The notes beneath the pieces were generated by a model, which worked only from the letters and a program-made list of their open reading frames with translations, did no database searches and had not been told where the DNA came from. A stretch of 64,000 bases of DNA from an uncultured Thermoleophilia bacterium (lineage in GTDB: Bacteria > Actinomycetota > Thermoleophilia > UBA2241), in assembly GCA_963741075.1 (NCBI GenBank), contig CAVUGS010000019.1, forward strand, positions 157,313 to 221,312, read 5' to 3'. How positions within the stretch are numbered: position 1 is the stretch's first letter; the number at the start of each line of letters is the position of its first letter. The position numbers were made by a program, and so were the translations under genes. Of the stretch, positions 1 to 64,000 are shown piece by piece.

Positions 1-7
1 GCTCTCT

Positions 8-24
8 CGGAACGCGACGTTCCG
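8..24. promoter_or_regulatory. Perfect inverted repeat CGGAACG-CGA-CGTTCCG, a candidate operator upstream of the first binding-protein gene
   Basis: Read directly: cggaacg at 8-14 and cgttccg at 18-24. Related CGGAA/TTCCG arms recur at 1801-1818. The regulatory role is inferred from position only. Confidence 0.3.
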
Positions 25-119
25 CGCCTCGGACTCTTGACGCGCCGCGCGCCGTCACCCCGACGATGCGTCATAATGTGAGCAACGTGTCCGCATTGTG
101 AGCATCCGGGGAGGACGAG

Positions 120-1514
120 ATGAGTACTGAGAACGACGGTCAGATGGGTCCAGTGACAGGCGGCGTGGCCGACAGCAAGGTGTCGCGCCGCGACTTCCTG
201 AAGATGGGCGCCCTGGCCGGCGCGGCCCTGGGCGTGGGCGGCGGCCTCACGGGCGCTCTCGCCGCCTGCGGCGGCAGCGACAGCGACAGCTCCGGCGGCA
301 GCGGCAGCGGCTGACGGCCGCGAGATCAAGATCGGCTTCGTCACGCCGCTCACCGGCCCGCTGGCCTCGTTCGGCATCCCGGACGCCTGGTGCGTCAAGC
401 AGTGGGAGGCCGCCGTCGCCGGACGGCCTCAAGTGCGGCGACGGCCAGACGCACCCCATCAAGATCATCGTCAAGGACACGCAGTCGGACACGAACCGCG
501 CCGCCAGGTCACCGGCGACCTCATCACCAACGACGGCTGCGACATCATCATGGCCGCGTCCACCGCGGACACCGTGCCGCCGGTGGCCGACACGTGCGAG
601 GCCATGCAGGTGCCGTGCGTCACCAACGACTGCCCGTGGCAGGCCTACTTCTTCGGCCGCGGCGGCGACCCCGCCGTGGGCTTCGAGTGGACCTACCACA
701 GCTGGTGGGGCCTCGAGGGCATCACCGCCACGTTCGTCGACATGTGGGACTCGCTCAAGACCAACAAGAAGGTCGCCGAGATGTGGCCGAACGACGGCGA
801 CGGCCTCGCCTGGGCCAACGAGAAGACGGGCCAGCCGCCGGTGCTCAAGGCGGGCGGCTACACCATCATCGACGGCGGCCGCTACCAGGACCTCACCGAC
901 GACTACTCCGCGCAGATCGGCAAGTTCAAGGCGGCCGACGCGCAGATCCTCAGCGGCGTCATGCTCCCGCCGGACTTCACCAACTTCTGGAAGCAGTCGC
1001 TGCAGCAGGGCTTCAACCCGAACATCGCCACCGTGGGCAAGGCCCTGCTCTTCCCGCAGTCGCTCGAGGCGCTCGGCGACATCGGCTACAACCTCTCCAG
1101 CGAGTGCTGGTGGTCGCCGAACCACCCGTTCAAGTCCTCGCTGACCGGCCAGACCTGCAAGGAGCTCGCCGACCAGTACGAGACGGACAACAACGCCGCA
1201 GTGGACGCAGCCGATCCTCCACTACGCCATCTTCGAGGTCGTCGCCGACGCGCTGAAGCGCACCACCAACGTGGACGACAAGGCGAACATCCGCGACGCC
1301 ATCGCCGCCACCGACATGGAGACCATCGGCGGCCACGTCACGTGGAGCAGCAGCGACAAGAAGCTCAACCCGGTGCCCAACGTCTGCACCACGCCGATCA
1401 CCGGCGGCCAGTGGGTCAAGGGCGACCAAGTACCCGTACGACCTGATCGTGGTCAACAACTCGCAGGCCACCGAGGTCCCGACCCAGGGCGAGCTGCAGC
1501 CGCTCGCGTACTGA
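120..1514 (+). CDS. ABC transporter substrate-binding lipoprotein, Leu/Ile/Val-binding (Liv/Peripla_BP_6-like) family, broken by at least 5 frame shifts in this assembly
   Basis: ORF 120-314 carries a Tat-like SRRDFLKMG motif and the lipobox LAACGG. Homology continues colinearly in other frames (GDLITNDGCDIIMAAS, FEWTYHSWWGLEG, WPNDGDGLAW, FWKQSLQQGF, ECWWSPNHPFKSS) to TAC TGA at 1512-1514. It is a paralogue of 12137-13544. Confidence 0.8.
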
Positions 1515-1602
1515 GAGGCCGACGGTGCGACCGCAGTCTGATAGCGAGAACGAACCTCGGCCGGGCGCCGCTGGACCGCGCCTGATCCGCCGGGTCGAGG
1601 AC

Positions 1603-1678
1603 GCGTCTCGCAAGTGCTTCCCTTGCGAGACGCCGGGGCGTCCGCCTTCCCCCCGAGGGCGGACGCCCCTTTCTCTTC
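1603..1678 (+). terminator. Two back-to-back perfect 12-bp hairpins, the second followed by a T-rich tail
   Basis: Hairpin 1 pairs gcgtctcgcaag (1603-1614) with cttgcgagacgc (1622-1633). Hairpin 2 pairs ggggcgtccgcc (1635-1646) with ggcggacgcccc (1658-1669), followed by tttctcttc. Confidence 0.55.
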
Positions 1679-1763
1679 GCGGCCGGCCGCGAGCGCTGCC
1701 TCGGCCGCGCCGCGCATCCGCCCGCTGCCGGCCGCGCGCCGGCGCGCGCCCGGCTCCCCACGT

Positions 1764-1829
1764 TTGACCTGCCGGCGGCCTCCGCTAGCGTACCGCTGAG
1801 ACGGAATGGCCATTCCGTGTAGCGGAACG
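1764..1829 (+). promoter_or_regulatory. Candidate promoter (TTGACC-N16-TAGCGT) followed by the palindrome ACGGAATGG/CCATTCCGT and a further CGGAAC half-site
   Basis: ttgacc lies at 1764-1769 and tagcgt at 1786-1791. A perfect 18-nt palindrome lies at 1801-1818, and agcggaacg at 1821-1829. Confidence 0.4.
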
Positions 1830-1870
1830 ACGTCGGCGCCGCGTGACGGCTGCGCGGCGCGGAGGGACAC

Positions 1871-4800
1871 ATGGCTGGGCAAGGACGGGCGCCGGACGGC
1901 GGCGCGGGCGGCGGGGCAGGCGAAGAGCGCGCGCTCGCCGAGACGCAGTTCACGGCGACGCTGGCGGGGCTCGAGGTCCTGCTGCGCACGACGGCGCGGC
2001 GCCACCCTGCGTTCGCCGCGCGCCTGCGCGAGCGCGACCTGGTGGCGCAGATCCGCCTCGCCGGCAGGACGCCGCGGCCGCGCCTACATCATCCGCGGCG
2101 GCAAGGTGCGCTCGCGCGCCGGGCTGCACCCGGCGCCGGACCTCACCATGACCTTCGACACGGCGGAGGTCGCGGCCCGCGTCATGCGGCCGGGCCGCGA
2201 CTACCTCGAGTTCATCGACGCGCTCAAGAACTTCCAGATGCGCGTCGAGGGCCCCGACGAGCTCGCCGTCTGGTTCTCCGAGACGCTGCAGATGATGCTC
2301 ACCGCCGGCCTCGAGTACGGCGTCGACGTGGGCGGCGGCGTGCGCCGCTTCACCAGCAACACCAACGGCGGCCCGGTGTTCGTCTACGTCAGCGACGGGC
2401 GCATCCTGCGCATCACGCCCATCGAGTTCGACGAGGACGACGCCGAGCCGTGGACGATCGAGGCGCGCGGCCAGCAGCTTCACCCCGCCGCGCAAGACGA
2501 CCGTCAACTCGCACACGCTCGCCTGGAAGTCGCTGATCTACTCGCCCGACCGCCTGCTCTACCCGATGAAGCGGGTCGACTTCGACCCCGACGGCGAGCG
2601 CAACCCGCAGAACCGCGGCACCTCCGGCTACGAGCGCATCAGCTGGGACGAGGCGCTCGACCTCGTCGCCGGCGAGATCAAGCGCGTCAAGCGCGACCAC
2701 GGCCCGGGCGCCATCATGAACGGCAGCGGCTCGCACCACACCTGGGGCGTGCTCGGCTACTGGCTGAGCGCCCGCATCCGCTTCTTCAACATCGATCGGC
2801 TGGACGCCGGTCGTGCACAACCCCGACAGCTGGGAGGGCTGGTACTGGGGCGCCGCGCACCACTGGGGCCAGAGCGCGCGCAACGGCGGCGGCGAGACCT
2901 ACGGCACCGTGGAGGACCTGCTCAAGCACGCCGAGATGGTCGTGTTCTGGTCGACCGACCCCGAGGCGACCAGCGGCGTCTACGGCGCGCACGACGGCAC
3001 CATCCGCCGCCAGTGGCTCAAGGAGCTCGGCATCCCGCTGCGTCCACATCGACCCGTTCCACAACCACACGGCCGCAGCTGCTGGGCGGCAAGTGGATCG
3101 CCCCGCGGCCGGGCACCGACAGCGCCATGGTGCTGGCCATCGCCCACGTCTGGATGACCGAGGGGCTGTACGACGAGGAGTACGTCGCCGAGCGCACCGT
3201 CGGGTTCGAGAAGTGGAAGGCCTACGTCCTCGGCGAGGAGGACGGCGTGGCCAAGACGCCGGAGTGGCAGGAGGCCGAGACCGGCGTCCCCGCGCGCGAC
3301 GTGCGCGCGCTCGCGCGCGCGTGGGGGACGAAGAAGACCTACCTCGCCGCCGGCGGCCTCATCGGCTTCGGCGGCGCCTGCCGCACGGCCACCGGCACCG
3401 ACTGGGCGCGCGGCGTGGTCTGCCTGATGGCCATGCAGGGCCTGGGCAAGCCCGGCGTCAACATGGGCTGCCTGCAGCAGGGCACGCCGCTCGACACGCA
3501 CTTCTTCTTCCCCGGCTACGCCGAGGGCGGCTACTCCGGCGACCTCGACCGGCACCGCGCTCAGCATCAACATGTACCAGCGCATGCCGCAGCTCGCCAC
3601 GGTCAACACCGTCGTCGCAGGTGGTGCCGCGCCTCAAGATCCCCGAGGCGGTGCTGGACGGCCACGTGCGAGGCGCTACCCCACCGACCCGCAAGTCCAT
3701 CGAGGGCCAGTTCCAGCGCTTCGAGTACCCGGCGCCGGGCCACAGCGAGGTCAAGATGTACTACAAGTACGGCGGCTCGCACTTCGGCACCATGACCGAC
3801 ACCAACCGCTTCGCGCGCATGTACCGCTCCGACAAGCTGGAGTTCGTGGTCAACCAGGGCATCTGGATGGAGGGCGAGACCAAGTTCGCCGACGTCATCC
3901 TGCCGGCCTGCACCAACTTCGAGCGCTGGGACATCAGCGAGTTCGCCAACTGCGGCGGCTACATCCAGCACGCCTTCACGCAGTGCAACCACCGCGTCGC
4001 GGTGATGCAGCACAAGTGCATCGAGCCGCTGGGCGAGTCGCGGTCCGACCACCAGATCTTCCTGGACCTGGCCACGCGGCTGGGCCTCGGGTCGATGTAC
4101 TCCGAGGGCGTCACCGAGCTCGACTGGTGCAAGCGGCTGTTCGACGCCACCGACCTGCCGCAGCGCCGTCTCGCTGGAAGGACTTCCTCAAGAAGGGCTA
4201 CTACGTGGTCCCGGCGCCGCCGGCGGAGCGCCGCGACCCGGTGTCGTACCGCTGGTTCGCGGAGGGCCGGGCCAAGGACACGCCCGAGCTCACGCCGCTG
4301 CCCGCCGACTACACCGAGGAGTTCGGCAAGGGCCTGCAGACGCAGTCGGGCAAGCTGGAGTTCGAGGCGTCGAGCCTCAAGCGCTTCGACCCCGACGACC
4401 CGGAGCGCGGCGCCGATCATGCGCTACGTGCCGGCCTGGGAGGGTCCGCACGCGCACGGAGCTCTACGAGAAGTACCCGCTGCAGCTCATCACGCCGCAC
4501 CCGCGGCACAGCTTCCACACGCAGAGCGACGGCAAGGACGCGGTCGGTCGAACGACATCCGCGACCACCGCGTCCTCGTCGACGGCCGCTACTACTGGAT
4601 CGTGCGCATCAACCCGCGCCGACGCCGCGGCGCGGGGCCTCGCGCAGCACGATCTGGTGCGCGTCTTCAACGACCGCGGCGCCGTGATCTGCGCGGTCCA
4701 GCTGACGGAACGCGTCCCGGCAGGTACAGTGCACTCCTACGAGTCGTCCGCCGTCTACGAGCCCGTGGGCGAGCCGGGGAACTCCCCCGACCGGGGCGGC

Positions 4801-4908
4801 TGCATGAACCTGCTCACGCCGAGCCGCATGATGATCCGCAAGGCGCACGCGCTGGCGGCCAACTCGTGTCTCGTGCAGATCGAGGCGTGGCGGGACGGCG
4901 ACGCATGA
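1871..4908 (+). CDS. Molybdopterin (bis-MGD) oxidoreductase of the pyrogallol hydroxytransferase / resorcinol hydroxylase large-subunit (AthL-like) family with an SCP2-like N-terminal extension; at least 8 frame shifts; start uncertain
   Basis: Fragments in three frames are colinear with the Pelobacter acidigallici transhydroxylase alpha subunit as I recall it. Matching segments include [104 protein letters not shown] and [22 protein letters not shown]. The stop is at 4906-4908. Confidence 0.75.
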
Positions 4909-4923
4909 CGCGAGAGGGGACCC

Positions 4924-5698
4924 ATGGCCAGGCGGTCGGACGAAGAAGGCGCGGACGGCGGGATGCAGGTGATCACGCGGGCGGCGGCGATCCTGGGCGC
5001 GCTCGCGGAACCTGACGGCGGCCGCAGCCTCGCCCAGCTGGCGGCGCAGACCGGCCTGCCGAAGACCACGGTCCACCGCATCTGCGCGGCGCTCGAGCAG
5101 GTCGGCTACGTGCACACCGAGGCCGCGAGCGGCCGCCGCGAGCTCGGCGCCAGCCTGCTCCGGCTGGCGGTGGTGGGCCGCCGCGACCTGGTCGCCCTGC
5201 TCGAGCCGTCGCTGGAGCGCCTCTCGATGGACCTCAACGAGACCGTGGACCTGGCTGTGCTGGACGGCGGCCAGGTCCTCTTCGTGGCCCAGCACCCGGC
5301 GCCGCAGCGGGCGCTCATGGCCATCGCCCGCGTTGGGGCGCACTTCCCCGCCTACACGCTGGCCAGCGGCAAGGCCCTGCTGGCGCGGCTGCCGCGCGAG
5401 GAGATCCTGCGCCGGCTGCCGCGGCGTCTCGAGCCCACGCTCGGCGGGCGCCCGCGCACGCGCGAGGCGCTCCTGCGCGAGCTCGACGGAGGTCCGCGCC
5501 ACCGGCCTCGCCTACGAGCGTGAGGAGATGCGCCACGGCATCTGCGCCGTGGCCGTGGCGGTCACCGACGTCGACGGCCGTTCGGCCTCGATCGCGGTGC
5601 CGATGCCGGCGGCGCGCTTCGCGGAGGCCGAGGAGCGGGTGGCGGCGGAGCTCACGCTGCTGCGCGACCAGACCGAGGCGAGACTGAACGGGGCCTGA
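4924..5698 (+). CDS. IclR-family transcriptional regulator (1 frame shift near 5488)
   Basis: The protein has an N-terminal wHTH (LAQLAAQTGLPKTTVHRICAALE) and an IclR effector domain (NETVDLAVLDG, GKALLA, ATGLAYEREE..GICAVAV). The C-terminal part is in the frame of ORF 5333-5698. Confidence 0.85.
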
Positions 5699-5708
5699 GG
5701 AGGCTGCG

Positions 5709-6472
5709 ATGAACGAGTTCGACTTCTCGGGCCGCAACGCCCTCGTCGTGGGCGCGGGCGGCCTCGGCGCCGCCATCGCCGCCGGGCTGGCCGCGCACGG
5801 CGCGGCCGTGGCGGCGGCGGACGTGCACGGCGAGCGGGCCGCCGCGCTCGCGCAAGGGCTGGCCGCGGCCCACGGCGTCACCGCCGCGGGGTTCGCCGTC
5901 GACGTCACCGACGAGGCCTCGGTGCGCGCCCTCGTCGCCGCGCGTGTCGCGAGCTCGGCGGCCTCGACATCCTCGTCAACGCCGCCGGCGCCACCGTGCG
6001 CACGCGCGCGGAGGACCTGGCGCCGGACGACTGGCGCCGCGTCCTCGACGTCAACGCCACCGGCACCTTCCTCTGCTGCCAGGCCGCCGGCGCCCACATG
6101 GCGCAGGCCGGCGGCGGCGCCATCGTCAACCTCTCGTCCGTGCGCGGCCGCTACGGCGCGACCTTCGGCCAGGCCGAGTACTCCGCCAGCAAGGGCGCCG
6201 TGGACTCGCTGACGCGTTCGCTCGCCGCCCAGTGGGCGGAGTTCGGCATCCGCGTCAATGCCGTCGCGCCCACCTTCGTCGAGACCGACCTGACGCGCGC
6301 CGTGCTCGCCGACGAGCAGTTCGCCGCCGGGCTCAGGGCCAGCATCCCGATGGGCCGCTGGGGCGAGACCGCCGACGTGGTCGGCCCCGTCCTGTTCTTC
6401 GCCTCGCCCGCGGCTGGCTTCGTCACCGGCCAGATCCTCTACGTGGACGGCGGTCTCACGGCGCGCGTCTGA
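5709..6472 (+). CDS. Short-chain dehydrogenase/reductase (SDR), 1 frame shift near 5955
   Basis: Motifs present: Rossmann VVGAGGLGAAIA, NLSSV, catalytic YSASK and PMGRWGE. ORFs 5709-6212 and 5996-6472 join colinearly. Confidence 0.85.
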
Positions 6473-6548
6473 CGGCGCCAGTCCTGCCGTCCGCACGCGC
6501 CGGTCCGATCCCCGGCGCTGCCTCGACCGTCGCCCGCCGCGGCAATGC

Positions 6549-6609
6549 TTGACCTCTCCCGACCCCTGCACTAGTGTTCGCATCATGGACTAGTTGTTCC
6601 GCATCGTGG
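6549..6609 (+). promoter_or_regulatory. Candidate promoter TTGACC-N17-TAGTGT followed by a tandem 11-mer operator (TCGCATCATGG / CCGCATCGTGG, 21-nt period)
   Basis: ttgacc lies at 6549-6554 and tagtgt at 6572-6577. The 11-mers lie at 6578-6588 and 6599-6609. The same 11-mer family recurs at 9366-9376 (- strand) and at 11922-11953. Confidence 0.45.
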
Positions 6610-6752
6610 GCACCCCACCCGCGACAGGGACAGACGTGAGGGGGGCCCGGCCGGAGGGTCGTCCGCGTGCGTCCGGGGCGCCGTCAGCCGGCGCCCGGAT
6701 GCGAGGCAGACGCGGTCGCCGGGCCGGAGACATAGACGAGAGGAGAACTGCG

Positions 6753-7555
6753 ATGGCTGACCGTGAGATCTGGGGCGTCGAGAAGATCCGCAACCTGTTC
6801 GACCTGACCGGCAAGGTCGCGATCGTCACCGGCGGCTCGGGCGCGCTCGGCCACGACGCGGCCAAGGGCCTCGCCGCCTTCGGCGCCGACGTGGTGGTCA
6901 CCAGCCGCCGCGCCGAGAACCTCGAGGCGGCCGCCAAGGACATCGCCGACGCCACCGGCGCCAAGGTGCTCCCCGTGTCGTGCGACTGCCGTCGACTCCG
7001 AGAGCGTCGAGGCCATGGTCCAGAAGACCGTCGCCGAGTTCGGCAAGGTCGACATCCTCGTCACCGCCGCCGGCCAGGCCGACCGGCACCCCGCCGAGGA
7101 GTTCCCCATCGACAGCTGGCAGATGGTCATGGACTCGCTGGTCAAGGGCACGTACCTCTGCTGCCAGTCCGCCGGCCGCCAGATGATCGCGCAGGGCGGC
7201 GGCAAGATCATCACCATCGGCTCCGTGCGCGGCGAGTTCGGTCACCCGGGCGGCTACTCCGCCTACGGCACCGCCAAGGGCGCCGTGCACCTGCTCACCA
7301 AGCAGCTCTCCACCGAGTGGGCCAAGTACCAGATCAACGTGAACAGCGTCGCGCCCTGCATCTTCTGGACGCCCGCTGACGCAGCAGGTCATCGAGGACC
7401 CGGAGCTCAAGAAGATCTTCCTCTCGCGCATCCCGTGGGGCCGCGTCGCCGATCCTCAGGACTTCATCGGCGCCGTCGTCTTCCTCGCCTCCGCCGCCTC
7501 CGACTTCGTCACCGGCGAGATCATGGCCGTCGACGGCGGCAGCACCGCCGGCTGA
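6753..7555 (+). CDS. Short-chain dehydrogenase/reductase (SDR), 2 frame shifts
   Basis: An ATG at 6753 follows gagaggag. Motifs present: VTGGSGALG, GSVRG, catalytic YGTAKGA, and RIPWGRVADPQDF..FLASAASDFVTGE. TGA lies at 7553-7555. One indel is visible as gcccgc at about 7372. Confidence 0.85.
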
Positions 7556-7577
7556 TCGCCGGCCGCTGAGGAGGTCG

Positions 7578-8531
7578 ATGGTGAACTCGGAGAGCGGGGA
7601 GCGCATCGCCGTCATCGGCGGCGGCATGATGGGCGTGGGCGTGGCCCAGGTGTTCGCCGCCGCCGGGCACGAGGTCGCGCTCCAGGACGTGTACGACGAA
7701 GCCCTGGAGCGCGTCCCCGGCGCGCTCACGGCGAACCTGTCCTTCCTGGCCGAGCATGGCCTGTTCCCGGCCGACGGCGTCGAGGACGCCGTCGGCCGGG
7801 TCTGGACCACCAGCGACATGATCGGCGCCGCCGAAGGGGCCGACGTGGTGGTGGAGTGCGTGTTCGAGGACCTCGGCCTCAAGCAGAGCGTCTTCGAGCG
7901 GCTGGACGCTGCCTGCCCGCCGGAGACGATCCTCTGCACGAACACCTCGGTGATGAGCATCACGGAGATCGGCGCGAAGGCGCAGCACAAGGAGCGCGTG
8001 GTGGGCACGCACTTCTGGAACCCGCCGTACCTGATCCCGCTGGTCGAGGTGGTGCGCACCGAGCAGGTCGACCCCGGCGTGGTGGACCGCACCATGGACC
8101 TGCTGCGCCGCGTCGGCAAGCGGCCCATCGACTGCAAGAAGGACGTGCCGGGGTTCGTCGCCAACCGCCTGCAGCACGCGCTGTGGCGCGAGGCCATCTC
8201 CATCGTGGAGCACGGCATCGCCGACGCGGCCACCGTGGACGAGAGCATCCGCTTCGGCCCCGGTCTGCGCCTGCCGATCCTGGCGCCCATGGAGAACGCC
8301 GACATGGTCGGCCTCGACCTCACGCTGGCGATCCACGACTACATCCTGCCGCACCTCGAGGCGTCGGGTGAGCCGTCGCCGCTGCTGAGGGAGAAGGTGG
8401 ACGCCGGCGACCTCGGCTTCAAGAGCGGCAAGGGATTCTTCGACTGGCCGCCCGAGGCCGCCGACGCGTCGCGCAAGCGCCTGGTGGCGTATCTGGTGCG
8501 CGTGCTCGGCGACCCGGAACGAGGGTTCTGA
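7578..8531 (+). CDS. 3-hydroxyacyl-CoA dehydrogenase-family protein of the lambda-crystallin / L-carnitine-dehydrogenase-like type (intact)
   Basis: The protein has the Rossmann motif IAVIGGGMMGVGVA. HFWNPPYLIPLVEVV resembles the NPPYxIPLVE signature of family members that act on free 3-hydroxy acids. The ORF is a single 317 aa. Confidence 0.8.
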   Translation: MVNSESGERIAVIGGGMMGVGVAQVFAAAGHEVALQDVYDEALERVPGALTANLSFLAEHGLFPADGVEDAVGRVWTTSDMIGAAEGADVVVECVFEDLGLKQSVFERLDAACPPETILCTNTSVMSITEIGAKAQHKERVVGTHFWNPPYLIPLVEVVRTEQVDPGVVDRTMDLLRRVGKRPIDCKKDVPGFVANRLQHALWREAISIVEHGIADAATVDESIRFGPGLRLPILAPMENADMVGLDLTLAIHDYILPHLEASGEPSPLLREKVDAGDLGFKSGKGFFDWPPEAADASRKRLVAYLVRVLGDPERGF

Positions 8532-8555
8532 GCTTGAGCGGAGCGGGAGGCCGGC

Positions 8556-9305
8556 GTGGCTGAGCGACGTGATGGTGTGCAGGTGCTCTCTCGAGCGGCG
8601 CTGCTGCTGCGCGAGCTCTCGGTCGTGCCCGAGGGACTGACCCCCATCGCGCTCGCCGACCGCGTCGGCCTGCCGCGCTCCACGTGCTACCGCATCGTGG
8701 GGGCGCTGTGCCAGGAGGGACTCATGCGCCTCTCGCCCTCCGGCAAGCTGCACATCGGGGCCGGCCTCATCGGTATCGCCGCGGCCGGCCACCGGGAGCT
8801 GCGCCACGAGGCGGCGCCGTACCTCAAGAAGCTCTCGCTCGACCTGCACGAGACCGTCGAGCTCGTGGTGCTCGACGGCGACGAGGCGCTGTTCACCGAC
8901 CAGTACGTCCCGCAGCGCTCCCTGCGCGTGGTCGCGGAGGTCGGAGACAGGTTCCCGCTTCACTGCAGCGCGTGCGGCAAGGCCCTCCTGGCGGAGTTGC
9001 CCCGCGCGGAGGCCGAGCGCCTCATCCCGCGCGACCTGAAGGCGCTCACGCGGTACACCAACGTCGACCGTGACGCCCTCCTGCGCGAGCTCGACGTGGT
9101 GCGGAGGACGGGCGTGGCCTACGACCACCAGGAGCACACGCTCGGCGTGTCGGCGGTGGGCGCGGCGGTGCGCGACGCGGGCGGCTCCATGGCCGCCATC
9201 ACCGTGGCCATGCCGGCCGCCCGCCTCGAGGGCCAGGAGGAGCGGATCGCGGACAAGCTGGTGCGCGCGCGCGACGAGATCCAGCAGGCCGTCGACGCCG
9301 GGTGA
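8556..9305 (+). CDS. IclR-family transcriptional regulator (intact)
   Basis: The ORF is 249 aa, with the HTH LADRVGLPRSTCYRIVGAL and effector-domain motifs HETVELVVLDG and TGVAYDHQEH. Confidence 0.9.
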   Translation: MAERRDGVQVLSRAALLLRELSVVPEGLTPIALADRVGLPRSTCYRIVGALCQEGLMRLSPSGKLHIGAGLIGIAAAGHRELRHEAAPYLKKLSLDLHETVELVVLDGDEALFTDQYVPQRSLRVVAEVGDRFPLHCSACGKALLAELPRAEAERLIPRDLKALTRYTNVDRDALLRELDVVRRTGVAYDHQEHTLGVSAVGAAVRDAGGSMAAITVAMPAARLEGQEERIADKLVRARDEIQQAVDAG

Positions 9306-9333
9306 GGCCCTCGCCGTCAACGGCGCAGCCGTA

Positions 9334-9376
9334 TTGACACCACCTTCCCGCGACGGATAGCGTATCCACGATACGG
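9334..9376 (+). promoter_or_regulatory. Candidate promoter TTGACA-N18-TAGCGT overlapping the palindrome CGTATC-CAC-GATACG, which contains the shared 11-mer on the minus strand
   Basis: ttgaca lies at 9334-9339 and tagcgt at 9358-9363. The palindrome lies at 9361-9375. ccacgatacgg at 9366-9376 is the reverse complement of CCGTATCGTGG. Confidence 0.45.
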
Positions 9377-9497
9377 CGTCTCTGTTCCGAGATGCGGACA
9401 GGGCGAGTGCCCGGCGCACGTTCCCGGTGACGAGTGACCGGGTGTTTGAGCCGTCGTGAGCGAGACAGTAACGAGACCGACGAGAAGAGAGGCCGCC

Positions 9498-10434
9498 ATG
9501 GGCAAGAAAGTATTCGTTGACCTCAGCCATCCGTTCGGTGCGGACATGCCGCTGTGGCCCTACTTCACCAAGCCGGTGATCGACACGATGCACGGCCTGG
9601 CCAAGTCGGCGTCCTCAGCCAGAAGGTCACCGTCGTGCAGCACTGCGGCACGCACGCCGACGCCCCGCGTCACGTCATGGAGCGCGACTTCGCCGGCGCC
9701 CGCGCGCGGTACAGCCACGAGCTGCCCGTCGACGCCTACGTCGGCGACGCGGTCTGCCTGGACATCAAGATCGAGGACTGGGGCCTGATCAAGGGCGAGC
9801 ACCTCGACGACGCCTGCGAACGCGCGAACATCAAGCCCGAGGAGCTCAAGGGCATGGTGATCTGCCTGCGGACCGGCATGCACCTCAAGTTCGACGACAG
9901 CAAGGACTACTACCACTACTCCTGCGGCACCGGGCTCGACGCCGGCAAGTGGTTCCAGAAGTACATGCCGAAGTGCGTAGCCATGGACATGCAGGCGCTG
10001 GACCACCCGCTGCACACCGCCATGGGCAAGAACGGCCCGCACGCAGATGAACCTGCCCGGCAACTCGGGCCGGCCGATCACCGACGAGTACATCGAGAAG
10101 TTCGGTCGCGAGGCCTACGCCGAGTTCGAGCGGGACGTCTACATCGAGGTGTTCGGCATGGACAAGTACATGGAGGCCTACGGCGCAGCTCGAGCGCGCC
10201 AACCAGCCCGGGACCTGGGAGCCCTGTCACAAGCTCATGATGGGCAATGGCATCGTCGGCGTCGAGAACCTCGGCGGCGACCTCGACAAGGTCATGGGCA
10301 AGCGCTTCCGCTTCTTCGCGTTCCCGCTCCGCTGGTGGCTGGGCGACGGCTCCATGGTCCGCTGCGCCGCGGAGATCGACGAGGACGACGTGAACGACGT
10401 CCCGGACCGGCTCTACAAGTACGGCGTAATCTGA
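9498..10434 (+). CDS. Metal-dependent cyclase-family hydrolase (kynurenine-formamidase-like fold) with a long insertion; 3 frame shifts
   Basis: The N-terminus is MGKKVFVDLSHPF and the signature HxGTHxDxPxH is present as QHCGTHADAPRH. Four ORF-track fragments (9456, 9554, 10047 and 10237 frames) join colinearly, with the stop at 10432-10434. Confidence 0.7.
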
Positions 10435-10448
10435 GACAAGGAGTAACC

Positions 10449-10799
10449 GTGGAAGTCACACGCTACGACGAGGCGCCGAGCTACGAGGCCCCCGGGCATT
10501 TCGATGTGTACGGCCTGCGCCTGCAGGGCTTCGAGGTCAGCAAGACCCGCAACTTCTGGATGAGCATCTCCCACTTCCTGCCCCGGGGCGGGTGCGAGTA
10601 CGTCGCCACCCCGATCGAGAAGGTGTACTTCGTGCTCGATGGTGAGGTCACGGTCAAGACGGAAGAGGGCGAGGTCGTCCTCAAGAAGTACGACTCCATC
10701 TACCTGGCGCCCGACGAGGCCCGCTCCATCCTGAACCACACCAACTCGCCGGCGACGATGCTCGTCGCCATCCCGTATCCGGAGCCCCGCGAGTTCTGA
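10449..10799 (+). CDS. Small cupin-fold protein
   Basis: A GTG at 10449 follows aggag. The 116-aa product has a beta-barrel-like core (GGCEYVATPIEKVYFVLDGEVTVKTEEGEVVLKKYDSIYLAP). The family call is by pattern only. Confidence 0.6.
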   Translation: MEVTRYDEAPSYEAPGHFDVYGLRLQGFEVSKTRNFWMSISHFLPRGGCEYVATPIEKVYFVLDGEVTVKTEEGEVVLKKYDSIYLAPDEARSILNHTNSPATMLVAIPYPEPREF

Positions 10800-10998
10800 G
10801 GCGGGACTCCGGGAGCGTCTCCCGGGCGCCCGCGGGGACGATGCATGCGCCGGTGACCGGCGGACGCGAAGGGGACGGGCGGCTCAGCCGCCCGTCCCCG
10901 CGTGTCCGCGCCGCCAGACAGACTCCGGCGAGCCTCCCCGGCCTCGCGCGCACGCGCGCGACGACGACAACCGACCACGCGACCTCCAAGGAGGCCAC

Positions 10999-11829
10999 AT
11001 GCCCAGACCGATCATCACCGCCGCCCTCACCGGCCCGGTAGCGACCAAGGCCGACAACGCCGGCATGCCCGGGAACGTGGCGGAGATCGCCGCCGACGCC
11101 AAGGCGTGCTACGAGGCCGGCGCGTCGGTCATCCACATCCACCTGCGCGACGAGCAGGGCGGCATGACGGCCGACCTCGACGTCGCCAGGCGCACCGTCG
11201 AGGCCGTCCGGGAGGTGTGCCCGGGCATCACCCAGCTGTCCACCGGCGGCCTGCAGTTCACCTACGAGCAGCGCATGGCGCTCGTGGAGGCCAGGCCGGC
11301 CATGGCCACGCTCAACCCCTGCACCATGACGTTCGGCACGGCCGAGTTCAAGAACCCGCCCAAGCAGATGATGGAGCTCGCGGCGCGGATGATCGAGCTG
11401 GGCGTCAAGCCGGAGGTCGAGATCTACGACACCGGGCATCTCGACATGATGCTCTACCTGGTGCACAAGGGGTTGCTGGTCGAGCCGCTGCAGGTCTCCT
11501 TCGTCATGGGCGTCCGCGGCGGCATGCGCGGCGATCCCCAGCTCCTCTCCTGGCTCGTCCGCGAGCTGCCCGCCGGCACCAGCTGGCAGGTCATCGCGGT
11601 CGCCAAGGCCAACCTGCCGATGACGACCATCGGCCTGGCCATGGGGGGGAACGCACGTACGGGTATGGAGGACACGCTCACGCTCAGCAAGGACGTGCCC
11701 GCCGAGTCCAACCTGCAGCTGGTCGAGCGCCTCGTCGGCATCGCCCACTCGATGCAGCTCGAGCCGGCGACCGTGCCCGAGGTGATCGAGCGGCTGAAGC
11801 TGCACCCGGAGCTCGTCAACGGTTCCTGA
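10999..11829 (+). CDS. Beta-keto acid cleavage enzyme (BKACE / DUF849, 3-keto-5-aminohexanoate cleavage enzyme family), intact
   Basis: The N-terminus MPRPIITAALTGPVATK..PGNVAEIAADAKACYEAGASVIHIHLRD is typical of BKACE. The ORF is a single 276 aa. Confidence 0.85.
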   Translation: MPRPIITAALTGPVATKADNAGMPGNVAEIAADAKACYEAGASVIHIHLRDEQGGMTADLDVARRTVEAVREVCPGITQLSTGGLQFTYEQRMALVEARPAMATLNPCTMTFGTAEFKNPPKQMMELAARMIELGVKPEVEIYDTGHLDMMLYLVHKGLLVEPLQVSFVMGVRGGMRGDPQLLSWLVRELPAGTSWQVIAVAKANLPMTTIGLAMGGNARTGMEDTLTLSKDVPAESNLQLVERLVGIAHSMQLEPATVPEVIERLKLHPELVNGS

Positions 11830-11860
11830 CGCCGCCGCTCGGGCCGGTCGGCGGACATGC

Positions 11861-11879
11861 CGGTCCGGTATCCGGACCG
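11861..11879. promoter_or_regulatory. Inverted repeat CGGTCCGG-TAT-CCGGACCG downstream of the BKACE gene
   Basis: Read directly. It has nearly the same arms as the repeat at 17112-17129. It could be an RNA hairpin or an operator. Confidence 0.3.
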
Positions 11880-11891
11880 CCCGTGCCCGCC

Positions 11892-11953
11892 TTGACACCA
11901 AACGGCCCGGCTATATGATGCCCGTATCGTGGGAGGGCACGTCCGTATGGTGG
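11892..11953 (+). promoter_or_regulatory. Candidate promoter TTGACA-N16-TATGAT followed by a tandem 11-mer operator (CCGTATCGTGG / CCGTATGGTGG, 21-nt period)
   Basis: ttgaca lies at 11892-11897 and tatgat at 11914-11919. The 11-mers lie at 11922-11932 and 11943-11953. Confidence 0.45.
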
Positions 11954-12136
11954 ATAACCATGGAGGTGGTAGCACACCAGTGACGAGTCGCTGACGGATC
12001 AGCTCACGGCTGCGGAAGCAGCGACACGAACAGCCGTTCGAGCAGATCCAGGACCAGAAGGCCATCGGGGGGGTCCCGTGCTGCCTGCGTCGCCTCTGGA
12101 GGGCGGCGGGGTGGAGGGACCACACAAGGAGGCGGT

Positions 12137-13544
12137 ATGAGTTCTGAGGAGAAGACCACCAAGGCCACGGAGTCTGTCGTGAGGACGCCGCTCACGCGTC
12201 GCGACTTTCTCAAGACGGCCGGCGTCACGGGCCTCGCCCTGGGCGCCACCGGCGGGCTCGGCGGCGTGCTCGCCGCCTGCGGCAGCAGCAGCGACGACAC
12301 GAGCGGCGGCGGCGGCTCGGGCGACGGCCGCGCCATCAAGGTCGGCTTCGTCAGCCCGCTCACCGGCCCGCTCGCCGCCGTTCGGCGAGACCGACCAGTG
12401 GCTGGTCGAGCAGTGGAACAAGGCGGTCGTCAAGGACGGCGTCAAGTGCGGCGACGGCCAGACCCACCCCATCGAGATCATCATCAAGGACTCGCAGTCG
12501 GACTCGAACCGCGCCGCCACCGTCGCCGGCGACCTCGTCACCAACGACGGCATCGACATCATGATGGTCGCCTCGCACGCCGGACACCGTCAGCCCCGTC
12601 GCCGACCAGGCCGAGGCGCTGCAGGTCCCGTGCGTCTCCAACGACTGCCCGTGGCAGCCGTACTTCTTCGGCCGCGGCGGCGACCCCGCCGTGGGCTTCA
12701 CGTGGACCTACCACGCCTTCTGGGGCCTCGAGGACGTCACCGCCGTGTTCACCGGCATGTGGGACCAGCTCAAGACCAACAAGAAGGTCGGCACGATGTG
12801 GCCGAACGACGCCGACGGCCTCGGCTGGGCCGACCCCAAGACCGGTCAGCCGCCGATGCTCAAGCAGGCCGGCTACACCGTGGTCGACGGCGGCCGCTTC
12901 CAGGACGGCACCGAGGACTACACGCCGCAGATCAGCAAGTTCAAGTCCGCCGACTGCGACATCCTCAGCGGCGTCTTCATCCCGCCGGACTTCGTGAACT
13001 TCTGGAAGCAGTCGTACCAGCAGGGCTTCCAGCCCGTGGCCGCCACCGTCGGCAAGGCGCTCCTCTTCCCGGCCGAGATGGAAGCCATCGGCGACATCGG
13101 CTACGGCCTCACCACCGAGTGCTGGTGGTCCCCGTGGCATCCGTTCAAGTCGTCGCTCACCGGCCAGATCGTGCCAGGAGCTCGCCGACCTGTGGACGAG
13201 CGAGAGCGGCAAGCAGTGGAACCAGACGCTGCTGCACTACGCCGTGTTCGAGGTCGTCGTCGACGCCCTCAAGCGCACCAGCAACGTCGACGACAAGCAG
13301 GTCATCCTCGACGCCATCAAGGCCACCGACCTGCAGACGATCCAGGGGCACATCACCTGGTCGGCCGGCGCTCCGCTGAACCCCGTGCCGAACGTCTGCC
13401 GCACCGTGCTCGTGGGCGGCATGTGGACGAAGGGTACCGACTACCCGTTCGACCTCCTGCTCGTCGACACGCGAGCACGCCAAGGAAGCACCGTTCAACG
13501 TCGACATCCCGACGAACGGCAAAGTCGAAGCCATCAAGTACTGA
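12137..13544 (+). CDS. ABC transporter substrate-binding lipoprotein (Liv-type), paralogue of 120-1514; at least 3 frame shifts
   Basis: The N-terminus has the Tat-like [10 protein letters not shown] and the lipobox LAACGS. Colinear fragments follow ([62 protein letters not shown]). TGA lies at 13542-13544. Confidence 0.8.
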
Positions 13545-13627
13545 GAAACCGTGCAGACTCCGACCAGAACGCCTGATGTGGTCCCTGCACACGAGGAGGT
13601 CGATGTGATGCGGGGCGGTGAGATCCC

Positions 13628-14353
13628 ATGACCGTGGTCCTCGAGACCACTGGTCTCATGAAGTCCTTCGGCGGCGTACAGGTCATCGACGACCTGAGCA
13701 TGCAGCTGAACGAGGGCGAAGCATTGGGCATCGTCGGGCCGAACGGCGCCGGCAAGACCACGTTGTTCAACCTGATCACCGGCGTGTATCGGCCCGACGC
13801 GGGTCGGGTCACGTTCGACGGCAAGGACATCACCGGTCTCCCGCGGCAGGATCGCTGCCGCGCGGGGATCGGCCGCACGTTCCAGATCCCCAAGCCGTTC
13901 TCCGACATGAGCGTGTTCGAGAACGTGCTCGTGTGCGCCGCCTACGGGCGCAACATGTCGGAGCGCGCGAGCTACGAGCGCTGCGTGCAGACGCTCGAGC
14001 TCACGCGGCTCTCCCCCAAGGCCAACCACCAGGCCGGGACGCTCCCGCTGCTCGACCGCAAGCGGCTCGAGCTCGCCCGCGCGCTCGCCGGCGACCCCAA
14101 GGTCCTGCTTCTGGACGAGATCGCCGGCGGGCTCACCGAGGGCGAGGTGGAGATCCTCATCGCCACCATCAAGGACCTCCACCGCGAGGGCATCTCGATC
14201 ATCTGGATCGAGCACATCGTCCACGCCCTGCTGGCGGTCGTGCAGCGCATCGTCGCCATCAGCTTCGGGCGCAACCTCATCGAGGGCGAGCCCAACGAGG
14301 TCATGTGCAGCGACGAGGTACAGGCCTGCTACATGGGGGGGACGCCGCTATGA
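13628..14353 (+). CDS. ABC transporter ATP-binding protein (LivG-like), intact
   Basis: Walker [10 protein letters not shown] and Walker [11 protein letters not shown] are present, in a 241-aa ORF. Confidence 0.9.
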
Positions 14354-15051
14354 GCGTCGTCCTCGAGCTCAAGGACGTCGACGTCTTCTACGGCGACTTC
14401 CAGGCGCTCTTCAAGGTCTCGTTCGAGGTCGAAGAGGGCATGACCTTCGCCTTCATCGGCGCCAACGGCGGCGGCAAGTCCACGCTGCTGCGCACCATCG
14501 CCGGCCTGCAGCGGCCCAAGTCGGGCCAGGTGCTGTTCCACGGCGAGCCGGTCGACCAGTTTCCCGCGCACACGCGCGTGGGCATGGGCATCGCGCTCGT
14601 CCCGGAGGGTCGCCGCGTGTTCCCCAGCCTCACCGTGCGCGAGAACCTCGTCATCGGCGCCTACGGCGGCCGCAAGGGCGACTGGAACATCGAGTCGGTC
14701 ATCGAGCTCTTCCCGCTGCTCAAGCCGCTCATGAAGCGGCAGGCCTCGAGCCTCTCCGGCGGCGAGCAGCAGGCGCTGGCCATCGGCCGCGCGCTCATGT
14801 CCAATCCCGAGCTCCTCCTGCTCGACGAGGTCTCTCTGGGCCTGGCGCCGGTGGTCATCAAGCGCATCTACGAGGCGATGGTGCTGCTGGTCGGCAGCGG
14901 CCACACCATCCTCGTGGTCGAGCAGGACGTGCAGCACGTGCTGACCGTCGCCGACTACGTCGCCTGTTTCCTGGAGGGCAAGATCTCGCTGGAGGGCAAG
15001 CCCAGCGATCTGAGCTCCGAAGCCATCACCGCCGCGTACTTCGGGATGTGA
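14350..15051 (+). CDS. ABC transporter ATP-binding protein (LivF-like), intact
   Basis: The ATG at 14350 overlaps the upstream stop as ATGA. Walker A GANGGGKST, signature LSGGEQQ and Walker B LLLDE are present. Confidence 0.9.
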   Translation: MSVVLELKDVDVFYGDFQALFKVSFEVEEGMTFAFIGANGGGKSTLLRTIAGLQRPKSGQVLFHGEPVDQFPAHTRVGMGIALVPEGRRVFPSLTVRENLVIGAYGGRKGDWNIESVIELFPLLKPLMKRQASSLSGGEQQALAIGRALMSNPELLLLDEVSLGLAPVVIKRIYEAMVLLVGSGHTILVVEQDVQHVLTVADYVACFLEGKISLEGKPSDLSSEAITAAYFGM

Positions 15052-15055
15052 CGCC

Positions 15056-15929
15056 ATGACCTGGGCCAATGTAGCAATCCAAGGGATCCTTCTGGGCGGG
15101 CTCTACGCCCTGTTCGCGACCGGCCTGGCTCTGGTGTTCGGAGTCATGCGCATGGTCAACCTGGCGCACGGCGACCTCGGCATCCTCGCCGCGTTCGTCG
15201 CGCTCTTCATCGTGCAGTCGTTCGGACTGCCCCTGCTCTGGGCGAGCGTGGTCACGATCGTCATCATGTTCCTCGTCGGCTACGTGCTGCAGCGCGGGCT
15301 GCTGAACCACACGCTGGGCGCCGGACGACACGCGGCCGATCGTGGTCACCTTCGGCCTGTCGATCATCATCCAGAACGGGCTGATCATGTGGTTCTCGGC
15401 CGACTCGCAGGGCCTGGACGCCGGCAAGATCGAGAACATCAGCGTCAAGGTCTCCGAGCAGCTCTCGATCGGCTGGTACCCGCTCATCGTGTTCCTCATC
15501 GCCGTCGCGGTCATCGCCGCCCTGGAGCTGTTCCTCGCCCGCTTCAAGCTGGGCAGGGCGTTCCGCGCCACGTCGGACGACCGTGAGGCCGCCGAGCTCA
15601 TGGGCATCAACAACAAGCACATCTACGCGCTGGCCATGGCCATCGCGCTCGCCATCGTCGCGGTCGCCGGCGTGCTGCTGGCCATCCGCACGACGTTCGA
15701 CCCGACGCAGGGCTCGTTCCGCCTCATCTACGCGTTCGAGGCGGTCATCATGGGCGGCATGGGCTCCATGTGGGGCACGCTGCTCGGCGGCATCGTCCTC
15801 GGCGTCTCCCAGACCATCGGCACCCAGGCGTTCGGCGCCGGGTGGGGGCTCGTGGTCGGCCACCTGGTCTTCCTCACGGTCCTCGCCGTCCGCCCGAGCG
15901 GCTTCTTCGCGAAGACGGTGACGGCATGA
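15056..15929 (+). CDS. Branched-chain-amino-acid-type ABC permease (LivH-like), 1 frame shift near 15335
   Basis: ORFs 15056-15586 and 15342-15929 give a continuous hydrophobic protein (LAHGDLGILAAF, FGLSIIIQNG, AVIMGGMGSMWGTLLGG). Confidence 0.85.
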
Positions 15930-17017
15930 GCACTCCCGACGTGACTACTGCGGCCGAGGCCACTCCGGCCTTCCGCGTCGCGCGCTCGACGCGCATGCAC
16001 AAGTACGTGCTCGTCGTCAGCGTGATCGTCGTCGCCGTGCTGGCCAGCGTCCCGATGTGGGCGGAGGTCAGCGTCATGCGCAACATGGTGACGTTCTTCA
16101 CGCTGCTGGCTCTCGCCCAGATGTGGAACCTGCTGGGCGGCTACGCCGGCCTCATCTCCGTCGGCCAGCAGGCCTACATCGGCCTCGGCGCCTACGGGCT
16201 CTGGCTGCTCGGCGACGTCATCGGGCTGCACCCGTTCATCGCCGTGTTCGCCGCCGGCCTGCTCGCGGTGGTCGTCGCCCTGCCGGTGGCGCCGCTGATC
16301 TTCCGCCTGCGCGGCGGCTACTTCGCCATCGGCACGTGGGTCGTGGCCGAGGTCGTGCGGCTCATCGTCTCCAACATCCAGGCGACGGGCGGCGGCTCCG
16401 GCAAGACCGTCCTCTCCGCCGCCCGGCTCCCGATCGACACGCGCATCTCCGGCACCTACCTGCTGGCGCTGTTCGTGGCCGTCGGGTCGATCCTGCTCGT
16501 CTACTTCCTGCTGCGCTCGCGTCTCGGCCTCGCCCTCACGGCGATCCGCGACAACGACCTCGCGGCGCAGAGCTCGGGCGTCAACGTGTTCCGCTCCAAG
16601 CTCTTCGTGTACGTCATCGCCGCGTTCGGCTGCGGCGTCGTCGGCGCCGTCGTCGCCATGAACCTGCTGCGCATCCAGCCGACGGCGGCGTTCACCGTCA
16701 ACTGGACGGCGTACATGATGTTCATCGTCGTGATCGGCGGCTTCGGCACCATCGAGGGCCCGATCATCGGCGCGGTCATCTACTTCGCGCTGCTGCAGAG
16801 CCTCAGCCAGTACGGCACGCTGTACATGCTGCTGCTCGGCGTGGTCGCGGTCATCATGGTGACGCTGGCGCCCAAGGGCATCTGGGGCTACGTCGCGAAG
16901 CGCTGGAACCTGCACCTGTTCCCGGTCAGGCGACGGCTCGTGATGGACGCGCTGCCGCCCGAAGAAGACCTGAAGCCGGCCGAGAAGCCGGACGCCGCGG
17001 TGGCGGAGTCCGTCTGA
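15926..17017 (+). CDS. Branched-chain-amino-acid-type ABC permease (LivM-like), intact
   Basis: The ATG at 15926 overlaps the LivH-like stop as ATGA. The product is a multi-TM protein with LAQMWNLLGGYAGLISVGQQAY and GGFGTIEGPIIGA. Confidence 0.85.
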   Translation: MSTPDVTTAAEATPAFRVARSTRMHKYVLVVSVIVVAVLASVPMWAEVSVMRNMVTFFTLLALAQMWNLLGGYAGLISVGQQAYIGLGAYGLWLLGDVIGLHPFIAVFAAGLLAVVVALPVAPLIFRLRGGYFAIGTWVVAEVVRLIVSNIQATGGGSGKTVLSAARLPIDTRISGTYLLALFVAVGSILLVYFLLRSRLGLALTAIRDNDLAAQSSGVNVFRSKLFVYVIAAFGCGVVGAVVAMNLLRIQPTAAFTVNWTAYMMFIVVIGGFGTIEGPIIGAVIYFALLQSLSQYGTLYMLLLGVVAVIMVTLAPKGIWGYVAKRWNLHLFPVRRRLVMDALPPEEDLKPAEKPDAAVAESV

Positions 17018-17037
17018 GGCCGACCAAGCAGCGGGAC

Positions 17038-17069
17038 GCGCCGGGGGCCTCGCAGATGGCCCCCGGCGC
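17038..17069 (+). terminator. Perfect 12-bp GC hairpin after the permease gene (no T tail)
   Basis: gcgccgggggcc (17038-17049) pairs with ggcccccggcgc (17058-17069). Confidence 0.35.
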
Positions 17070-17111
17070 GGGACCCGATGGATGCTCGCCGCGCGAGCGG
17101 CGAGTCACGAT

Positions 17112-17129
17112 GCGGTCCGTCCGGACCGC
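17112..17129. promoter_or_regulatory. Inverted repeat GCGGTCCG-TC-CGGACCGC upstream of the third IclR gene
   Basis: Read directly. It shares the CGGTCCG/CGGACCG arms with 11861-11879. Confidence 0.3.
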
Positions 17130-17191
17130 CTGATGCAACTGCTGGTCATCGCCCCGGGGCCGGGGCTCGGGGCCATGAGGATGGAGGGGAC

Positions 17192-17971
17192 GTGATCGAC
17201 ATCGATCGCGACGAGGAGAAGGAACAGCGTAACGGCGTCCAGGTGCTGGCGCGGGCGGCCACCATCCTGCGGCTGCTGGCGGCCGACTCCTCCGGCGGGC
17301 TGACGTTCAGCGAGCTGGTCACCCGCTCGGGACTGCCGCGGACCACGGTCCACCGCATCCGCGGCGCCCTCGAGCACGAGGACTTCATCTACACCGACAC
17401 CGCGACCGGGCGCCTGCACCTGGGCCCCGGCATCATGCGCCTGGCCATGTCCAAGCGGGACCTGCCGACGGTGGTCAGGCCGTACCTCGAGCAGCTCTCC
17501 CGTGAGCTCAACGAGACCGTCGACCTGGGCGTCCTGGACGGCATGCACGTGCTGTTCATCGCCCAGCACCCGGCGCCGCAGCGCTCGCTCATGGTGGTCT
17601 CGCAGGTCGGCGCCAGGTTCCCTGCGTTCTGCACCGCGAACGGCAAGGCGCTGCTCGCGCAGCTGCCGCCCGACGAGATGAAGCTGCGGCTGCCCAAGCG
17701 GCTGGAGATCCCGGCCAGGCACACGCTGGTCAACCGCAAGGACCTGCTGGCCGAGCTGGACAACGTCCGCGCCACCGGCCTGGCCTACGACCGCGAGGAG
17801 CATCACGCCGGCATCTGCGGCGTCGGCGTCGTGATCACCGACATCGACGGAAGCTCGGCGTCCATCTCCGTGCCCATGCCGGCGGCGCGCTTCCACGAAG
17901 ACCCGGACACCGTCACCGCGGCGCTCCTGCGCGTGCGCGACGAGATCCAGGTCGCCCTGCACAACGGCTGA
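17192..17971 (+). CDS. IclR-family transcriptional regulator (intact; start uncertain, the ORF opens at 17078)
   Basis: The protein has the HTH FSELVTRSGLPRTTVHRIRGALE and effector-domain motifs NETVDLGVLDG, GKALLAQLP and ATGLAYDREEHHAGICGVGV. It is closest to the regulator at 4924. Confidence 0.85.
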   Translation: MIDIDRDEEKEQRNGVQVLARAATILRLLAADSSGGLTFSELVTRSGLPRTTVHRIRGALEHEDFIYTDTATGRLHLGPGIMRLAMSKRDLPTVVRPYLEQLSRELNETVDLGVLDGMHVLFIAQHPAPQRSLMVVSQVGARFPAFCTANGKALLAQLPPDEMKLRLPKRLEIPARHTLVNRKDLLAELDNVRATGLAYDREEHHAGICGVGVVITDIDGSSASISVPMPAARFHEDPDTVTAALLRVRDEIQVALHNG

Positions 17972-17975
17972 CGCC

Positions 17976-18574
17976 GTGGGGACGCGGTCGCAGCCACCGG
18001 CGCGCTCTGACGGCCCTTCCGTCGTCGCCGTCGTCGGCAGCCCGCGCCGCGGCAACACGGCGACGCTCGTGGCCGCGGCGCTGGCGGAGCTCGAGTCCCG
18101 CGGCGCGGCCTGCGAGACCATCGTGCTCAGCGACCTCACGATCGCGCCCGTGCCTCGCGCACGACGGCTGCGGCGAGCTTCGCCTTGTGCCCCCTGCGCG
18201 ACGACGCGGCGGCGGTGCTGGAGCGCGTGTACGCCGCCGACTGCCTCATCCTCGGCAGTCCGGTCTACTACGAGAACGTCTCCGCGCAGATGAAGGCGTT
18301 CATGGACCGCAACGTCTTCCGCTACGCCCACGACGAGTGGCTGCGGGCCAGGGCGGTCGGGCTGGTCGCCGTCACCGCCGAGACCGGTCTGCAGGAGACG
18401 CTCGACGCGCTGCGCCGCTACGTCGCCCTCTCCACGGACGGCGACCCGCCAGTGTTCACGTGCGGCGGGTACGCCGACGAGGCGGGCGCGGCGGCCGCCG
18501 ACGAGGCGCTGCTCGCCGAGGCCCGGCGTCTCGGCGCCGAGCTCGCCGACGCGCTGGGCCTCAGCCCGGCCTGA
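17976..18574 (+). CDS. NADPH-dependent FMN reductase / flavodoxin-like flavoprotein, 1 frame shift near 18170
   Basis: VAVVGSPRRGNT and LILGSPVYYENVSAQMKAFMDR are typical of the FMN_red family. ORFs 17976-18293 and 18185-18574 join colinearly. Confidence 0.6.
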
Positions 18575-19177
18575 TCACGCGCCGCTCGGTGACGATGGCG
18601 GTCACCGGCAGGTCGTGCGGCTCGCAGCAGATGCCGGGCACGAGCTGCGCCTCGAAGGCCAGCGCGACCCAGGGCGTGCCCGGCCGCGTGCGCGGCAGGT
18701 AGTTGTCGTAGAAGCCGCCGCCGTAGCCGCAGCGGCGGCCGTCCTCGTCGAACGCCGAGCCGGGGACGAACACGAGGTCGATCGCCTCCGGCGGCACCTC
18801 GGGCAGCTCCTCGCGCGGCTCGGGGATGTCCCACTTGCCCGGCACGAGGTCGGCGGCGAGGTCGGTGACGCGGTAGGCCGCCATGCGCCGGGGGCCGAGC
18901 ACCCGGGGCAGGCAGAGCGTCTTGCCGGCGCGCAGCACCCACTCGGCGATCGGCAGCGGTGTCGAGCTCGGTGCGGAACGAGGCGAAGAGCATGACCGTG
19001 CCGGCGGCGTGCGAGCTCGGGGAGCTCCAGGGCGCGGGCGCAGACGGCCTGGGCCAGCCGCTCCCGCTCGGCCTCGGACAGGGCCGCGCGGGCCTCGAGC
19101 GCGCAGCTGCGGGCCTCGTGCTTGTCGAGGCCCTCAGTGGACCCTCCGGGCTCGCTTCTGGCCTCTTCCGGGCTCAT
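18561..19177 (-). CDS. 5-formyltetrahydrofolate cyclo-ligase (MTHFS), 2 frame shifts
   Basis: The C-terminal half reads [29 protein letters not shown] ... [14 protein letters not shown], the classic 5-FCL signature. The N-terminus lies in ORF 18602-19177. Confidence 0.75.
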
Positions 19178-19349
19178 CTCCGCTCCCTTACGTACACTGT
19201 GCTGGCAACGCTTGGGGCTCGCCTGTGGACTGGGCGGCGGCCCCGTCGCCTATAGTATAGGCAGAGCCGCCTTGCGGGCATGCGGGCGGCTCGACGGAGG
19301 GGAGTGCGGCCGCCTCGGGTGTCGTGACCCGAGGCAGGCCGCCGAGAGG

Positions 19350-20526
19350 ATGAGTATGGCGCTGCGTTCCCAGGAAGAGGTTTCTCTGGCGACGGTGTTC
19401 GCGCGCACGCTGCGCAGCGTCATCGCGCTCACGACGTCGGAGGAGCGCCGCGTGTGGCCGGACGCCGGCGAGGTGCTGCGGGCGACGCCGGCCGACGTCA
19501 CGGCGCCGGCGTCGTTCGTCCGCCTGCTGCAGTTCGCGATCCTGCCCGAGATCCTCGGCGAGAGCGCGGGCCCGGCCATCTACCTGGCCGCCAAGCGCGC
19601 CAGTCGCGACCTCGGCATCTCGTCCATCCAGGGGCTCAAGGACTGGTTCGCGCAGATGCAGCTCGGCGACCTCGAGGTCGAGCTCGACGAGGAGCGCGTG
19701 CTCGTCAAGCTGCAGCGCTGTCTGAGCTGCCAGCACCTGCCGGCCACCGGCACGCCGGTGTGCGACGTGGAGCGCGGCATCATCGACGGCGTGCTCGAGG
19801 GCATCACCGGCACCGAGGTGCTCACCAAGGAGACCATGTGCTGGGGCCTGGGCGACACCGTGTGCCAGTTCGAGGGCTACGCGGGCCAGCAGGCCGGCTA
19901 CCTGTACCACGAGAACGGCTTCCACCCGGACGAGCAGCGCCGCCTGCTGACGCAGCTGGCCGACCAGGCGGACGTCGCCCTGGACAACCTGCGCCTGCTG
20001 CACGAGCGGCGCGAGCACGAGACGCACGACCCGCTCACCGGGCTGCTCAACTTCCGCCAGCTGCGCGAGCGCGCCGCGTTCGAGCTGGCGCGCGCCGAGC
20101 GGCACGGCCGCAAGGTCGCCTTCGTGATGCTCGACCTCGACGACTTCACCGCGGTCAACGAGAGCGCCGGCCGCGAGGCGGGCGACGAGGTGCTGCGGCA
20201 CTGGGCGGCGGCGCTCACGGCGCAGCTGCGCAGCTGCGACCTGGTGTGCCGCTACGGCGCCGACGAGTTCCTGCTGGTGCTGCCCGAGACCGCCGACCAG
20301 CAGGCCGACGCCGTGCTGGCGCGCGTGCTCGGGGCGATGCAGCAGCTGGCCGTGGAGGCGGACGGGCCGGCCGATCGCCCTCACGGCCTCGGCCGGCGTC
20401 GCGAGCTTCCCGGCCGACGGCCGCAGCGCCGAGGAGCTCGTCGCCAAGGCGGCGACGACGATGTACACGGCCCGGACCGCGGGGCCGGGCCGCGTCGCGT
20501 TCTACTCCGGCCCGCCGCGCGCCTGA
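19350..20526 (+). CDS. V4R-domain / GGDEF-domain protein (putative diguanylate cyclase with a GADEF active-site variant), 1 frame shift near 20370
   Basis: The N-terminal V4R-like region is Cys-rich ([42 protein letters not shown]). The GGDEF domain has [12 protein letters not shown], the I-site-like RSCD, and RYGADEF. TGA lies at 20524-20526. Confidence 0.8.
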
Positions 20527-20533
20527 CGCCGTC

Positions 20534-21002
20534 GTGGCGGCGCGCGTCGAGCTCCTCGTCGTCGGGTCGCTGCACCGCGACCTCGCGCCCGCCGCGCGGC
20601 ACTACCTCGACCTCCTGCGGCCGCTACATGACCGTGACCGTGCGCGAGGTCAAGGAGGTCGCCGCTGCGCGGCCGCAGCGAGGCCGAGGTGCTGCGCGAG
20701 GAGGGCAGGCGCCTGCTCGCGGCGTGGCCGCAGGCGCCCGTCGTCTCGGCGCTCGCCGTGGACGGCGACGGCCCTCGGACACGGAGGCGTTCGCCGCGCG
20801 CCTGCAGCGGGCGTTCGAGCGCGGCGGCGCGGGCTTCGTCATCGGCGGCTCGCTGGGGCTCGCGGCCGAGGTCCGCGCGCGGGCCACGGACGCGCTCTCG
20901 CTCTCGGCGCTCACGCTGCCGCACCAGCTGGCGCGCGTCGTGCTGCTCGAGCAGCTGTTCCGCGCCGGCAAGATCCTGCGCGGCGAGCCGTACCACCACT
21001 GA
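20534..21002 (+). CDS. rlmH: 23S rRNA (pseudouridine1915-N3)-methyltransferase RlmH, about 3 frame shifts
   Basis: The C-terminus [55 protein letters not shown] is the RlmH/SPOUT signature. The N-terminus VELLVVGS lies in another frame. Confidence 0.7.
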
Positions 21003-21119
21003 GCGCGCGTCGCGGCGCCGTCCGCCGGCCGCGGCGTCCGTCGCGTCGCGCGCCGCCCGGGCGGATAGAATCAGCGGGCGCCGGCCGCCCGGCCGGCGCG
21101 GACACGGCGACGGTGGACC

Positions 21120-22868
21120 ATGAGCGACGATCTCTACGACCTGAACGGACTCGCGGCCTCGCTGCAGGCGGCGCTCGAGCGAAGAACTCGCGGCCGGCGG
21201 CGGCCGACGCCGGCGCCGCGCGCCGTGGAGCTCTCGCTGCCGGCGCGCCCGGAGCACGGCGACGTCACGACCAACGCGGCGCTGATCACCGCCAAGCGCG
21301 CCGGCCGCGTGCCGCGCGAGCTGGCCGAGGCGGTCGGCGCGCGCTGGATGGCCGGTCCGGGCGCCGGCGTCTGCGACCGCTTCGAGGTCGCCGGACCCGG
21401 CTTCCTCAACCTCTTCCTGCAACGACGCCTGGTACCGCGGCGCCCTGGACCGGCTGCTGGCCGAGGGCGCCGACTACGGCCGCGGCGCCCTGCCGGCCGC
21501 GCGGCGCCAGAAGATGAACGTCGAGTTCGTCAGCGTGAACCCCACCGGGCCGCTGCACGTGGGCCACGCGCGCTACGCCTCCTACGGCGACGCGCTCTGC
21601 CGCATCCTCGCCTTCGTCGGCCACGACGTGACGCGCGAGTTCTACGTCAACGACTACGGCACGCAGATGATGCGCTTCGGCCAGTCGCTCGCCGCCCGCT
21701 ACGGGCAGCGGCTCGGCCTGGACACGCCGGTCCCCGAGGAGGGCTACCAGGGCGACTACCTGCTCGACCTCGCCGACGAGCTCATCGCCGACGGTGGGCG
21801 ACCGCTACCGCGCCGCGCTCGAGGCGGTCGCCCCGGACGTCACGGCCCTGCCCGGCGACGTCGTCGGCGAGCTCAAGCTCTGGGGCCGGGACGCGATCCT
21901 CGCCCAGTTCCGCGTCACGCTGGAGCGCCTGCGCGTGCCGTTCGACGTGTGGACGCCCGGAGAGCTCGCTCTACGAGGGCGACGGCGAGCACCGCGGGTT
22001 CGGCGGCGAGGTGGGCAAGTCGCTCGCCGACCTCGACGGCGAGGGCCTCCTCTACGACGAGGAGGGCGCGGTCTGGCTCACGACGACCCGGTACGGCGAC
22101 GACAAGGACCGGGTCCTCATCCGCCAGACCGGCGAGCCCACCTACTTCCTCAGCGACATCGCCTATCACCGCGACAAGATGGACCGCGGGTTCGCGCACA
22201 TGATCGACATCTGGGGCGCCGACCACCACGGCTACGTGCCGCGCATGAAGGCCGCCTTCACGGCGCTGCCGCCGCACGACCCGGACAAGCTCGAGCTCAT
22301 CATCGGCCAGCTCGTGAACCTGCTCGAGAGCGGGGAGTCGCGGCGCATGAGCAAGCGCCGCGGCGACATCGTCACCGTGGACGACCTCATCGACGCGATC
22401 GGCGTGGACGCGGCGCGGTTCCTGCTCGTCGGCCGCTCGCACGACACCACGCTCGACCTGGACATCGACCTCGCCGTGCAGCAGAGCAACCAGAACCCGG
22501 TGTACTACGTGCAGTACGCGCACGCGCGCATCTGCAGCATCCTGCAGAACCTGCCGGGCGGCGGGGAGCGGCCGGCGGGCGAAGCCGTGCCGGCCGTGAC
22601 CGTCGGGCCGCACGAGCGCGCGCTGCTGCAGGCCCTCGCGCGCTTCCCCGACGTGCTGCTGAGCGCGGCCGACACGCGCTCGCCGCACCGCGTGCACGGG
22701 TATCTGGGCGAGCTCGCGGCCGAGTTCCACGTGTTCTACCGGCACTGCCGCGTGCTCAGCGACGACGCCGACGTGGCGGCGTTCCGCGCCGGGCTGTGCG
22801 CCGCCGTGCGGACCACGCTCGCCGCCGGGCTGGGCCTGCTGGGCGTCAGCGCGCCCGAATCGATGTGA
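21120..22868 (+). CDS. argS: Arginine--tRNA ligase, at least 4 frame shifts
   Basis: Matching segments include VSVNPTGPLHVGHARYASYGD (HIGH region), DIWGADHHGYVPRMKAA, MSKRRGD (KMSK-like) and YVQYAHARICSIL. Fragments from ORFs 21120, 21514 and 21794 join colinearly. Confidence 0.9.
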   Translation: MSDDLYDLNGLAASLQAALERRTRGRRRPTPAPRAVELSLPARPEHGDVTTNAALITAKRAGRVPRELAEAVGARWMAGPGAGVCDRFEVAGPGFLNLFLQRRLVPRRPGPAAGRGRRLRPRRPAGRAAPEDERRVRQREPHRAAARGPRALRLLRRRALPHPRLRRPRRDARVLRQRLRHADDALRPVARRPLRAAARPGHAGPRGGLPGRLPARPRRRAHRRRWATATAPRSRRSPRTSRPCPATSSASSSSGAGTRSSPSSASRWSACACRSTCGRPESSLYEGDGEHRGFGGEVGKSLADLDGEGLLYDEEGAVWLTTTRYGDDKDRVLIRQTGEPTYFLSDIAYHRDKMDRGFAHMIDIWGADHHGYVPRMKAAFTALPPHDPDKLELIIGQLVNLLESGESRRMSKRRGDIVTVDDLIDAIGVDAARFLLVGRSHDTTLDLDIDLAVQQSNQNPVYYVQYAHARICSILQNLPGGGERPAGEAVPAVTVGPHERALLQALARFPDVLLSAADTRSPHRVHGYLGELAAEFHVFYRHCRVLSDDADVAAFRAGLCAAVRTTLAAGLGLLGVSAPESM

Positions 22869-22915
22869 GCCCGGGGCCGGGGCCGGCCGTCGTCGTGCCG
22901 CCGGCCCGCGGCGCC

Positions 22916-23337
22916 TCAGCCGCCGGACTTCTCGCGCACCCAGGCGCGGAGCTCGTCGAGCTGCTCCGGCGTGAGGTCCGTGTCCAGCCCGAGCAGCATC
23001 GAGATCGCCGTGCCGGTCTGGTCGTCGATCAGCTTGTGGACGACGCTCTCGAGCACGGTCTGCGCCACCTCGCGGCCGGGGATGGCCGGCGTGTAGACGT
23101 ACGCGATGGCCGTCTTGTCCTGCGTCGAGCAGGTGCTTCTTCACGAGGTTGTTCATGACCGTCATGACGGTCGTGTAGGCGATCGTCCGCCGTTCGCGCA
23201 GCGTCTCGTAGACCGCGCGCACCGTGGTCTCGTCCTTCTCCCAGACGACCGCCAGGATGTCCGCCTCGAGAGAACCGATGCCGGTGAAGGGCGCGCCCTT
23301 GGTGCTGCGCAGCCACTTCGGTCTTTGCTTCCTCCAT
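22916..23337 (-). CDS. BlaI/MecI/CopY-family transcriptional repressor, 2 frame shifts
   Basis: The reverse-strand reading is MEEAK..KGAPFTGIGSLEADILAVVWEKDETTVRAVYETLRERRTIAYTTVMTVMNNLVKKHLL ... LTPEQLDELRAWVREKSGG, with the stop at 22916-22918. No BlaR/M56 sensor gene is adjacent. Confidence 0.7.
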
Positions 23338-23397
23338 CACGACTCCCTCCGCCGCGTGTCGGTTTGCACGACCGTCGCGCTGCCCCCGACGCGTCCA

Positions 23398-23419
23398 GTA
23401 CGTATGACAAGGTACGTAT
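23398..23419. promoter_or_regulatory. Two GTACGTAT boxes (each containing a palindromic TACGTA core) 14 nt apart, upstream of the BlaI-like gene
   Basis: gtacgtat lies at 23398-23405 and 23412-23419. It resembles the TAC..GTA operators of BlaI/CopY repressors. Confidence 0.35.
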
Positions 23420-23558
23420 TCCCATTTCACGTGGCGCGATGGCTCGTGACGCCGCTTCCCAAGAGACCCGAGTACAATAGCGATGCGTGCGGGCCGACCG
23501 AGCGGCGGTACAGAGCCGGCGCCGAGCTGCCACGAATCGCGTGCCGGCTCGCAGCAGC

Positions 23559-23813
23559 GATTTCCGCGAGGTCGCCGCGGCGGAGGGCGTCCCGGTGCAG
23601 ATCAAGGCGTATCCGGGCGAGACCGACACCGACGCCGACGAGCTGATGGCCGCCGGCACCGCGGCCACGCTCACCATCGGCCTGCCGATGCGCTACATGC
23701 ACTCGCCGTTCGAGGTCGCGCGCGTGGACGACCTCGAGGCGGCGGCGCGCCTGGTCGCCGCGCTGGCGCGCCGCGTCGGCGCCGGCGGCGTGAGCGCCGC
23801 CGACCGATCCTGA
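23559..23813 (+). pseudogene. C-terminal remnant of an M42-family aminopeptidase (about 250 N-terminal residues missing)
   Basis: Only the tail is present: EVAAAEGVPVQIKAYPGETDTDADEL..GLPMRYMHSPFEVARVDDLEAAARLV. About 220 nt of non-coding-looking sequence lies upstream. Confidence 0.5.
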
Positions 23814-23835
23814 CGACGCCCGAGGGAGGCGCCCT

Positions 23836-24661
23836 GTGAAGCTGTTCATCGCCATCGACCTCGAAGGGATCTCGGGCGTCGTGTCCGAGGCGGACACGGC
23901 GCGGGAGGGCGCGGCGGCGCAGCGCGCCCGCGCCCACATGCGCGCCGACCTCGACGCCGTGCTCGAGGGCTGCGCCGCGGCCGGCGCCGGCGAGGTCGTC
24001 GATCTGCGACGCGCACGACGACGGCCGCAACCTCGACCCGGCCGGCCTGCCCGGCTTCGTCACGCTGGTGAGCGGCTCGCCCGCGCCGCTGCAGCATGCT
24101 CGAGGGGCTCGGCCCCGACTGCGACGGCGCGCTGTTCGTCGGCTACCACGCCATGGCCGGCACGCAGGGCGCGGTGCTCGAGCACACCTGGAACTACAAG
24201 GTCTACGCGCGCCACGGTGGGCGAGCTCGAGGTCGGCGAGTTCGGCGTCGGCCGCCCTGCTCGCCGGCGAGTTCGGCGTGCCGGCGCTCTACCTCTCCGG
24301 CGACGACAAGGCCGCCGCGGAGGCGCGGGCGCTGGTGCCGGGCATCGCCACGACGGTGGTCAAGACCGGCGTCCGCCGCGAGGCGGCCGCGCTTCTGCCG
24401 TCCCGGACGAGGCGCGCGGCCGCATGACGGGCGGACGTCGAGGCGGCGCTCCGGGCGAAGGCCAGGCCGGCGCCGCTCGCCTGGAGCGGCGAGCCGCTCC
24501 GGCTCACCTTCACCCGCGTGCAGTTCTGCGACCTCGCCGAGACCTGCCCCGGCGACGACGCGGCTCGACGGGCGCACGCTGGAGATCGCGCGGCGACGAC
24601 GTTCGCCGAGGTCTACAGGGGCTTCCTCGCCTGCCTGCGGCTCTCCGAGGCGGCGGGCTAG
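23836..24661 (+). CDS. M55-family D-aminopeptidase (DppA-like), about 5 frame shifts
   Basis: The N-terminus is VKLFIAIDLEGISGVV. Further segments are FVGYHAMAGTQGAVLEHTW and ALYLSGDDKAAAEARALVPGIATTVVK. TAG lies at 24659-24661. Confidence 0.65.
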
Positions 24662-24730
24662 CGAGGCGCGCGCGGCGGGGCGGCCGCAGCTTGCGGCCCC
24701 GCCGCCGCTGTGGTCAGATAGTGCCCTCGA

Positions 24731-24806
24731 GCGGATGTGGTGCAGCTGGTAGCACGTCAGCTTCCCAAGCTGAAGATCGCGGGTTCGAGTCCCGTCATCC
24801 GCTCCA
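24731..24806 (+). tRNA. tRNA-Gly (anticodon CCC), CCA encoded
   Basis: A cloverleaf was folded by hand. The acceptor stem pairs GCGGATG with CATCCGC, the D arm pairs GTGC with GCAC, the anticodon stem pairs TCAGC with GCTGA around the loop TTCCCAA, and the T arm pairs GCGGG with CCCGT around TTCGAGT. The discriminator T is followed by CCA. Confidence 0.9.
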
Positions 24807-24875
24807 GTCCCTCCTCACGTCCTGCGCCGCGCGTCCTCGCGCCGTCCTGCGCGCCGCTGCGTCGGCGCGTCCTCT

Positions 24876-24921
24876 TGACTAAAGTCAGGATTCCCTCACG
24901 CCGATGGTTAGGGTATCCTAA
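24876..24921. promoter_or_regulatory. Two palindromes upstream of the DtxR-family gene: TGACT-AA-AGTCA and TTAGG-GTAT-CCTAA (iron-box-like half sites)
   Basis: tgactaaagtca lies at 24876-24887 and ttagggtatcctaa at 24908-24921. TTAGG/CCTAA arms recall the IdeR/DtxR consensus. Confidence 0.35.
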
Positions 24922-24989
24922 TGAGGAGCCGGAGGCGGGCGTCCGCGAGGGCCTCCCGCCTCACCACCGTCACAGACTGGAGTCGCGCC

Positions 24990-25650
24990 GTGACCACACG
25001 CACGCAGAGCGCCGAGGAGTACCTCGAGGCCATCTTCAAGCTGCAGCGCGGCGCCGAGCCCGTCACCGTCAAGCGGCTGGCCGCCGAGCTCGGCGTGGCG
25101 CCGCCCTCCGTCTCCGAGATGCTCGGCCGCCTGCGCGCGGCCGGCCTGGTGGAGGAGCCGGCCGAGGGCCGCGGCATCACGCTCACCGAGGAGGGCGCCG
25201 CCGAGGGCGCGACGCTCGTGCGCCGTCACCGCCTCAGCGAGCGGTTCCTGGTCGACTACCTCGACATGCCGTGGGACGCCGTGCACGACGAGGCCTGCAA
25301 GCTCGAGCACGTGCTCAGCCCGGAGGTCGAGGCGCGGCTCGCCGAGCAGCTCGGCAACCCGCTCACCTGCCCGCACGGCCACGCCATCCCCGGCGAGGAC
25401 GGCTCGCTCGCCGAGCGAGGAGCTGCGGCCGCTGTCGGAGCTCGAGCCCGGCGACGAGGCGGTCATCGGCTGCATCGCCGAGGAGAAGAGCGACCTGCTG
25501 CGCTACCTCGCCTCGCTCGGCCTGCTCCCCGACACGCCGGTCGCCGTCGAGAGCGTGGCGCCGTTCAACGGCCCGCTGCTCGTCCGCGTCGGCGGCTCGC
25601 AGTACGCCCTCGGGCGCGAGGTGACCGACAAGATCATGGTCCGCGGCTGA
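24990..25650 (+). CDS. DtxR/MntR-family metal-dependent regulator with a C-terminal FeoA/SH3-like domain, 1 frame shift near 25420
   Basis: The protein has SAEEYLEAIFKL, the HTH VAPPSVSEMLGRL, RRHRLSERFLVDYL and HDEACKLEH. The C-terminal LEPGDEAVIGCI..LGLLPDTPVAVESVAPFNGPLLVRVGG is FeoA-like. TGA lies at 25648-25650. Confidence 0.85.
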
Positions 25651-25654
25651 CGCC

Positions 25655-27663
25655 GTGGCCACCGACGCTCCGCCAGAGCCGCCGCGAGGCGGCCGACGCG
25701 TGTCCCGCCGCGGCCGTCGCCGCTGGTCGTCTGTCGTCGCCGGCAACCCCAACGTCGGCAAGTCGTCGCTGTTCAACTCGCTCACCGGCTCCTCCCGCGA
25801 GACGGCCAACTGCGCCGGCGTGAGCGTCGACGCCTGCGCCGTCTGCACGCGCTGGGAGGGGCGGCCCATCGAGGTCGTCGACCTGCCCGGCAGCTACTCG
25901 CTGGACGGTCCGGGCGACGACCAGCAGGCCGCCCGCACGCGCGCTGCTCGAGCGGCGGCCGGACGTCGTCGTCGCCGTCGCCGACGCCACCAACCTGGCG
26001 CGCAGCCTGTACCTGCCGCTGCAGCTGCTCGACCTGGGCTACCGCGTCGTCGTGGCGCTCAACCTCTCGGACGAGGCCGCGCCGGCGCGGGCGCATGCCG
26101 GACGCCGAGGTGCTCTCGCGGGACCTCGGCGTCCCCGTGGTGCCCACGGTGGCGCCGCGGGGCAAGGGCCTCGCTGGAGCTGGAGGCCGCCGTGCTGCGC
26201 GTCGCGCCGGCGGCGGCCTGCGGCGAGACCGCCGGCACGCCGCTGCCGCCGGAGGTGGAGCAGCGCGTCGAGGAGGTCGCGCTGCACATCGCCGCGCGCG
26301 CCGACGACGGCCTGCACGCGCCCGGCGGGCTCGGCGCGCGCGGCGCGGCGCTGGCCGTGCTCGAGGGCGACGCCGACGTCGCCGCGGCTGGTCGGCCTCG
26401 ACGTCGACGGCTTCCTCACCGAGGCCGACGAGGGGCTCGCCCTCGAGATCGCCAAGGCGCGGCACGCCGAGGCGCGCGCGCTGGCGGCGGCGTGCCCAGG
26501 ACACCCGCGCCGCCGCCGACCGCTGGTGGCGCCTCACCACGGCGCCGCGCACCGGCATCCCGATCATGCTCGGCGTCATCGCCGCCGTGTTCGCCACGCT
26601 CTTCATCGTCGGCGACCTGCTCGCGCGCGTGCTCACGGCGGCGTGGACGGCGTGGATCTCGCCGGCCGTCATCGGCGTCGTCACCGCCATCTTCGGCGAC
26701 GGCACCGTCGGCAGGGTCGTGCTCTGGGGCGTCGACGGCGGCATCCTGGCGACGCTCGCCGTCGGCATCCCCTACATCCTCACCTTCTACTTCATCCTCG
26801 CGCTGGTGGAGGACACCGGCTACATGAACGCCGCGGCGTTCCTCAGCGACCGCATCATGCACCGCATCGGGCTCCACGGCCGGGCGATCATCCCGCTCAT
26901 CGCCGCCGGCGGCTGCAACGTGCCGGCGATCATCGCGACGCGCTCGCTGGGCAGCAAGCGCGAGCGCACCATCGCCGCCGTGCTCGCCACGCTCACGCCC
27001 TGCAGCGCGCGCACCGCCGTCATCATCGGCGCCGTGGCCGGCGTCGCCGGCTGGCAGTACGCCGCTGCTCACCTACGCCGTCCTCATCGTCGTCATCATC
27101 GTCGCCGGGCTCGGCGATGAACCGGCTCATGCCCGGCGACAAGGGCGTGCTGGTCATGGAGATGTTCCCGTTCCGCCGTCCGGTGCTCCGCCAGGTGGCG
27201 CGCAAGACCTGGCGGCGCTTCCGCGAGTTCGTCTGGGACGCCGCCCCCATCATCCTGCTGGGCAGCATGGCGCTCGGGCGTGCTCTACGAGACGGGCTGG
27301 GTGTGGAAGCTCGGGCACCGTGCTCGGGCCCATCGTCGAGGGCTGGCTGCTGCTGCCCATGGTCGCCGGGCTCACGCTCGTGTTCGCGGTGCTGCGCAAG
27401 GAGCTCGCCCTGCAGCTGCTGCTCGTCTTCGCCGCCGTCGAGGCGGGCGGCGCGGTGGCCGAGCATCTCCTCGTTCATGACGACCTCGCAGATCGTCACC
27501 TACGCGATCGTCAACGCGCTCTACATCCCCTGCGTGGCGACGATCGCCGTGCTGGGGCGCGAGCTGGGGTGGCGGCGCACGGCGCGTCATCTGCGCCGGC
27601 ACCATCGGGATCGCGCTGCTGGTGGGCGGCATCGTCGCGCGCCTGCTGCCCCTGATCGGCTGA
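25655..27663 (+). CDS. feoB: Ferrous iron transporter FeoB, about 8 frame shifts
   Basis: The G domain has VVAGNPNVGKSSLFNSLTG and VVDLPGSYSL. The membrane part has ILALVEDTGYMNAAAFLSDRIMHRIGLHGRAIIPLIAAGGCNVPAI and YIPCVATIAVL. TGA lies at 27661-27663. Confidence 0.85.
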
Positions 27664-27763
27664 GCGGCGCGCGGCGGCGCCGCGACCGGCTGTCCCGGGC
27701 GCGCGCTTCGTCCGCGGCGTCGTCGTCCGGACGCGGTGGTAGTATTCGCCACGAGGCACCCTG

Positions 27764-28279
27764 GTGAGCCACTCTTCCGCCGACATCCGCCGGCAGGCCG
27801 CGCGCCTGCTGCAACGCGCCGGCGTCTCACGCGAGCCCGTCTCGCTGCGTGACGTCGTGAGCGCGCTCAACCTCGAGGTCGTCCAGGCCGCCGGCGAGCC
27901 GTTCGTCTGCGAGGCCGCGCTCCAGCCCGTCGGCGACGGCCACGCGATCGTGCTGCGCGGCGCGTCCGGCGAGCACCGCCGCCGGTTCACCATCGCCCAC
28001 GAGATCGGCCACTTCGTGCTGCACCCGCAGCGCCTGGCGCCCGAGCGCGGCGGCGCCGTCAACGCCGCCTGGCAGCGGCAGGAGCGCGAGGCCGACCAGT
28101 TCGCGGCCGAACTGCTCATGCCGGAGGACTCTCGTGCGCGAGGCCGTGCTCGAGCACGGCGACGACGTGGGCCGCCTCGCCGACCGGTTCGACGTCAGCC
28201 GCAAGGCCATGCAGGTGCGCCTGCGCAGGCTCGGCTGGCCGCACCAGCGCGACCGCATCGCAGCCGCGCCGGCCACTAG
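27764..28279 (+). CDS. ImmA/IrrE-family (M78) zinc metallopeptidase, at least 1 frame shift; 3' end unresolved
   Basis: HEIGH is present in TIAHEIGHFVLHP, along with EREADQFAAELLMPE and FDVSRKAMQVRLRRLGW. In the shifted frame there is no stop until 29069. A TAG at 28277-28279 is reachable with one more indel. Confidence 0.55.
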   Translation: MSHSSADIRRQAARLLQRAGVSREPVSLRDVVSALNLEVVQAAGEPFVCEAALQPVGDGHAIVLRGASGEHRRRFTIAHEIGHFVLHPQRLAPERGGAVNAAWQRQEREADQFAAELLMPEDSRARGRARARRRRGPPRRPVRRQPQGHAGAPAQARLAAPARPHRSRAGH

Positions 28280-28319
28280 CGCCGCCACCTGCGACGCGCC
28301 GGCAGCGCCGTCCGCCCGC

Positions 28320-29090
28320 TCAGCGCTCAGCCTGCCGTTCGCCAGCACCCAGTCGATGGTCGCCCGGGCCACCTCCGGCGAGCGGCCCGGGTCCGTGGTG
28401 CCCTCCCTGGCGAGGCGGATGAACTCGCGTGGGCGGCGCCAGCACGGCCGCCAGCAGCTCGCTGTGCGCGAAGGGCACGGCGTCGTCGTCGCGCGCGTGC
28501 GCGAGCAGCACGCGCGGCAGGCCGCGCGCCGCGGCGACGAGGTCGAGGTCCTCGAGGAACGGCCGCAGCGCGGCGGCGTCGAAGCGCGCCGAGTACTCGC
28601 GGCCCTGCGGGCCTCCGGGGGCGGCTTCGGGGTCGCGCTCGAGCTCGTCCAGGCCGGCGAGCAGCGACGCGCCGTCGGCGGGGCAGAGCAGCACGAGCGA
28701 GCGGAACAGCTCCGGCCGGGCGCGCGCCGCCAGCAGCAGCATGCAGCCGCCCATGCTGGCCCCGCGCGCGGCCAGCCACGGGGCGCCGGACTCGGCGAGC
28801 AGCCGCTCGCCGGCCGCGACGGCGTCCCGCCAGCCGTCCGGCCCCATGACGCCGCCGCTCTCGCCGTGGCCGCGGAAGTCGAAGGTCAGCGCGGCCAGCC
28901 CGGCCGCCGCCGCCTGCTCGCCCATCAGCTCGTGGTTCTCCTTGCGGCTGCCGGCGCCGTGACACACGAGCAGCGCGCCTGCCGGCGGGCCGGCCGGCCG
29001 GAAGAGCCGGCCGGCCAGCTCGACGCCGTCCGAGGCGATCGTCGAGCGGCCGCGGCGGCGGCCGGCTGAGGCGGAGGGGGTGGTGCCATC
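28320..29090 (-). CDS. Alpha/beta-fold hydrolase, 1 frame shift near the 5' end
   Basis: The nucleophile elbow GASMGG is present, along with FDFRGHGESGG and a C-terminal ARDDDAVPF..H. The ATG at 29090 (MAPPPPPQ...) needs one shift to join the ORF 28320-28967 frame. Confidence 0.6.
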   Translation of the reverse strand, partial: DGTTPSASAGRRRGRSTIASDGVELAGRLFRPAGPPAGALLVCHGAGSRKENHELMGEQAAAAGLAALTFDFRGHGESGGVMGPDGWRDAVAAGERLLAESGAPWLAARGASMGGCMLLLAARARPELFRSLVLLCPADGASLLAGLDELERDPEAAPGGPQGREYSARFDAAALRPFLEDLDLVAAARGLPRVLLAHARDDDAVPFAHSELLAAVLAPPTRVHPPRQGGHHGPGPLAGGGPGDHRLGAGERQAER

Positions 29091-29155
29091 ACGCCCGAGT
29101 TTAGCGAACGGGTACGGTGTGATGTACTACCCTCCCACCCGTTGACGGAGGTCAC

Positions 29156-30413
29156 ATGCACGAAGTGAACGTCGGCCGCAAGACGCTGGCCGACTACAGA
29201 AGCATCGTCCCCAGGGACCTGATGACCGAGATCGACGAGCTCGCCGAGCAGCTCAAGGGCCGTCAGGTCCTGCACGTCAACGCCACCGCCTTCGGCGGCG
29301 GCGTGGCCGAGATCCTCTACACGCTGGTGCCGCTGGTGAGCGACATCGGGCTGGAGGCGCACTGGCAGATCCTCACGGCGCCCCCCGAGTTCTACAACGT
29401 CACCAAGAGCTTCCACAACGGCCTGCAGGGGCACGCGGTCGACTTCCCGCCGGCGTCGCGCGCCCTCTACGAGGACGTCTGCCGCGCCAACGCGGCCGAG
29501 CTCACGCGTCCCTACGACTTCGTCGTCATCCACGACCCGCAGCCGCTGGCCGATCCGCGACTTCGTCTCGGTGAGCCAGGACCGCTCCACGTGGTGGATC
29601 TGGCGCTGCCACATCGACACGTCCACGCCGGACCGCGGGCTGTACGACTACCTGCTGCCGTCCATCAACCGCTACGACGCGGCCGTCTACACCCTCGCGC
29701 GACTACGTGCCCGCCGGGCCTCGACCGTCCCGGTGCGCGAGATCGCCCCCACCATCGACCCGCTCGCGCCCAAGAACATGAAGCTCTCGGCCGAGGACGC
29801 CACCTACATCGTGCGCCAGTTCGGCATCGACGTGGACCGGCCGCTGCTGCTGCAGGTCTCGCGCTTCGACCCGTGGAAGGACCCGCTGGGCGTGGTCGAC
29901 GTCTACCGCACCGTCAAGGCCAAGCACCCGGACGTCCAGCTCGCGCTCGTGGGCTCGATGGCCAGCGACGACCCGGAGGGCTGGGACTACCTCGAGCGGG
30001 TCATCGCCTACGTGGGCGGCGACCCCGACGTGTTCATCCTCTCCAACCTCGACAACGTGGGGTCGGTGGAGATCAACGCGTTCCAGAGCCACGCCGACGT
30101 GATCCTGCAGAAGTCCACGCGCGAGGGGTTCGGGCTGACGGTGGCCGAGGGCCTCTGGAAGGGCCGGCCGGTGGTCGGCGGCGACGTCGGCGGCATCCCG
30201 CTGCAGATCGAGGACGGCGTCACGGGGTACCTCGTGAGCTCCGCCGCCGAGTGCGCCGAGCGCTGCCTGCAGATCATGGACGACCCGGCCAGGCACCACG
30301 CGATGGCGCTGCTCGGCAAGGAGAAGGTGCGCCGCGAGTTCCTCACGCCGCGCCTGCTGCGCGACGACCTGCGGCTCTTCGCCGACCTCATGGAAGGTAA
30401 GATAGGAGCCTGA
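29156..30413 (+). CDS. treT: Trehalose glycosyltransferring synthase TreT (GT4), at least 3 frame shifts
   Basis: The protein is colinear with archaeal/Rubrobacter TreT as I recall it. Matching segments include LADYRSIV, HVNATAFGGGVAEILYTLVPL, FYNVTKSFHNGLQG, HDPQP, WIWRCHIDTSTP, IDPLAPKN, QVSRFDPWKDPLGV and STREGFGLTVAEGLWKGRPVVG. Confidence 0.8.
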
Positions 30414-30436
30414 CCAGCCGACGGAGGAGGGCCGGC

Positions 30437-31947
30437 GTGGAGCGTGTCGATCTCGCGGAACGCCGCCTCGTCGTGGCCGCCAACCGCGGCCCGGTGTCGT
30501 TTCACGACGACCCGTCGGGGGAGCCGGTCGTCACCCGCGGGCCCGGCGGCCTGGTCACCGTCCTCACGGAGGTCCTGCGCCACCACCCCGGCACGTGGGT
30601 GGCGGCGGCGCTGAGCGACGCCGAGCGCCGCCTCGCCGCCGAGAAGCGGGCCGTCGAGGTCGCGCTGGACGGGGAGCAGTACCGGGTCCGCTACGTCGCC
30701 CCCACCCTGACGCCTACCACAAGTACTACAACGTCGTCGCCAACCCGATGCTGTGGTTCATCCAGCACTACCTCTGGGACCTCGGCCGGCACCCGGACAT
30801 CCGCGCCGAAGAGATGGACGCCTGGCACAACGGCTACCTGGTGGTGAACGAGCAGTTCGCCAGGGCGGTGATCGACGAGGTGCGCCGGGGGCCCGACGGG
30901 CGCCGGCGCCGCGGCCCGGCCGGCGACGGAGGCGACGCGCTGGTGCTGCTGCACGACTACCAGCTGTACTGCGTCGCCCCGGACGTCCGGGCCGCCTGTC
31001 CCGGCGCCTTCCTGCACCAGTTCATCCACATCCCGTGGCCGCAGAGCGACTACTGGCGCGTGCTGCCCGAGCACATCCGCGAGGCCGTGTTCCGCGGGCT
31101 GCTGGGCAACGACGTGGTCGCCTTCCACACGCGTCACTACGTGCGCAACTTCCTGCGCTGCTGCGCCGACCTCCTCGACCTCGAGGTGGACGAGACGCGC
31201 TGCGTCGTGCGGTACGAGGGCCGCGAGGTGTGGGTGCGCGCCTACCCGGTGAGCATCGACCCGGCGTCGCTGCGCGACGCGGCGGGCTCGCACCGCGCGC
31301 GCACCGCCGAGCGCAAGCTGCGCGGCAGGCGGCGGGAGTTCCTCCTCCTGCGCGTCGACCGCCTCGACCTCAGCAAGAACATCATCCGCGGGTTCGTCGC
31401 GCTGGACCGCTTCCTCGAGCTGCACCCGGAGTTCAAGGAGCGTCTCACGTTCCTCGCGCTGCTGCAGCCGTCCCGCGAGGACGTGGAGGAGTACGTCACC
31501 TATCGGGAGCGGGTGGAGCGCATCGTCGCCGACGTCAACACCCGGCACGGCACCACCGACTGGATGCCGATCGAGCTGCGCATCCAGGACGACTTCCCGA
31601 CCACGCTGGCCGCCTACGCGCAGTACGACGTGCTGTTCGTGAACGCGATCAGCGACGGGATGAACCTGGTCGCCAAGGAGGGCCCCATCCTCAACCGGCA
31701 CGACGGCGTGCTGGTCCTCAGCGAGTACGCCGGCGCCTACGAGGAGCTCGGCGCGTTCGCCCTCGGCGTGAACCCGTTCAACATCGAGGGGCAGGCCGAG
31801 GCGATCTACCGCGCCCTGGTCATGCCGCCCGAGGAACGTGCGTCCCGGGCGGCCATGCTCCGCCGCGTCGTCGAGGAGAACAGCGTCGAGAAGTGGGTGC
31901 AGGCGCAGTTCGCCGACATCGCCGCCAAGCTCGATGAAGACGCTTGA
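30437..31947 (+). CDS. otsA: Alpha,alpha-trehalose-phosphate synthase OtsA (GT20), 1 frame shift near 30700
   Basis: Matching segments include LVVAANRGPVSF, YYNVVANPMLWFIQHYLW, LLHDYQLY, VDRLDLSKNIIRGF and NAISDGMNLVAKEG. Confidence 0.85.
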
Positions 31948-31992
31948 CGCAGGTCATGTCGGCGCCGGCGCGCGCCGGAGCAGCATCGCGCT

Positions 31993-32241
31993 ATGGTGAT
32001 CGACGTCCTCGGCCTTCCCGGCGCCGCGACGTCTGAGCTCGAGGCGGCCCTCGCTCAGGCCCTGGAGTCGCGCGGACTGACAGCGGACGTCGTCGTGCGC
32101 CGGGTCGAGGACCCCATGCTCATGATCGCCCGCGGGGTGCGCAAGCCGCCGGCGCTGGTCATCGACGGCACCGTCGTGTGCCGCGCCCGCGTCCCCGCCG
32201 TCGCCGAGATCCTCGGGTACCTGGACGCCGCGCGCGCGTAG
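31993..32241 (+). CDS. Small thioredoxin-fold protein of the MTH895/TM0996-like family lacking the CxxC motif
   Basis: The 82-aa product follows the pattern VIDVLG....L...V..AL...GL.A.V..V.D......GV...PALVIDG.VV..RVP. GLPGAATSE sits where GxGCxxC is expected, and no Cys codon occurs there in any frame. Confidence 0.45.
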   Translation: MVIDVLGLPGAATSELEAALAQALESRGLTADVVVRRVEDPMLMIARGVRKPPALVIDGTVVCRARVPAVAEILGYLDAARA

Positions 32242-32283
32242 GGGCGGCGGAGACATGGTCTCAGCCGCCGCCCAGCACGCGGG

Positions 32284-33006
32284 TCAGCTGCTGTAGAGGT
32301 GCGGGTAGGTCGCGAGAAGGATGACGGCGTAGACGAGGAAGACCCCGGCGATGGTGTTGACCGAGTAGCGCACGCCGCGGATCTTGAAGCGCTGGCCGAT
32401 GGCGATCAGGAAGAGCACCGCGGCGAGGAAGACGGTCACGCGGACGTAGTGCTCTCGCCGTGGCCCGCGATCTCGACGCCCAGGTCGAACGCGTGCGACG
32501 CCTCCTTGTTCAGCTCGTCCGCCTTCTCCACCAGGGGATCTTCGTACTCCGGCATGTAGCGAGGGCCGGGCGGGGCGCTCGGGTCGTTCATACCGTCGAT
32601 CGCGACCCAGGCGTCGAAGGCCTTCCTGTACTCGGGGGTGAAGCGGCGCTCGAGGAGCTGCTGCAGGCTCTTGTCGCCGGCGTCGTAGGCCTGGAGCCAG
32701 GCGGTGAAGGTTCCGGCGTTGTAGATGAGCGTCTGGTTGGCCGTGAGCTGCGTGCCGTTGGCTTCGGTCCGGAGGCGGGAAGAGGTGGCGTACTCCTTGG
32801 CGCTCTCGCCGTCGAAGAGAGCTGCCTGGTAGCCGCTCGAGCGCGGTCGCGATGGCGACGATGGCGAGCAGGATCGCCTCGAGGATCTCGATCGTCTCGA
32901 CGCGCCGCCGGCTGGGCTTGTGCGCGGCGTGTTCGTCCGGTTCGCCGTGCTCGCCGTGCTCTCGCAGGTGCTGCGCGACCTCGGCGTTGATGTTGCCTTC
33001 GGGCAT
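32284..33006 (-). CDS. Membrane protein with a His/Glu-rich N-terminus (DUF4337-like), 2 frame shifts
   Basis: The ATG at 33006 follows gaggagg. The N-terminus is MPEGNINAEVAQHLREHGEHGEPDEHAAH, followed by the TM segment ILLAIVAIATA and the C-terminal TM pair VTVFLAAVLFLIAIGQ..IAGVFLVYAVILLA. The family call is tentative. Confidence 0.5.
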   Translation of the reverse strand: MPEGNINAEVAQHLREHGEHGEPDEHAAHKPSRRRVETIEILEAILLAIVAIATALERLPGSSLRRRERQGVRHLFPPPDRSQRHAAHGQPDAHLQRRNLHRLAPGLRRRRQEPAAAPRAPLHPRVQEGLRRLGRDRRYERPERPARPSLHAGVRRSPGGEGGRAEQGGVARVRPGRRDRGPRREHYVRVTVFLAAVLFLIAIGQRFKIRGVRYSVNTIAGVFLVYAVILLATYPHLYSS

Positions 33007-33101
33007 GAGCCGGCTCCTCCTCGTCAGACCCAGCGCGTCCTCGTCAGGCGCAGATACTACATGACGTGACCGGCCGGTCACACGCCGGGCACCGGCGCGG
33101 C

Positions 33102-34193
33102 TCAGAGCGCTCGGGCCCGCTCTCGCGCCAGCGCGAGGTACTCCTCTGCGAGGTCGATGCCGACGGAGCGGCGGCCCAGCTGCGCCGCGACCACCATCGC
33201 CGTGCCCGTGCCGCAGAACGGGTCGAGCACCACGCCGTCCGGCGGGCAGGTGGCCAGTATGGGGATGCGGCACAGGTCGGCCGGGAACGGCGCGAAGTGC
33301 AGGCCGCGTCCCTGGGTGTCCTCGGGCAGGATGTCCCACACGTCGCCGGGCTTGGCGCCTCCCGGGTGGTAGCGCAGGAAGCAGAAGCCGCGCTCTTCGA
33401 GCTCGCGGGCGCGGCCGGACACCGCGCCCACGTCAGAGTGCGTCGCGCGCTGGCGCCCGCGGATGACCATGCGGAAGTCGGCGAGGCGGCCGGCGGCCAC
33501 CTCGCCGAGCGTCTCCTCGAGCGCCGCCAGCGCCGCCGCCTTCTCGAGCTCGTCCAGCGACGTCGAGAGCTCGATCTGGCGGCGGTAGCGCACGCCGCTC
33601 ACGCCGGTCGCGGAGACGACGGCGCCGTTCTCCACGCGCGCCGTGCGCGGCGCCCGCCTGACGGCGTCGGCGTCGTAGAAGTAGCCCCTGGGCCGGCGCA
33701 CGAAGTGGAACAGCAACTCGTGCACGTTGCGCAGCTTGTCCCTGCTCGTGTCCGGCCCGCCCTTGACCTTGTGCCACACCACGCTGTTGCGCAGCGTCCA
33801 GCCCTGCTCGTCGGTGAGGTGAAAGGCCGCGCGCCAGGGGATGCCCAGCTGGCGCTTGCCGCGGTAGGTGTCGCCGAGGTTGAGCCACAGCGAGCCGGTG
33901 GGCTTGAGCACGCGCTGCAGCGCGGCGGTGACGGCGCCGAGGGCGGCGACGTAGTCCTGCCAGCCGCCCTCGGCGCCGATGCCGCCGCCGGCGTAGCGCC
34001 GGTGCCCGAAGTAGGGCGGGCTGGTGATCGCGCAGTCGACAGAGGCGGCGGGGAAGAGGCCGAGGACCTCGGCGGCGTCGCCCTGCAGGAAGATGGGGCG
34101 CGGGTGAGGGCCCGCGTCGCCCGCGCCCGCGAGGTAGGCCGCCAGGCCGGCGCGGCCCTCAGGCCGGTCGCCGGGGCGGAGCGGGTTACTCAC
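33102..34193 (-). CDS. Orphan DNA methyltransferase (N4-cytosine/N6-adenine, beta class), intact
   Basis: SPPY is present in DCAITSPPYF, with the C-terminal AdoMet motif VVLDPFCGTGT. The GTG start at 34193 overlaps the upstream stop as GTGA. No restriction endonuclease gene is nearby. Confidence 0.8.
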   Translation of the reverse strand: MSNPLRPGDRPEGRAGLAAYLAGAGDAGPHPRPIFLQGDAAEVLGLFPAASVDCAITSPPYFGHRRYAGGGIGAEGGWQDYVAALGAVTAALQRVLKPTGSLWLNLGDTYRGKRQLGIPWRAAFHLTDEQGWTLRNSVVWHKVKGGPDTSRDKLRNVHELLFHFVRRPRGYFYDADAVRRAPRTARVENGAVVSATGVSGVRYRRQIELSTSLDELEKAAALAALEETLGEVAAGRLADFRMVIRGRQRATHSDVGAVSGRARELEERGFCFLRYHPGGAKPGDVWDILPEDTQGRGLHFAPFPADLCRIPILATCPPDGVVLDPFCGTGTAMVVAAQLGRRSVGIDLAEEYLALARERARAL

Positions 34194-35216
34194 GTCCCGA
34201 GGTAGCGCCGGTAGATCGCCTCGTAGTCGGCGACCATGCGCTCGACGGTGAACCGCTGCTCCACGGTGCGGCGGCAGACCGCCGGGTCGATCTCGCCGAC
34301 CCGTCCCACTGCCGCGACGAAGCTCTCGAAGTCGTCGACGACGAAGCCCGTGACGCCGTCGTCCACGACCTCGGGCACCGAGCCCTGGCGCATCGCCACC
34401 ACCGGCGTGCCGCAGGCCATGGCCTCGATCATCACCAGTCCGAACGGCTCCGGCCACGTGATGGGGAAGAGGAACGCGTGCGCGTGCGCGAACAGCTCGC
34501 GCTTGCGCTCGTCGCTGACCTCGCCCTCGTACACGATCTGCTCGCCGTCGATGTGCGGCTCGACCTTCTCCTCGAAGTACTGCGCGGTACGGCTCCTGCA
34601 GCACCCCGGCCATGATGAGCTTGCGGTCCAGCCGTCTGGCGGCCTCGATGCTGTGGTGGAAGCCCTTGGCCTCGCAGACGCGGCCGAAGGCCAGCAGGTA
34701 GTCGTCCTTCTCGGGCGTGTACGGCCACTGCTCGACGGCGATGGCGTTGTAGGCGAGACCGGCCCAGCTCATGCCGGGCGGCGCCATCGACCGCTGGTAC
34801 TCGCTGATGCAGATGTAGCCGACCTCGTGGGCGAACTGCTCGTAGAAGCCGTAGGCGAACTCGTCGAAGGCGCAGTGCACGGTGTGGACCATGGGCGTCG
34901 CCAGGTAGCGGCTGAAGGCGACGCCGAGGAACCCGGAGTGGTCGTGCACGAGGTCGAACCCGCTCTCCTCGATGTCGGCGAAGGCGAACGAGACCTGGCG
35001 GGCGTCGTAGGGCGTCACGCCGATCCGGTCGGGCATCTGCCGCGGGAACAGCGCGCAGAGCTCGGCCGCGGTGTGCGAGTCGCCGGTGGCGTAGAGGCGC
35101 ACGTCGTGGCCGTTGGCGACGAGCCCGTCGCAGAGCTGCTGCACGACCCACTCCGTGCCGCCGTAGCCTGCGGGCGGGACGGTGATCCAGGGAGGTGCGA
35201 GCTGGGCGATGCGCAT
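34190..35216 (-). CDS. GT4-family glycosyltransferase, 1 frame shift near 34590
   Basis: The N-terminus is MRIAQLAPPWITVPPAGYGGTEWVV. The C-terminus has FLFPITWPEPFGLVMIEAMACGTPVVA, the E-x7-E region. Confidence 0.8.
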
Positions 35217-35363
35217 GACGGCATTGTAGAGGACCCGGGACGGCCGCGACAGGTCTCATGCATACGGCCGGACGTGCCGATGGAAGCGCACACCCGGTGT
35301 CCGGCGCGCCGCCGGACCGGGCAGAGTCCCTGTCAGACCTGACGACGCGATAGAGTGGCGGCG

Positions 35364-36642
35364 ATGATCCTCTACCTCGACTGTGCCAGCGGCATCAGCG
35401 GCGACATGCTCGTCGGCGCCCTGCTCTCGCTGGCCGGGGCGCGCGAAGCCGACCCCGGCCCCCTCGACGACGCGCTGCGGCCGGCGCTGGCCGCAGCCGG
35501 CATCGACCCGCGGCTCGTGCAGATCGAGGACACGCGTCGCGGCGGCCGTCGCGGCGCTCGCCTTCAAGGTCGCCGACCAGCCCGGCTTCGCCACCTTCGA
35601 CGAGCTGATCGTGTCGCTGTACGCGTCGGACCTCGAGCACCCGGTCGCCGACGCCGTGGCGTCCATCGCGGAGCGCATGGCGGCGGCGGAGGCGGAGGTG
35701 CACGGCCGGGGCGAAGAAGACGAGCACCTGCACGAGCTGAGCGACGTCGACACCGCCGTGGACCTCATCTGCGCGGCGACGCTGCTCGCGAAGCTGGCGC
35801 CGGAGCGCGTCGTCGCGTCGCCGCCGGCGCTCGGCGACGGCGAGATCGAGACGGCGCACGGCACGCTGAGCGTGCCGGCGCCGGCCGTGCTCTCCCTGCT
35901 CTCAGGGCTGCCGACGGCCGGCGGCGCGCCCGCCGTGCCGGCGGGCGAGACCCCGGCCGCCCCGCTGGGCGAGCTCACGACGCCGACCGGCGCCGCCCTG
36001 CTCGCCCACTACGCGGAGGCGTTCGGAGGCATGCCCGCGGGCCGCGTCGAGCGCGTCGGCTACGGAGCCGGCCGCCGCGAGGTGCCCGGCCGGCCCAACG
36101 TGCTGCGCGCCGTCCTCGTGGACCCGGCGGGGCTGCCGGACGAGTCTGCCGCGGCCGACGCCGCCGCGGTCCCCGCGGCCGGCGGCCACGGCGCCGGCGA
36201 CCACGTGGTGCTCGAGGCCAACATCGACGACATGACGCCCGAGCTGCTCGCGCACGCCGCGAACGCGCTGCGCGAGGCGGGCGCGCTCGACGTGTGGATG
36301 AGCCAGGCGCTCATGAAGAAGGGCCGCCCCGGCGTGGTCCTCCACGTGCTCGCGGCGGCGGCCGACCGCGAGCGCCTCACGGACGCCGTCTTCTCGGAGA
36401 CCACCACCTTCGGGCTGCGCGTCGTCCCGTGCGAGCGCGAGTACGTCGAGGAGCGGCGCGAGAGCGTCAAGATCGGCAAGCTCAAGGTGAACGTCCGCCT
36501 CAGCTTCGTCGGCGGACGCCTCGCCACCGTCTCGCCGGAGTACGAGGACGTGCGCCGCGTGGCGGCGGCCGTGGGACGGCCCGCGCGGGTCGTCTACGAG
36601 GCCGCCCAGTCGGCGGCGCGCAGCCGCTTCAGCGGCTCCTGA
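35364..36642 (+). CDS. larC: LarC-family nickel insertion protein (pyridinium-3,5-bisthiocarboxylate mononucleotide nickel chelatase), 1 frame shift near 35540
   Basis: The N-terminus is MILYLDCASGISGDMLVGALLSL. Further segments are HLHELSDVDTAVDLI, GELTTPTGAALL and EANIDDMTPE..ALMKKGRPG. Confidence 0.75.
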
Positions 36643-36701
36643 CGCCGCGCCCGCTCCGCGCTCGTTCCGTCCGACGTCCTCCGGACCCCCGGTGTTCGAA
36701 A

Positions 36702-36738
36702 TTGACCGCTTTTGTGCCGCGCTAGTAGAATCGCGCAC
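36702..36738 (+). promoter_or_regulatory. Candidate promoter TTGACC-N18-TAGAAT with an imperfect palindrome (TGTGCCGCG...CGCGCACA) bracketing the -10
   Basis: ttgacc lies at 36702-36707 and tagaat at 36726-36731. The inverted arms lie at 36713-36721 and 36731-36738. Confidence 0.45.
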
Positions 36739-36823
36739 AAGGCGCCGGATTTCGCCCCCCGTGACGGTCCGGTCCCTTGCATCATCGAGACGCGCGGGAT
36801 AGTGGAGACCAAAGGAGGACGCG

Positions 36824-38534
36824 TTGAGTTCGATCGTTCGCAAGTCCCCGGTGCCGAGCGACATCGAGATCGCCCAGGCCGCCACCATGCAGCCCATCCA
36901 GGCGATCGCCGAGAAGGCCGGCATCCTCGAGGACGAGCTGGAGCTCTACGGCCGCTACAAGGCCAAGATCGACTACATGGCCGTCCTCGAGCGCCTCAAG
37001 GACAAGCCGGACGGCAAGATCATCGACGTCACGGCCATCACGCCGACGCCGCTGGGCGAGGGCAAGACGGTCACCGCCGTCGGCCTCACCGAGTCGATGA
37101 ACGCCATCGGCATGGACACGATGCTCGCCCTGCGCGAGCCCTCCCTCGGCCCGGTCTTCGGCATCAAGGGCGGCGCCGCCGGCGGCGGCTACTCGCAGCT
37201 CCTCCCGATGGAGGACCTCAACCTGCACTTCACCGGCGACATCCACGCCGTCGGCACGGCCAACAACCTGCTCGCCGCCATGATCGACAGCCACCTCATG
37301 CACGGCAACGAGCTCGAGATCGACCCGCTGACCATCTCCTGGCGGCGCTGCGTCGACCTCAACGACCGCGCCATGCGCGAGATCGTCAACGGCCTCGGCG
37401 GCAGGCTCAACGGCCTTCCGCGCCAGACCGGCTACGACATCACCGTCGCCAGCGAGGTCATGGCCATCCTCGGCCTCGCCACCTCGCTCAAGGACCTGCG
37501 CGAGCGCCTCGGCCGCATCACCTTCGGGTACAGCAGGTCGGGCAAGCCGCTGACCGCCGACGACATCGGCGCCGGCGGCGCCATGACGGTGCTCCTCAAG
37601 GACGCCATCAAGCCGAACCTCATGCAGACGCTCGAGGGCAACGCCGCGCTCATCCACGCCGGCCCGTTCGCCAACATCGCCCAGGGCAACAACTCGATCA
37701 TCGCCGACAAGGTCGCCATGAAGCTCAGCGACTACGTGGTCACCGAGAGCGGCTTCGCCGCCGACCTCGGCTCCGAGAAGTTCATGGACATCATCTGCCG
37801 CTACGGCGGCTTCGCGCCGAGCGCCGTGGTCATCACCTGCACCATGCGCGCCCTCAAGATGCACGGCGGCCTCCCGGTCGACCCCGAGCTGCTCAAGGGC
37901 GAGAACAACGAGGCCCTCACCAAGGGCTGCGAGAACCTCGCCAAGCAGATCGAGAACATGAAGTACTTCGGCGCTGCCGGTCGTCGTCACCATCAACCGC
38001 TTCGCCTTCGACCGCGACACCGAGGTCGAGATCGTGCGCAGGGAGGCCGTGGCGGCCGGCGCCGAGGACGCCGTGCCGATCAACGTCCACGCGCTCGGCG
38101 GCGACGGCGCCCAGGAGGCGGCCGAGGTCGTCAAGGCGGCCGCCGACAAGGGCGGGGACTTCAAGTTCCTGTATCCGCTCGAGGCCTCCATCAAGGAGAA
38201 GATCGAGACCATCGCCACCAAGATCTACGGCGCCGACGGCGTGGACTACCTGCCCGAGGCCGAGGCCAAGATCAAGCTGTTCACCGAGCAGGGCCTCGAC
38301 AAGCTGCCGCTCTGCATGGCCAAGACGCACCTGTCGCTGAGCCACGACCCGGCGCTCAAGGGCCGTCCGCGCGGCTTCCGCGTGCCGATCCGCGACATCC
38401 GTCCCGCCACCGGCGCCGGGTACCTCTACCCGCTCCTCGGCGAGATGCGCACCATGCCCGGCCTGGCCAAGCGCCCGGCCGCCGTCGACGTCGACATCGA
38501 CGTCGAGACCGGCCGGATCATCGGCCTGTTCTGA
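36824..38534 (+). CDS. fhs: Formate--tetrahydrofolate ligase, 1 frame shift near 37975
   Basis: The TTG start at 36824 follows aaaggagg. Matching segments include [42 protein letters not shown] and [17 protein letters not shown]. Confidence 0.9.
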
Positions 38535-38553
38535 GAACCTGAAGGAGCGACCC

Positions 38554-38584
38554 GGGGCGCCGGCCGCCAGACGGCCGGCGCCCC
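38554..38584 (+). terminator. Perfect 12-bp GC hairpin after fhs (no T tail)
   Basis: ggggcgccggcc (38554-38565) pairs with ggccggcgcccc (38573-38584). Confidence 0.35.
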
Positions 38585-38681
38585 GCGGAGCCCTCCAGGG
38601 CTCCGCCGTCCGGCCGGCGTCCGCCCGCCTCTCCGGTCGCTCCCCGTCCGCGACGCGCGAGCGCCGCGCTGGAGGTACACG

Positions 38682-39323
38682 GTGAGCGACGGTCCCACCA
38701 TCTACGCTGCTGAACCCCTGCAGGTCTACCTCGACGACGCCGCCAGCAAGAAGCCGGCGCCCGGCGGCGGCAGCGTCTCCGCCTGCGTCGGCGCGCTCGG
38801 CGCCGCGCTCGTCGCCATGGTCTGCAACCTGACCCAGGGGCGCGAGAAGTTCGCCGACGTCGAGACCGAGATCGTCGCCCTCGTCGGCCAGGCCGAGCAG
38901 GACCAGAAGCGGCTCGAGCAGCTGCTGCAGGACGACACCACCGCCTACAACGGCGTCATCGACGCCTACAAGATGCCCAAGGACACGGACGAGGAGAAGG
39001 CGGCGCGCAAGGCGGCCGTCCAGGCCGGCCTCATCGTCGCCGCCGACGTCCCGCTCGAGATCTGCCGCGTCGCCGTGGACGTCTGCCGCCTCAGCAAGGT
39101 GGCGGCCGAGCTCGGCAACCCGCAGGCCGTCACCGACGCCGGCATCGGCGCGATCCTCGGCGAGGCCGCCGTCGTCGGCGCCGCGCTCAACGTGCGCATC
39201 AACCTCGGCTCCATCGAGGACTGCGACTACACGACGACCGCGGCCGCCGAGATCGACAAGATCCAGGCGGAGGCCGCGGCCCTGCGCGAGGAAGTCCTCG
39301 CCATCACGCTCTCCAAGCTCTGA
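38682..39323 (+). CDS. fchA: Cyclodeaminase/cyclohydrolase-family protein (FTCD C-terminal domain; FchA-like methenyl-THF cyclohydrolase), intact
   Basis: LDDAASKKPAPGGGSVSACVGALGAALVAMVCNLTQG is typical of FTCD_C/FchA. The ORF is 213 aa. Confidence 0.75.
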   Translation: MSDGPTIYAAEPLQVYLDDAASKKPAPGGGSVSACVGALGAALVAMVCNLTQGREKFADVETEIVALVGQAEQDQKRLEQLLQDDTTAYNGVIDAYKMPKDTDEEKAARKAAVQAGLIVAADVPLEICRVAVDVCRLSKVAAELGNPQAVTDAGIGAILGEAAVVGAALNVRINLGSIEDCDYTTTAAAEIDKIQAEAAALREEVLAITLSKL

Positions 39324-39359
39324 TCACCCCCTGACGACCGCACACGAGAGGGAACAGCC

Positions 39360-40216
39360 ATGGCAGCACAGATCATCGACGGCAAGGCGATCGCCGAGCA
39401 GGTCCGCGAAGAGATCAAGGCCGAGGTCGCGCAGCTCGCGGCCAAGGGCGTCAAGCCCGGCGTCGCCACCATCCTGGTGGGCGAGGACGGCGGCGCGCAG
39501 TTCTACCGCGGCCAGATCGAGAAGAACACCGGCACGGTGGGCTTCGAGTACTTCAACCACACGCTCCCGGCGGGCGCCGGCGAGGCCGAGATCCTCGACG
39601 CTCATCGCCAAGCTCAACGCCGACCCGGCCGTGCACGGCATCCTCGCGCTCATGCCGATGGACGCCCAGGTCGAGCAGAACACGGTGTTCAACGCGATCG
39701 CGCCGGTGAAGGACCTCGACTGCGTGAACCCGGCCAACATCGGCCACGTGCTGCTCGGCGACCAGCTGTTCGCGCCGGCCACGCCGAGCGCCTGCATCGA
39801 GATCCTCGACCGCGAGGGCATCGAGCTGCAGGGCCTCGACGTCACCATCGTCAACCACTCGAACATCGTCGGGAAGCCGGTGGCGCTGCTCTGCCTCAAC
39901 CGCAACGCCTCGGTCCACGTCGTGCACGTGTTCAGCAAGGACGTGCCCGGCCGCCTGCCGCGAGGCCGACGTGCTCATCTGCGCCGCGCCGGTGCAGAAC
40001 CTGATCAAGGCCGACATGGTCAAGCCGGGCGCCGTGGTCATCGACGTCACCACGATCCGCGTCGAGCGGCAAGCAGGTCGGCTCGCTCGAGTTCGAGGCC
40101 GTCTGCGAGGTCGCCGGCCGCGTCACGCCGGTCCCCGGCGGCGTCGGCCCCGTCACCAACGTCATCCTGCTCAAGAACGCCCTCGCCGCCTGCAAGGCGC
40201 AGACGGGCGCGAGCTG
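39360..40216 (+). CDS. folD: Bifunctional methylene-THF dehydrogenase / methenyl-THF cyclohydrolase FolD, 3 frame shifts
   Basis: Matching segments include [51 protein letters not shown] and [16 protein letters not shown] lies at 40214-40216. Confidence 0.85.
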
Positions 40217-40391
40217 ACACAGCGCGTCGGCGGGCGGCGGGCGCGGCGGCCCCTGGGCCGCGGTACCCGCCGCCCGCCAAGTGTGGTTCACTTAGGCATA
40301 GTCAGGCACTGAGATGGGAAGGAGGGCGGCCGGCTGGCACTCTGCCGCGGCCGCCCGACGAACGCGGAAAGCGCGAAGCGGAGTTGATGCG

Positions 40392-40943
40392 ATGCCCAGG
40401 CGAGAAGCCACCCCGGCGCCGGCCGAGCAGGCCGCCGCAGCCCCCGAGCCCGACGTCGACCTCTCCAAGGTCCACGAGATCCTCGAAGAGATCGACCCGC
40501 ACGGCAACCTGATCGCCCTGCTGCAGCGCACCCAGGACGCCTACGGCTACCTGCCGGAGCCGGTGGTCGACGAGATCGCCCGGCTCAGCGGCGTCCGTGC
40601 CTCGCGCATCTACGGCATCGTCACGTTCTACGCGCAGTTCACCACCGTCCCCACCGGCCGGCACAAGTGCCTCGTGTGCCACGGCACGGCCTGCCACGTG
40701 GCCGGCGCGACGCGCATCACCGAGGCCCTGGAGCAGGAGCTCCTGGTGGCCGACGGCGAGACGCGCGCCGACCTCGAGTTCACGCTGGACTCGGTGGCCT
40801 GCATGGGCGCCTGCTCGCAGGCGCCCGTCATGCGCATCGACGACGAGACCTACGGCAATCTGAGCGCCGACGAGACGCGCAAGGTCGCGCGCAAGCTGCT
40901 CGAGCAGGTCGCGGCGGGACAGGGAGGCGGCTCCGATGCCTGA
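40392..40943 (+). CDS. NuoE/HndA-like [2Fe-2S] thioredoxin-fold subunit, intact
   Basis: The Cys motif is C-x4-C ... C-x3-C (CLVCHGTACHVAG ... CMGACSQAP). Preceding segments are LLQRTQDAYGYLP and YGIVTFYAQF. Confidence 0.85.
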   Translation: MPRREATPAPAEQAAAAPEPDVDLSKVHEILEEIDPHGNLIALLQRTQDAYGYLPEPVVDEIARLSGVRASRIYGIVTFYAQFTTVPTGRHKCLVCHGTACHVAGATRITEALEQELLVADGETRADLEFTLDSVACMGACSQAPVMRIDDETYGNLSADETRKVARKLLEQVAAGQGGGSDA

Positions 40944-42828
40944 GGCCGCCGTGCCCGCCGAGGGCGTCAAGGTCGGGGTGTCGTCCGGCGCCGACGGCCG
41001 CCGCCGGGTGTCGGTCTGCGCCGGCACCGCCTGCGTGTTCGCCGGCTCCCTGAAGATCCACGACGCGTTCGTCGCCGAGATCGCCGAGGCCGGCCTGCAG
41101 GACCAGGTCGAGGTCAGCATCATCGGCTGTCACGGCCTCTGCTCCCAGGGGCCGCTGGCGGTCGTGTCGGACGGCGACACGTACTATCCGCGCCTCAAGA
41201 TCAAGGACGTCAAGACGGTCGTCGAGGACCACCTCGCCGGCGGGCAGGTGGTCGAGAAGCTGCTGTACGTCGACCCGGCCACGGGCGAGCGCATCGCCTG
41301 CTCCCACGACATCCCGTTCTACAAGGCCCAGGACCGCATCGCGCTGCGCGACGTCGGCGTCATCAACCCGGAGAGCCTGGACGAGTACCTGGCGCGGGGC
41401 GGCTACGAGGCCGCGCGCAAGGCGCTCACGACCATGACGCCCGAGGCGATCATCGAGGAGCTTCTCGCCTCCGGCCTGCGCGGCCGCGGCGGCGCCGGCT
41501 TCCCGACGGGCATGAAGTGGAAGTTCGCGGCGGCCTCGCCCGGCGACGTCAAGTACATCATCTGCAACGGCGACGAGGGCGACCCCGGCGCGTTCATGGA
41601 CGCCTCCATCATGGACGGCGACCCGCACGCCGTGCTCGAGGGCATGCTCATCGGCAGCTACGCCATCGGCGCGCACGAGGGCTACATCTACGTGCGCGCC
41701 GAGTACCCGCTCGCCGTCAAGCGCCTGCGGATGGCCATCGCGGCCGCCGAGGAGCGCGGCCTGCTGGGCGACGACGCGCTCGGCAGCGGCTGGCGGCTTC
41801 CACCTCAAGATCAAGGAAGGCGCCGGCGCCTTCGTCTGCGGCGAGGAGACGGCGCTGATCGCCTCCATCGAGGGCAAGCGCGGCATGCCGCGCACGCGGC
41901 CGCCGTTCCCCGCGGTCAGCGGCCTCTGGGGCAAGCCCACCAACATCAACAACGTCGAGACCTGGGCCAACGTGCCCTGGATCGTCGCCAACGGGGCGGC
42001 CGCCTACGCCGCCTACGGCAACGAGACGTGCAAGGGCACCAAGGCCTTCAGCCTCGCCGGCAAGATCGTCAACGGCGGCCTCGCCGAGGTGCCCATGGGC
42101 TCCACGCTGCGCCACGTCATCTTCGACGTCGGCGGCGGCATCAAGGACGGCAAGCAGTTCAAGGCGGTGCAGCTCGGCGGCCCGTCCGGCGGCTGCGTGC
42201 CCGCCGCGCCTGCTCGACACGCCGGTCGACTACGAGAGCCTCGCCGCGACCGGCGCCATCGTCGGCTCCGGCGGCATGGTCGTCGCCGACGACACCACCT
42301 GCATGGTCGACCTCGCCAGGTACTTCCTGCAGTTCACGCAGAACGAGAGCTGCGGCAAGTGCGTCCCCTGCCGCCTCGGCACCAAGCGCATGCTCGAGAT
42401 CCTCGACGCGCATCACGGAGGGCAACGGCGAAGAGGGCGACATCGAGCGCCTCGAGAGCATGGCCGTGAACATCAAGAAGACCAGCCTCTGCGGCCTCGG
42501 CCAGACGGCGCCCAACCCGGTGCTCACGACGATCCGCTACTTCCGCGACGAGTACCAGGCGCACATCGACGAGCGCCGCTGCCCGGCGCTGTCGTGCGAG
42601 GCGCTCATCGCCTACGTGGTCGACCCGGACGCCTGCACCGGCTGCACGCTGTGCGCCAAGAAGTGCCCGGTGGACGCGGCGACCGGCACCAAGAAGGAGC
42701 CGCACACCATCGACCAGGCGCTCTGCATCCGCTGCGACGCCTGCCGCGCCGCCTGCAAGTTCGACGCGGTCAAGGTCGTCAGCGGGCCCGAGGAGATCGC
42801 CGCGGCCGTGCGCGCGCAGCACACCTGA
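40936..42828 (+). CDS. NuoF/HndC/HydB-like NAD(P)H-binding FMN iron-sulfur subunit with an N-terminal [2Fe-2S] domain and two C-terminal [4Fe-4S] ferredoxin motifs; 3-4 frame shifts
   Basis: Matching segments include [64 protein letters not shown] and [11 protein letters not shown]. Confidence 0.85.
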
Positions 42829-42848
42829 GGCGTGCGAGACTCGGGTGC

Positions 42849-42891
42849 CCGAGGGGCCGGCGATGCCGCAGCGGCGTCGCCGGCCCCTCGG
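42849..42891 (+). terminator. 15-bp perfect hairpin after the NuoF-like gene
   Basis: ccgaggggccggcga (42849-42863) pairs with tcgccggcccctcgg (42877-42891). Confidence 0.4.
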
Positions 42892-43075
42892 CGTTCCATC
42901 CATCAGACCCCTTGCCCCCCGGCTCGTTTTGTGCGTATCGTTCCTTAGGTGACTAACCAACGCAGTCCGGCGACGACCAGCAGGGGGTGGAACAAGCACA
43001 GCGGCAGTCCTGAGCACTACGGAACGCGGCGTGCCGCCGGGGGTCGGCCGGACGTCCGCAGACTAGGGGGGTAGT

Positions 43076-44703
43076 GTGGCAGAAGAACTCGCATTCGCAC
43101 GCAAAGCAAGCGGCCTCGTGCGCGGTCTGTCCATGACGGACGCCGTGGCCGTCGGCCTCATGAACCAGGGCATCACGCCCAGCATCTGGACGATGATCAC
43201 CTGGGGACTCGGTACGTATCTCACCGGCAACCTGCTCTGGGCGAGCGTCATCTCGCTCGTGCTCGTCGGCTTCGGCTTCCCGCTCGTCTGGGGCATCCTC
43301 TCCGGCAGCATGCCGCGCTCGGGCGGCGAGTACATCTACAACTCGCGCATCATCCACCCGATCGTCGGTATCGCCGAGAGCTTCGGCAACGCCTTCGTCA
43401 TGATCTTCTGGGTCTACGTCCTGGCGCCGTGGATCGCCGACCCGGGTCTCGTCATCATCGCGGAGTACGAGGGCTGGTCCTGGCTCTACAACAGCGACAC
43501 CGGCGCCTTCTTCGGGGGCCTCTCGTACAACTGGGGCGTGTTCGTCGTCGCGACTGTCGCCAACGTGCTGGCCGTGCTCACGATGATCTTCGGCGTGAAG
43601 ATCTTCGCGACCATCCAGAAGGCCATCATGATCTTCGCGCTCGGCGGCGCCGCCATCATCACCGGCGCCATCATGTTCAGCAGCAAGACGCTCGTTCGCC
43701 GCGAACTGGGACGCGATGGCGGCCAAGTACGACTCGCTCAAGTACTCCGAGGTGGTCCCCGCCGTGTCGAAGGCGATCGGTGAGGCGGTGCCGACCAGCT
43801 CGACCTTCTACGGCACGCTCGGCGTCATGGTCGCCGGCTCGTGGCTGTTCGCCTACGCCTACTTCTGCGTCTTCGTCGCGGGGGAGGTCAAGCGGCCGGA
43901 CAAGACGCTGATCAGCGCCAACTTCATCGCCATCCTCGTGCCGGCGCTGTTCATGATCTGGACCGCCCTGGCCATGTACCGCACGATGCCGTTCGACTTC
44001 ATCTCGGCGACGGCGTGGATCGACAACAACGGCGGCATCGACGGCTACAACCTGCCGTTCCTGCCCAGCTACATGAGCCTCGGGTACGTCGCCCACTCGA
44101 ACGTGATCGTGGCGCTGGCCGCCGGCGTGTCGTACATGCTGTTCTGCTTCTGGTACGTGGCGCTCAGCTACCTCGCCTTCCCGCGCATCATCTTCGCCTG
44201 GGGCATGGACCGCATGGGCCCCAAGTGGTTCACGTCGATCAACCCGCGGTGGGCCAGCCCGGTCAAGAACTACATCCTCTGCTTCGTCCTCTGCCAGGCG
44301 GCGATCGCGCTCTACTCGTTCTGGCTGGGCAGCTACATGCAGGGCCTTACGGTGACCGGCATGGAGATCGTCTCCGTGTGGGGCGTGACCACCATCGCCG
44401 CGATCCTCTTCCCCTACATGAAGCGCTCCAAGGGCATCTGGGAGTCGTCGCCGTACAGGACGTGGAAGTTCGCCGGCGTCCCGCTCATCGTCTGGGGCGG
44501 CCTGGTCTCCCTCGTCTACCTCGGCATCCTCTTCTACTTCCTGATCTTCACGGAGGAGATGAAGGACTCCAACGGCCAGTCGTGGATCCTGTACGGCATC
44601 GTCTGGGTCATCGGCATCATCTGGTACTTCTTCTGGGCCGGCCGCAGCAAGGCGCGTCGGTGTCGACGTCGGCATGACCTACGGGGAGCTGCCGCCGGAG
44701 TGA
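43076..44703 (+). CDS. APC-superfamily amino acid/polyamine permease, 2 frame shifts
   Basis: The GTG start follows a G6 run. The product is a multi-TM protein with GSMPRSGGEYIYNSR, AGEVKRPDKT and AFPRIIFAWGMDRMGPKWF. It is a paralogue of 45628-47284. Confidence 0.75.
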
Positions 44704-44744
44704 TCCTCCCGCACGACTCCGTCGCCCTGCCGGCGACGTGACGT

Positions 44745-44785
44745 GGCCCGGGCCGGCGCGCCGAACAGGCGCGCCGCCCCGGGCC
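44745..44785 (+). terminator. 18-bp hairpin (1 mismatch) followed by TTGTCGTG
   Basis: ggcccgggccggcgcgcc (44745-44762) pairs with ggcgcgccgccccgggcc (44768-44785). Confidence 0.45.
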
Positions 44786-44917
44786 TTGTCGTGCCGGCGG
44801 TCCGCGCGCGATTCGCAACCGCGGCCGTGGCGCGCGGACCCGAGAAGTTCGGCTGAACGTCCGAATCAGGCTGCTCGCCGAGCGATTCGCCCGGGTGGTG
44901 CCGAAACCGAGCGAAAT

Positions 44918-44962
44918 GTAGGATTCGGCAGGGTGCGAAATTCGCGGATTGCCGAATCCTAC
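44918..44962. promoter_or_regulatory. Nested palindrome: 13-bp arms GTAGGATTCGGCA/TGCCGAATCCTAC enclosing GCGAA-A-TTCGC, upstream of the Lrp gene
   Basis: The arms lie at 44918-44930 and 44950-44962, and the inner palindrome at 44935-44945. Further GATTCG/TTCGG half sites lie at about 44809-44890. A TTGACA lies at 44979-44984. Confidence 0.45.
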
Positions 44963-45043
44963 GTGCTTCCTACGGCTCTTGACATTTTCCGACGTGGGGT
45001 ATCCAAATAAGCCTCACGAATGGACTGACCAGGGGGGACGAAG

Positions 45044-45535
45044 TTGCCATTCACCCTCGACGCGATCGACAGGCAGATCGTGTCCCTTCTGATAGAGGAC
45101 GGCCGCACCTCGTCGGCCGAGATCACCCGGCGCATCGGGCACGTCTCCGAGCGCGCCGTGCGCTACCGGATCGAACGCCTCATCCGCACCGGCGTCATCC
45201 GCGTCAGCGCCATCGTCATGCCCCAGGCCGTCGGCTTTCCCGTCATCGGCGACGTTCTCGTCGATGTCGCCCCCGGCAAGCTGCAGGACGTCGCCGCACA
45301 GCTGGTCGAGTTCCCCACCGTGAGCTACGTGGCGGGTTCGGTCGGCGAAGGCGACCTCAGTGTCCAGGTCTACGCGCGGGACACGGAGGAGCTCCTCCGC
45401 TTCGTCAACGAAGTCATCGGCAAGGTCCCTGGAGTGACGCGCACCAAGCTCGCGATGGTGCCGTGGAAGCTCAAGGATGTCTATCAGTGGCACGTGCCGT
45501 CCGAGGCCGCTGAAGAAGGGAGGGCGATCGGCTGA
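45044..45535 (+). CDS. Lrp/AsnC-family transcriptional regulator, intact
   Basis: The TTG start follows a G6 run. The HTH is LDAIDRQIVSLLIEDGRTSSAEITRRIG, and the C-terminal domain is RAM/AsnC_trans_reg-like. Confidence 0.85.
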   Translation: MPFTLDAIDRQIVSLLIEDGRTSSAEITRRIGHVSERAVRYRIERLIRTGVIRVSAIVMPQAVGFPVIGDVLVDVAPGKLQDVAAQLVEFPTVSYVAGSVGEGDLSVQVYARDTEELLRFVNEVIGKVPGVTRTKLAMVPWKLKDVYQWHVPSEAAEEGRAIG

Positions 45536-45627
45536 GGATCCGCGTTCGTGCCCGGTTGTTGTTCCATCAATCACGGCATCGCCGGCCAGGGGCCTGACCG
45601 GCGTGACGTTGCAGCAAGGGGGGAACT

Positions 45628-47284
45628 TTGGCTGAAGAACTAGCCTTTGCCCGCAAAGCCAGCGGCCTCGTCCGCGGCCTCTCCATGTGGGACGCGTTCG
45701 GCGTCGGCTTCATGAACCAGGGGCTCACGCCTTCGATCTGGGTCATGACCAGCCTCGGCGTCGGCGTCTACCTCGGCGGTAACCTCATCTGGGCGACGAT
45801 CATCTCGATGATCCTCGCCGGCATCGGCTTCCCGATCGTCTGGGGCGTGCTCGGCGGCTCCATGCCCCGGTCGGGCGGCGAGTACATCTACAACTCGCGC
45901 ATCATCCACCCCATCGTGGGTATCGGCGAGTCGTTCGGCAACGCCTTCGTGTGGATCATGTGGATCTACGTGCTGGCGCCCTGGATGGCCGATCCCGGCA
46001 TGGTGATGATGTCGCAGTTCATGGGCTGGACGTGGCTCTACAACCCCGAGACCGAGCAGTTCTTCGGGAGCCTCAGCTACACGTGGGGCAGCTTCGTCAT
46101 CGCCACCATCGCCAACATCGTCGCCTTCCTGTTCGTGGTGTTCGGCATCAAGTGGTTCGCGCGCATCCAGAAGGTCGTCATGATCTTCGGCATCGGCGGC
46201 TGCGCCGTGCTGCTCGCCGCCATCAGCTACTACGCGCTCAAGCTCGGCCAGACCGGGTTCGTGGACAGCTGGAACGCCACCGCCGCGCAGTACGGCTCGA
46301 TCGACTACGCCGGCTTCCTCGCCAAGGCCGGCGAAGAGGCCGGCCAGCGCCATGCCGACCACGTGGAACTGGTTCGACACCTTCGGCGTCATGGTCGCCG
46401 GCTCGTGGCTGTTCGCCTACAGCTACTGCATCACGTTCATCGCCGGCGAGGTGAAGCGTCCCGACAAGACCATCATCCTGTCGAACCTCTTCGCGATCAT
46501 CGTCCCCGGCGTGTTCATGCTCTGGGCGGCGGTCGCGCTGTACGGCCTGGTCAAGTTCGACTTCTTCTCGGCGACGCAGTTCGTCGACAACGCCGGCAGC
46601 GACCTGGGCGGCGCCTACACGGTGCCGTGGAGCACCAACTTCCTCGGCATCCTCGCCATGGTGACCACCAACAAGATCGTCCTGTTCATCTCGGTGCTGT
46701 CGTTCCTCGCGTTCGACCTGTGGTGGGTCGCGCTCAGCTACCTGGCGTTCCCGCGCATCATCTTCGCCTGGGGCATGGACCGCATGGGCCCCAAGTGGTT
46801 CACGGACATCAACCCGCGCTTCGCGAGCCCGGTCAAGAACCACGTCCTGTGCTTCGTGCTCGGCCAGATCATGATCGCCGTGTACGTCTTCTGGCAGAAC
46901 GAAGCGATGCAGGGCCTCGCCGTCACCGCGCTCGAGATCTTCTCCGTGTTCGGCGTGACGGCCATCGCGGCCCTGCTGTTCCCCTACGTCAAGCGCGCCA
47001 AGGGCATCTGGGACGCGTCGCCGTACAAGACCTGGAAGCTCGCCGGCATCCCGGTGGTCACGATCGGCGCGATCGTCGACCTCGTCTACCTGGGCATCCT
47101 GGCGTACTTCTTCTTCTTCCTCCCGGACCCGGACAAGCGCCTCGAGGGCTTCACCACCAACACGGCCATCCTCATCGCCGTGACGTGGATCGCGGGCATC
47201 ATCTGGTACCTGTTCTGGAAGCAGCGCAGCAAGAGCGTGGGCGTCGACGTGTCGATGACCTACGGCGAGTTGCCGCCTGAGTGA
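45628..47284 (+). CDS. APC-superfamily amino acid/polyamine permease, 1 frame shift near 46350
   Basis: The TTG start follows a G6 run. The conserved blocks are the same as in 43076-44703 (GSMPRSGGEYIYNSR, AGEVKRPDKT, AFPRIIFAWGMDRMGPKWF, C-terminal MTYGELPPE). Confidence 0.75.
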
Positions 47285-47297
47285 TCGAACGGTACCT

Positions 47298-47331
47298 TGA
47301 GGGGGTGGGGGCATCCGCCCCCACCCCCTCA
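47298..47331 (+). terminator. 15-bp perfect hairpin with a tetraloop between the permease and phosphoesterase genes (no T tail)
   Basis: tgagggggtgggggc (47298-47312) pairs with gcccccaccccctca (47317-47331). Confidence 0.35.
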
Positions 47332-47351
47332 CTGGCCTCTGGAGTGTGTAG

Positions 47352-48285
47352 ATGAACAAGCTTTTCATGGTCACCGACATCCACGGCTCGAACGTGTGCT
47401 ACCGGAAGTTCCTGAACGCGCTTCCGATCTACGGCGCCGACCTGGCCGTGCTCATGGGTGACCTCACCGGTAAGGTCCTCGTGCCGCTCGTCGACAAGGG
47501 CGGGGACCAGTGGGAATGCACCCTGATGGGGCAGTACCGCGAGATCAACGGGCAAGAAGAGCTCGCGGACATCAAGAAGACCATCGAGAACGCGGGCTAC
47601 TACTGGGTCCACCAGACGCGCGAGGAGTTCGACGACACGCGCAGCCGACCCGGCCAAGATCGACGCCCTGTTCAAGAGCCTCGTCTTCCAGCGCGTCCAG
47701 GAGTGGCTCGACCTCGCCGACGAGCGTCTCGAGGGCAAGCCGTTCCAGATGTACATGGCGCCGGGCAACGACGACTGGTTCGTGATCGACGACATGATCG
47801 ACAACGCCAAGCTCGTGCACCCGTGCGACAAGCGCGTCGTCGAGATCGACCACCACGAGATGATCACCTCGTCGGCGTCCAACCCCACGCCGTGGGACAC
47901 GCCGCGCGAGATGAGCGAAGAGGACCTGGAGAAGCACCTGCGCGAGCTGTGCGCCAAGGTCAAGAACCAGGAGACGGCGATCTACAACTTCCACGTGCCG
48001 CCGTACGGGTACTCGCTCGACCTGTGCCCGAAGCTCGACGAGAACCTCACCATGGCCGCCGACGAGAAGATCCACGCCGGCAGCCTCGGCGCCAAGCGGG
48101 TCATCGAGGAGTACCAGCCCCTGCTGGGCCTGCACGGCCACATCCACGAGTCGCGCGGCGCGCAGAAGGCCGGCCGCACCCTGCTCATCAACCCGGGCAG
48201 CGAGTACTCGGAGGGCATCCTCAAGGGCGTCATCATCATGCTCGACAAGAAGAAGATCAAGGACTACGTCTTCACCTCCGGGTGA
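47352..48285 (+). CDS. Calcineurin-like metallophosphoesterase, 1 frame shift near 47640
   Basis: Motifs present: MVTDIHG, LMGDLTG, APGNDD and GLHGHIHES. Confidence 0.7.
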
Positions 48286-48347
48286 GCCGAGCGTAGACTC
48301 CATTCTTCGAACGCGACGCCGAACCCGGAAGGGGGCGATAGACACAG

Positions 48348-49154
48348 ATGGGACAGTTCATCCTGCCGAAGGACATCCCGCTCGACCGCTATCCCAAGCC
48401 TGAGGTCTTCCTCGACGAGGGCAAGCGCATCGCGGAAGCGGCGCAGCAGCAGGGCATCATCATGCGCGTCATGGGCCCCCTCGCGCTCCACTACTACTTC
48501 CCGGACCAGATCGACCTGTACGCGAAGCTGGAGCGGCTGGGCGACCGGTACTTCACCGACATCGACTTCGCCGTCTACGGCAAGGGCCGCAAGGGCATGG
48601 GCAAGCTCATGGAGTCGCTCGGCTACGAGAACGACCTGCAGACGATGGCGATGACCGGCCAGACCCGCCAGATCTACTTCGGCGGCAAGGTCCCCATGAT
48701 CGACATCTTCTTCGACAAGCTCGACTACTGCCACGAGATCAACTACGACGGCCGTCTCGAGCTCGACCCCTGGAGCGTCTCGCTCGCCGACATCATGCTG
48801 CAGAAGCTGCAGATCTGGGAGATCAACGACAAGGACCTCAAGGACATCGAGTACCTCTTCACCGTGGCCGACTTCGGCGAGGACGACACGAAGAAGGTCA
48901 ACGAGGGCTACGTCGCCCGGCGCCTCGCCGACGACTGGGGGTTCTGGTACACCGCGACCACGAACCTCGACCGCGTCAAGGACCACGTCGACGGCGTCAA
49001 CGCGCTGAGCGACGAGCAGAAGGCCAAGATCAAGCAGAGGGCCGACGAGGTCCGCGCGCGCATCGACCGCGAGCCCAAGACCAAGAAGTGGGAGAAGCGC
49101 GCCAAGAAGGGCACCAAGAAGATCTGGTACAACACCGGGTTCTCCGACTGGTGA
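48348..49154 (+). CDS. Hypothetical protein, possibly nucleotidyltransferase-fold (NTP_transf_5-like), with a Lys-rich C-terminal tail; intact
   Basis: The ORF is 268 aa, with MRVMGPLAL..RYFTDIDFAVYG (a G-x-n-DxD-like pattern) and the tail KTKKWEKRAKKGTKK. Its composition is less Ala/Arg/Gly-rich than that of its neighbours. The family call is weak. Confidence 0.45.
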   Translation: MGQFILPKDIPLDRYPKPEVFLDEGKRIAEAAQQQGIIMRVMGPLALHYYFPDQIDLYAKLERLGDRYFTDIDFAVYGKGRKGMGKLMESLGYENDLQTMAMTGQTRQIYFGGKVPMIDIFFDKLDYCHEINYDGRLELDPWSVSLADIMLQKLQIWEINDKDLKDIEYLFTVADFGEDDTKKVNEGYVARRLADDWGFWYTATTNLDRVKDHVDGVNALSDEQKAKIKQRADEVRARIDREPKTKKWEKRAKKGTKKIWYNTGFSDW

Positions 49155-49202
49155 GCCGCGGGGCGGCCCGGCGCAGCCGAGGCCGCCGCGCGCCAGAGAC
49201 GA

Positions 49203-49238
49203 CGAGGGCCGGGACGCCTGCGGGCATCCCGGCCCTCG
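49203..49238. terminator. 12-bp hairpin between convergent genes (possible bidirectional terminator)
   Basis: cgagggccggga (49203-49214) pairs with tcccggccctcg (49227-49238). Confidence 0.4.
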
Positions 49239-49312
49239 CTGCGTCCCGGCGGCCTGCGGCGCCGCCCTGCGCGCCGCCGGCCTGCGGCGCTCCGTGCCGT
49301 GCGGCGCCTACG

Positions 49313-50710
49313 CTAGTGAGCGACGAGCTCGCCCTGCGCGGCCAGCTTGCGCACGTCGGCGAGCGTCGCGTCCAGGCGCTCGAGCACCTGGTCCATCTGC
49401 TCGTAGGTGATGATCGCCGGCGGCTGCATGCGCAGCGTGAGCGAGTTGAACAGCGTGCCGCCGATGAGCACGCCGCGGCCGAAGAGCCCCTGGCTCACGG
49501 CGTAGCCGATGTCGGAGTTCCTGAACTGCATGCCGATGATGACGCCCACGCCGCGGACCTCCTCGAAGAGGTCGTCGTAGACGCCGGCGAGCTCCTCGAG
49601 CTTGCCCTTGAGCCAGGCGCCCTTCTCGGCCGCCTGGCCCGGGATGTCCTCCTCGAGGGTGGCGTGCAGGGCGCCGATCGCGGCGGCCGTGGCCATGGGG
49701 TTGCCGCCGAACGTCGTCGTGTGGATGTACGGGTTCTCGTACATGGCTCGAGAACACGTCCTCGGTGGCGATGAAGTTGCCGATGGGGATGACCGCGCCG
49801 CCGAGCGCCTTGCCCATGCGTCATGATGTCGGGCGCCACGCCCGAGTGCTCCATGCCCCAGAGCTTGCCGGTGCGCCCCATGCCGGTCTGCACCTCGTCG
49901 GCGATGAGCAGGATGCCCCACTTGTCGCAGATCTCGCGGACCTTGGGGAAGTAGTCGTCGGGCGGGATGATCGCGCCCGGCCTCGCCCTGCACGGGCTCG
50001 ACGATGAAGGCGGCGATGTCGAAGCCGACCGCGTCGCAGATGCCGAGCTGCTTGTCGAGCGCGTCGGCGTCGCCGTAGGGCACGAAGCGCACGCCCGGGC
50101 ATGAGCGGGTAGAAGGGCTCGCGGAACTCGGCCTTGCCGCTGACGCTCAGGCGAGCCGAACGACTTGCCGTGGAAGCCGCGCGTGGTGGTGATGATGCCG
50201 AGTGAGTGGTTCGGCTTCTTGCGCCGCGCCCAGAGCTTGGCGAGCTTCATCGCGCCCTCGTTGGCCTCCGTGCCCGAGTTGCAGAAGAAGGAGTACCGCA
50301 GGTCGCCGGGCGTGACCATGGCGAGCAGGTGGCTGAGGTAGCCGCGCATCGGGTCGAGGAGCTCCTGCGAGTGCAGCGCCTGGTGCTCGAGCTGGTCGCG
50401 GACCGCCTTGACCACCGTGGGGTGCCGGTGCCCCAGCATGTAGATGCCGAAGCCGCCGAGGCAGTCGATGTACTCCTTGCCGTGGATGTCGTAGAAGACC
50501 GCAGCCCTCGTCGCGCCACTCGACCGACGTGTAGTCGGTCGAGACGGACTTGCGGTACTCGAGGATGCCGGGGTTGACGTAGCGGTCGAAGTTCGTGACG
50601 CAGTCGGTCACGACCTCCTGCTGCTGCTCCGCCGTGAGCTCGGATTTCGCCATCAGGTCGAGCGCCTTGCGCGATTCTCGCAACGCGTCTTGCCTAACTG
50701 CGTCCTGCAT
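49313..50710 (-). CDS. Class-III pyridoxal-phosphate aminotransferase, putrescine aminotransferase (PatA/YgjG)-like; about 5 frame shifts
   Basis: The protein is colinear with E. coli YgjG as I recall it. Matching segments include VNPGILEYRKSV, IDCLGGFGIYMLGHRHP, ALHSQELLDP, YSFFCNSGTEANEGAMKLAK, FIVEPVQGEAG, LIADEVQTGMGRTGK and HTTTFGGNP. Confidence 0.8.
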
Positions 50711-50763
50711 TCGTGTCCCCCAGTGCGAAAGTGTTGACTGCAGAATCCCCTGATTTGCAGTAG

Positions 50764-50786
50764 AGTTCGGTCGTATCAACCGAACT
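50764..50786. promoter_or_regulatory. Inverted repeat AGTTCGGT-N7-ACCGAACT in the divergent aminotransferase/TetR intergenic region
   Basis: The arms lie at 50764-50771 and 50779-50786. A second imperfect palindrome, ctgcagaat..atttgcag, lies at 50738-50760. Confidence 0.35.
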
Positions 50787-50862
50787 ATGATCGCAATGTA
50801 CTCCCATCGCCCGGCGGGCGCAACGGGCATGGGCGGCACGGCGTCAAGAGCCACCGCGGCGG

Positions 50863-51500
50863 ATGGTAGGGTGTGCGCATGAAGCGACGACGGGCACGAG
50901 GATCGCGGAGGACCCCACGGCGCAGCTGTCGCCGACGGCGCGCAAGCTGGTGGCCGCCGCGCGGCGCCTGCTGGCTCGCGGCGGCTACGAGGCGCTCACG
51001 GTGGAGGCCGTGGCGGCCGAGGCCGGCGCCTACCGCGACTCCGTGCGCTACTACTTCGGCAGCAAGGCGGCGTTCATCGCCGCGGTCGTCGACTCGCTCG
51101 CCCACGACCAGAGCCTCGGCGCGGTCGCGGAGACCGAGGCGGCGGCAGGGCGGCGACGAGCGCGTGCACGGGCTCGTCGCCGGCGACCGCCGCCTGGTCG
51201 CGGACCGCGACGCCTTCCGCGACTTCTTCGCCATCCTCCCGCACGTGGTGCTCGACGACGAGCTGCGCGAGCGGGTCGCGGCGCTGTACGAGTGGTACCG
51301 CGACCTCTACGTGGAAGGCCTCGGCGACGCCACGACGGTCGAGGACGAGCGGCTTCGTCGCTTCGCCTCGCTCATGGTCGCCATGACCGACGGTCTCGCC
51401 GTCCAGAAGCTGCTCGACCCCGACGGCGTGCGAGCTCGAGCCGCTGTTCGAGCTCTGGGAGAGCATGTTGCGCGCGGCCCTGGTGCCGGCGGAGGGCTGA
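50863..51500 (+). CDS. TetR-family transcriptional regulator, 2 frame shifts
   Basis: The HTH is [46 protein letters not shown]. The C-terminal ligand domain lies in the 50873 frame. TGA lies at 51498-51500. Confidence 0.7.
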
Positions 51501-51702
51501 GGCCTCGGGCTCCCGTACCGGCCTGGTCGGACCGCTCGTCTCCTGCCGGTGGACGCTCGCGGTCGTCTCCCGCACGCTGCTCGCGGCTCATTTACAGCGC
51601 CCAAACCGTGTTGTAGGCTCGCGGCGTGCTCGGCGGTACCGCATGGGGGGTCCCGCCTGGCCCCACAGGCCGGCACAGGGCTGCAAGTAGGAGGCATGGG
51701 TT

Positions 51703-51906
51703 TTGGCGCAGGGGACCGTGAAGTGGTTCAGCAACGAGAAGGGGTATGGGTTCATCGAACGGGAAGACGGTGACGACCTGTTCGTGCACTACTCCGAGAT
51801 CACCATGGACGGCTACAAGACGCTGGTCCAGGGGCAGCGCGTCGAGTTCGAGATCACCGAGGGCGACAAGGGTCTGCAGGCTTCCACGGTGAAGCCGGTC
51901 GTCTAG
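51703..51906 (+). CDS. Cold-shock protein (CspA family), TTG start
   Basis: The sequence [30 protein letters not shown] carries the RNP1/RNP2 motifs. An aggagg lies 8 nt upstream of the TTG. Confidence 0.9.
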
Positions 51907-51924
51907 TCGAGACACCTGCGACAG

Positions 51925-51966
51925 GGGGGCCCGCCGGCGGTCTTGCCGGCGGGCCCCCTTTCTTGT
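51925..51966 (+). terminator. Rho-independent terminator after csp
   Basis: gggggcccgccggc (51925-51938) pairs with gccggcgggccccc (51945-51958), followed by tttcttgt. Confidence 0.7.
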
Positions 51967-52031
51967 CGGTCATCTGAGGCTGGAGTACTATAGCCGTCCC
52001 GCTTTGGCGGCCCCAGCAGGAGGAACGCGAC

Positions 52032-52314
52032 ATGATCTCCGAAGACGACGTCCGCTACGTCGCGAAACTCGCCCGTCTCCGCATAGAGCAGGACGAGGCG
52101 GCGCGCATGACCGGCGAGCTGGCCAAGATCCTCGCGCACGTCGACAAGATGAGCGAGCTGGACATGGCCGACGTGCCGCCGACGGCGCACGTCCTCGACG
52201 TCGTCAACGTCACGCGCGAGGACAAGGAGCGCCCCGAGCCTTCCGCGCGACGAGGCCCTGCGCAACGCCCCCGCCGTGAGCGACGACTGCTTCCGTGTCC
52301 CGAGGATGGGCTGA
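52032..52314 (+). CDS. gatC: Glu/Asp-tRNA amidotransferase subunit C, 1 frame shift near 52245
   Basis: The N-terminus is [22 protein letters not shown]. The C-terminal [24 protein letters not shown] lies in the shifted frame. TGA lies at 52312-52314. Confidence 0.85.
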
Positions 52315-52315
52315 G

Positions 52316-53848
52316 GTGACGACGCTCGATCCGCTGCGCCTCACCGCGCGCGAGGCCAAACGGCTGCTCGTGGACGGGGAGGTCTCCGCCGCCGAGCTGA
52401 CCAAGGTGTACCTGGACCAGATCGCCGCGGTCGAGAGCAAGGTGCGCGCCTACATCCTCCACACGCCGGACAACGCGGCCAAGTACTCGACCAAGGTCGA
52501 CCGCGAGATGCAGGCGATGCGCGGCCCGCTGGCGGGCCTGCCCATCGCCGTCAAGGACAACATGGTCACCGAGGGCGTCACCACCACGTGCGCCTCGAGG
52601 ATCCTCCACAACTACCAGCCGGTCTACACCGCCACCGCGGTCCGCCAGGTGTGGGAGGACCACGTGGTCATGCTGGGCAAGACCAACCTGGACGAGTTCG
52701 CCATGGGCTCCAGCACCGAGAACTCGGCCTACCAGGTCACGGCCAACCCGTGGGACCTCAGCACCGTGCCCGGCGGCAGCAGCGGCGGCTCCGCCGCCGC
52801 CGTGGCCGCCGGCGAGGCGCTCTGGGCGCTGGGCAGCGACACCGGCGGCTCCATCCGCCAGCCGGCGGCGCTCTGCGGCATCGTCGGCATGAAGCCCACG
52901 TACGGCGCCGTCAGCCGCTACGGGCTCATCGCCTTCGCCAGCTCGCTGGACCAGATCGGCCCGCTCACGCGCTCCGTGTACGACTGCGCGCTCCTGCTGC
53001 AGCACCTCGTCGGCCGCGACCCGCGGGACGCCACCAGCGTGGAGCTGCCCGAGCCGATCGCGCTGCCCTCCGCCGAGCGGCTCGACGGGCTGCGCATCGG
53101 CGTGCCGTCCGAGTACCTCGCCGTCGGCATCGAGCCGGGCGTGCGCGCGCGCTTCGACGAGACGCTCGCGCGCGTCGAGGAGCTCGGCGGCACCTGCGTC
53201 GAGATCAGCCTGCCGCACACCGAGTACGCGCTGCCGGCGTACTACATCATCGCGCCGGCCGAGGCCTCGGCGAACCTCGCGCGCTTCGACGGCGTGCGCT
53301 ACGGCTACCGCTGCGCCGAACCGGCCGACCTGCTCGACCTGTACGAGCGCACGCGCGGCGAGGGCTTCGGCCCGGAGGTCAAGCGCCGCATCATGATCGG
53401 CACCTACGCGCTCTCCGCCGGCTACTACGACGCCTACTACGGGCGCGCCCAGAAGGTCCGCACCCTGGTGCGCCGCGACTTCGACGCGGCGTTCGCCGAC
53501 GTCGACCTGATCGCGTCCCCGACGTCGCCCACGGTGGCCTTCAAGGCCGGCTCGCGGACCGACGACCCGCTGGCCATGTACATGAGCGACATCTGCACCA
53601 TCCCGGCCAACCTCGCCGGGCTGCCCGCCGATCAGCATCCCCTGCGGGCTCAGCGACGGCCTGCCGGTGGGCTTCCAGCTCATCGGCCCGGCGTTCAGCG
53701 AGAACCGCATGCTCGAGGCCGCGCACGCGCTCGAGGGGGCGATCGGGTTCGACACGGCGCCGGCGTTCGCCGACTCGTCTCTGCGCGGTCCGGGCTGGAA
53801 CCAGACCGGCGAGAGCCGGTCTACCACCCGGAGGACGCACAGTCATGA
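52316..53848 (+). CDS. gatA: Glu/Asp-tRNA amidotransferase subunit A, 1-2 frame shifts near 53630; 3' end ambiguous
   Basis: The amidase signature [27 protein letters not shown] is present, along with [15 protein letters not shown] stop at 53846-53848 would give an ATGA overlap with gatB if a second indel is assumed. Confidence 0.85.
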
Positions 53849-55355
53849 ATGGCCGCCGCAGGCAAGCCATCGACGGGAGCGCCGGAGGTGCACCCGTCAG
53901 TAGCCGCTGGGAGCCGGTCATCGGCCTCGAGATGCACGTCGAGCTCGACACGCAGACCAAGATGTTCTGCGGCTGCGCCGTCACCAAGGGCGACGACCCC
54001 AACACGCACACCTGCCCGGTGTGCCTGGCGCACCCCGGCGCGCTGCCCGTGGTCAACAGGCGCGCCGTCGAGTACGCCGCGCGCATCGCCCTGGCGCTCG
54101 ACTGCACCGTGCAGCCGCGCAACATCTTCCACCGCAAGAACTACTTCTATCCGGACCTGCCCAAGGCGTACCAGATCAGCCAGTACGACGCGCCCCTGGC
54201 CACGGCCGGCCGGTTCGAGTACTGGGTGGACGGCGAGCTCCTCAGCTGCCGCATCAACCGGGTGCACATGGAGGAGGACGCCGCCAAGCTCGTCCACGCC
54301 GGCGGGGACACCGGCCGCATCGCCGGGTCCGACTACTCCATGGTCGACTTCAACCGCGGCGGCACGCCGCTCATCGAGATCGTCACCGAGCCGGACATCC
54401 CGTCGCCGGAGGCGGCGCGCGAGTTCCTTCAGCAGCTGCGCAACCTCGTCGTCGAGCTGGGCGTGAGCGAGTGCAACATGGAGGAGGGCCAGATCCGCTG
54501 GGACGCCAACATCAGCGTCCGGCCCCGGGGGAGCGAGGAGCTCGGCACGCGCACCGAGCTCAAGAACATGAACAGCTTCCGCTACCTGCAGCAGGCGCTC
54601 GACGCGGAGATCCCGCGGCAGATCGAGGTCCTCGAGGGCGGCGGCACGATCGACCTGGAGACGCTGCACTTCGACCCCGACACGGGCACGACGACGCCGC
54701 TGCGCAGCAAGGAAGAGGCGCACGACTACCGCTACTTCCCCGAGCCGGACCTCGTGCCCCTCGAGATCGACCCCGGCGTGGGTCTCGGAGCTGCGCGCGA
54801 CGCAGCCGGAGCTGCCGGCGGCGCGCGTGGAGCGTTTCATCTCCGACTACGGACTCTCGCGCGCCGACGCCGCCGTGCTCGGCTCGTCGGGCGCGCTCGC
54901 CGCGCTTCTACGAGGAGGTCGTGGCGGCCGGGGCCGGCGCCAAGCCGGCGGCCAACTGGACGATGGGCGAGTACCTCGCCCACCTCAACGCCGCCGGCCT
55001 CGAGGCCGGCCACGGCCACGTCACCGCCGAGCGCCTCGCCAAGCTCGTGCGGCTCGTCGAGGACGGCACCGTCTCGACGAGCGCCGGCAAGGACGTCTTC
55101 GCGAAGATGATCGAGGAGCGTGCGGAGCCCGAGGCGATCGTCGAGAAGCACGGCCTCGGCCAGATCAGCGACACCTCGGAGCTCGAAGCGCTCGTCGCCG
55201 AGGTCGTCGCCGCCAATCCCGCCCAGGTCGAGCAGTACCGCGGCGGCAAGCAGCAGGTCATCGGCTTCTTCGTCGGCCAGGTGATGAAGGCCAGCGGCGG
55301 GCGCGCCAACCCGCAGGTCGTGAACGACCTGCTGCGGCGCGCCCTCGACGCGTGA
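53845..55355 (+). CDS. gatB: Glu/Asp-tRNA amidotransferase subunit B, 2 frame shifts
   Basis: Matching segments include [50 protein letters not shown] and [11 protein letters not shown]. The C-terminal GatB/YqeY domain has [17 protein letters not shown]. Confidence 0.85.
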
Positions 55356-55401
55356 CCCGCGCCCACACAGTGACCTCCCCATTCCTTCGAGGCAGGTGAC
55401 C

Positions 55402-56635
55402 ATGACCAGCGATCTGTCCAGCTTCGTCATCGCTCCGCGGACCCGCCCGGCCGAGCCGGCCGTCCGCATCGACGACACCACCCTGCGCGACGGCGAGCAG
55501 ACCGCCGGCGTCGTGTTCAGCAACCACGAGAAGATCCGCATCGCCAAGCTGCTCGACGAGGTGGGCGTCCACCAGATCGAGGTCGGCATCCCGGCCATGG
55601 GCGGCGACGAGAAGAAGACCATCGCCGAGATCGTCGAGCTCGGCCTCGACACCTCCATCCTCGCCTGGAACCGGGCCGTCGTCGACGACATCCAGCACTC
55701 GATCGACTGCGGCGTCGACGCCGTGGCCATCAGCATGTCGGCGAGCGACATCCACATCGAGCACAAGCTCGCCGAAGTCGCGCCAGTGGGTGCTCGACCA
55801 GATCCGCGAGTGCGTGGCGTTCGCCAAGGACCAGAACCTGTACGTCTCGGTCAACGCCGAGGACGCCTCGCGCGCCGACCTCGAGTTCCTGCTGCGCTTC
55901 GGCCAGGCGGCCAAGGAGGAGGGCGCCGACCGCCTCCGCTTCTGCGACACGCTCGGCATCCTCGACCCGTTCGACACCTACAACGTGATCTCGTTCCTCA
56001 AGAAGGAGGGCGGGCTCGACATCGAGATGCACACGCACGACGACTTCGGCATGGCGACGGCCAACGCGCTGGCGGGCATCAAGGCCGGCGCCACCTACGT
56101 CAACACCACCGTCAACGGCCTCGGCGAGCGCGCGGGCAACGCCGCGCTCGAGGAGGTCGTGATGGCGCTCAAGTACCTCGGCAAGGTCGACGTCGGGCCT
56201 GCACACGAGCCGCTTCCGCGAGCTCAGCGAGTACGTCGCCGCCGCGTCGGCGCGCACCATCCCGGCGTGGAAGAGCATCGTGGGCACCAACGTGTTCGCC
56301 CACGAGAGCGGCATCCACGCCGACGGCGTCATCAAGAACCCGCTCAACTACGAGGCGTTCGCGCCCGAGGACGTGGGGCTGGAGCGCCAGATCGTGGTCG
56401 GCAAGCACTCCGGCTCGCGCACCATCTACCGCAAGTTCCAGGAGTTCGGGCTCGAGCTCACCCAGGAGGACTGCGACGGCGTGCTCGCGCTCGTGCGCAA
56501 GACGGCGGTGGAGCTCAAGCGGGCGCTGTTCGACAAGGAGCTCATGTACATCTACCAGGACTACCTCGGGCACCTCGGCGACGCCGTGCCGATGGGCACG
56601 CCGGGCGAGGCGTCGGCGCGCGTCCGGAGCGCTGA
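55402..56635 (+). CDS. Homocitrate synthase / Re-citrate synthase / short isopropylmalate-synthase-family enzyme (no LeuA regulatory domain), 2 frame shifts; 3' end unresolved
   Basis: Matching segments include IDDTTLRDGEQ, IEVGIPAMG, EMHTHDDFGMATANALAGIKAGATYVNTTVNGLGERAGNAALEEV and FAHESGIHADG. Confidence 0.75.
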
Positions 56636-57893
56636 GACGCCGCCACCCTCGCCGAGAAGCTCCTGGCGGCGCACGCCGGGCTCGAGTCCGTCGTTCCCGG
56701 CCAGATCGTGGTCTGCGACGTGGACGTCGCGATCGCCCAGGACGGCACCGGCCCGCTCGCCATCACAGCAGATCGAGGAGCTGGGCGCGGAGCGCGTCAA
56801 GGCGCCGGAGTGCGTGTTCTTCATCGACCACGCCGCGCCGGCGCCGCGCAGCGAGCTCGCCAACGCGCAGAAGACGATCAGGGCCTTCTGCGCGGAGTCC
56901 GGCGCGACCCTGAGCGACATCGAGATGGGCGTGTGCCACCAGCGCGTCGCCGAGAGCTACGCCAAGCCCGGCGACCTCGTCATCGGCGCCGACTCGCACA
57001 CCTGCATGGCCGGCGCCCTGGGGGCGTTCGCCACCGGCATGGGCAGCACCGACGTCGCCGTGGGCATGGCCAGCGGCAAGACCTGGCTGCGCGTGCCCGA
57101 GACGTTCCGCATCGAGGTCGAGGGCGCCTTCGCCGACGGCGTCGAGGCCAAGGACCTGATGCTCACGCTCATCGGGCAGCTGGGCGCCGACGGCGCCACG
57201 TACAAGGCGCTCGAGTTCGGCGGGCCGGGCATCGACGCGATGCCCATGCCCGGCCGCCTGACGCTGAGCAACATGGCCGTCGAGGCCGGCGCCAAGTGCG
57301 GCCTCATGCCCAGCGACGAGACGACGAAGGCGTTCCTGGCGGCGCAGGGCCGCGAGGACGGACTGGCGGCCGCTCGCGGCCGACCCCGGCGCCGCCTACG
57401 AGCGCGTCGTGCCGTTCGACCTCGCGCGCCATCGTGCCGACGGTGGCGAAGCCGCACACCGTGGACAACACCGCGGCGGCGGCGGAGCTCGGCGGGCACC
57501 AGGGTGGACCAGGTGTTCATCGGCACCTGCACCAACGGCCGCCTCGAGGACCTGCGCTCGGCGGCGCGCATCCTGCGCGGGCGCCGCCGCGCCCCGGGCA
57601 CGCGCCTCATCGTGACGCCGGCCTCGCAGGCCACGGCGCGCGCAGCCGCGGCCGAGGGCCTGTTCGAGGTGTTCTGGGACGCCGGCGCCGTCATCACCAA
57701 TCCCAGCTGCGGCGCCTGCGTCGGCATCCACGACGGCATCCTCGCCGACGGCGAGGTGTGCATCAGCACCGCCAACCGCAACTTCCACGGCCGCATGGGC
57801 AACCCTGAGGCTTCCATCTACCTGGGCTCGCCGGCCACCGCGGCCGCTTCGGCCGTGGCCGGCGAGATCACCGATCCCCGCGAGTTCCTCTAG
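56592..57893 (+). CDS. Aconitase-family large subunit (LeuC/HacA type), about 3 frame shifts; start uncertain
   Basis: Matching segments include [67 protein letters not shown] and [12 protein letters not shown] lies at 57891-57893. Confidence 0.8.
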
Positions 57894-57906
57894 AAAGGAG
57901 GACGCT

Positions 57907-58428
57907 GTGGCCAAGCAGTACAGCGCTCCGCCGGAGATGGTCATCGACCCGAGCAAGCGCTACACGGCGACCATCAGCACCGACAACGGCGACATCGTCA
58001 TCGAGCTGTTCGCCGACAAGGCGCCGCGCACCGTCAACAACTTCGTCTTTCTCGCCCGTGAGGGCTACTACGACGGCGTCACGTTCCACCGCGTCATCAA
58101 GGGCTTCATGGCCCAGGGCGGCGACCCCACGGGGAGCGGCAGCGGCGGTCCGGGCTACAAGTTCGCCGACGAGTTCCACCCGGCGCTCAAGCACGACGGC
58201 GCCGGCATCCTCTCGATGGCCAATGCCGGGCCGGGCACCAACGGCTCGCAGTTCTTCATCACCTACGGCGCGACGCCCCACCTCGACGGCAGGCACACCG
58301 TGTTCGGCAGGGTGATCGAGGGCATGGACGTCGTCGAGGCGATCCCGGAGCGCGACCCCATGCGGGCGCGCGAGCCGGGCATCGCCATGAACTCGGTGGT
58401 GATCACCGAGGAGGAGTGGGTCACGTGA
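57907..58428 (+). CDS. Cyclophilin-type peptidyl-prolyl cis-trans isomerase, intact
   Basis: Matching segments are [31 protein letters not shown] and [16 protein letters not shown]. The GTG start follows aaaggagg. Confidence 0.9.
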
Positions 58429-58973
58429 ATGCGTCGAGCTGGAGCCGGAGGCACCGCTCGCGAGCTCGCGGCCGGGCCTGGCTGTTCGGCGACGACATCA
58501 GCACCGACCACATCGCGCCCGGCCGTCTGTTCCACCTGCGCACCAACATGCCCGAGCTGGCCAAGCACGTCCTCGAGGACGCGCGTCCCGAGTTCGCCGG
58601 CGAGATGCGCCCAGGCGACTTCGTCGTGGGCGGCCGCAACTTCGGCCTCGGCTCGAGCCGCGAGCACGCGCCGCGCATCATCAAGATCGCCGGGGTAGGG
58701 GCGGTGCTGGCGCAGAGCTTCGCGCGCATCTTCTTCCGCAACGCCATCAACGTCGGCCTGCCGGTGCTGCAGTGCGACACCAGCGGCATCGGCGAGCAGG
58801 ACGAGCTCGAGGTGGACCTGGAGGCCGGTGAGGTCAGGGACCTGACCACCGGCGCCGTCATCCCCTTCGTCCCGCTCCCGCCGGTGATGGTGACCATCCT
58901 GAACGACGGCGGCCTCGTCGCCCACGTCAAGAAGCACGGCGGCTTCGCGCTGCCGGGAGGACCTGAAGCATGA
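58425..58973 (+). CDS. Aconitase-family small subunit (LeuD/HacB type) with an HLRT substrate loop
   Basis: Matching segments are [40 protein letters not shown] and [15 protein letters not shown]. The GTG start overlaps the upstream stop as GTGA. Confidence 0.8.
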
Positions 58974-59975
58974 CCTACACCGTGACCCTGATCCCCGGCG
59001 ACGGCACCGGCCCCGAGCTGGCCGCCGCGCTCGAGACCGTCATCGCCGCCACCGGCGTGCCCATCCTCTGGGAGGTGCACGACGCCGGGCTCGACGTGAT
59101 GGAGGAGTACGGCACGCCGCTGCCGGAGCACGTGCTCGAGTCGATCCGCCGCACCAAGGTGGCGATCAAGGGTCCGATCACGACGCCGGTCGGCAAGGGC
59201 TTCCGCAGCGTCAACGTGGCGCTGCGCAAGGAGCTCGACCTGTACGCCTGCCTGCGCCCCTCCAAGACGATGAAGGGCGTGCGCACCCGCTTCGACGACA
59301 TCGACCTCGTCGTCGTGCGCGAGAACACCGAGGACCTCTACGCCGGCATCGAGCACATGGTCACGGACGACGCCGCCGAGAGCATCAAGATCATCACGCG
59401 CCGCGGGACCGAGCGCATCGTGCGCTTCGCCTTCGAGTACGCGCGCAAGCACGGCCGCCGCAAGGTCACCGCCGTGCACAAGGCCAACATCATGAAGTGC
59501 ACCGACGGGCTCTTCCTGCGCGTCGCCGGCGAGGTCGCCGAGCGGCTACCCCGACATCGAGTTCGAGGACCGCATCGTCGACAACATGTGCATGCAGCTG
59601 GTGCAGAAGCCGGAGCTGTACGACGTGCTCGTGCTGCCCAACCTGTACGGCGACATCGTGAGCGACCTGTGCGCCGGGCTCATCGGCGGCCTCGGCGTGG
59701 CGCCCGGCGCCAACATCGGCGACGACGCCGCCGTGTTCGAGCCCGTGCACGGCAGCGCGCCCAAGTACGCCGGCCAGGACAAGGTGAACCCCACGGCGCT
59801 GCTCCGCTCCGGCGTGCTGCTGCTCGACCACCTCGGCGAGGCCGAGGCGGCGCGGCGCATGGAAGGCGCCATCGCCGCCGTCATCGCCGAGGGCAAGGAC
59901 GTCACCTACGACCTCGGCGGCTCGGCCGGCACCTCCGGCATGGCCGCCGCCATCGCCCGCCGCATCGCCGGCTGA
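58970..59975 (+). CDS. Isocitrate/homoisocitrate/isopropylmalate dehydrogenase-family enzyme (copy 1), 1 frame shift near 59545
   Basis: Matching segments are [63 protein letters not shown] and FEPVHGSAP. The ATG overlaps the upstream stop as ATGA. Confidence 0.85.
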
Positions 59976-59991
59976 GGCAAGGAGGCTCGTC

Positions 59992-60387
59992 ATGGAAGAG
60001 GAGGAACGCCACATCAACCTGCACGCCACGCCGGAGATGATGGCGGGCGTGTACGCCAACTTCGCCAACGTGAGCCACTCCGACTACGAGTTCTCGATCA
60101 CCTTCGTGCGCCTCGACCACGAGAGCGAGGAGGGCGGCGAGCTGAACGGCGTCGTCGTGAGCCGCGTGAACCTCTCGGCGCGGTTCATGAAGGAGCTCGT
60201 CGACGCCATGAACGACAACTACGGCAAGTGGCTGCAGGCGGAGAACATCAAGAACCTGCCCGTGCGGCCGACGGATGCGGAGTACGAGCGCGTGGTGCGC
60301 GTTCGACTAGGTAAAAGTCGTGCAGATGGTGGCGAAACCGCACACGGTGGACAACAAGGCGACGGCGGCGGAGCTCAACGGCACTAA
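59992..60387 (+). CDS. DUF3467-family protein (copy 1) whose 3' end is replaced at the duplication junction by out-of-frame leuC-derived sequence
   Basis: Residues up to ..QAENIKNLP match copy 2 (62883-63191). From about 60259 the ORF reads into leuC-like DNA ([11 protein letters not shown]...). Confidence 0.6.
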
Positions 60388-60778
60388 GGTCGACCAGGTG
60401 CTCATCGGCACCTGCACGAACGGGCGCCTCGAGGACCTGCGCGCGGCGGCGCGTGTGCTGCGCGGGCGCCGCCGCGCCCCGGGCACGCGCCTCATCGTGA
60501 CGCCGGCCTCGCAGGCCACGGCGCGCGCAGCCGCGGCCGAGGGCCTGTTCGAAGTGTTCTGGGACGCCGGCGCCGTCATCACCAATCCCGCCTGCGGCGC
60601 CTGCGTCGGCATCCACGAGGGCATCCTCGCCGACGGCGACGTGTGCATCAGCACCGCCAACCGCAACTTCCACGGCCGCATGGGCAACCCTGAGGCCTCC
60701 ATCTACCTGGGCTCGCCGGCCACCGCGGCCGCTTCGGCCGTGGCCGGCGAGATCACCGATCCGCGCGAGCTCCTCTAG
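60263..60778 (+). pseudogene. 5'-truncated leuC-like fragment (C-terminal ~170 residues only) created by the duplication
   Basis: An in-frame TAG lies at about 60308, where copy 1 has CTC. Downstream, ORF 60320-60778 encodes [30 protein letters not shown]. The about 270 N-terminal residues are absent. Confidence 0.75.
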
Positions 60779-60791
60779 AAAGGAGGACGCT

Positions 60792-61302
<511 letters not shown>

Positions 61303-61313
<11 letters not shown>

Positions 61314-61865
61314 GGTCGCGGAGCTGTCGAGCGGGGCACCGGAGCTCCGTGAGAGCTCCGCGGCCGGGCCTGGCTGTTCGGCGACGACATCAGCACCGAC
61401 CACATCGCGCCCGGCCGTCTGTTCCACCTGCGCACCAACATGCCGGAGCTGGCCAAGCACGTGCTCGAGGACGCGCGTCCCGAGTTCGCCGGCGAGATGC
61501 GCCCAGGCGACTTCGTCGTGGGCGGCCGCAACTTCGGCCTCGGCTCGAGCCGCGAGCACGCACCGCGCATCATCAAGATCGCCGGGGTAGGGGCGGTGCT
61601 GGCGCAGAGCTTCGCGCGCATCTTCTTCCGCAACGCCATCAACGTCGGCCTGCCGGTGCTGCAGTGCGACACCAGCGGCATCGGCGAGCAGGACGAGCTC
61701 GAGGTGGACCTGGAGGCCGGTGAGGTCAGGGACAGGACCACCGGCGCCGTCATCCCCTTCGTCCCGCTCCCGCCGGTGATGGTGACCATCCTGAACGACG
61801 GCGGCCTCGTCGCCCACGTCAAGAAGCACGGCGGCTTCGCGCTGCCGGGAGGACCTGAAGCATGA
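61303..61865 (+). CDS. Aconitase-family small subunit (copy 2); the 5' end is disturbed by a 7-nt length difference from copy 1
   Basis: From [15 protein letters not shown] to the stop it is identical to copy 1 except for one residue (RDRTTG vs RDLTTG). ORF 61440-61865 covers the 3' part. Confidence 0.7.
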
Positions 61866-62866
61866 CCTACACCGTGACCCTGATCCCCGGCGACGGCACC
61901 GGCCCCGAGCTGGCCGCCGCGCTCGAGACCGTCATCGCCGCCACCGGCGTGCCCATCCACTGGGAGGTGCACGACGCCGGGCTCGACGTGATGGAGGAGT
62001 ACGGCACGCCGCTGCCGGAGCACGTGCTCGAGTCGATCCGCCGCACCAAGGTGGCGATCAAGGGGCCGATCACGACGCCGGTCGGCAAGGGCTTCCGCAG
62101 CGTCAACGTGGCGCTGCGCAAGGAGCTCGACCTGTACGCCTGCCTGCGCCCCTCCAAGACGATGAAGGGCGTGCGCACGCGCTTCGACGACATCGACCTC
62201 GTCGTCGTGCGCGAGAACACCGAGGACCTGTACGCCGGCATCGAGCACAAGGTCACGGACGACGCCGCCGAGAGCATCAAGATCATCACGCGCCGCGGGA
62301 CGGAGCGCATCGTGCGCTTCGCCTTCGAGTACGCGCGCAAGCACGGCCGGCGCAAGGTCACCGCCGTGCACAAGGCCAACATCATGAAGTGCACCGACGG
62401 GCTCTTCCTGCGCGTCGCCGGCGAGGTCGCCGAGCAGTACCCCGACATCGAGTTCGAGGACCGCATCGTCGACAACATGTGCATGCAGCTGGTGCAGAAG
62501 CCGGAGCTGTACGACGTGCTGGTGCTGCCCAACCTGTACGGCGACATCCTGAGCGACCTCTGCGCCGGGCTCGTCGGCGGCCTGGGCGTGGCGCCGGGCG
62601 CCAACATCGGCGACGACGGCGCCGTGTTCGAGCCGGTGCACGGCAGCGCGCCCAAGTACGACGGGCAGGACAAGGTCAACCCCACGGCGCTGATCCTCTC
62701 CGGCGTGCTGATGCTCGAGCACCTCGGCGAGGCCGAGGCGGCGCGGCGGATGGAAGGCGCCATCGCCGCCGTCATCGCCGAGGGCAAGGACGTCACGTAC
62801 GACCTCGGCGGCTCGGCCGGGACCTCCGGCATGGCCGCCGCCATCGCCCGCCGCATCGCCGGCTGA
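61862..62866 (+). CDS. Isocitrate/homoisocitrate/isopropylmalate dehydrogenase-family enzyme (copy 2), intact
   Basis: A single 334-aa ORF that differs from copy 1 at about a dozen residues (e.g. IHW vs ILW, YDGQ vs YAGQ). Confidence 0.9.
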
Positions 62867-62882
62867 GGCAAGGAGGCTCCTC

Positions 62883-63191
62883 ATGGAAGAGGACGAACGG
62901 CACATCAACCTGCACGCCACGCCGGAGATGATGGCGGGCGTGTACGCCAACTTCGCCAACGTGAGCCACTCCGACTACGAGTTCTCGATCACCTTCGTGC
63001 GCCTCGACCACGAGAGCGAGGAGCCCGAAGAGCTGAACGGCGTCGTGGTCAGCCGCGTGAACCTCTCCGCGCGGTTCATGAAGGAGCTGGTCGACGCCAT
63101 GAGCGACAACTACGGCAAGTGGCTGCAGGCGGAGAACATCAAGAACCTCCCCGAGGCCCCCGGGCACGATCAGCCGGCGGAGCCGAGCTGA
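62883..63191 (+). CDS. DUF3467-family protein (copy 2), intact
   Basis: The 102-aa ORF has [46 protein letters not shown]. Confidence 0.7.
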
Positions 63192-63310
63192 CGTGAGGGG
63201 CGCCGCCAGGCACACCTCACAGTAACCTGCGGAGTAGCGTTGTCGTGGGGGGCGCCGCAGGTGCACCCCACAGTAGCCGGCGGAGCCGAACTGACGTGAG
63301 GGCGCCGCGC
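63172..63310 (+). repeat. Imperfect short tandem repeats (about 51-52-nt hairpin units, and a 35-nt direct repeat 102 nt apart) spanning the 3' end of the DUF3467 gene
   Basis: agccggcggagccgaRctgacgtgaggg occurs at 63172 and 63274. The hairpins are gtgagg..cctcac (63193-63220) and gtgggg..ccccac (63245-63270). Confidence 0.6.
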
Positions 63311-63375
63311 CAGAATGGCCAAGCGCCCCTCCGTTTCGGCTCCTTTTTGCCCTGCATTCCGCGCGTTTCCCATCG

Positions 63376-63405
63376 TTGCCGCCCCGCCCCCGGGTCGGCT
63401 AGAAT
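63376..63405 (+). promoter_or_regulatory. Candidate promoter TTGCCG-N18-TAGAAT ahead of the oxidoreductase gene
   Basis: ttgccg lies at 63376-63381 and tagaat at 63400-63405. Confidence 0.35.
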
Positions 63406-63510
63406 GGCTGGGCCTGTACTCCCACGTTCCTCTTGGTCTCACGCTGGAGCCGCGTGCGGTCCGCCGGGGGGGAACGGTGGCGATCCCGTCGCACGTCTCA
63501 GGAGGACGCA

Positions 63511-64000
63511 GTGGACTTCTACCAGGGCAAGGTGCTCAGGCTCGACCTGAGCGCGGGCGCCTCTACCGTCGAGCCGCTCAACATGGAGTGGGCAGAGCGC
63601 TACATCGGCGGCAAGGGCCTGCTTCTTCGCTACATGTGGGACGAGGTCCCGCGCAACGTCGACCCGTGGGCGCCGGAGAACCCGGTCATCCTCATGACCG
63701 GCCCGTTCGCCGGCACCAACGTCAGCACCGCCTCGCGCCTGGTGGTGGGCTGCAAGAGCCCCCAGACCGGCATCCTGAACGACAGCTACGTGGGCGGCTC
63801 GTTCGCCCCCGAGCTCAAGTTCGCCGGCTACGACGCGGTCATCATCACCGGCGAGTCGCCCGAGCCGGTCGTCGTCACCATCAAGGACGACGTCGTCAGC
63901 TTCGTGCCGGCCAAGCCCAAGTACTGGGGCATGAAGACGTCGGAGATCGAGGAGGCCATGCGCCAGGACTTCGACGCCGACGCCAAGACGCTGTCCATCG
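63511..64000 (+). CDS. Aldehyde:ferredoxin oxidoreductase (tungsten/molybdenum AOR family), N-terminal part; runs off the window
   Basis: The GTG start at 63511 follows aggagg. Matching segments include GKVLRLDLSAG, AERYIGGKGLLLRYMWDEV, VILMTGPFAGT, RLVVGCKSPQTG and ELKFAGYDAVIITG. Confidence 0.8.
   Translation, partial: MDFYQGKVLRLDLSAGASTVEPLNMEWAERYIGGKGLLLRYMWDEVPRNVDPWAPENPVILMTGPFAGTNVSTASRLVVGCKSPQTGILNDSYVGGSFAPELKFAGYDAVIITGESPEPVVVTIKDDVVSFVPAKPKYWGMKTSEIEEAMRQDFDADAKTLSI

Follow-up and report, generated by a model that had tools for sequence, protein, structure and literature searches.

A conserved Thermoleophilia locus that probably serves trihydroxybenzene breakdown, with a predicted SCP2-fused paralogue of a molybdenum hydroxytransferase

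Does an uncultured soil actinobacterium carry the genes to take up plant-derived trihydroxybenzenes and to break them down without oxygen? A first-pass annotation of the window, the 64,000-nucleotide stretch of Thermoleophilia DNA analysed here, had proposed such a catabolic island in its first 18 kb. The four-gene phloroglucinol pathway (PGR, DPGC, TfD and TAL) of Clostridium scatologenes was published in 2023 (Zhou et al., mBio 2023, PMC10470551), and the pathway enzymology used below is drawn from that work. Its DPGC table already reports the core cluster in high-GC Mycobacterium and in Actinobacteria bacterium RBG_16_64_13. The core pathway is therefore known, and the earlier remark that the complete arrangement was not known from a high-GC organism needs correcting as regards the core cluster. 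New here are an SCP2-fused hydroxytransferase subfamily, an alternative BKACE clade and a conserved cupin. Judging from sequence comparisons, we consider it probable that the block serves the oxygen-independent uptake and breakdown of these compounds by the known phloroglucinol route.

GC3 frame analysis showed that the reading frame switches within genes of the block, with approximately 36 single-base frame errors across the 18 kb. Clean Illumina-assembled orthologues (L010, L011 and L007) served as references for their repair by frameshift-aware protein-to-DNA alignment. After repair, 17 full-length genes were obtained, with no internal stops and 73-94% identity to the orthologues (Table 1). 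All genes listed at first pass were present, at most a few bases from where they had been placed and visible only after frame correction, and Pfam searches agreed with the families assigned to them.

Table 1. Genes and domains of the 18-kb block (positions in the window) with the frame errors found in each gene
Feature	Position	Strand	Evidence or remark	Frame errors
SBP1, Tat-signal lipoprotein, Liv-type solute-binding protein	120..1514	+	Pfam Peripla_BP_6 + TAT_signal	5
Mo enzyme, whole gene	1871-4908	+		16
Mo enzyme, predicted N-terminal SCP2-fold domain, ~160 aa	1871..2350	+	AlphaFold2/Foldseek on homologue P0245	
Mo enzyme, AthL-type Mo-bisMGD catalytic core, type II paralogue	2351..4908	+	Pfam PF21423 (AthL-like domain 1), PF00384 (Molybdopterin), PF01568 (Molydop_binding)	
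IclR-family regulator 1 (IclR1)	4924..5698	+	Pfam IclR	1
SDR_A, second short-chain reductase	5709..6472	+	Pfam adh_short	1
SDR_B, candidate phloroglucinol reductase (PGR slot)	6753..7555	+	Pfam adh_short	2
Candidate TfD-type (S)-3-hydroxy-5-oxohexanoate dehydrogenase	7578..8531	+	Pfam 3HCDH_N + 3HCDH	0
IclR-family regulator 2 (IclR2)	8556..9305	+	Pfam IclR	0
DPGC, dihydrophloroglucinol cyclohydrolase orthologue, cyclase family, Mn-type site	9498..10434	+	Pfam PF04199	3-4
Small cupin, 116 aa	10449..10799	+	Pfam Cupin_2	0
BKACE-family enzyme in TAL slot, candidate triacetate-cleaving	10999..11829	+	Pfam BKACE, 289 bits	0
SBP2, paralogous Tat-lipoprotein binding protein	12137..13544	+		4
ABC ATPase 1 (LivG-like)	13628..14353	+	Pfam ABC_tran	0
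ABC ATPase 2 (LivF-like)	14350..15051	+	90% identity to L011 orthologue	0
ABC permease 1 (LivH-like)	15056..15929	+	Pfam BPD_transp_2	1
ABC permease 2 (LivM-like)	15926..17017	+	Pfam BPD_transp_2	0
IclR-family regulator 3	17201..17971	+	Pfam IclR	0
FMN_red-type flavoprotein	18006..18574	+	Pfam FMN_red; variable locus member	2

The same gene order is found in approximately 25 species-level Thermoleophilia genomes, an arrangement far beyond chance. Because it is collinear in these species, the locus is a conserved chromosomal locus, and the word 'island', if taken to mean horizontal transfer, does not apply. The block makes up the right-hand two thirds of this locus. Seven relatives that share the window-type arrangement have the order AthL(T1)-BthL-IclR-SBP1-AthL(T2)-..., and the window begins approximately 45 nt past the end of that left-hand IclR gene; synteny would place a canonical AthL-BthL pair, together with a fourth IclR gene, immediately to the left of the window. 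The cupin-SDR-3HCDH-cyclase-BKACE core also occurs in Wukongibacter and Acidaminobacter, beside phloretin hydrolase, CoA-transferase and thiolase, and beside AthL-BthL in Sporobacter and many Actinomycetota. SBP1, SDR_A, IclR2 and the flavoprotein vary among relatives, SDR_A being missing from the locus in L008, L010 and L012, and the flavoprotein from several relatives (e.g. L011).

The cyclase-family protein groups with the characterised dihydrophloroglucinol cyclohydrolase, CsDPGC, with 71% identity (77-78% to Firmicute orthologues), and keeps all diagnostic residues, namely the five of the metal site (H, H, D, H, E) together with the W20-P-Y22 motif. It does not group with kynurenine formamidase, the score to structures of that enzyme being 25 bits. 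The dehydrogenase, initially described as of the lambda-crystallin/carnitine dehydrogenase type, groups with TfD (53% identity to the characterised CsTfD and 60% to a Wukongibacter protein) and conserves the equivalents of the catalytic Ser122, His143 and Asn194; its scores are far under the carnitine-dehydrogenase cut-offs. The CsDPGC and CsTfD reference sequences were obtained by OCR from the PDF supplement. SDR_B occupies the phloroglucinol-reductase slot of related clusters, with 61% identity to the SDR of the Wukongibacter cupin-SDR-TfD-DPGC cluster and 42% to the Clostridium-type PGR (L030), the corresponding values for SDR_A being 44% and 33%. The best PDB match of SDR_B is 5g4k, a 'gluconate 5-dehydrogenase' (159 bits). 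None of these enzymes passed an NCBIfam equivalog model.

The BKACE enzyme required a separate treatment. It shares with the lysine-fermentation enzyme Kce the fold and family, 40% identity and the Zn ligands (H-x-H and Glu), but Kce binds the amino group of its substrate through Glu14, where the window enzyme has Val14 (Trp16 in CsTAL). With this substitution and a score of 260 bits against an NCBIfam cut-off of 382, a Kce function was ruled out. Orthology to characterised TAL was rejected as well, since the protein forms a clade of its own, with identities of 34-39% (TAL type) and 38-43% (Kce). The earlier assignment as triacetate acetoacetate-lyase thus stands in that the protein sits in the TAL slot and falls outside the lysine-fermentation group, and fails in that orthology to characterised TAL is lacking; assignment of the cleavage step therefore rests on gene position. 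Cluster slot and hydrophobic residue 14 together make this member of an alternative BKACE clade a candidate triacetate-cleaving enzyme.

The molybdenum enzyme had been annotated as AthL-like. It is indeed a full-length AthL homologue (its L011 orthologue scores 1057 bits over the full length of PDB 4v4c_A), but it is a divergent second large-subunit paralogue, with a predicted SCP2 fusion, and not the canonical AthL. It shares the AthL-specific first domain PF21423 and 56% identity with AthL of Pelobacter acidigallici (PDB 4V4C), and is 57% (55-58%) identical to canonical type I AthL. H144, D174, the Mo ligand S175, Y404 and Y560 are retained, whereas 76 class-specific changes, R153W, H154L, W354F and 73 others, distinguish it from AthL. 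We assign R153 a putative substrate-binding role.

Pelobacter AthL lacks the N-terminal extension of approximately 160 aa, which has no Pfam match and is not detected by the Pfam SCP2 models. This extension is predicted to be an SCP2-fold domain. In an AlphaFold2 model made with an alignment for the homologue P0245, and not for the sequence of the window itself, residues 1-100 have a pLDDT of 80-95, and the top Foldseek matches are UbiJ-SCP2 (PDB 6H6O/6H6P), the SCP2 domains of alkylsulfatases (SdsA1, Pisa1) and sterol carrier protein 2 (probability 1.00, target TM-score 0.64-0.69). The alkylsulfatases, too, carry the module joined to a catalytic domain, but the extension has only 12-21% sequence identity to the UbiJ and alkylsulfatase domains. 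No BthL gene was found within the 64-kb window. In this lineage the window-type enzyme, unlike that of Pelobacter, has no dedicated small-subunit gene following it, and it occurs together with a canonical paralogue whose start is exactly that of AthL and which precedes BthL. BthL homologues are present in the locus of relatives; elsewhere, members of the fusion subfamily adjoin BthL-like genes. This subfamily is very likely a previously undescribed version of the Mo hydroxyl-transfer enzyme.

As noted at first pass, the Liv-type importer has two paralogous Tat-lipoprotein binding proteins. They are 65% identical, each with an RRDFLK motif and a LAAC lipobox; SBP1 is 94% identical to its L010 orthologue after repair, and the best PDB relatives of SBP2 are weak matches (31 bits). 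The cupin is a conserved cluster member, with 52-57% identity to the cupins of Firmicute clusters; in 46 of 51 loci a cupin is encoded no more than 4 kb from DPGC.

The comparisons of cyclase, dehydrogenase, BKACE and Mo enzyme all favour the phloroglucinol pathway first proposed for this block, which may operate as follows. The importer and its binding proteins would bring in phenolic substrates, and Mo hydroxytransferases would turn isomeric or substituted polyphenols into phloroglucinol; the paralogue of the window probably pairs with a small subunit of the BthL type and probably acts at another step or on another substrate, possibly a more hydrophobic one. SDR_B, as its cluster position and 42-61% identity to PGR-slot SDRs suggest, may reduce phloroglucinol with NADPH. 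DPGC, with its orthology and complete set of active-site residues, would hydrolyse dihydrophloroglucinol to (S)-3-hydroxy-5-oxohexanoate, which the TfD orthologue would oxidise to triacetate. The BKACE enzyme, by its slot and hydrophobic residue 14, could then use acetyl-CoA to cleave triacetate into acetoacetate and acetoacetyl-CoA. Accessory roles would fall to the cupin, SDR_A and the flavoprotein, and the three IclR regulators (four with the one outside the window) would control modules of the locus. Acetoacetate activation and thiolysis are presumably encoded elsewhere in the genome; no CoA-transferase or thiolase was found within the window.

The frame errors could be real inactivating mutations of a decaying pseudogene cluster. 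They are mostly +1 insertions outside obvious homopolymers and are unevenly spread, with 16 in the 3-kb Mo-enzyme gene and none in approximately 6.2 kb of eight other genes. Against decay, the repaired genes have no stops and remain close to their orthologues, and frameshifts are even denser in four flanking housekeeping genes (1 per 285 nt, versus 1 per 477 nt in the block), namely argS (5 in 1.3 kb of an essential gene), rlmH (2), 5-FTHF cyclo-ligase (4) and GGDEF (1). The leuA/leuC and GGDEF/rlmH genes are artificially fused, and sister long-read MAGs have many public proteins that are truncated in the same way and end in garbage tails. Since the flanking genes show the higher rate, the indels are sequencing artefacts and the block genes are intact; decay is the least probable of the readings that we weighed. 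The idea that unrelated operons (for example a branched-chain amino-acid importer, a beta-keto-acid/carnitine/lysine-type module and a DMSO-reductase-type enzyme) came together by chance was already disfavoured and is very improbable. Three separate IclR regulators do suggest separate transcription units, and four genes vary between relatives, but the order is kept in approximately 25 species and in other phyla the same enzymes come together again beside different transporters and regulators. In addition, the orthology of DPGC and TfD is specific, the scores behind the automatic names are all under curated cut-offs, and the BKACE enzyme lacks the amine-binding Glu of Kce.

A more serious alternative leaves the core pathway standing and concerns the SCP2-fused enzyme, which might not be a pyrogallol-to-phloroglucinol transhydroxylase; it would instead hydroxylate, or transfer hydroxyl groups on, another phenol such as hydroxyhydroquinone, resorcinol or one with alkyl or acyl substituents, its SCP2 domain binding a hydrophobic substrate or a quinone. 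We regard this as quite possible, at slightly under an even chance. The enzyme is equally far from canonical type I and from Pelobacter AthL, with its 76 substitutions, and the low-GC fusion protein P0269 likewise lacks R153 and H154; the canonical pair in the locus of relatives means that the pyrogallol step is already covered, and quinone intermediates, alkyl chains or sterols are the ligands of the structures nearest to the SCP2 fold. Resorcinol hydroxylase RhL/RhS of Azoarcus anaerobius sits in the same Ser-coordinated RhL/PgtL subfamily of DMSO-reductase-type enzymes with hydroxybenzene substrates, but, by description only, catalyses a net oxidation requiring an electron acceptor, whereas the hydroxyl transfer by AthL is redox-neutral. 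Conservation of the Mo ligand Ser175 and of H144, D174, Y404 and Y560 speaks against this alternative.

Under the phloroglucinol-route reading, the block resembles the C. scatologenes cluster in uniting the four enzyme families, with DPGC (71%) and TfD (53%) conserved in their diagnostic residues, and in the adjacent small cupin, as in related Clostridium, Wukongibacter and Acidaminobacter loci. It differs in its BKACE clade, with Val and not Trp at the key position, and in its PGR-slot SDR, which is of a different SDR clade and closer to the Wukongibacter type (61% identity) than to that of Clostridium (42%). In place of the MFS transporter of Clostridium it has an ABC importer with a pair of binding proteins, and the regulators are of the IclR and not the sigma-54 type. 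The locus is without CoA-transferase, thiolase and phloretin hydrolase, and has Mo hydroxytransferase genes attached.

In Mycobacterium tuberculosis, Rv1714-Rv1718 (regulator Rv1719) form a predicted five-gene operon, the first three genes of which (Rv1714-1716, noted in PMC5894108) have been linked in the literature to the Clostridium polyphenol cluster. This operon, which is likened to the block by literature description and for which no Mo enzyme is reported, contains the cupin Rv1717, and the window cupin matches the NCBIfam Rv1717 model (109 bits, E = 1e-31, under the cut-off of 175). Rv1718 is probably a member of the DUF849/BKACE family, and Rv1719 would be a regulator of the IclR type. 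The mycobacterial DPGCs are of a short type of approximately 276 aa (as in L022, L025, L026 and L027), whereas that of the window is of the long, 311-aa type.

Along the whole window the G+C content is approximately 70%, and the first 18.6 kb, which hold the genes under study, show no compositional break with the remainder. Spurious frames dominate a plain list of open reading frames (ORFs), and in a GC3 frame plot the coding frame switches repeatedly within expected single genes. We used the intact product of the BKACE gene as a query against species-representative genomes and obtained 28 related loci (related loci are designated by L-numbers), nearly all from uncultured Thermoleophilia MAGs, with many long-read "MFD" assemblies and a few Illumina assemblies. 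The first 22 kb of the window are collinear with these loci at 77-90% nucleotide identity. Genes were rebuilt by a purpose-written frameshift-aware protein-to-DNA alignment, for which the clean Illumina loci L010, L011 and L007 supplied the reference proteins. This repair removed ~36 single-base indels, 16 of which lie in the gene of the molybdenum (Mo) enzyme, and all 17 block genes then read through without internal stops, at 73-94% identity to their orthologues. The same alignment detected 12 frameshifts within 3.4 kb in four flanking core genes, 5 of them in the essential argS, and in other parts of the window Pfam searches revealed genes artificially fused or truncated. A pseudogene cluster is rejected on these frameshifts in core genes; the indels are therefore attributed to assembly or sequencing errors, and the genes of the block should be read as intact. 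The coordinates and family calls of the first-pass annotation were all borne out by Pfam and by the frame-corrected genes.

Coordinates of features in the window and of cupin genes in related loci
Sequence	Feature	Position	Strand
Window	Mo enzyme, N-terminally extended (type II)	1871-4908	
Window	SDR_A, short-chain reductase	5709-6472	
Window	SDR_B, short-chain reductase	6753-7555	
Window	Cyclase-family protein (DPGC)	9498-10434	
Window	Cupin, 116 aa	10449-10799	
Window	ORF joining unrelated domains	33102-35255	-
Window	Genes for a LarC-type nickel insertion protein, formate-tetrahydrofolate ligase, an FTCD-like cyclodeaminase and a NuoE/NuoF-like Fe-S flavoprotein	35368-42828	
Window	ORF joining unrelated domains	56163-58428	
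L030	Cupin, ~115 aa	4665-5000	
L031	Cupin, ~115 aa	7865-8209	
L032	Cupin, ~115 aa	7861-8202	

The frame errors are very unevenly distributed over window positions 1-22900. Apart from the 3-kb Mo-enzyme gene with its 16 errors, both paralogous binding-protein genes and the cyclase gene contain 4-5 each, and none occur in ~6.2 kb spanning eight other genes. Most are +1 insertions, and they do not lie in obvious homopolymer runs. This distribution could reflect polishing trouble at paralogues or strain variants. Some single ORFs further along the window join a DNA methylase to a family-4 glycosyltransferase and a homocitrate/isopropylmalate-synthase domain to aconitase/LeuC; they are probably artificial fusions resulting from frame errors.

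The pathway used for comparison was defined in 2023 in Clostridium scatologenes (Cs; PMC10470551). Phloroglucinol reductase (PGR) is a short-chain reductase (SDR), dihydrophloroglucinol cyclohydrolase (DPGC) belongs to a Mn-dependent "cyclase" family, 3-hydroxy-5-oxohexanoate dehydrogenase (TfD) has a 3-hydroxyacyl-CoA-dehydrogenase fold and acts on the free acid, and triacetate acetoacetate-lyase (TAL) is a BKACE. The CsDPGC and CsTfD sequences were taken from text alignments in the PDF supplement of that paper. Over its full length the repaired cyclase-family protein of the window is 71% identical to CsDPGC (81% for its L011 orthologue), and its identity to the Wukongibacter and Acidaminobacter orthologues is 77-78%. 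It retains all five metal-site residues (H, H, D, H, E) as well as the Trp20-Pro-Tyr22 motif, singled out in PMC10470551 as the mark of DPGC versus isatin hydrolase, with Trp and Tyr replacing isatin-hydrolase substrate residues. Membership in the kynurenine formamidases (arylformamidases) is contradicted by a score of 39.6 bits against the TIGR03035 cut-off of 223, and by a length of 311 aa against ~206-210 aa. The dehydrogenase shares 53% identity with CsTfD and keeps the equivalents of the catalytic Ser122, His143 and Asn194; with the NCBIfam equivalog models of L-carnitine dehydrogenase, whose cut-offs are 414-592, it reaches only 141-149 bits. The functional reading as DPGC and TfD, which had been proposed from family membership, is well supported by these comparisons for both proteins. 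No pathway enzyme of the block passes any equivalog model in an NCBIfam scan, because models for PGR, DPGC, TfD and TAL are absent from NCBIfam, and the names that appear below threshold (Kce, gluconate 5-dehydrogenase, arylformamidase) should not be taken as functional evidence.

The DPGC of the window shares 90-97% identity with its counterparts in L006, L009, L019 and L024, but only 73-76% with those of the relatives L002, L010 and L011, whose other genes are ~90% identical. Since its identity pattern departs from that of the other genes, allelic replacement or recombination of the DPGC gene alone is suggested. A third, short DPGC type (~265 aa, 40% identical) was observed in L022, L025, L026, L027, L051, L065 and L094, alongside a BKACE of the window type.

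The BKACE (Pfam PF05853, 289 bits) retains the Zn ligands, His-x-His and Glu, in alignment with those of the lysine-fermentation BKACE Kce. The TAL type was recognised indirectly: the TAL-F primer encodes the peptide WGALGI, and the BKACEs of the Firmicute clusters are assigned to the CsTAL type because they carry it. The window protein is 36-37% identical to these. Over all loci, 32 sequences of the window type form a clade of their own, which shares 34-39% identity with the TAL type and 38-43% with Kce. According to PMC10470551, the amine-binding Glu14 of Kce is diagnostically replaced by Trp16 in CsTAL. This position is Val14 in the window protein and Val, Ile or Phe in its clade; TAL-type proteins carry Trp there if from Firmicutes, and Met or Ile if from Actinomycetota. 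A lysine-fermentation Kce is rejected on the absence of Glu14, which binds the 5-amino group, and on a score of 260 bits against the NCBIfam cut-off of 382; by its separate clade, its identity level and Val14 in place of Trp, the protein is not a TAL orthologue either. With CsTAL it shares the loss of the residue that binds the amino group. In otherwise equivalent cupin-SDR-TfD-DPGC cores, the BKACE slot holds either the window type or the TAL type, and because either fills the slot, both may catalyse the same reaction. The protein is a triacetate-cleaving candidate in the TAL slot, and the weakest link of the pathway reading. All 120 matches listed in a large-database BKACE search were uncultured relatives (73-97% identity), and they provided no functional anchor.

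Two short-chain reductases, SDR_A and SDR_B, had to be weighed for the PGR step. A Clostridium-type PGR was obtained from a Clostridium thailandense locus, retrieved with a qPCR primer from the supplement of PMC10470551 in a search for the C. scatologenes locus. This locus yielded PGR, a truncated DPGC and a cupin, and not TfD or TAL; the C-terminal GGYWAN of its PGR agrees with the CsPGR cloning primer. Identity to this PGR is 42% for SDR_B and 33% for SDR_A, against 61% and 44%, respectively, for the SDR occupying the same slot in Wukongibacter, which itself is only 39% identical to the Clostridium-type PGR. Sequence comparison thus divides the occupants of the PGR slot into two clades, SDR_B falling in the one other than the characterised Clostridium type, and we consider SDR_B a candidate phloroglucinol reductase. 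PDB sequence searches with SDR_A and SDR_B gave mostly generic SDR matches. Locus versions without SDR_A were seen in L008, L010 and L012, where SDR_B and TfD are divergent (58-60% identical to those of the window) and the regulator gene IclR2 is either missing or at another place; in some species, therefore, an exchange has affected the middle module of the locus.

The Mo enzyme was compared with the Pelobacter acidigallici pyrogallol-phloroglucinol transhydroxylase, composed of the subunits AthL and BthL (PDB 4V4C), of which BthL is the small one, with three Fe-S clusters and a C-terminal beta-barrel; resorcinol hydroxylase belongs to the same Mo-enzyme subfamily as AthL. The L011 orthologue matches AthL (chain A) with 1057 bits over the whole AthL length and has ~165 extra N-terminal residues, and the AthL-specific domain 1 (PF21423) is present in the window enzyme. 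Two types of large subunit occur in the related loci. Type I begins with MGEVVRLTN… as AthL does, with BthL directly after it; type II, to which the window enzyme belongs, is N-terminally extended and shares 55-58% identity with both type I and AthL. The two types keep H144, D174, S175 (the Mo ligand), Y404 and Y560. Type II shows 76 class-specific substitutions, including R153W, H154L and W354F, at positions which we take to belong to the AthL substrate pocket and where type I keeps the AthL residues. The early description of an AthL-like enzyme linked to the pathway core is correct as regards a full-length AthL homologue with the same domain 1 and Ser ligand, but the protein is a second, divergent paralogue and not the canonical type, and it has an extra domain of ~160 aa that is lacking in AthL and type I.

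No BthL homologue was found anywhere in the 64-kb window. In L011 the gene upstream of the Mo enzyme encodes one, and BthL served as a query in a genome scan for the full extent of the locus. The order AthL(type I)-BthL-IclR-SBP1-AthL(type II)-IclR1-…, SBP1 being a Tat-lipoprotein binding protein, was found in 7 out of 7 relatives with the window arrangement (L033, L037, L038, L040, L052, L054 and L093). BthL sits 1-2 kb upstream of the window-start point in these seven, and the first base of the window aligns ~45 nt past the end of the upstream IclR gene of relatives. Because of this gene order and starting point, a canonical AthL-BthL pair very probably lies just beyond the left edge of the window. 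In L041, L043, L044, L047 and L059 type I, BthL and type II follow each other with nothing in between, which suggests that one BthL small subunit may serve two large subunits. In the BthL scan, AthL-BthL also adjoined the phloroglucinol core of many other Actinomycetota, Actinobacteria bacterium RBG_16_64_13 among them, and that of the Sporobacter MAG L102.

Further AthL-like paralogues, 34-38% identical to the window enzyme, were noticed in other Actinomycetota MAGs (L057, L062, L063, L069, L071, L074, L076, L087, L100 and L105). Every one of them comes with a separate BthL-like gene (~40% identical). In these loci as many as three or four pairs of Mo hydroxytransferase genes are lined up beside the phloroglucinol core, which suggests a wider radiation of the group, as yet unexplored.

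For the N-terminal extension of type II, Pfam gave no match at E values up to 10, and a search against 5.8 billion proteins returned only 22 fragments, all of the same gene family. An AlphaFold2 model computed with an alignment of 13 extension homologues reached a pLDDT of 80-95 over residues 1-100; a single-sequence model (pLDDT 41) was discarded. The top 38 Foldseek matches of the model were all SCP2 proteins or domains (probability 0.99-1.00), among them UbiJ-SCP2, alkylsulfatase SCP2 domains and sterol carrier proteins, and the extension is accordingly modelled as an SCP2 fold. An exhaustive profile search recovered 720 representative clusters (50% identity) of metagenomic origin, and among the matches listed the domain sits at the N-terminus or close to it, often running into AthL domain 1. 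The public protein P0269 is a clean full-length fusion of 997 aa (58.5% identical), encoded on a 39%-GC contig (L112, ENA k119_164097) between a TAXI/TRAP-type transporter and a BthL-like gene (50% identical to BthL); no phloroglucinol core genes are present on this 7.7-kb contig. BthL-like genes adjoin the fusion subfamily in both L112 and L090. The SCP2-AthL fusion is a real, recurrent architecture, and no description of it was found in the literature searched.

Taken jointly, these observations lead us to a tentative proposal, to which we give somewhat less than even confidence. The Mo enzyme of the window would represent an undescribed subfamily of the pyrogallol-transhydroxylase/resorcinol-hydroxylase group, with an SCP2 domain and a remodelled pocket, which shares BthL with the canonical enzyme in Thermoleophilia and feeds a second polyphenol class into the phloroglucinol pathway, the BKACE clade and the cupin being further components of this pathway. 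Conceivable members of the second class are hydroxyhydroquinone and hydrophobic alkyl- or acyl-phenols. The SCP2-fused hydroxytransferase is a concrete new target for enzymology in a Mo-enzyme group of which two activities only are characterised.

Most public proteins matching the extension (P0241-P0262) are ORFs cut short and ending in out-of-frame 'garbage'. Broken versions of the fusion gene have evidently entered the databases from frameshifted long-read MAGs, which may be why the fusion went unnoticed.

The cupin is 52-57% identical to the cupins of the Firmicute clusters. A cupin lies at most 4 kb from DPGC in 46 of 51 loci, which range from Firmicutes to Actinomycetota and are not all independent, and one adjoins PGR in C. 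thailandense. The cupin goes unmentioned in PMC10470551 and stands outside the published four-enzyme pathway. Below threshold, the window protein matches the NCBIfam model of Mycobacterium tuberculosis Rv1717, a cupin published as a beta-galactosidase (PMC7873859). Rv1717 is part of the predicted operon Rv1714-Rv1718, the first genes of which were tied to a Clostridium polyphenol cluster in 2018 (PMC5894108). Because its genomic context is conserved, the cupin is suggested to have a role in phloroglucinol metabolism, instead of or besides a beta-galactosidase activity; it may be an overlooked fifth gene of the pathway, which would bear on the assignment of Rv1717.

The first-pass annotation knew of no such arrangement in a high-GC organism. 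For the core this does not hold, as a 2023 publication already described both the pathway and how widely it is distributed, with clusters in Mycobacterium and a DPGC table that includes Actinobacteria bacterium RBG_16_64_13 (PMC10470551). No paper linking Thermoleophilia to phloroglucinol degradation was found in the literature searched. Compared with the characterised C. scatologenes system, the locus differs in the clades of its BKACE and SDR, in having an ABC transporter and IclR regulation, and in the two hydroxytransferase paralogues that accompany it, of which one is fused to SCP2. In Actinomycetota, the BKACE and SDR steps may be overlooked by annotation tools built around the enzymes of Clostridium or Flavonifractor. 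Phloroglucinol is the hub for the oxygen-free mineralisation of tannins and flavonoids, and the locus would equip the Thermoleophilia, an abundant uncultured lineage of soil, peat and digesters, with a full module that covers uptake, hydroxyl transfer and ring cleavage; the literature searched contains no link between this lineage and polyphenol turnover.

The transporter is a complete Liv-type ABC system whose binding proteins have weak structural relatives only, and it may serve uptake for the phloroglucinol pathway. A search for shared operator-like repeats in the block found only paralogous coding repeats. Ordinary core functions are encoded downstream of 18.6 kb, and no CoA-transferase, thiolase, gallate decarboxylase or tannase was found in that part of the window. 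A horizontally acquired island is rejected, given that the G+C content matches the surroundings and that all relatives keep the same core genes on its flanks; because of this conservation, the locus is taken as a stable chromosomal one. Further along the window, the LarC-type, folate-related and NuoE/NuoF-like genes at 35368-42828 together hint at C1/folate metabolism and at electron handling of the hydrogenase or formate-dehydrogenase type, which would fit an anaerobic or facultative lifestyle.

Follow-up and report, generated by a model that had tools for sequence, protein, structure and literature searches.

In Clostridium acetobutylicum, a Re-citrate synthase, an aconitase and an isocitrate dehydrogenase are said, reportedly in work by Amador-Noguez and colleagues from 2010, to be encoded in one cluster (CAC0970-0972). 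NifV-like Re-citrate synthases, annotated as homocitrate synthases, are known from Dehalococcoides, Thermoanaerobacter, Clostridioides and Heliomicrobium (PMC12016533). Here we describe a gene cluster in a 64,000-nucleotide stretch of DNA (the window) from an uncultured Thermoleophilia bacterium that probably makes 2-oxoglutarate from acetyl-CoA and oxaloacetate through a NifV-like Re-citrate synthase, an aconitase of two subunits and an isocitrate dehydrogenase of the NADP type. Other anaerobes are known to use this route, so it is not a new pathway; the cluster most likely represents the known route, its odd part being an embedded cyclophilin gene.

Domain search of the window confirmed the gene inventory and order given in a first-pass annotation, with all genes on the forward strand. 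A NifV-like short synthase of ~410 residues, the predicted Re-citrate synthase (55396-~56635), is followed by an aconitase-family large subunit of the archaeal HacA/LeuC type, predicted to belong to an aconitase (~56636-57893), an intact cyclophilin-type peptidyl-prolyl isomerase of 173 residues (57907-58428; PF00160 Pro_isomerase, E 2.7e-52), the small dehydratase subunit (58425-58973; Aconitase_C; LEUD_arch 179 bits, with HacB2-like models also matching), a first copy of an isocitrate dehydrogenase of the short 334-residue type (58970-59975; Iso_dh) and a first copy of a DUF3467 gene (59992-60387; PF11950, E 4e-13). The cluster is tightly packed and lies directly downstream of gatCAB. As previously noted, the GTG start of the small subunit overlaps the cyclophilin stop codon as GTGA (58425-58428), and GTGA or ATGA is present in most species of the genus; the dehydrogenase ATG (58970) overlaps the small-subunit stop, and in the closest relative the synthase stop overlaps the large-subunit start. 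A further 20 genomes of the genus have the identical gene order, in single copy, so the arrangement is not due to chance.

The position of the cyclophilin gene between the large and small dehydratase subunit genes, already remarked on in the first-pass annotation, is a genus-specific insertion. It is the sole cyclophilin gene in 22 of the 24 genomes of the genus, always within this operon. Its link to the dehydratase is positional only, and it most likely encodes a general foldase carried along as a passenger. DUF3467 had been described as closing the operon; here it is simply the gene that follows downstream, but outside the genus it is independent of the operon, lying elsewhere in sister families.

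Several reading frames of the cluster are broken. The synthase occupies three frames in this assembly, with a shift close to each of positions 55770 and 56195 and a further one towards its end; at least three frameshifts disrupt the large subunit, one at ~56766 and two between ~57340 and ~57500; and the first dehydrogenase copy has a single-base shift at 59546. All three genes are intact in relatives. In addition, 57397-60262 is repeated head-to-tail at 60283-63153 as a 2.9-kb unit, and the 3' end of the first DUF3467 gene enters the junction at 60262/60283; the interval marked in the first-pass annotation ends at 60258, the end of the first copy. The second copy, also on the forward strand, comprises a C-terminal fragment of the large subunit (60320-60778), a frameshifted cyclophilin gene (60792-~61303), the small subunit (~61311-61865), an intact dehydrogenase (61862-62866) and DUF3467 (62883-63191). 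The two copies share 95.6% identity over 2880 aligned columns with 23 gaps, and their differences are mosaic and biased to codon position 3.

Such damage might indicate a decaying locus, in which the frameshifts are real, this strain is losing the operon and the duplication is a true rearrangement. The number of frame breaks, the complementary damage in the two copies and the loss of the synthase-dehydratase block in two genus members (G004 and G010) are consistent with decay. We nevertheless consider it unlikely, because gatB and the leu cluster of this assembly are frame-broken as well, other long-contig metagenome-assembled genomes (MAGs) of the genus show similar breaks at other places, the breaks between the copies are all single-base indels, and the extra base at the frameshift site 56767 is missing from the contigs of relatives. 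Moreover, marker completeness is 66.9% for this 3.3-Mb assembly as against 90-98% in similar-sized relatives, and the genome was found to hold no classical citrate synthase that could replace the broken one, an absence that at this completeness rests mainly on the relatives. The frameshifts in the window are thus most likely assembly errors. No other genome of the genus was found to have a second copy, and the duplication, too, probably arose during assembly.

The synthase consists of an HMGL-like and an HCS_D2 domain, and domain search revealed no LeuA_dimer domain, in agreement with its earlier description as a short NifV-type enzyme devoid of the LeuA regulatory domain. Its three pieces scored 148, 212 and 138 bits against TIGR02660. 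The intact ortholog, 95% identical, reached 525 bits against the NCBIfam nifV_homocitr equivalog (cut-off 462.9), so that sequence alone cannot tell citrate from homocitrate activity; the best solved structure is the homocitrate synthase 6KTQ (240 bits). In a maximum-likelihood tree the protein falls, far from LeuA and CimA, within the NifV-like superclade, in a subclade of 17 rows (support 98/96) from Thermoleophilia, other Actinomycetota, Coriobacteriia, Eubacteriales, Pelotomaculum, Syntrophomonas, Methanomassiliicoccaceae and Chloroflexota/Dehalococcoidia. Large- and small-subunit genes lie directly 3' of the synthase in 12 of these 17 sampled members, and several of the clusters continue with a dehydrogenase 54-73% identical to that of the window. 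Stand-alone synthases of the clade adjoin housekeeping genes, not nif genes, and in one Dehalococcoidia genome the synthase stands alone, the large-subunit, small-subunit and dehydrogenase genes being clustered apart from it. The nif-neighboured NifV genes of Raoultella, Dechloromonas and Geopsychrobacteraceae branch outside the clade; genes of Nostoc also branch outside it. Judging from this context and from the relatives in Dehalococcoidia MAGs, the window synthase would be akin to the characterised Re-citrate synthases.

The dehydratase reaches subfamily-level models only. Its large subunit matches PF00330, exceeds the cut-offs solely of the subfamily models PRK00402 and hacA_fam, passes no equivalog model, and displays the cluster-ligand motifs GTCTNG and CGAC. 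The small subunit contains a GSSREHA motif and, as proposed earlier, the substrate-recognition loop FHLRT. This loop reads FHLRT, YKFK[TS] or YLRS in 13 of 13 small subunits linked to the synthase clade or its dehydrogenase (12 synthase-linked and one from the dehydratase-dehydrogenase cluster of the Dehalococcoidia genome), and YLNT, YLAI, WLSL or similar in all seven short-type subunits that accompany synthases of other types; an arginine or lysine is therefore present in 13/13 versus 0/7, and the residue discriminates in this clade. The loop is YLRT in the methanogen homoaconitase subunit 2PKP and YLVYT in the isopropylmalate/citramalate isomerase subunit 3VBA. Since the arginine is shared with homoaconitase, it argues against isopropylmalate, not against homocitrate.

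The dehydrogenase was analyzed at the residue level on the intact second copy. Relative to E. coli Icd it retains S113, N115, R119, R129, R153, Y160, K230, D283, D307, D311, K344, Y345 and Y391, residues that in Icd bind isocitrate and the 2'-phosphate of NADP. A 30-residue block cited in the first-pass annotation as typical of NAD-isocitrate/homoisocitrate enzymes is present, but the NAD-type assignment was not upheld: the protein has the NADP-type pair Lys344/Tyr345 instead of the NAD-type Asp/Ile. Among solved structures it scored 414-319 bits with isocitrate dehydrogenases, 277 with homoisocitrate dehydrogenase and 247 with isopropylmalate dehydrogenase. It falls narrowly under the curated isocitrate dehydrogenase cut-offs (449 versus 510 and 422.4 versus 432.4 bits), and scored 207 bits against the leuB model (cut-off 353). 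Orthologs with 73% identity also occur in two genomes (G027 and G032) beside a classical citrate synthase and AcnA, and there would act on citrate-derived isocitrate. In a dual-use reading of the module, all three enzymes would accept citrate-series and homocitrate-series substrates alike, supplying 2-oxoglutarate and meeting a minor need for 2-oxoadipate. The placement of the synthase inside the NifV-like superclade, a loop arginine that suits either tricarboxylate, and the promiscuity of Thermus homocitrate synthase, which accepts oxaloacetate, would allow such dual use. It is nonetheless improbable, as the dehydrogenase equals Icd at each substrate-binding position checked and no consumer of 2-oxoadipate was identified.

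Among 41 related genomes, hardly any has both the synthase and the classical citrate synthase, or lacks both: 25 contain the synthase ortholog only, 14 Pfam Citrate_synt only, one both (G007) and one neither (G005, an assembly of 610 contigs in which the other genes of the operon are present). Large-subunit orthologs are confined, among the related genomes searched, to the genus and one family (f6), in neither of which an AcnA-type gene was found. The complementarity is not perfectly tidy, because G004 and G010, which have a classical citrate synthase, contain no aconitase-family gene except leuC. The lysA gene of the diaminopimelate route is present with a score above its cut-off, and neither lysW nor nifH was found here or in four relatives, whose completeness reaches 100%.

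This pattern weighs on the other reading offered at first pass, a homocitrate module in which acetyl-CoA and 2-oxoglutarate would be converted through homoaconitase and homoisocitrate dehydrogenase to 2-oxoadipate, for α-aminoadipate lysine synthesis or other 2-oxoacid elongation. We regard it as improbable. The equivalog score of the ortholog, the match to 6KTQ and the resemblance of the loop to YLRT all fit homocitrate, and the HacB2 and AksF2 model scores are high, yet sub-threshold. Against it, the dehydrogenase keeps the equivalents of Ser113 and Asn115, matches isocitrate far better than homoisocitrate dehydrogenases and has orthologs beside citrate synthase and AcnA; a lysine or cofactor pathway, moreover, offers no reason for the complementarity of the two synthases. 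Re-citrate synthesis leading to 2-oxoglutarate is thus favoured over homocitrate by the isocitrate-type residues, by the complementarity to Si-citrate synthase, and by the presence of lysA where lysW and nifH were not found.

A second leucine/isoleucine pathway through isopropylmalate or citramalate, suggested by enzyme families and an order as in leuA-leuCD-leuB, is close to refuted by a complete leuA(long)-leuC-leuD-leuB-ilvE-cimA cluster on another contig (C5), the LeuA of which passes the leuA_bact equivalog in G007, by the domain content and tree position of the synthase, by a basic rather than hydrophobic loop, and by the dehydrogenase scores (207 bits for leuB, 449 for isocitrate dehydrogenase). 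The separate leucine gene set, the tree position and the discriminating loop residue together support the earlier proposal of a tricarboxylate pathway starting from a NifV/Re-citrate-type synthase.

In the favoured Re-citrate route, the cluster would form the oxidative branch of an incomplete TCA cycle, providing 2-oxoglutarate, and through it glutamate, to an anaerobe presumably lacking both classical citrate synthase and monomeric aconitase. The NifV-like synthase would condense acetyl-CoA and oxaloacetate to citrate, with the Re-face stereochemistry expected from its family; the heterodimeric Fe-S dehydratase would convert citrate via cis-aconitate to isocitrate, the basic loop residue of its small subunit probably holding the extra carboxylate; and the short isocitrate dehydrogenase would decarboxylate isocitrate oxidatively to 2-oxoglutarate, probably with NADP+. 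We infer the substrates, stereochemistry and cofactor of the three enzymes from domain content, conserved residues, gene order, phylogenetic placement and phyletic patterns, which were observed directly.

With the NifV homocitrate synthase (TIGR02660) the window synthase shares fold and domain pair, its ortholog lying above the curated cut-off, and it is 50-55% identical to sampled proteobacterial and cyanobacterial NifV-clade genes; it differs in having no nif neighbours, in a genome where nifH was not found, and in falling within a distinct clade of strong support, in which the synthases are linked to genes for aconitase and isocitrate dehydrogenase. The dehydratase resembles methanogen homoaconitase HacAB (MJ1003/MJ1271; 2PKP) as an archaeal-type heterodimer with L-R-T in the recognition loop, a basic residue for the extra carboxylate, but its subunits score below the HacA_Meth and HacB cut-offs, the partner dehydrogenase is isocitrate-type, and the predicted substrate is citrate/cis-aconitate, not the homo-series. 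The dehydrogenase keeps every substrate-binding residue of E. coli Icd together with Lys344/Tyr345, whereas in length it resembles the short isocitrate dehydrogenases (6LKY, 6LTF, IDH3 alpha), its best matches being enzymes of 335-340 residues; it thus combines a short chain without the Icd inserts with the NADP-type pair, while 6LKY, the best structural match, has the NAD-type Asp/Ile at these positions of the alignment.

As a whole, the cluster shares with CAC0970-0972 of C. acetobutylicum the three-step logic, the clustering of the genes and an anaerobic host with a split TCA cycle. There, a C. kluyveri-type synthase is combined with a single-polypeptide aconitase; here, a NifV-like synthase accompanies an aconitase whose two subunits, one HacA/LeuC-like and one HacB/LeuD-like, are encoded on either side of a cyclophilin gene. 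Likened by family and context, the synthase is closest to the NifV-like (type II) Re-citrate synthases of Dehalococcoides mccartyi CBDB1, Thermoanaerobacter X514, Clostridioides difficile and Heliomicrobium modesticaldum (HM1_2993; PMC12016533), which are likewise short HMGL-like proteins annotated as homocitrate synthases and come from strict anaerobes without Si-citrate synthase, as the present host would be. The clade of the window synthase itself holds Dehalococcoidia and Chloroflexota sequences; the present system differs in that its host belongs to the Thermoleophilia (Actinomycetota) and that a single operon holds the whole set of pathway genes.

The operon comprises six genes on the forward strand: a NifV-like synthase (55396 to ~56635), an aconitase-family large subunit (~56636–57893), a cyclophilin (57907–58428), a LeuD/HacB-type small subunit (58425–58973), an Iso_dh dehydrogenase (58970–59975) and a DUF3467 gene starting at 59992. 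In 20 further genomes of the host's genus the genes keep this order and occur once, and the motifs and the GTGA overlap quoted in the first-pass annotation were both found in the sequence. Judged from sequence, we consider it likely that the cluster encodes a Re-citrate synthase, a split aconitase and an NADP-dependent isocitrate dehydrogenase, which in this order would provide a route to 2-oxoglutarate. For the predicted Re-citrate synthase, the use of oxaloacetate and the addition of the acetyl group to the Re face are putative.

The window lies on contig C19, and the names given publicly to nearly identical proteins assign the host to the class Thermoleophilia. In the 3.3-Mb assembly (29 contigs, 70% G+C), three different frames are needed to read the synthase, the large subunit contains at least three frame shifts, and the first dehydrogenase copy is shifted at 59546; gatB, upstream of the operon, and a leu cluster on another contig (C5) are frame-broken likewise. 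Marker completeness is 66.9% versus 90–98% in similar-sized relatives. Breaks of this kind, at other positions, occur in several further long-contig MAGs of the genus, and the contigs of relatives do not contain the extra base at 56767, one of the break sites. We read these breaks as consensus errors, and the analyses were performed with intact orthologs (88–95% identity) or with the intact second dehydrogenase copy. This second copy belongs to a head-to-tail repeat of 2.9 kb, in which 57397–60262 recurs at 60283–63153 with 95.6% identity and 23 gap columns; the genus's other genomes all lack the duplication. The two copies differ in a mosaic fashion, two 200-nt bins containing 35 substitutions apiece and other stretches being ~99% identical; every difference that breaks the frame is a single-base indel. 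The differences favour third codon positions, also within the truncated large-subunit fragment (7/6/14), which cannot be functional; the divergence therefore arose in full-length genes. The duplication resembles a tandem join of two strain haplotypes made during assembly, which fits better than an old in-place duplication. No public read run contained more than 26% of the words sampled from the junction, and the junction was bridged by none of the 100–360-bp contigs, which came from relatives present in metagenomes of soil and wetland. Frame-broken genes and tandem repeats in long-read MAGs of this kind should not be taken as biology without the reads.

Pfam searches with an intact synthase ortholog yielded HMGL-like (276 bits) and HCS_D2 (90 bits) but no LeuA_dimer, and the pieces in the window match the same models, which bears out the earlier description of a short enzyme devoid of the LeuA regulatory domain. 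A 95%-identical ortholog passes the equivalog model TIGR02660 (nifV_homocitr) with 525.2 bits at a cut-off of 462.9, and annotation pipelines therefore label the protein a homocitrate synthase; the window pieces total ~499 bits on this model. Phylogenetic placement, suggested as a check in the first-pass annotation, was carried out with a maximum-likelihood tree of 89 sequences, which comprise 80 named loci from a scan of the genome collection and the host's own LeuA and CimA among others but do not include the proven Re-citrate synthases CbdbA1708 and HM1_2993. The window synthase falls into a 17-row clade (support 98/96) within the NifV-like superclade (100/100), a clade that takes in Dehalococcoidia and Chloroflexota MAG sequences. 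The genes for both dehydratase subunits directly follow the synthase in 12 of the 17 members, several of which also have a dehydrogenase 54–73% identical to that of the window; the 12 belong to Thermoleophilia, an Actinomycetota MAG, two Coriobacteriia, an Eubacteriales MAG, Pelotomaculum, Syntrophomonas and a Methanomassiliicoccaceae archaeon. Housekeeping genes adjoin the synthases that stand alone (Chloroflexota, Dehalococcoidia and a Methanobacteriota archaeon); the Dehalococcoidia genome carries the large subunit, the small subunit (loop YLRS) and the dehydrogenase in a separate cluster. When the Dehalococcoidia synthase served as the seed of a homolog search, Dehalococcoides mccartyi was not represented among the top 120 matches.

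Two archaeal MAGs, of Methanomassiliicoccaceae and Methanobacteriota (L058 and L062), encode synthases with ~60% identity to the query, in one case with the large and small dehydratase subunit genes behind it. The nesting of these archaeal sequences among bacterial ones suggests transfer of the module between domains. A genome of the related family f4 (G037) contains two tandem NifV-like synthase paralogs, 60% and 56% identical to the query (L027, 10795–13423), with the dehydrogenase ortholog ~5 kb away; G037 possesses AcnA and lacks a classical citrate synthase.

The large dehydratase subunit displays the cluster-ligand motifs GTCTNG and C-G-A-C, with three Cys ligands for a 4Fe-4S cluster, and GLGSSREHA is present in the small subunit. 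When an ortholog was scored, subfamily models alone passed; no equivalog for aconitate hydratase, homoaconitase or isopropylmalate isomerase was assigned, all scores lying below the cut-offs (LEU2, 450/611; HacA_Meth, 423/550; PRK07229, 380/612). The recognition loop of the window small subunit, FHLRT, resembles YLRT of the solved homoaconitase subunit 2PKP and is unlike YLVYT of the isopropylmalate/citramalate isomerase subunit 3VBA. A basic loop residue occurs in 13 of 13 small subunits linked to the synthase clade or its dehydrogenase (FHLRT, YKFK[TS], YLRS) versus none of the seven short-type small subunits linked to other synthase types; the loop position, whose arginine had been proposed as a discriminator, thus behaves as one, and a basic residue there offers a practical marker of tricarboxylate-specific dehydratases. 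The loop is predicted to exclude a hydrophobic substrate, and citrate and homocitrate are not separable by it.

In E. coli isocitrate dehydrogenase (Icd), isocitrate is bound by S113, N115, R119, R129, R153, Y160, K230', D283', D307 and D311. In an alignment of Icd, the window protein and two orthologs, all of these residues are invariant, as are the NADP determinants K344, Y345 and Y391 (sequence APKY[AD]GQDKVNP). The NAD-type enzyme 6LKY has D-I where the window dehydrogenase has the equivalents of K344 and Y345. The block that the first-pass annotation had ascribed to NAD-isocitrate/homoisocitrate enzymes was found; the cofactor assignment did not stand, the Lys/Tyr pair being of the NADP type. 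These Icd-type Ser/Asn and Lys/Tyr residues provide a practical marker of the enzyme. Its best solved relatives are isocitrate dehydrogenases (414–319 bits), and although the NCBIfam isocitrate dehydrogenase equivalogs were narrowly missed (PRK08997, 449.3/510; mito_nad_idh, 422.4/432.4; PRK09222, 399.7/509), these models still rank first. Assignment as a homoisocitrate dehydrogenase, which the nifV_homocitr score of the synthase and the homoaconitase-like loop would accommodate, was rejected on the scores: AksF2_Meth gave 370 versus a cut-off of 540, and the Thermus homoisocitrate dehydrogenase 277 bits versus 414 for isocitrate dehydrogenase; isopropylmalate dehydrogenase scored 247.

An inventory of Si-citrate synthases, likewise proposed beforehand, revealed near mutual exclusion. 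Among 41 genomes (the host's own and 40 relatives, which are related and not independent samples), 25 contain only the synthase ortholog, 14 only Pfam Citrate_synt, one both (G007) and one neither (G005, a 610-contig assembly in which the rest of the operon is present). No PF00285 citrate synthase was found in the host's own genome, which is 66.9% complete. There are three or more instances of the switch between the NifV-like and the classical synthase: inside the genus, inside family f4 and from family to family. Large-subunit orthologs are confined to the genus and family f6, in neither of which an AcnA-type gene was detected; other families have AcnA. In two relatives (G027 and G032) the dehydrogenase ortholog occurs beside a classical citrate synthase and AcnA, and it therefore works on citrate-derived isocitrate there.

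Three genomes of ~2.5 Mb from the host's genus differ from this pattern. G007 has the operon together with a classical citrate synthase; G010 has a classical citrate synthase, the dehydrogenase and DUF3467 and lacks the synthase, dehydratase and cyclophilin; in G004 the whole block is gone. The series looks like a displacement caught midway. No aconitase-family gene except leuC was found in G004 and G010, both with a classical citrate synthase, so that the complementarity is not entirely tidy.

A homocitrate pathway would call for a consumer of its product. The gene lysA is present above its cut-off, and neither lysW nor nifH turned up in the host genome or in four relatives with a completeness of up to 100%; therefore no homocitrate consumer is evident. 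A carboxylate-specific pathway, put forward earlier as Re-citrate or homocitrate, is supported, and because of the dehydrogenase residues and the phyletic pattern, not the loop, citrate is favoured.

A NifV role in the synthesis of the nitrogenase FeMo-cofactor, to which the superclade and the TIGR02660 match might point, was rejected, as no nifH was found in the genome and no nif genes in the neighbourhood: the synthase is flanked by gatCAB, dehydratase and dehydrogenase genes, and only P-loop fragments match Fer4_NifH in the five genomes. Synthase genes with demonstrable nif neighbours all lie outside the 17-row clade (Raoultella, with nifN, nifU and a NifM-like rotamase; Dechloromonas, with a rotamase; Geopsychrobacteraceae, with a FeMo-cofactor-binding protein). 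A 2-isopropylmalate or citramalate synthase is ruled against by the missing LeuA_dimer, by a leuA_bact score of 283 bits versus a cut-off of 599 (LeuA of G007 passes this equivalog with 678) and by a second set on contig C5, where tblastn and family searches located a long leuA with regulatory domain, leuC, leuD (loop YLNT), leuB, ilvE and a cimA-type synthase, so that the earlier exclusion of leucine biosynthesis holds.

The cyclophilin lies between the dehydratase subunit genes, with the GTGA overlap, as had been described; each operon-bearing genome of the genus has one such gene, always in this position, and in most species its stop codon shares bases with a GTG or ATG in the reading frame of the small subunit. 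No cyclophilin was found in G004 and G010, which lack the synthase–dehydratase block, or in family f6, whose operon has no insertion; the remaining families encode between one and three cyclophilins at other loci. A role of the cyclophilin as a dedicated factor for the folding or assembly of a heterodimeric Fe-S aconitase, in which case the LeuCD/HacAB-type heterodimer would be a biochemically uncharacterised class of citrate-specific aconitase, would agree with a sole cyclophilin gene located between the subunit genes, with the stop/start overlap and with its absence from exactly the two genus members that lack the dehydratase. The joint loss amounts to one deletion of a contiguous block and is therefore no evidence of a functional tie, and we regard this role as very unlikely. 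In G016 (L024, 7891–8934), cyclophilin and small subunit form one 347-aa open frame with TGT for the TGA stop, probably a species-specific read-through or error. Fusion counterparts in the protein collection are singletons only (one PF00160+PF00694, two PF00160+PF00330). Such fusions were rejected as Rosetta-stone evidence, since other species have the stop codon, and were treated as sporadic or errors. The description of DUF3467 as closing the operon applies to this genus, in which it directly follows the dehydrogenase; families f4, f5 and f6 carry it at other places. Its AlphaFold model has a mean pLDDT of 46, and an Atlas search returned DUF3467 clusters only.

Upstream, gatC, gatA and gatB (52032–55355) are encoded on the same strand. 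The gatB stop is 40 nt ahead of the synthase start, a scan revealed no promoter- or terminator-like site between them, and in G007 and G016, too, gatB is the neighbour on the upstream side; co-transcription of the operon with gatCAB is therefore possible. Inside the operon, the scan gave nothing above shuffled expectation. The sole sigma-70-like match of the region (63376–63405) precedes an AFOR_N domain (aldehyde:ferredoxin oxidoreductase N-terminus; 63433–63999, E 8e-52), a downstream gene consistent with an anaerobic lifestyle.

Taken together, these assignments would correct the automatic names homocitrate synthase, isopropylmalate/homoaconitate dehydratase and generic dehydrogenase, under which Thermoleophilia of soil and wetland seem, in metabolic reconstructions, to have no route to 2-oxoglutarate. 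They would also extend the route through a NifV-like Re-citrate synthase to anaerobic Actinomycetota; sampled genomes of Bacillota, Coriobacteriia and Methanomassiliicoccaceae likewise contain an operon of synthase, split aconitase and dehydrogenase. The kind of pathway is already known, and what is new is the Thermoleophilia host, the split aconitase with its diagnostic loop and the embedded cyclophilin. In its naming, the window synthase parallels the NifV-like Re-citrate synthases of Dehalococcoides, Thermoanaerobacter, Clostridioides and Heliomicrobium, which were likewise mis-annotated as homocitrate synthase (PMC12016533).

Follow-up and report, generated by a model that had tools for sequence, protein, structure and literature searches.

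The window considered here, a stretch of 64,000 nucleotides from a contig of an uncultured Thermoleophilia bacterium, carries near its end two colinear, head-to-tail copies of a 2.9-kb operon segment, and the question that this locus raises is whether the second copy arose in a genome or in an assembly. A preliminary description had recognized the duplication by eye; it is present in the sequence, with 95.3% identity between unit 1 and unit 2 over 2905 columns of local alignment, interrupted by 20 small gaps, and a separate repeat search gives an agreeing spacing of 2885–2892. Pfam and tblastn place the same genes in both units, namely the 3′ third of an aconitase-family large subunit, a cyclophilin, a small subunit, an Iso_dh dehydrogenase and DUF3467 (table 1).

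Table 1. Features of the repeat and its flanks, followed by the substitutions between the two units in each segment (positions of unit 1).
Feature	Position	Strand	Remarks
Homocitrate-synthase-like gene	55402..56618	+	upstream of repeat; Pfam HMGL-like, HCS_D2
Aconitase/homoaconitase-family large subunit, full length	56573..57893	+	start extrapolated from L082 alignment; last third (from 57376) opens unit 1
Repeat unit 1	57376..60262	+	alignment, Pfam, tblastn
Unit-1 cyclophilin	57907–58428	+	intact, 173 aa
Unit-1 small subunit	58416–58973	+	intact
Unit-1 dehydrogenase	58970–59975	+	frameshift, +1 at 59543–59546
Unit-1 DUF3467	59992–60262	+	cut off after NIKNLP
Junction	60263	.	single T between truncated unit-1 DUF3467 and large-subunit-derived start of unit 2
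Repeat unit 2	60264..63153	+	alignment, Pfam, tblastn
Unit-2 large-subunit 3′ fragment	60264–60778	+	TAG at 60308, +1 at 60298, Q replacing invariant P
Unit-2 cyclophilin	60792–61312	+	broken, two +1 insertions at 61152–61165
Unit-2 small subunit	about 61303–61865	+	frame problem in N-terminal linker, ~20 codons
Unit-2 dehydrogenase	61862–62866	+	intact, 334 aa
Unit-2 dehydrogenase patch, residues 230–286	62549..62719	+	differences from unit 1 common to natural allele P0004 (contig L081)
Unit-2 DUF3467	62883–63191	+	intact
Small tandem repeat just downstream of unit 2	63172..63302	+	three copies, period ~52 nt
Unit 1–unit 2 substitutions	57376–57500		21.5%
Unit 1–unit 2 substitutions	57501–58368		4–5%
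Unit 1–unit 2 substitutions	58369–58507		24%
Unit 1–unit 2 substitutions	58508–59607		1.4% (near-identical 1.1-kb core)
Unit 1–unit 2 substitutions	59608–59857		6.0%
Unit 1–unit 2 substitutions	59858–60262		4.0%

The operon is of a recognizable kind. The intact orthologue of the homocitrate-synthase-like gene (L082:416-1672) scores 528.5 bits against the homocitrate synthase equivalog TIGR02660 (cut-off 462.9), the large subunit 549 bits against TIGR01343 (cut-off 385.7) and the small subunit 179.5 bits against TIGR02087 (cut-off 108.95), and the two dehydratase subunits fall within the hacA/LeuD-DmdB families of a homocitrate synthase/homoaconitase 2-oxoacid elongation operon. The dehydrogenase matches Pfam Iso_dh clearly and scores below cut-off for the isocitrate, homoisocitrate and isopropylmalate equivalogs of NCBIfam. 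The cyclophilin and DUF3467 are lineage-specific, being present in the close clade only and in 0 of about 65 more distant loci.

This gene content bears on one origin that had been suggested for the repeat, recombination between two paralogous operons of one genome, for instance leucine-type and homocitrate-type dehydratase/dehydrogenase clusters. Such an event would account for the colinearity of the units, but both of them hold the clade-specific cyclophilin and DUF3467, where a separate paralogue would lack both genes and be far more divergent. Unit 2 shares 95% identity with unit 1 and about 90% (89–91%) with the one orthologous locus that L001, L003 and L082 each possess; these identities are too high for a true paralogue, and the explanation is rejected as extremely improbable.

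The comparison with related genomes that the preliminary description had called for finds the single-copy state throughout: the segment occurs once in each of seven close relatives (L001–L004 and L082–L084), and L001–L004 are colinear with the window through both of its flanks. Alleles of the unit-2 type are found in other samples. The dehydrogenase residues L230, G253 and I278 of unit 2 are rare states that, among 120 homologues, are common to P0004 alone or nearly alone, ten nucleotide sites of the surrounding patch are common to L081, and a DUF3467 allele of the unit-2 type is present in soil run X49 (136/137 identity). Contig L081, whose own name (contig_6454) is Flye-style, terminates within the same operon, an instance of this operon interrupting an assembly in another sample as well.

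Divergence between the units is uneven, as had been judged by eye: set against the divergence of the L001 and L003 orthologues as a baseline, substitutions range from 1.4% to 24% per segment (χ2 test, p=4e-10). Several smaller observations hold equally well, including the in-frame TAG (60308–60310), the single residue that separates the small subunits within their alignable part (L to R, 58842/61734) and the dozen or so residues said to separate the dehydrogenases, of which we count 11. The first 130 nt or so were described as highly divergent, and they are, but they are largely not special to the repeat; the L001 and L003 orthologues are equally variable over the first 125 nt (22.5%), and much of the divergence is therefore a trait of this stretch rather than of a repeat boundary. 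At the right boundary no rise in divergence is seen in the alignment of the units, the last 60 nt holding 2 differences. The near-identical core, with 4–6% divergence on either side, gives the patchwork expected of gene conversion between paralogues; recombination between strains yields the same pattern, and the patchwork thus does not discriminate between the two.

A separate signature is that of single-base insertions, which were counted as clean single-base changes private to the window when judged against three to six relatives. There are 44 such insertions, whereas deletions of one base number only 6. The added base repeats the relatives' alternative allele at an adjacent polymorphic site in 37 of the 44 insertions, compared with 20% at control positions (binomial p~1e-19), and codon-by-codon reading shows that most are C/G doublings at third codon positions. 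Genes broken in this way along the window include gatA, gatB, argS, Nuo51 and homocitrate synthase, and each shifted segment nevertheless encodes conserved protein. The homocitrate-synthase-like gene is split over three frames by +1 insertions at ~55772 and ~56194, with the intact L082 orthologue matching it by tblastn as three HSPs in frames 1, 2 and 3, and the full-length large subunit has insertions at 56765, 57359, 57427 and 57494, its frame passing 0→1→2→0 across 57359–57494. Extra bases at 57356 and 57427 are missing from near-identical short-read contigs, and matching contigs end at the unit-2 insertions near 61153. Since conserved genes are broken while the shifted segments still code for conserved protein, the insertions are not biological.

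Doubling of alternative alleles is how an unphased long-read consensus errs when it merges haplotypes, and 37 doublings among 44 insertions indicate for this reason that the contig was built from mixed strains. As read from the assembled letters, the pattern shows that a single Thermoleophilia population, in which two or more strains co-occur, supplied the reads behind the contig. The doublings are about equally frequent inside the units and in the flanks, which requires more than two strains or cross-mapped reads and is a point against an assembly artefact as the source of the repeat. A related error is known from early unphased long-read assembly, where the FALCON consensus placed indels at heterozygous sites and kept apart only very divergent regions (Korlach et al. 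2017, PMC5632298). As in the window, where the 37 of 44 allele doublings match this behaviour, those indels lie exactly at nucleotides that differ between haplotypes; the doubling form itself, with both alleles in tandem, is our reading of the present sequence and is a form that Korlach et al. 2017 (PMC5632298) do not describe.

These errors also change how gene damage in the two units is to be understood. The damage had been called complementary, and for two of the genes it is so arranged, the dehydrogenase being shifted in unit 1 and intact in unit 2, and the cyclophilin intact in unit 1 and broken in unit 2. The large subunit does not fit, because its full-length copy at unit 1 itself carries four +1 insertions. 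As biology, complementary damage is unsupported: the same allele-doubling errors strike gatA, gatB, argS and homocitrate synthase elsewhere in the window.

We therefore turn to the last of the origins proposed earlier, an assembly artefact joining two strain haplotypes, which is the one we favour given the contig-wide mixed-strain signature, the single-copy relatives and the occurrence of unit alleles in other samples. The repeat is likely to be a heterotype false duplication, made when an unphased metagenome assembly of long-read style placed the segments of two co-occurring soil strains in tandem. Similar stretches of the strains would have been merged by consensus, and at some polymorphic sites the consensus would have written both alleles side by side (GTC/GTG becoming GTCG), creating +1 ‘frameshifts’ along the window. 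From the 3′ third of the large subunit to DUF3467, where the haplotypes would be some 4–5% apart save for the near-identical central 1.1 kb, 2.9 kb would have been left unmerged, and the assembler would have kept both haplotypes, setting one directly behind the other with a join at 60262/60264; the step by which it connected the tail of the first to the head of the second is one that we infer. If this is correct, the genome has one copy of the segment, as in all relatives, the ‘mosaic divergence’ records the past recombination of two natural alleles, and the ‘complementary damage’ is consensus error.

Haplotype sequences retained ‘as a false tandem duplication’ have been described in other assemblies (bioRxiv 10.1101/2020.05.22.110833; PMC9516828). 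As in the present case, alleles too divergent to be merged are both kept, adjacent to one another, while less diverged flanks are merged and genes are falsely gained (Rhie et al., bioRxiv 10.1101/2020.05.22.110833, Box 1; Ko et al. 2022, PMC9516828). What is expected of a false duplication is found here as allele-level divergence between adjacent colinear copies, independent evidence of haplotype merging and single-copy relatives. The published examples concern the two haplotypes of a diploid animal, whereas here the haplotypes would belong to co-occurring bacterial strains in a metagenome, and there the copies are usually separated by a gap and covered at half depth, whereas the present copies lack an N gap and are known from sequence alone. 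In metagenomes, strains at about 95% identity cause serious polishing errors in metaFlye, and the myloasm preprint reports that such strains are recovered only in part, with Qscore below 25 (bioRxiv 10.1101/2025.09.05.674543). The two units differ to the same degree as those strains, although the preprint deals with quality scores and with plasmid and virus duplications, and not with internal chromosomal tandem duplications like this one (bioRxiv 10.1101/2025.09.05.674543).

At the junction, copy 1 of DUF3467 is, as first reported, cut after NIKNLP and fused to large-subunit-derived sequence. The join is clean, has no run of N and shows weak microhomology (CCCG.GGCC) between the two parental sequences, a detail in favour of a real tandem duplication. 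Real illegitimate recombination would look like such a clean single-base join. Unit 2 opens with ~60 nt of aberrant sequence (TAG, +1 insertion, invariant P lost), but the stretch is also hypervariable among orthologues. Against a real duplication, the 40-mer across the junction has no match in two public contig collections, one of genome contigs and one of metagenome contigs, read depth over 60270–60329 is zero in four related metagenome runs (X49, X12, X50 and X4), and contigs that reach 60262 go on with the normal end of DUF3467, AGGCCCCCGG.

Genuine tandem duplications and transformation merodiploids of bacteria join their copies head to tail through one new junction at a short homology, and can be heteroallelic if the donor is another strain; the duplications are unstable and their copies are usually near-identical. 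The present repeat has the same layout and a single junction, but its units are known from one assembled contig and not from one molecule. Bacterial direct repeats of 2.9 kb at 95–100% identity are quickly lost by homologous recombination, and their long persistence needs selection, which disfavours a real duplication. Such a duplication is, further, absent from all relatives, and the mixed-strain consensus of the contig already supplies two haplotypes without it. A real tandem duplication in the genome, whether old and in place with gene conversion or made heteroallelic in one step, is in our judgement unlikely.

Differences between the units look like those of natural alleles, being synonymous-biased (dS ~0.07, dN/dS 0.2–0.5) and dominated by C↔G changes at third positions. 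When polarized, 57 fall on the unit-2 branch and 19 on that of unit 1, so that the former is about three times longer; with synonymous changes only, the counts are 26 and 11, and of 120 homologues, 116 are nearer to the unit-1 dehydrogenase than to that of unit 2. The copies of a simple in-place duplication would be of equal age, with branches of equal length, and this asymmetry counts against such an event. An older in-place duplication with copies kept partly alike by gene conversion, as proposed earlier, would produce the patchy identity, including the near-identical core; the unequal branches, the lack of any effect at the right edge and the lack of a relative with the duplication do not agree with it, and it fits less well than an artefact. 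Unit 2 is richer in non-synonymous, non-conservative changes at conserved positions (M130K and A267D in the dehydrogenase; K to D and G to D in the cyclophilin), and its promoterless large-subunit fragment combines Q for an invariant P with the TAG. Relaxed selection on a second copy that is real and redundant might account for this excess.

Copies that differ from the outset would be expected if DNA of another strain, about 5% divergent, had been taken up and had entered the genome by homology at one end (DUF3467 and downstream) and by illegitimate joining at microhomology at the other. A single event of this sort would give a tandem merodiploid of the homoaconitase–cyclophilin–dehydrogenase segment, with the second copy decaying, and it would account for the unit-2 alleles seen in other lineages; we regard this heteroallelic course as quite improbable. 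A real duplication would offer a modest case of heteroallelic tandem duplication from an uncultured lineage of soil actinobacteria.

Probably no gene duplication took place here, and the repeat has little biological interest in itself. If it is an artefact, it matters only as a warning that gene-family expansions, pseudogene counts and ‘complementary degeneration’ drawn from such contigs would be wrong. The allele-doubling signature makes an inexpensive test possible on the contig sequence itself, with no need of reads: where private +1 insertions duplicate the alternative allele at polymorphic sites, mostly third-codon C/G sites, the metagenome contig is flagged as a merged-strain consensus, and diverged tandem repeats near such insertions are to be distrusted. 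Close behind unit 2, at the small tandem repeat, related strains are without 102 nt, their contigs (X49, X50, X51, X1, X2 and X4) jumping from 63195/63197 to 63298/63300.

Local alignment resolves a head-to-tail, colinear repeat of two units with 95.3% identity over 2905 columns and 20 small gaps, and a separate repeat search returned a matching spacing of 2885-2892 nt. Gene order is identical in the two units (Pfam; tblastn using an intact orthologue as query), and the gene content is that claimed in the preliminary description. The repeat is preceded by gatC, gatA, gatB and a homocitrate-synthase-like gene, and is followed by aldehyde:ferredoxin oxidoreductase. NCBIfam names homocitrate synthase and homoaconitase-family large and small subunits, while the dehydrogenase is of an isocitrate/homoisocitrate type that is not assignable more closely. 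Exact-protein look-up gave no database record for the unit-2 dehydrogenase or the unit-1 cyclophilin. The sequence observations made earlier are confirmed: the TAG lies at 60308, DUF3467 is cut short after NIKNLP, all of the named frameshifts are present, and the dozen or so residue differences between the dehydrogenases number 11. The large subunit, described as complete in unit 1, is full-length there but not intact, carrying four +1 insertions (56765, 57359, 57427 and 57494). The biological interpretation, by contrast, is mostly not borne out.

Coordinates of the repeat, its genes and other features of the window
Feature	Coordinates	Second copy	Remarks
Repeat unit (1 and 2)	57376-60262	60264-63153	In order: aconitase-family large subunit (last third), cyclophilin, small subunit, Iso_dh dehydrogenase, DUF3467
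Cyclophilin	57907-58428	60792-61312	Between large and small dehydratase subunits
DUF3467	59992-60262	62883-63191	3′ of the dehydrogenase
Cluster of unit-2 differences		62549-62719	Dehydrogenase residues 230-286
Tandem repeat	63172-63302		Three copies, period about 52 nt, beginning in the last DUF3467 codons
Direct repeat	184-860	12195-12875	About 12 kb apart; 73-93% identical, with an 86-nt stretch at 93%
Adjacent colinear stretches	43065-44549	45617-47119	2552-2570 nt apart; 74-81% identical
Open reading frame	45628-47277		No Pfam match
Open reading frame, minus strand	33105-35216		One open frame; Glyco_transf_4 N-terminal match and N6_N4 DNA methylase match
Antisense open reading frame, minus strand	7524-9593		690 aa

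Frameshifts are not confined to the repeat. Compared with the closest relatives, private single extra bases occur every 335-2000 nt both inside and outside it; +1 insertions also break gatA, gatB and homocitrate synthase, and argS, Nuo51 and a molybdopterin oxidoreductase are fragmented likewise. A GC3 phase plot divides the 64 kb into 114 phase segments. Each shifted segment still encodes conserved protein, so the frameshifts are not old mutations; across 57359-57494, for example, the correct reading of the large subunit passes successively through frames 0, 1, 2 and 0. Codon-level reading shows that what has been added is, in nearly every case, the alternative allele of a polymorphic site. 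The synonymous codons GTC and GTG, both found among relatives, become GTCG at 56194 and 61288; GCC/GCG becomes GCCG at 55772 and 61159, and GGC/GGG becomes GGCG at 54778 and 57494. Further doubling sites lie at 53628, 54905, 57359 and 59543, and others fall within 24000-29699.

This doubling of alleles was tested on all clean cases in two regions (21515-39290 and 51956-63153) against the relatives that had been fetched. Private single-base insertions outnumber deletions by 44 to 6, and 37 of the 44 add a base that relatives carry as an allele at the adjacent site, compared with 20% at control positions (p about 1e-19). The density of insertions is uneven, with 25 in 23565-31940 and only three in 33134-39290. 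Random long-read noise was rejected as the cause, given the excess of insertions and their placement at polymorphic sites, as was genome-wide pseudogenization, since essential genes are affected and yet all shifted segments encode conserved protein. Indels at sites that differ between haplotypes are a known error of unphased long-read consensus (PMC5632298). It follows from the match to relatives' alleles that the contig is the product of at least two strains. The damage to the two units, previously called complementary, reflects the same background process of insertion acting at different sites.

The nearest genomes are uncultured Thermoleophilia MAGs of 80-91% nucleotide identity. Four loci from close relatives (L001-L004) hold one copy and are colinear with the window on both flanks: window 50002-60262 and 60283-63175 map to one and the same interval of L001, and 63309-64000 carries on past it. 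L082-L084, which are metagenome contigs, likewise carry a single copy and have intact genes, so that all seven close relatives checked have the single-copy state. All seven share the arrangement of cyclophilin and DUF3467, and the roughly 65 more distant loci that share the dehydrogenase all lack it; the pair therefore represents a lineage-specific addition to the operon. Its presence in both units, otherwise restricted to this close clade, together with the identity of unit 2 to unit 1 (95%) and to the one orthologous locus (about 90%), makes the proposed recombination between two paralogous operons highly improbable, and it is rejected here.

The junction is likewise absent elsewhere. Its 40-mer matches nothing in the two public contig collections, and public runs searched with the repeat, the junction and a 10-kb flank, Nanopore libraries included, contain the junction in no case (best share of words 0.41). 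Four related runs from soil and wetland have zero depth across 60270-60329, and contigs reaching 60262 continue with AGGCCCCCGG, the normal end of DUF3467. The extra bases at 57356 and 57427 are missing from short-read contigs of related soil strains, and matching short-read contigs stop at the unit-2 insertions near 61153. Logan contigs of the related runs (40-650 nt, several strains), which speak for the relatives and not for the source sample, show relatives without the extra bases and without the junction. An 81-kb contig from another sample (L081; ENA ERZ25039477 contig_6454, positions 1-270), which has a Flye-style name, ends within this operon at a point 266 nt before the dehydrogenase, and it carries the AFOR gene in two pieces. 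This suggests that the locus is a recurrent assembly break point in these populations.

Divergence between the units is indeed uneven, and significantly so when the divergence of two orthologues is taken as the baseline (p = 4e-10). Substitutions amount to 21.5% in the first 125 nt, 4-5% in the remaining large subunit and cyclophilin, 24% at the cyclophilin/small-subunit boundary, 1.4% over 58508-59607, 6% over 59608-59857 and 4% from there to the end. The divergent first stretch reported earlier is real, with the correction that orthologues are equally variable there (22.5%). Contig-end noise, considered as an account of the unusual opening 60 nt in unit 2, was not relied upon given this hypervariability, and the contig end of L081 is not noisy. 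Gene conversion between the copies of a real tandem duplication could produce such patchy identity, and the clean junction with its weak microhomology would be expected of a duplication too, but the right boundary shows no edge effect in divergence (two differences over the final 60 nt).

The differences between the units are mostly natural variation rather than noise. C/G changes at third positions predominate, with dS about 0.07 and dN/dS of 0.2-0.5 (0.1-0.2 for orthologue pairs; DUF3467 values left out). Polarizing the changes with four outgroups assigns 57 to unit 2 and 19 to unit 1. Once its one extra base is taken out, the unit-1 dehydrogenase is nearer than that of unit 2 to 116 of the 120 database homologues, although unit 2 was the query that retrieved them. 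The clustered unit-2 differences in the dehydrogenase are common to one natural protein, P0004, encoded on L081. L230, G253 and I278 are rare states that unit 2 has in common with this single database protein, and some of the common states occur in no, or almost no, other member of the set of 120 homologues; the cluster is a clear recombination patch between lineages. A DUF3467 allele of unit-2 type occurs in a related metagenome run, X49 (136/137 identity). Taken with the patch shared with P0004, this indicates that unit 2 circulates as an allele and has a recombination history of its own. Unit 2 also carries changes at conserved positions, namely M130K and A267D in the dehydrogenase, two cyclophilin residues and, in the large-subunit fragment, Q for an invariant P in addition to the TAG; these may be errors or reflect relaxed selection. 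Such extra non-conservative changes would fit the redundant copy of a real duplication. The unequal branch lengths do not, no relative has the duplication, and a mixed-strain consensus already provides two haplotypes without one, making a real duplication unlikely.

The assembly artefact joining two strain haplotypes, one of the possibilities raised in the preliminary description, is accordingly favoured on the strain mixture, the single-copy relatives, the natural alleles and the absent junction, and the duplication is probably not a feature of the genome. The repeat is likely to be a heterotype false duplication arising from mixed-strain assembly, a described pattern (bioRxiv 10.1101/2020.05.22.110833; PMC9516828) that is matched by merged similar regions beside unmerged versions 4-5% divergent. 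Where the strains are similar they would have been merged, leaving allele-doubling indels; exactly where the versions differ by 4-5%, two unmerged versions would have been laid head to tail, the assembler presumably linking the two haplotypes. Early FALCON behaved in a matching way, keeping apart only very divergent regions and merging everything else (PMC5632298), and poor consensus has been reported for metaFlye with strains about 95% identical (bioRxiv 10.1101/2025.09.05.674543).

Within the tandem repeat at the end of DUF3467, related-strain contigs in six runs skip 102 nt (63195/63197 to 63298/63300), which are also missing from L003; this could be either another local fault of the assembly or a genuine small repeat. 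The 690-aa antisense frame has no close relatives in a scan of genome contigs. The adjacent colinear stretches resemble two paralogous genes from an older tandem duplication, and the direct repeat probably represents two paralogous genes. The minus-strand frame with glycosyltransferase and methylase matches may be a two-gene read-through due to consensus errors of this same kind, or else a genuine fusion.
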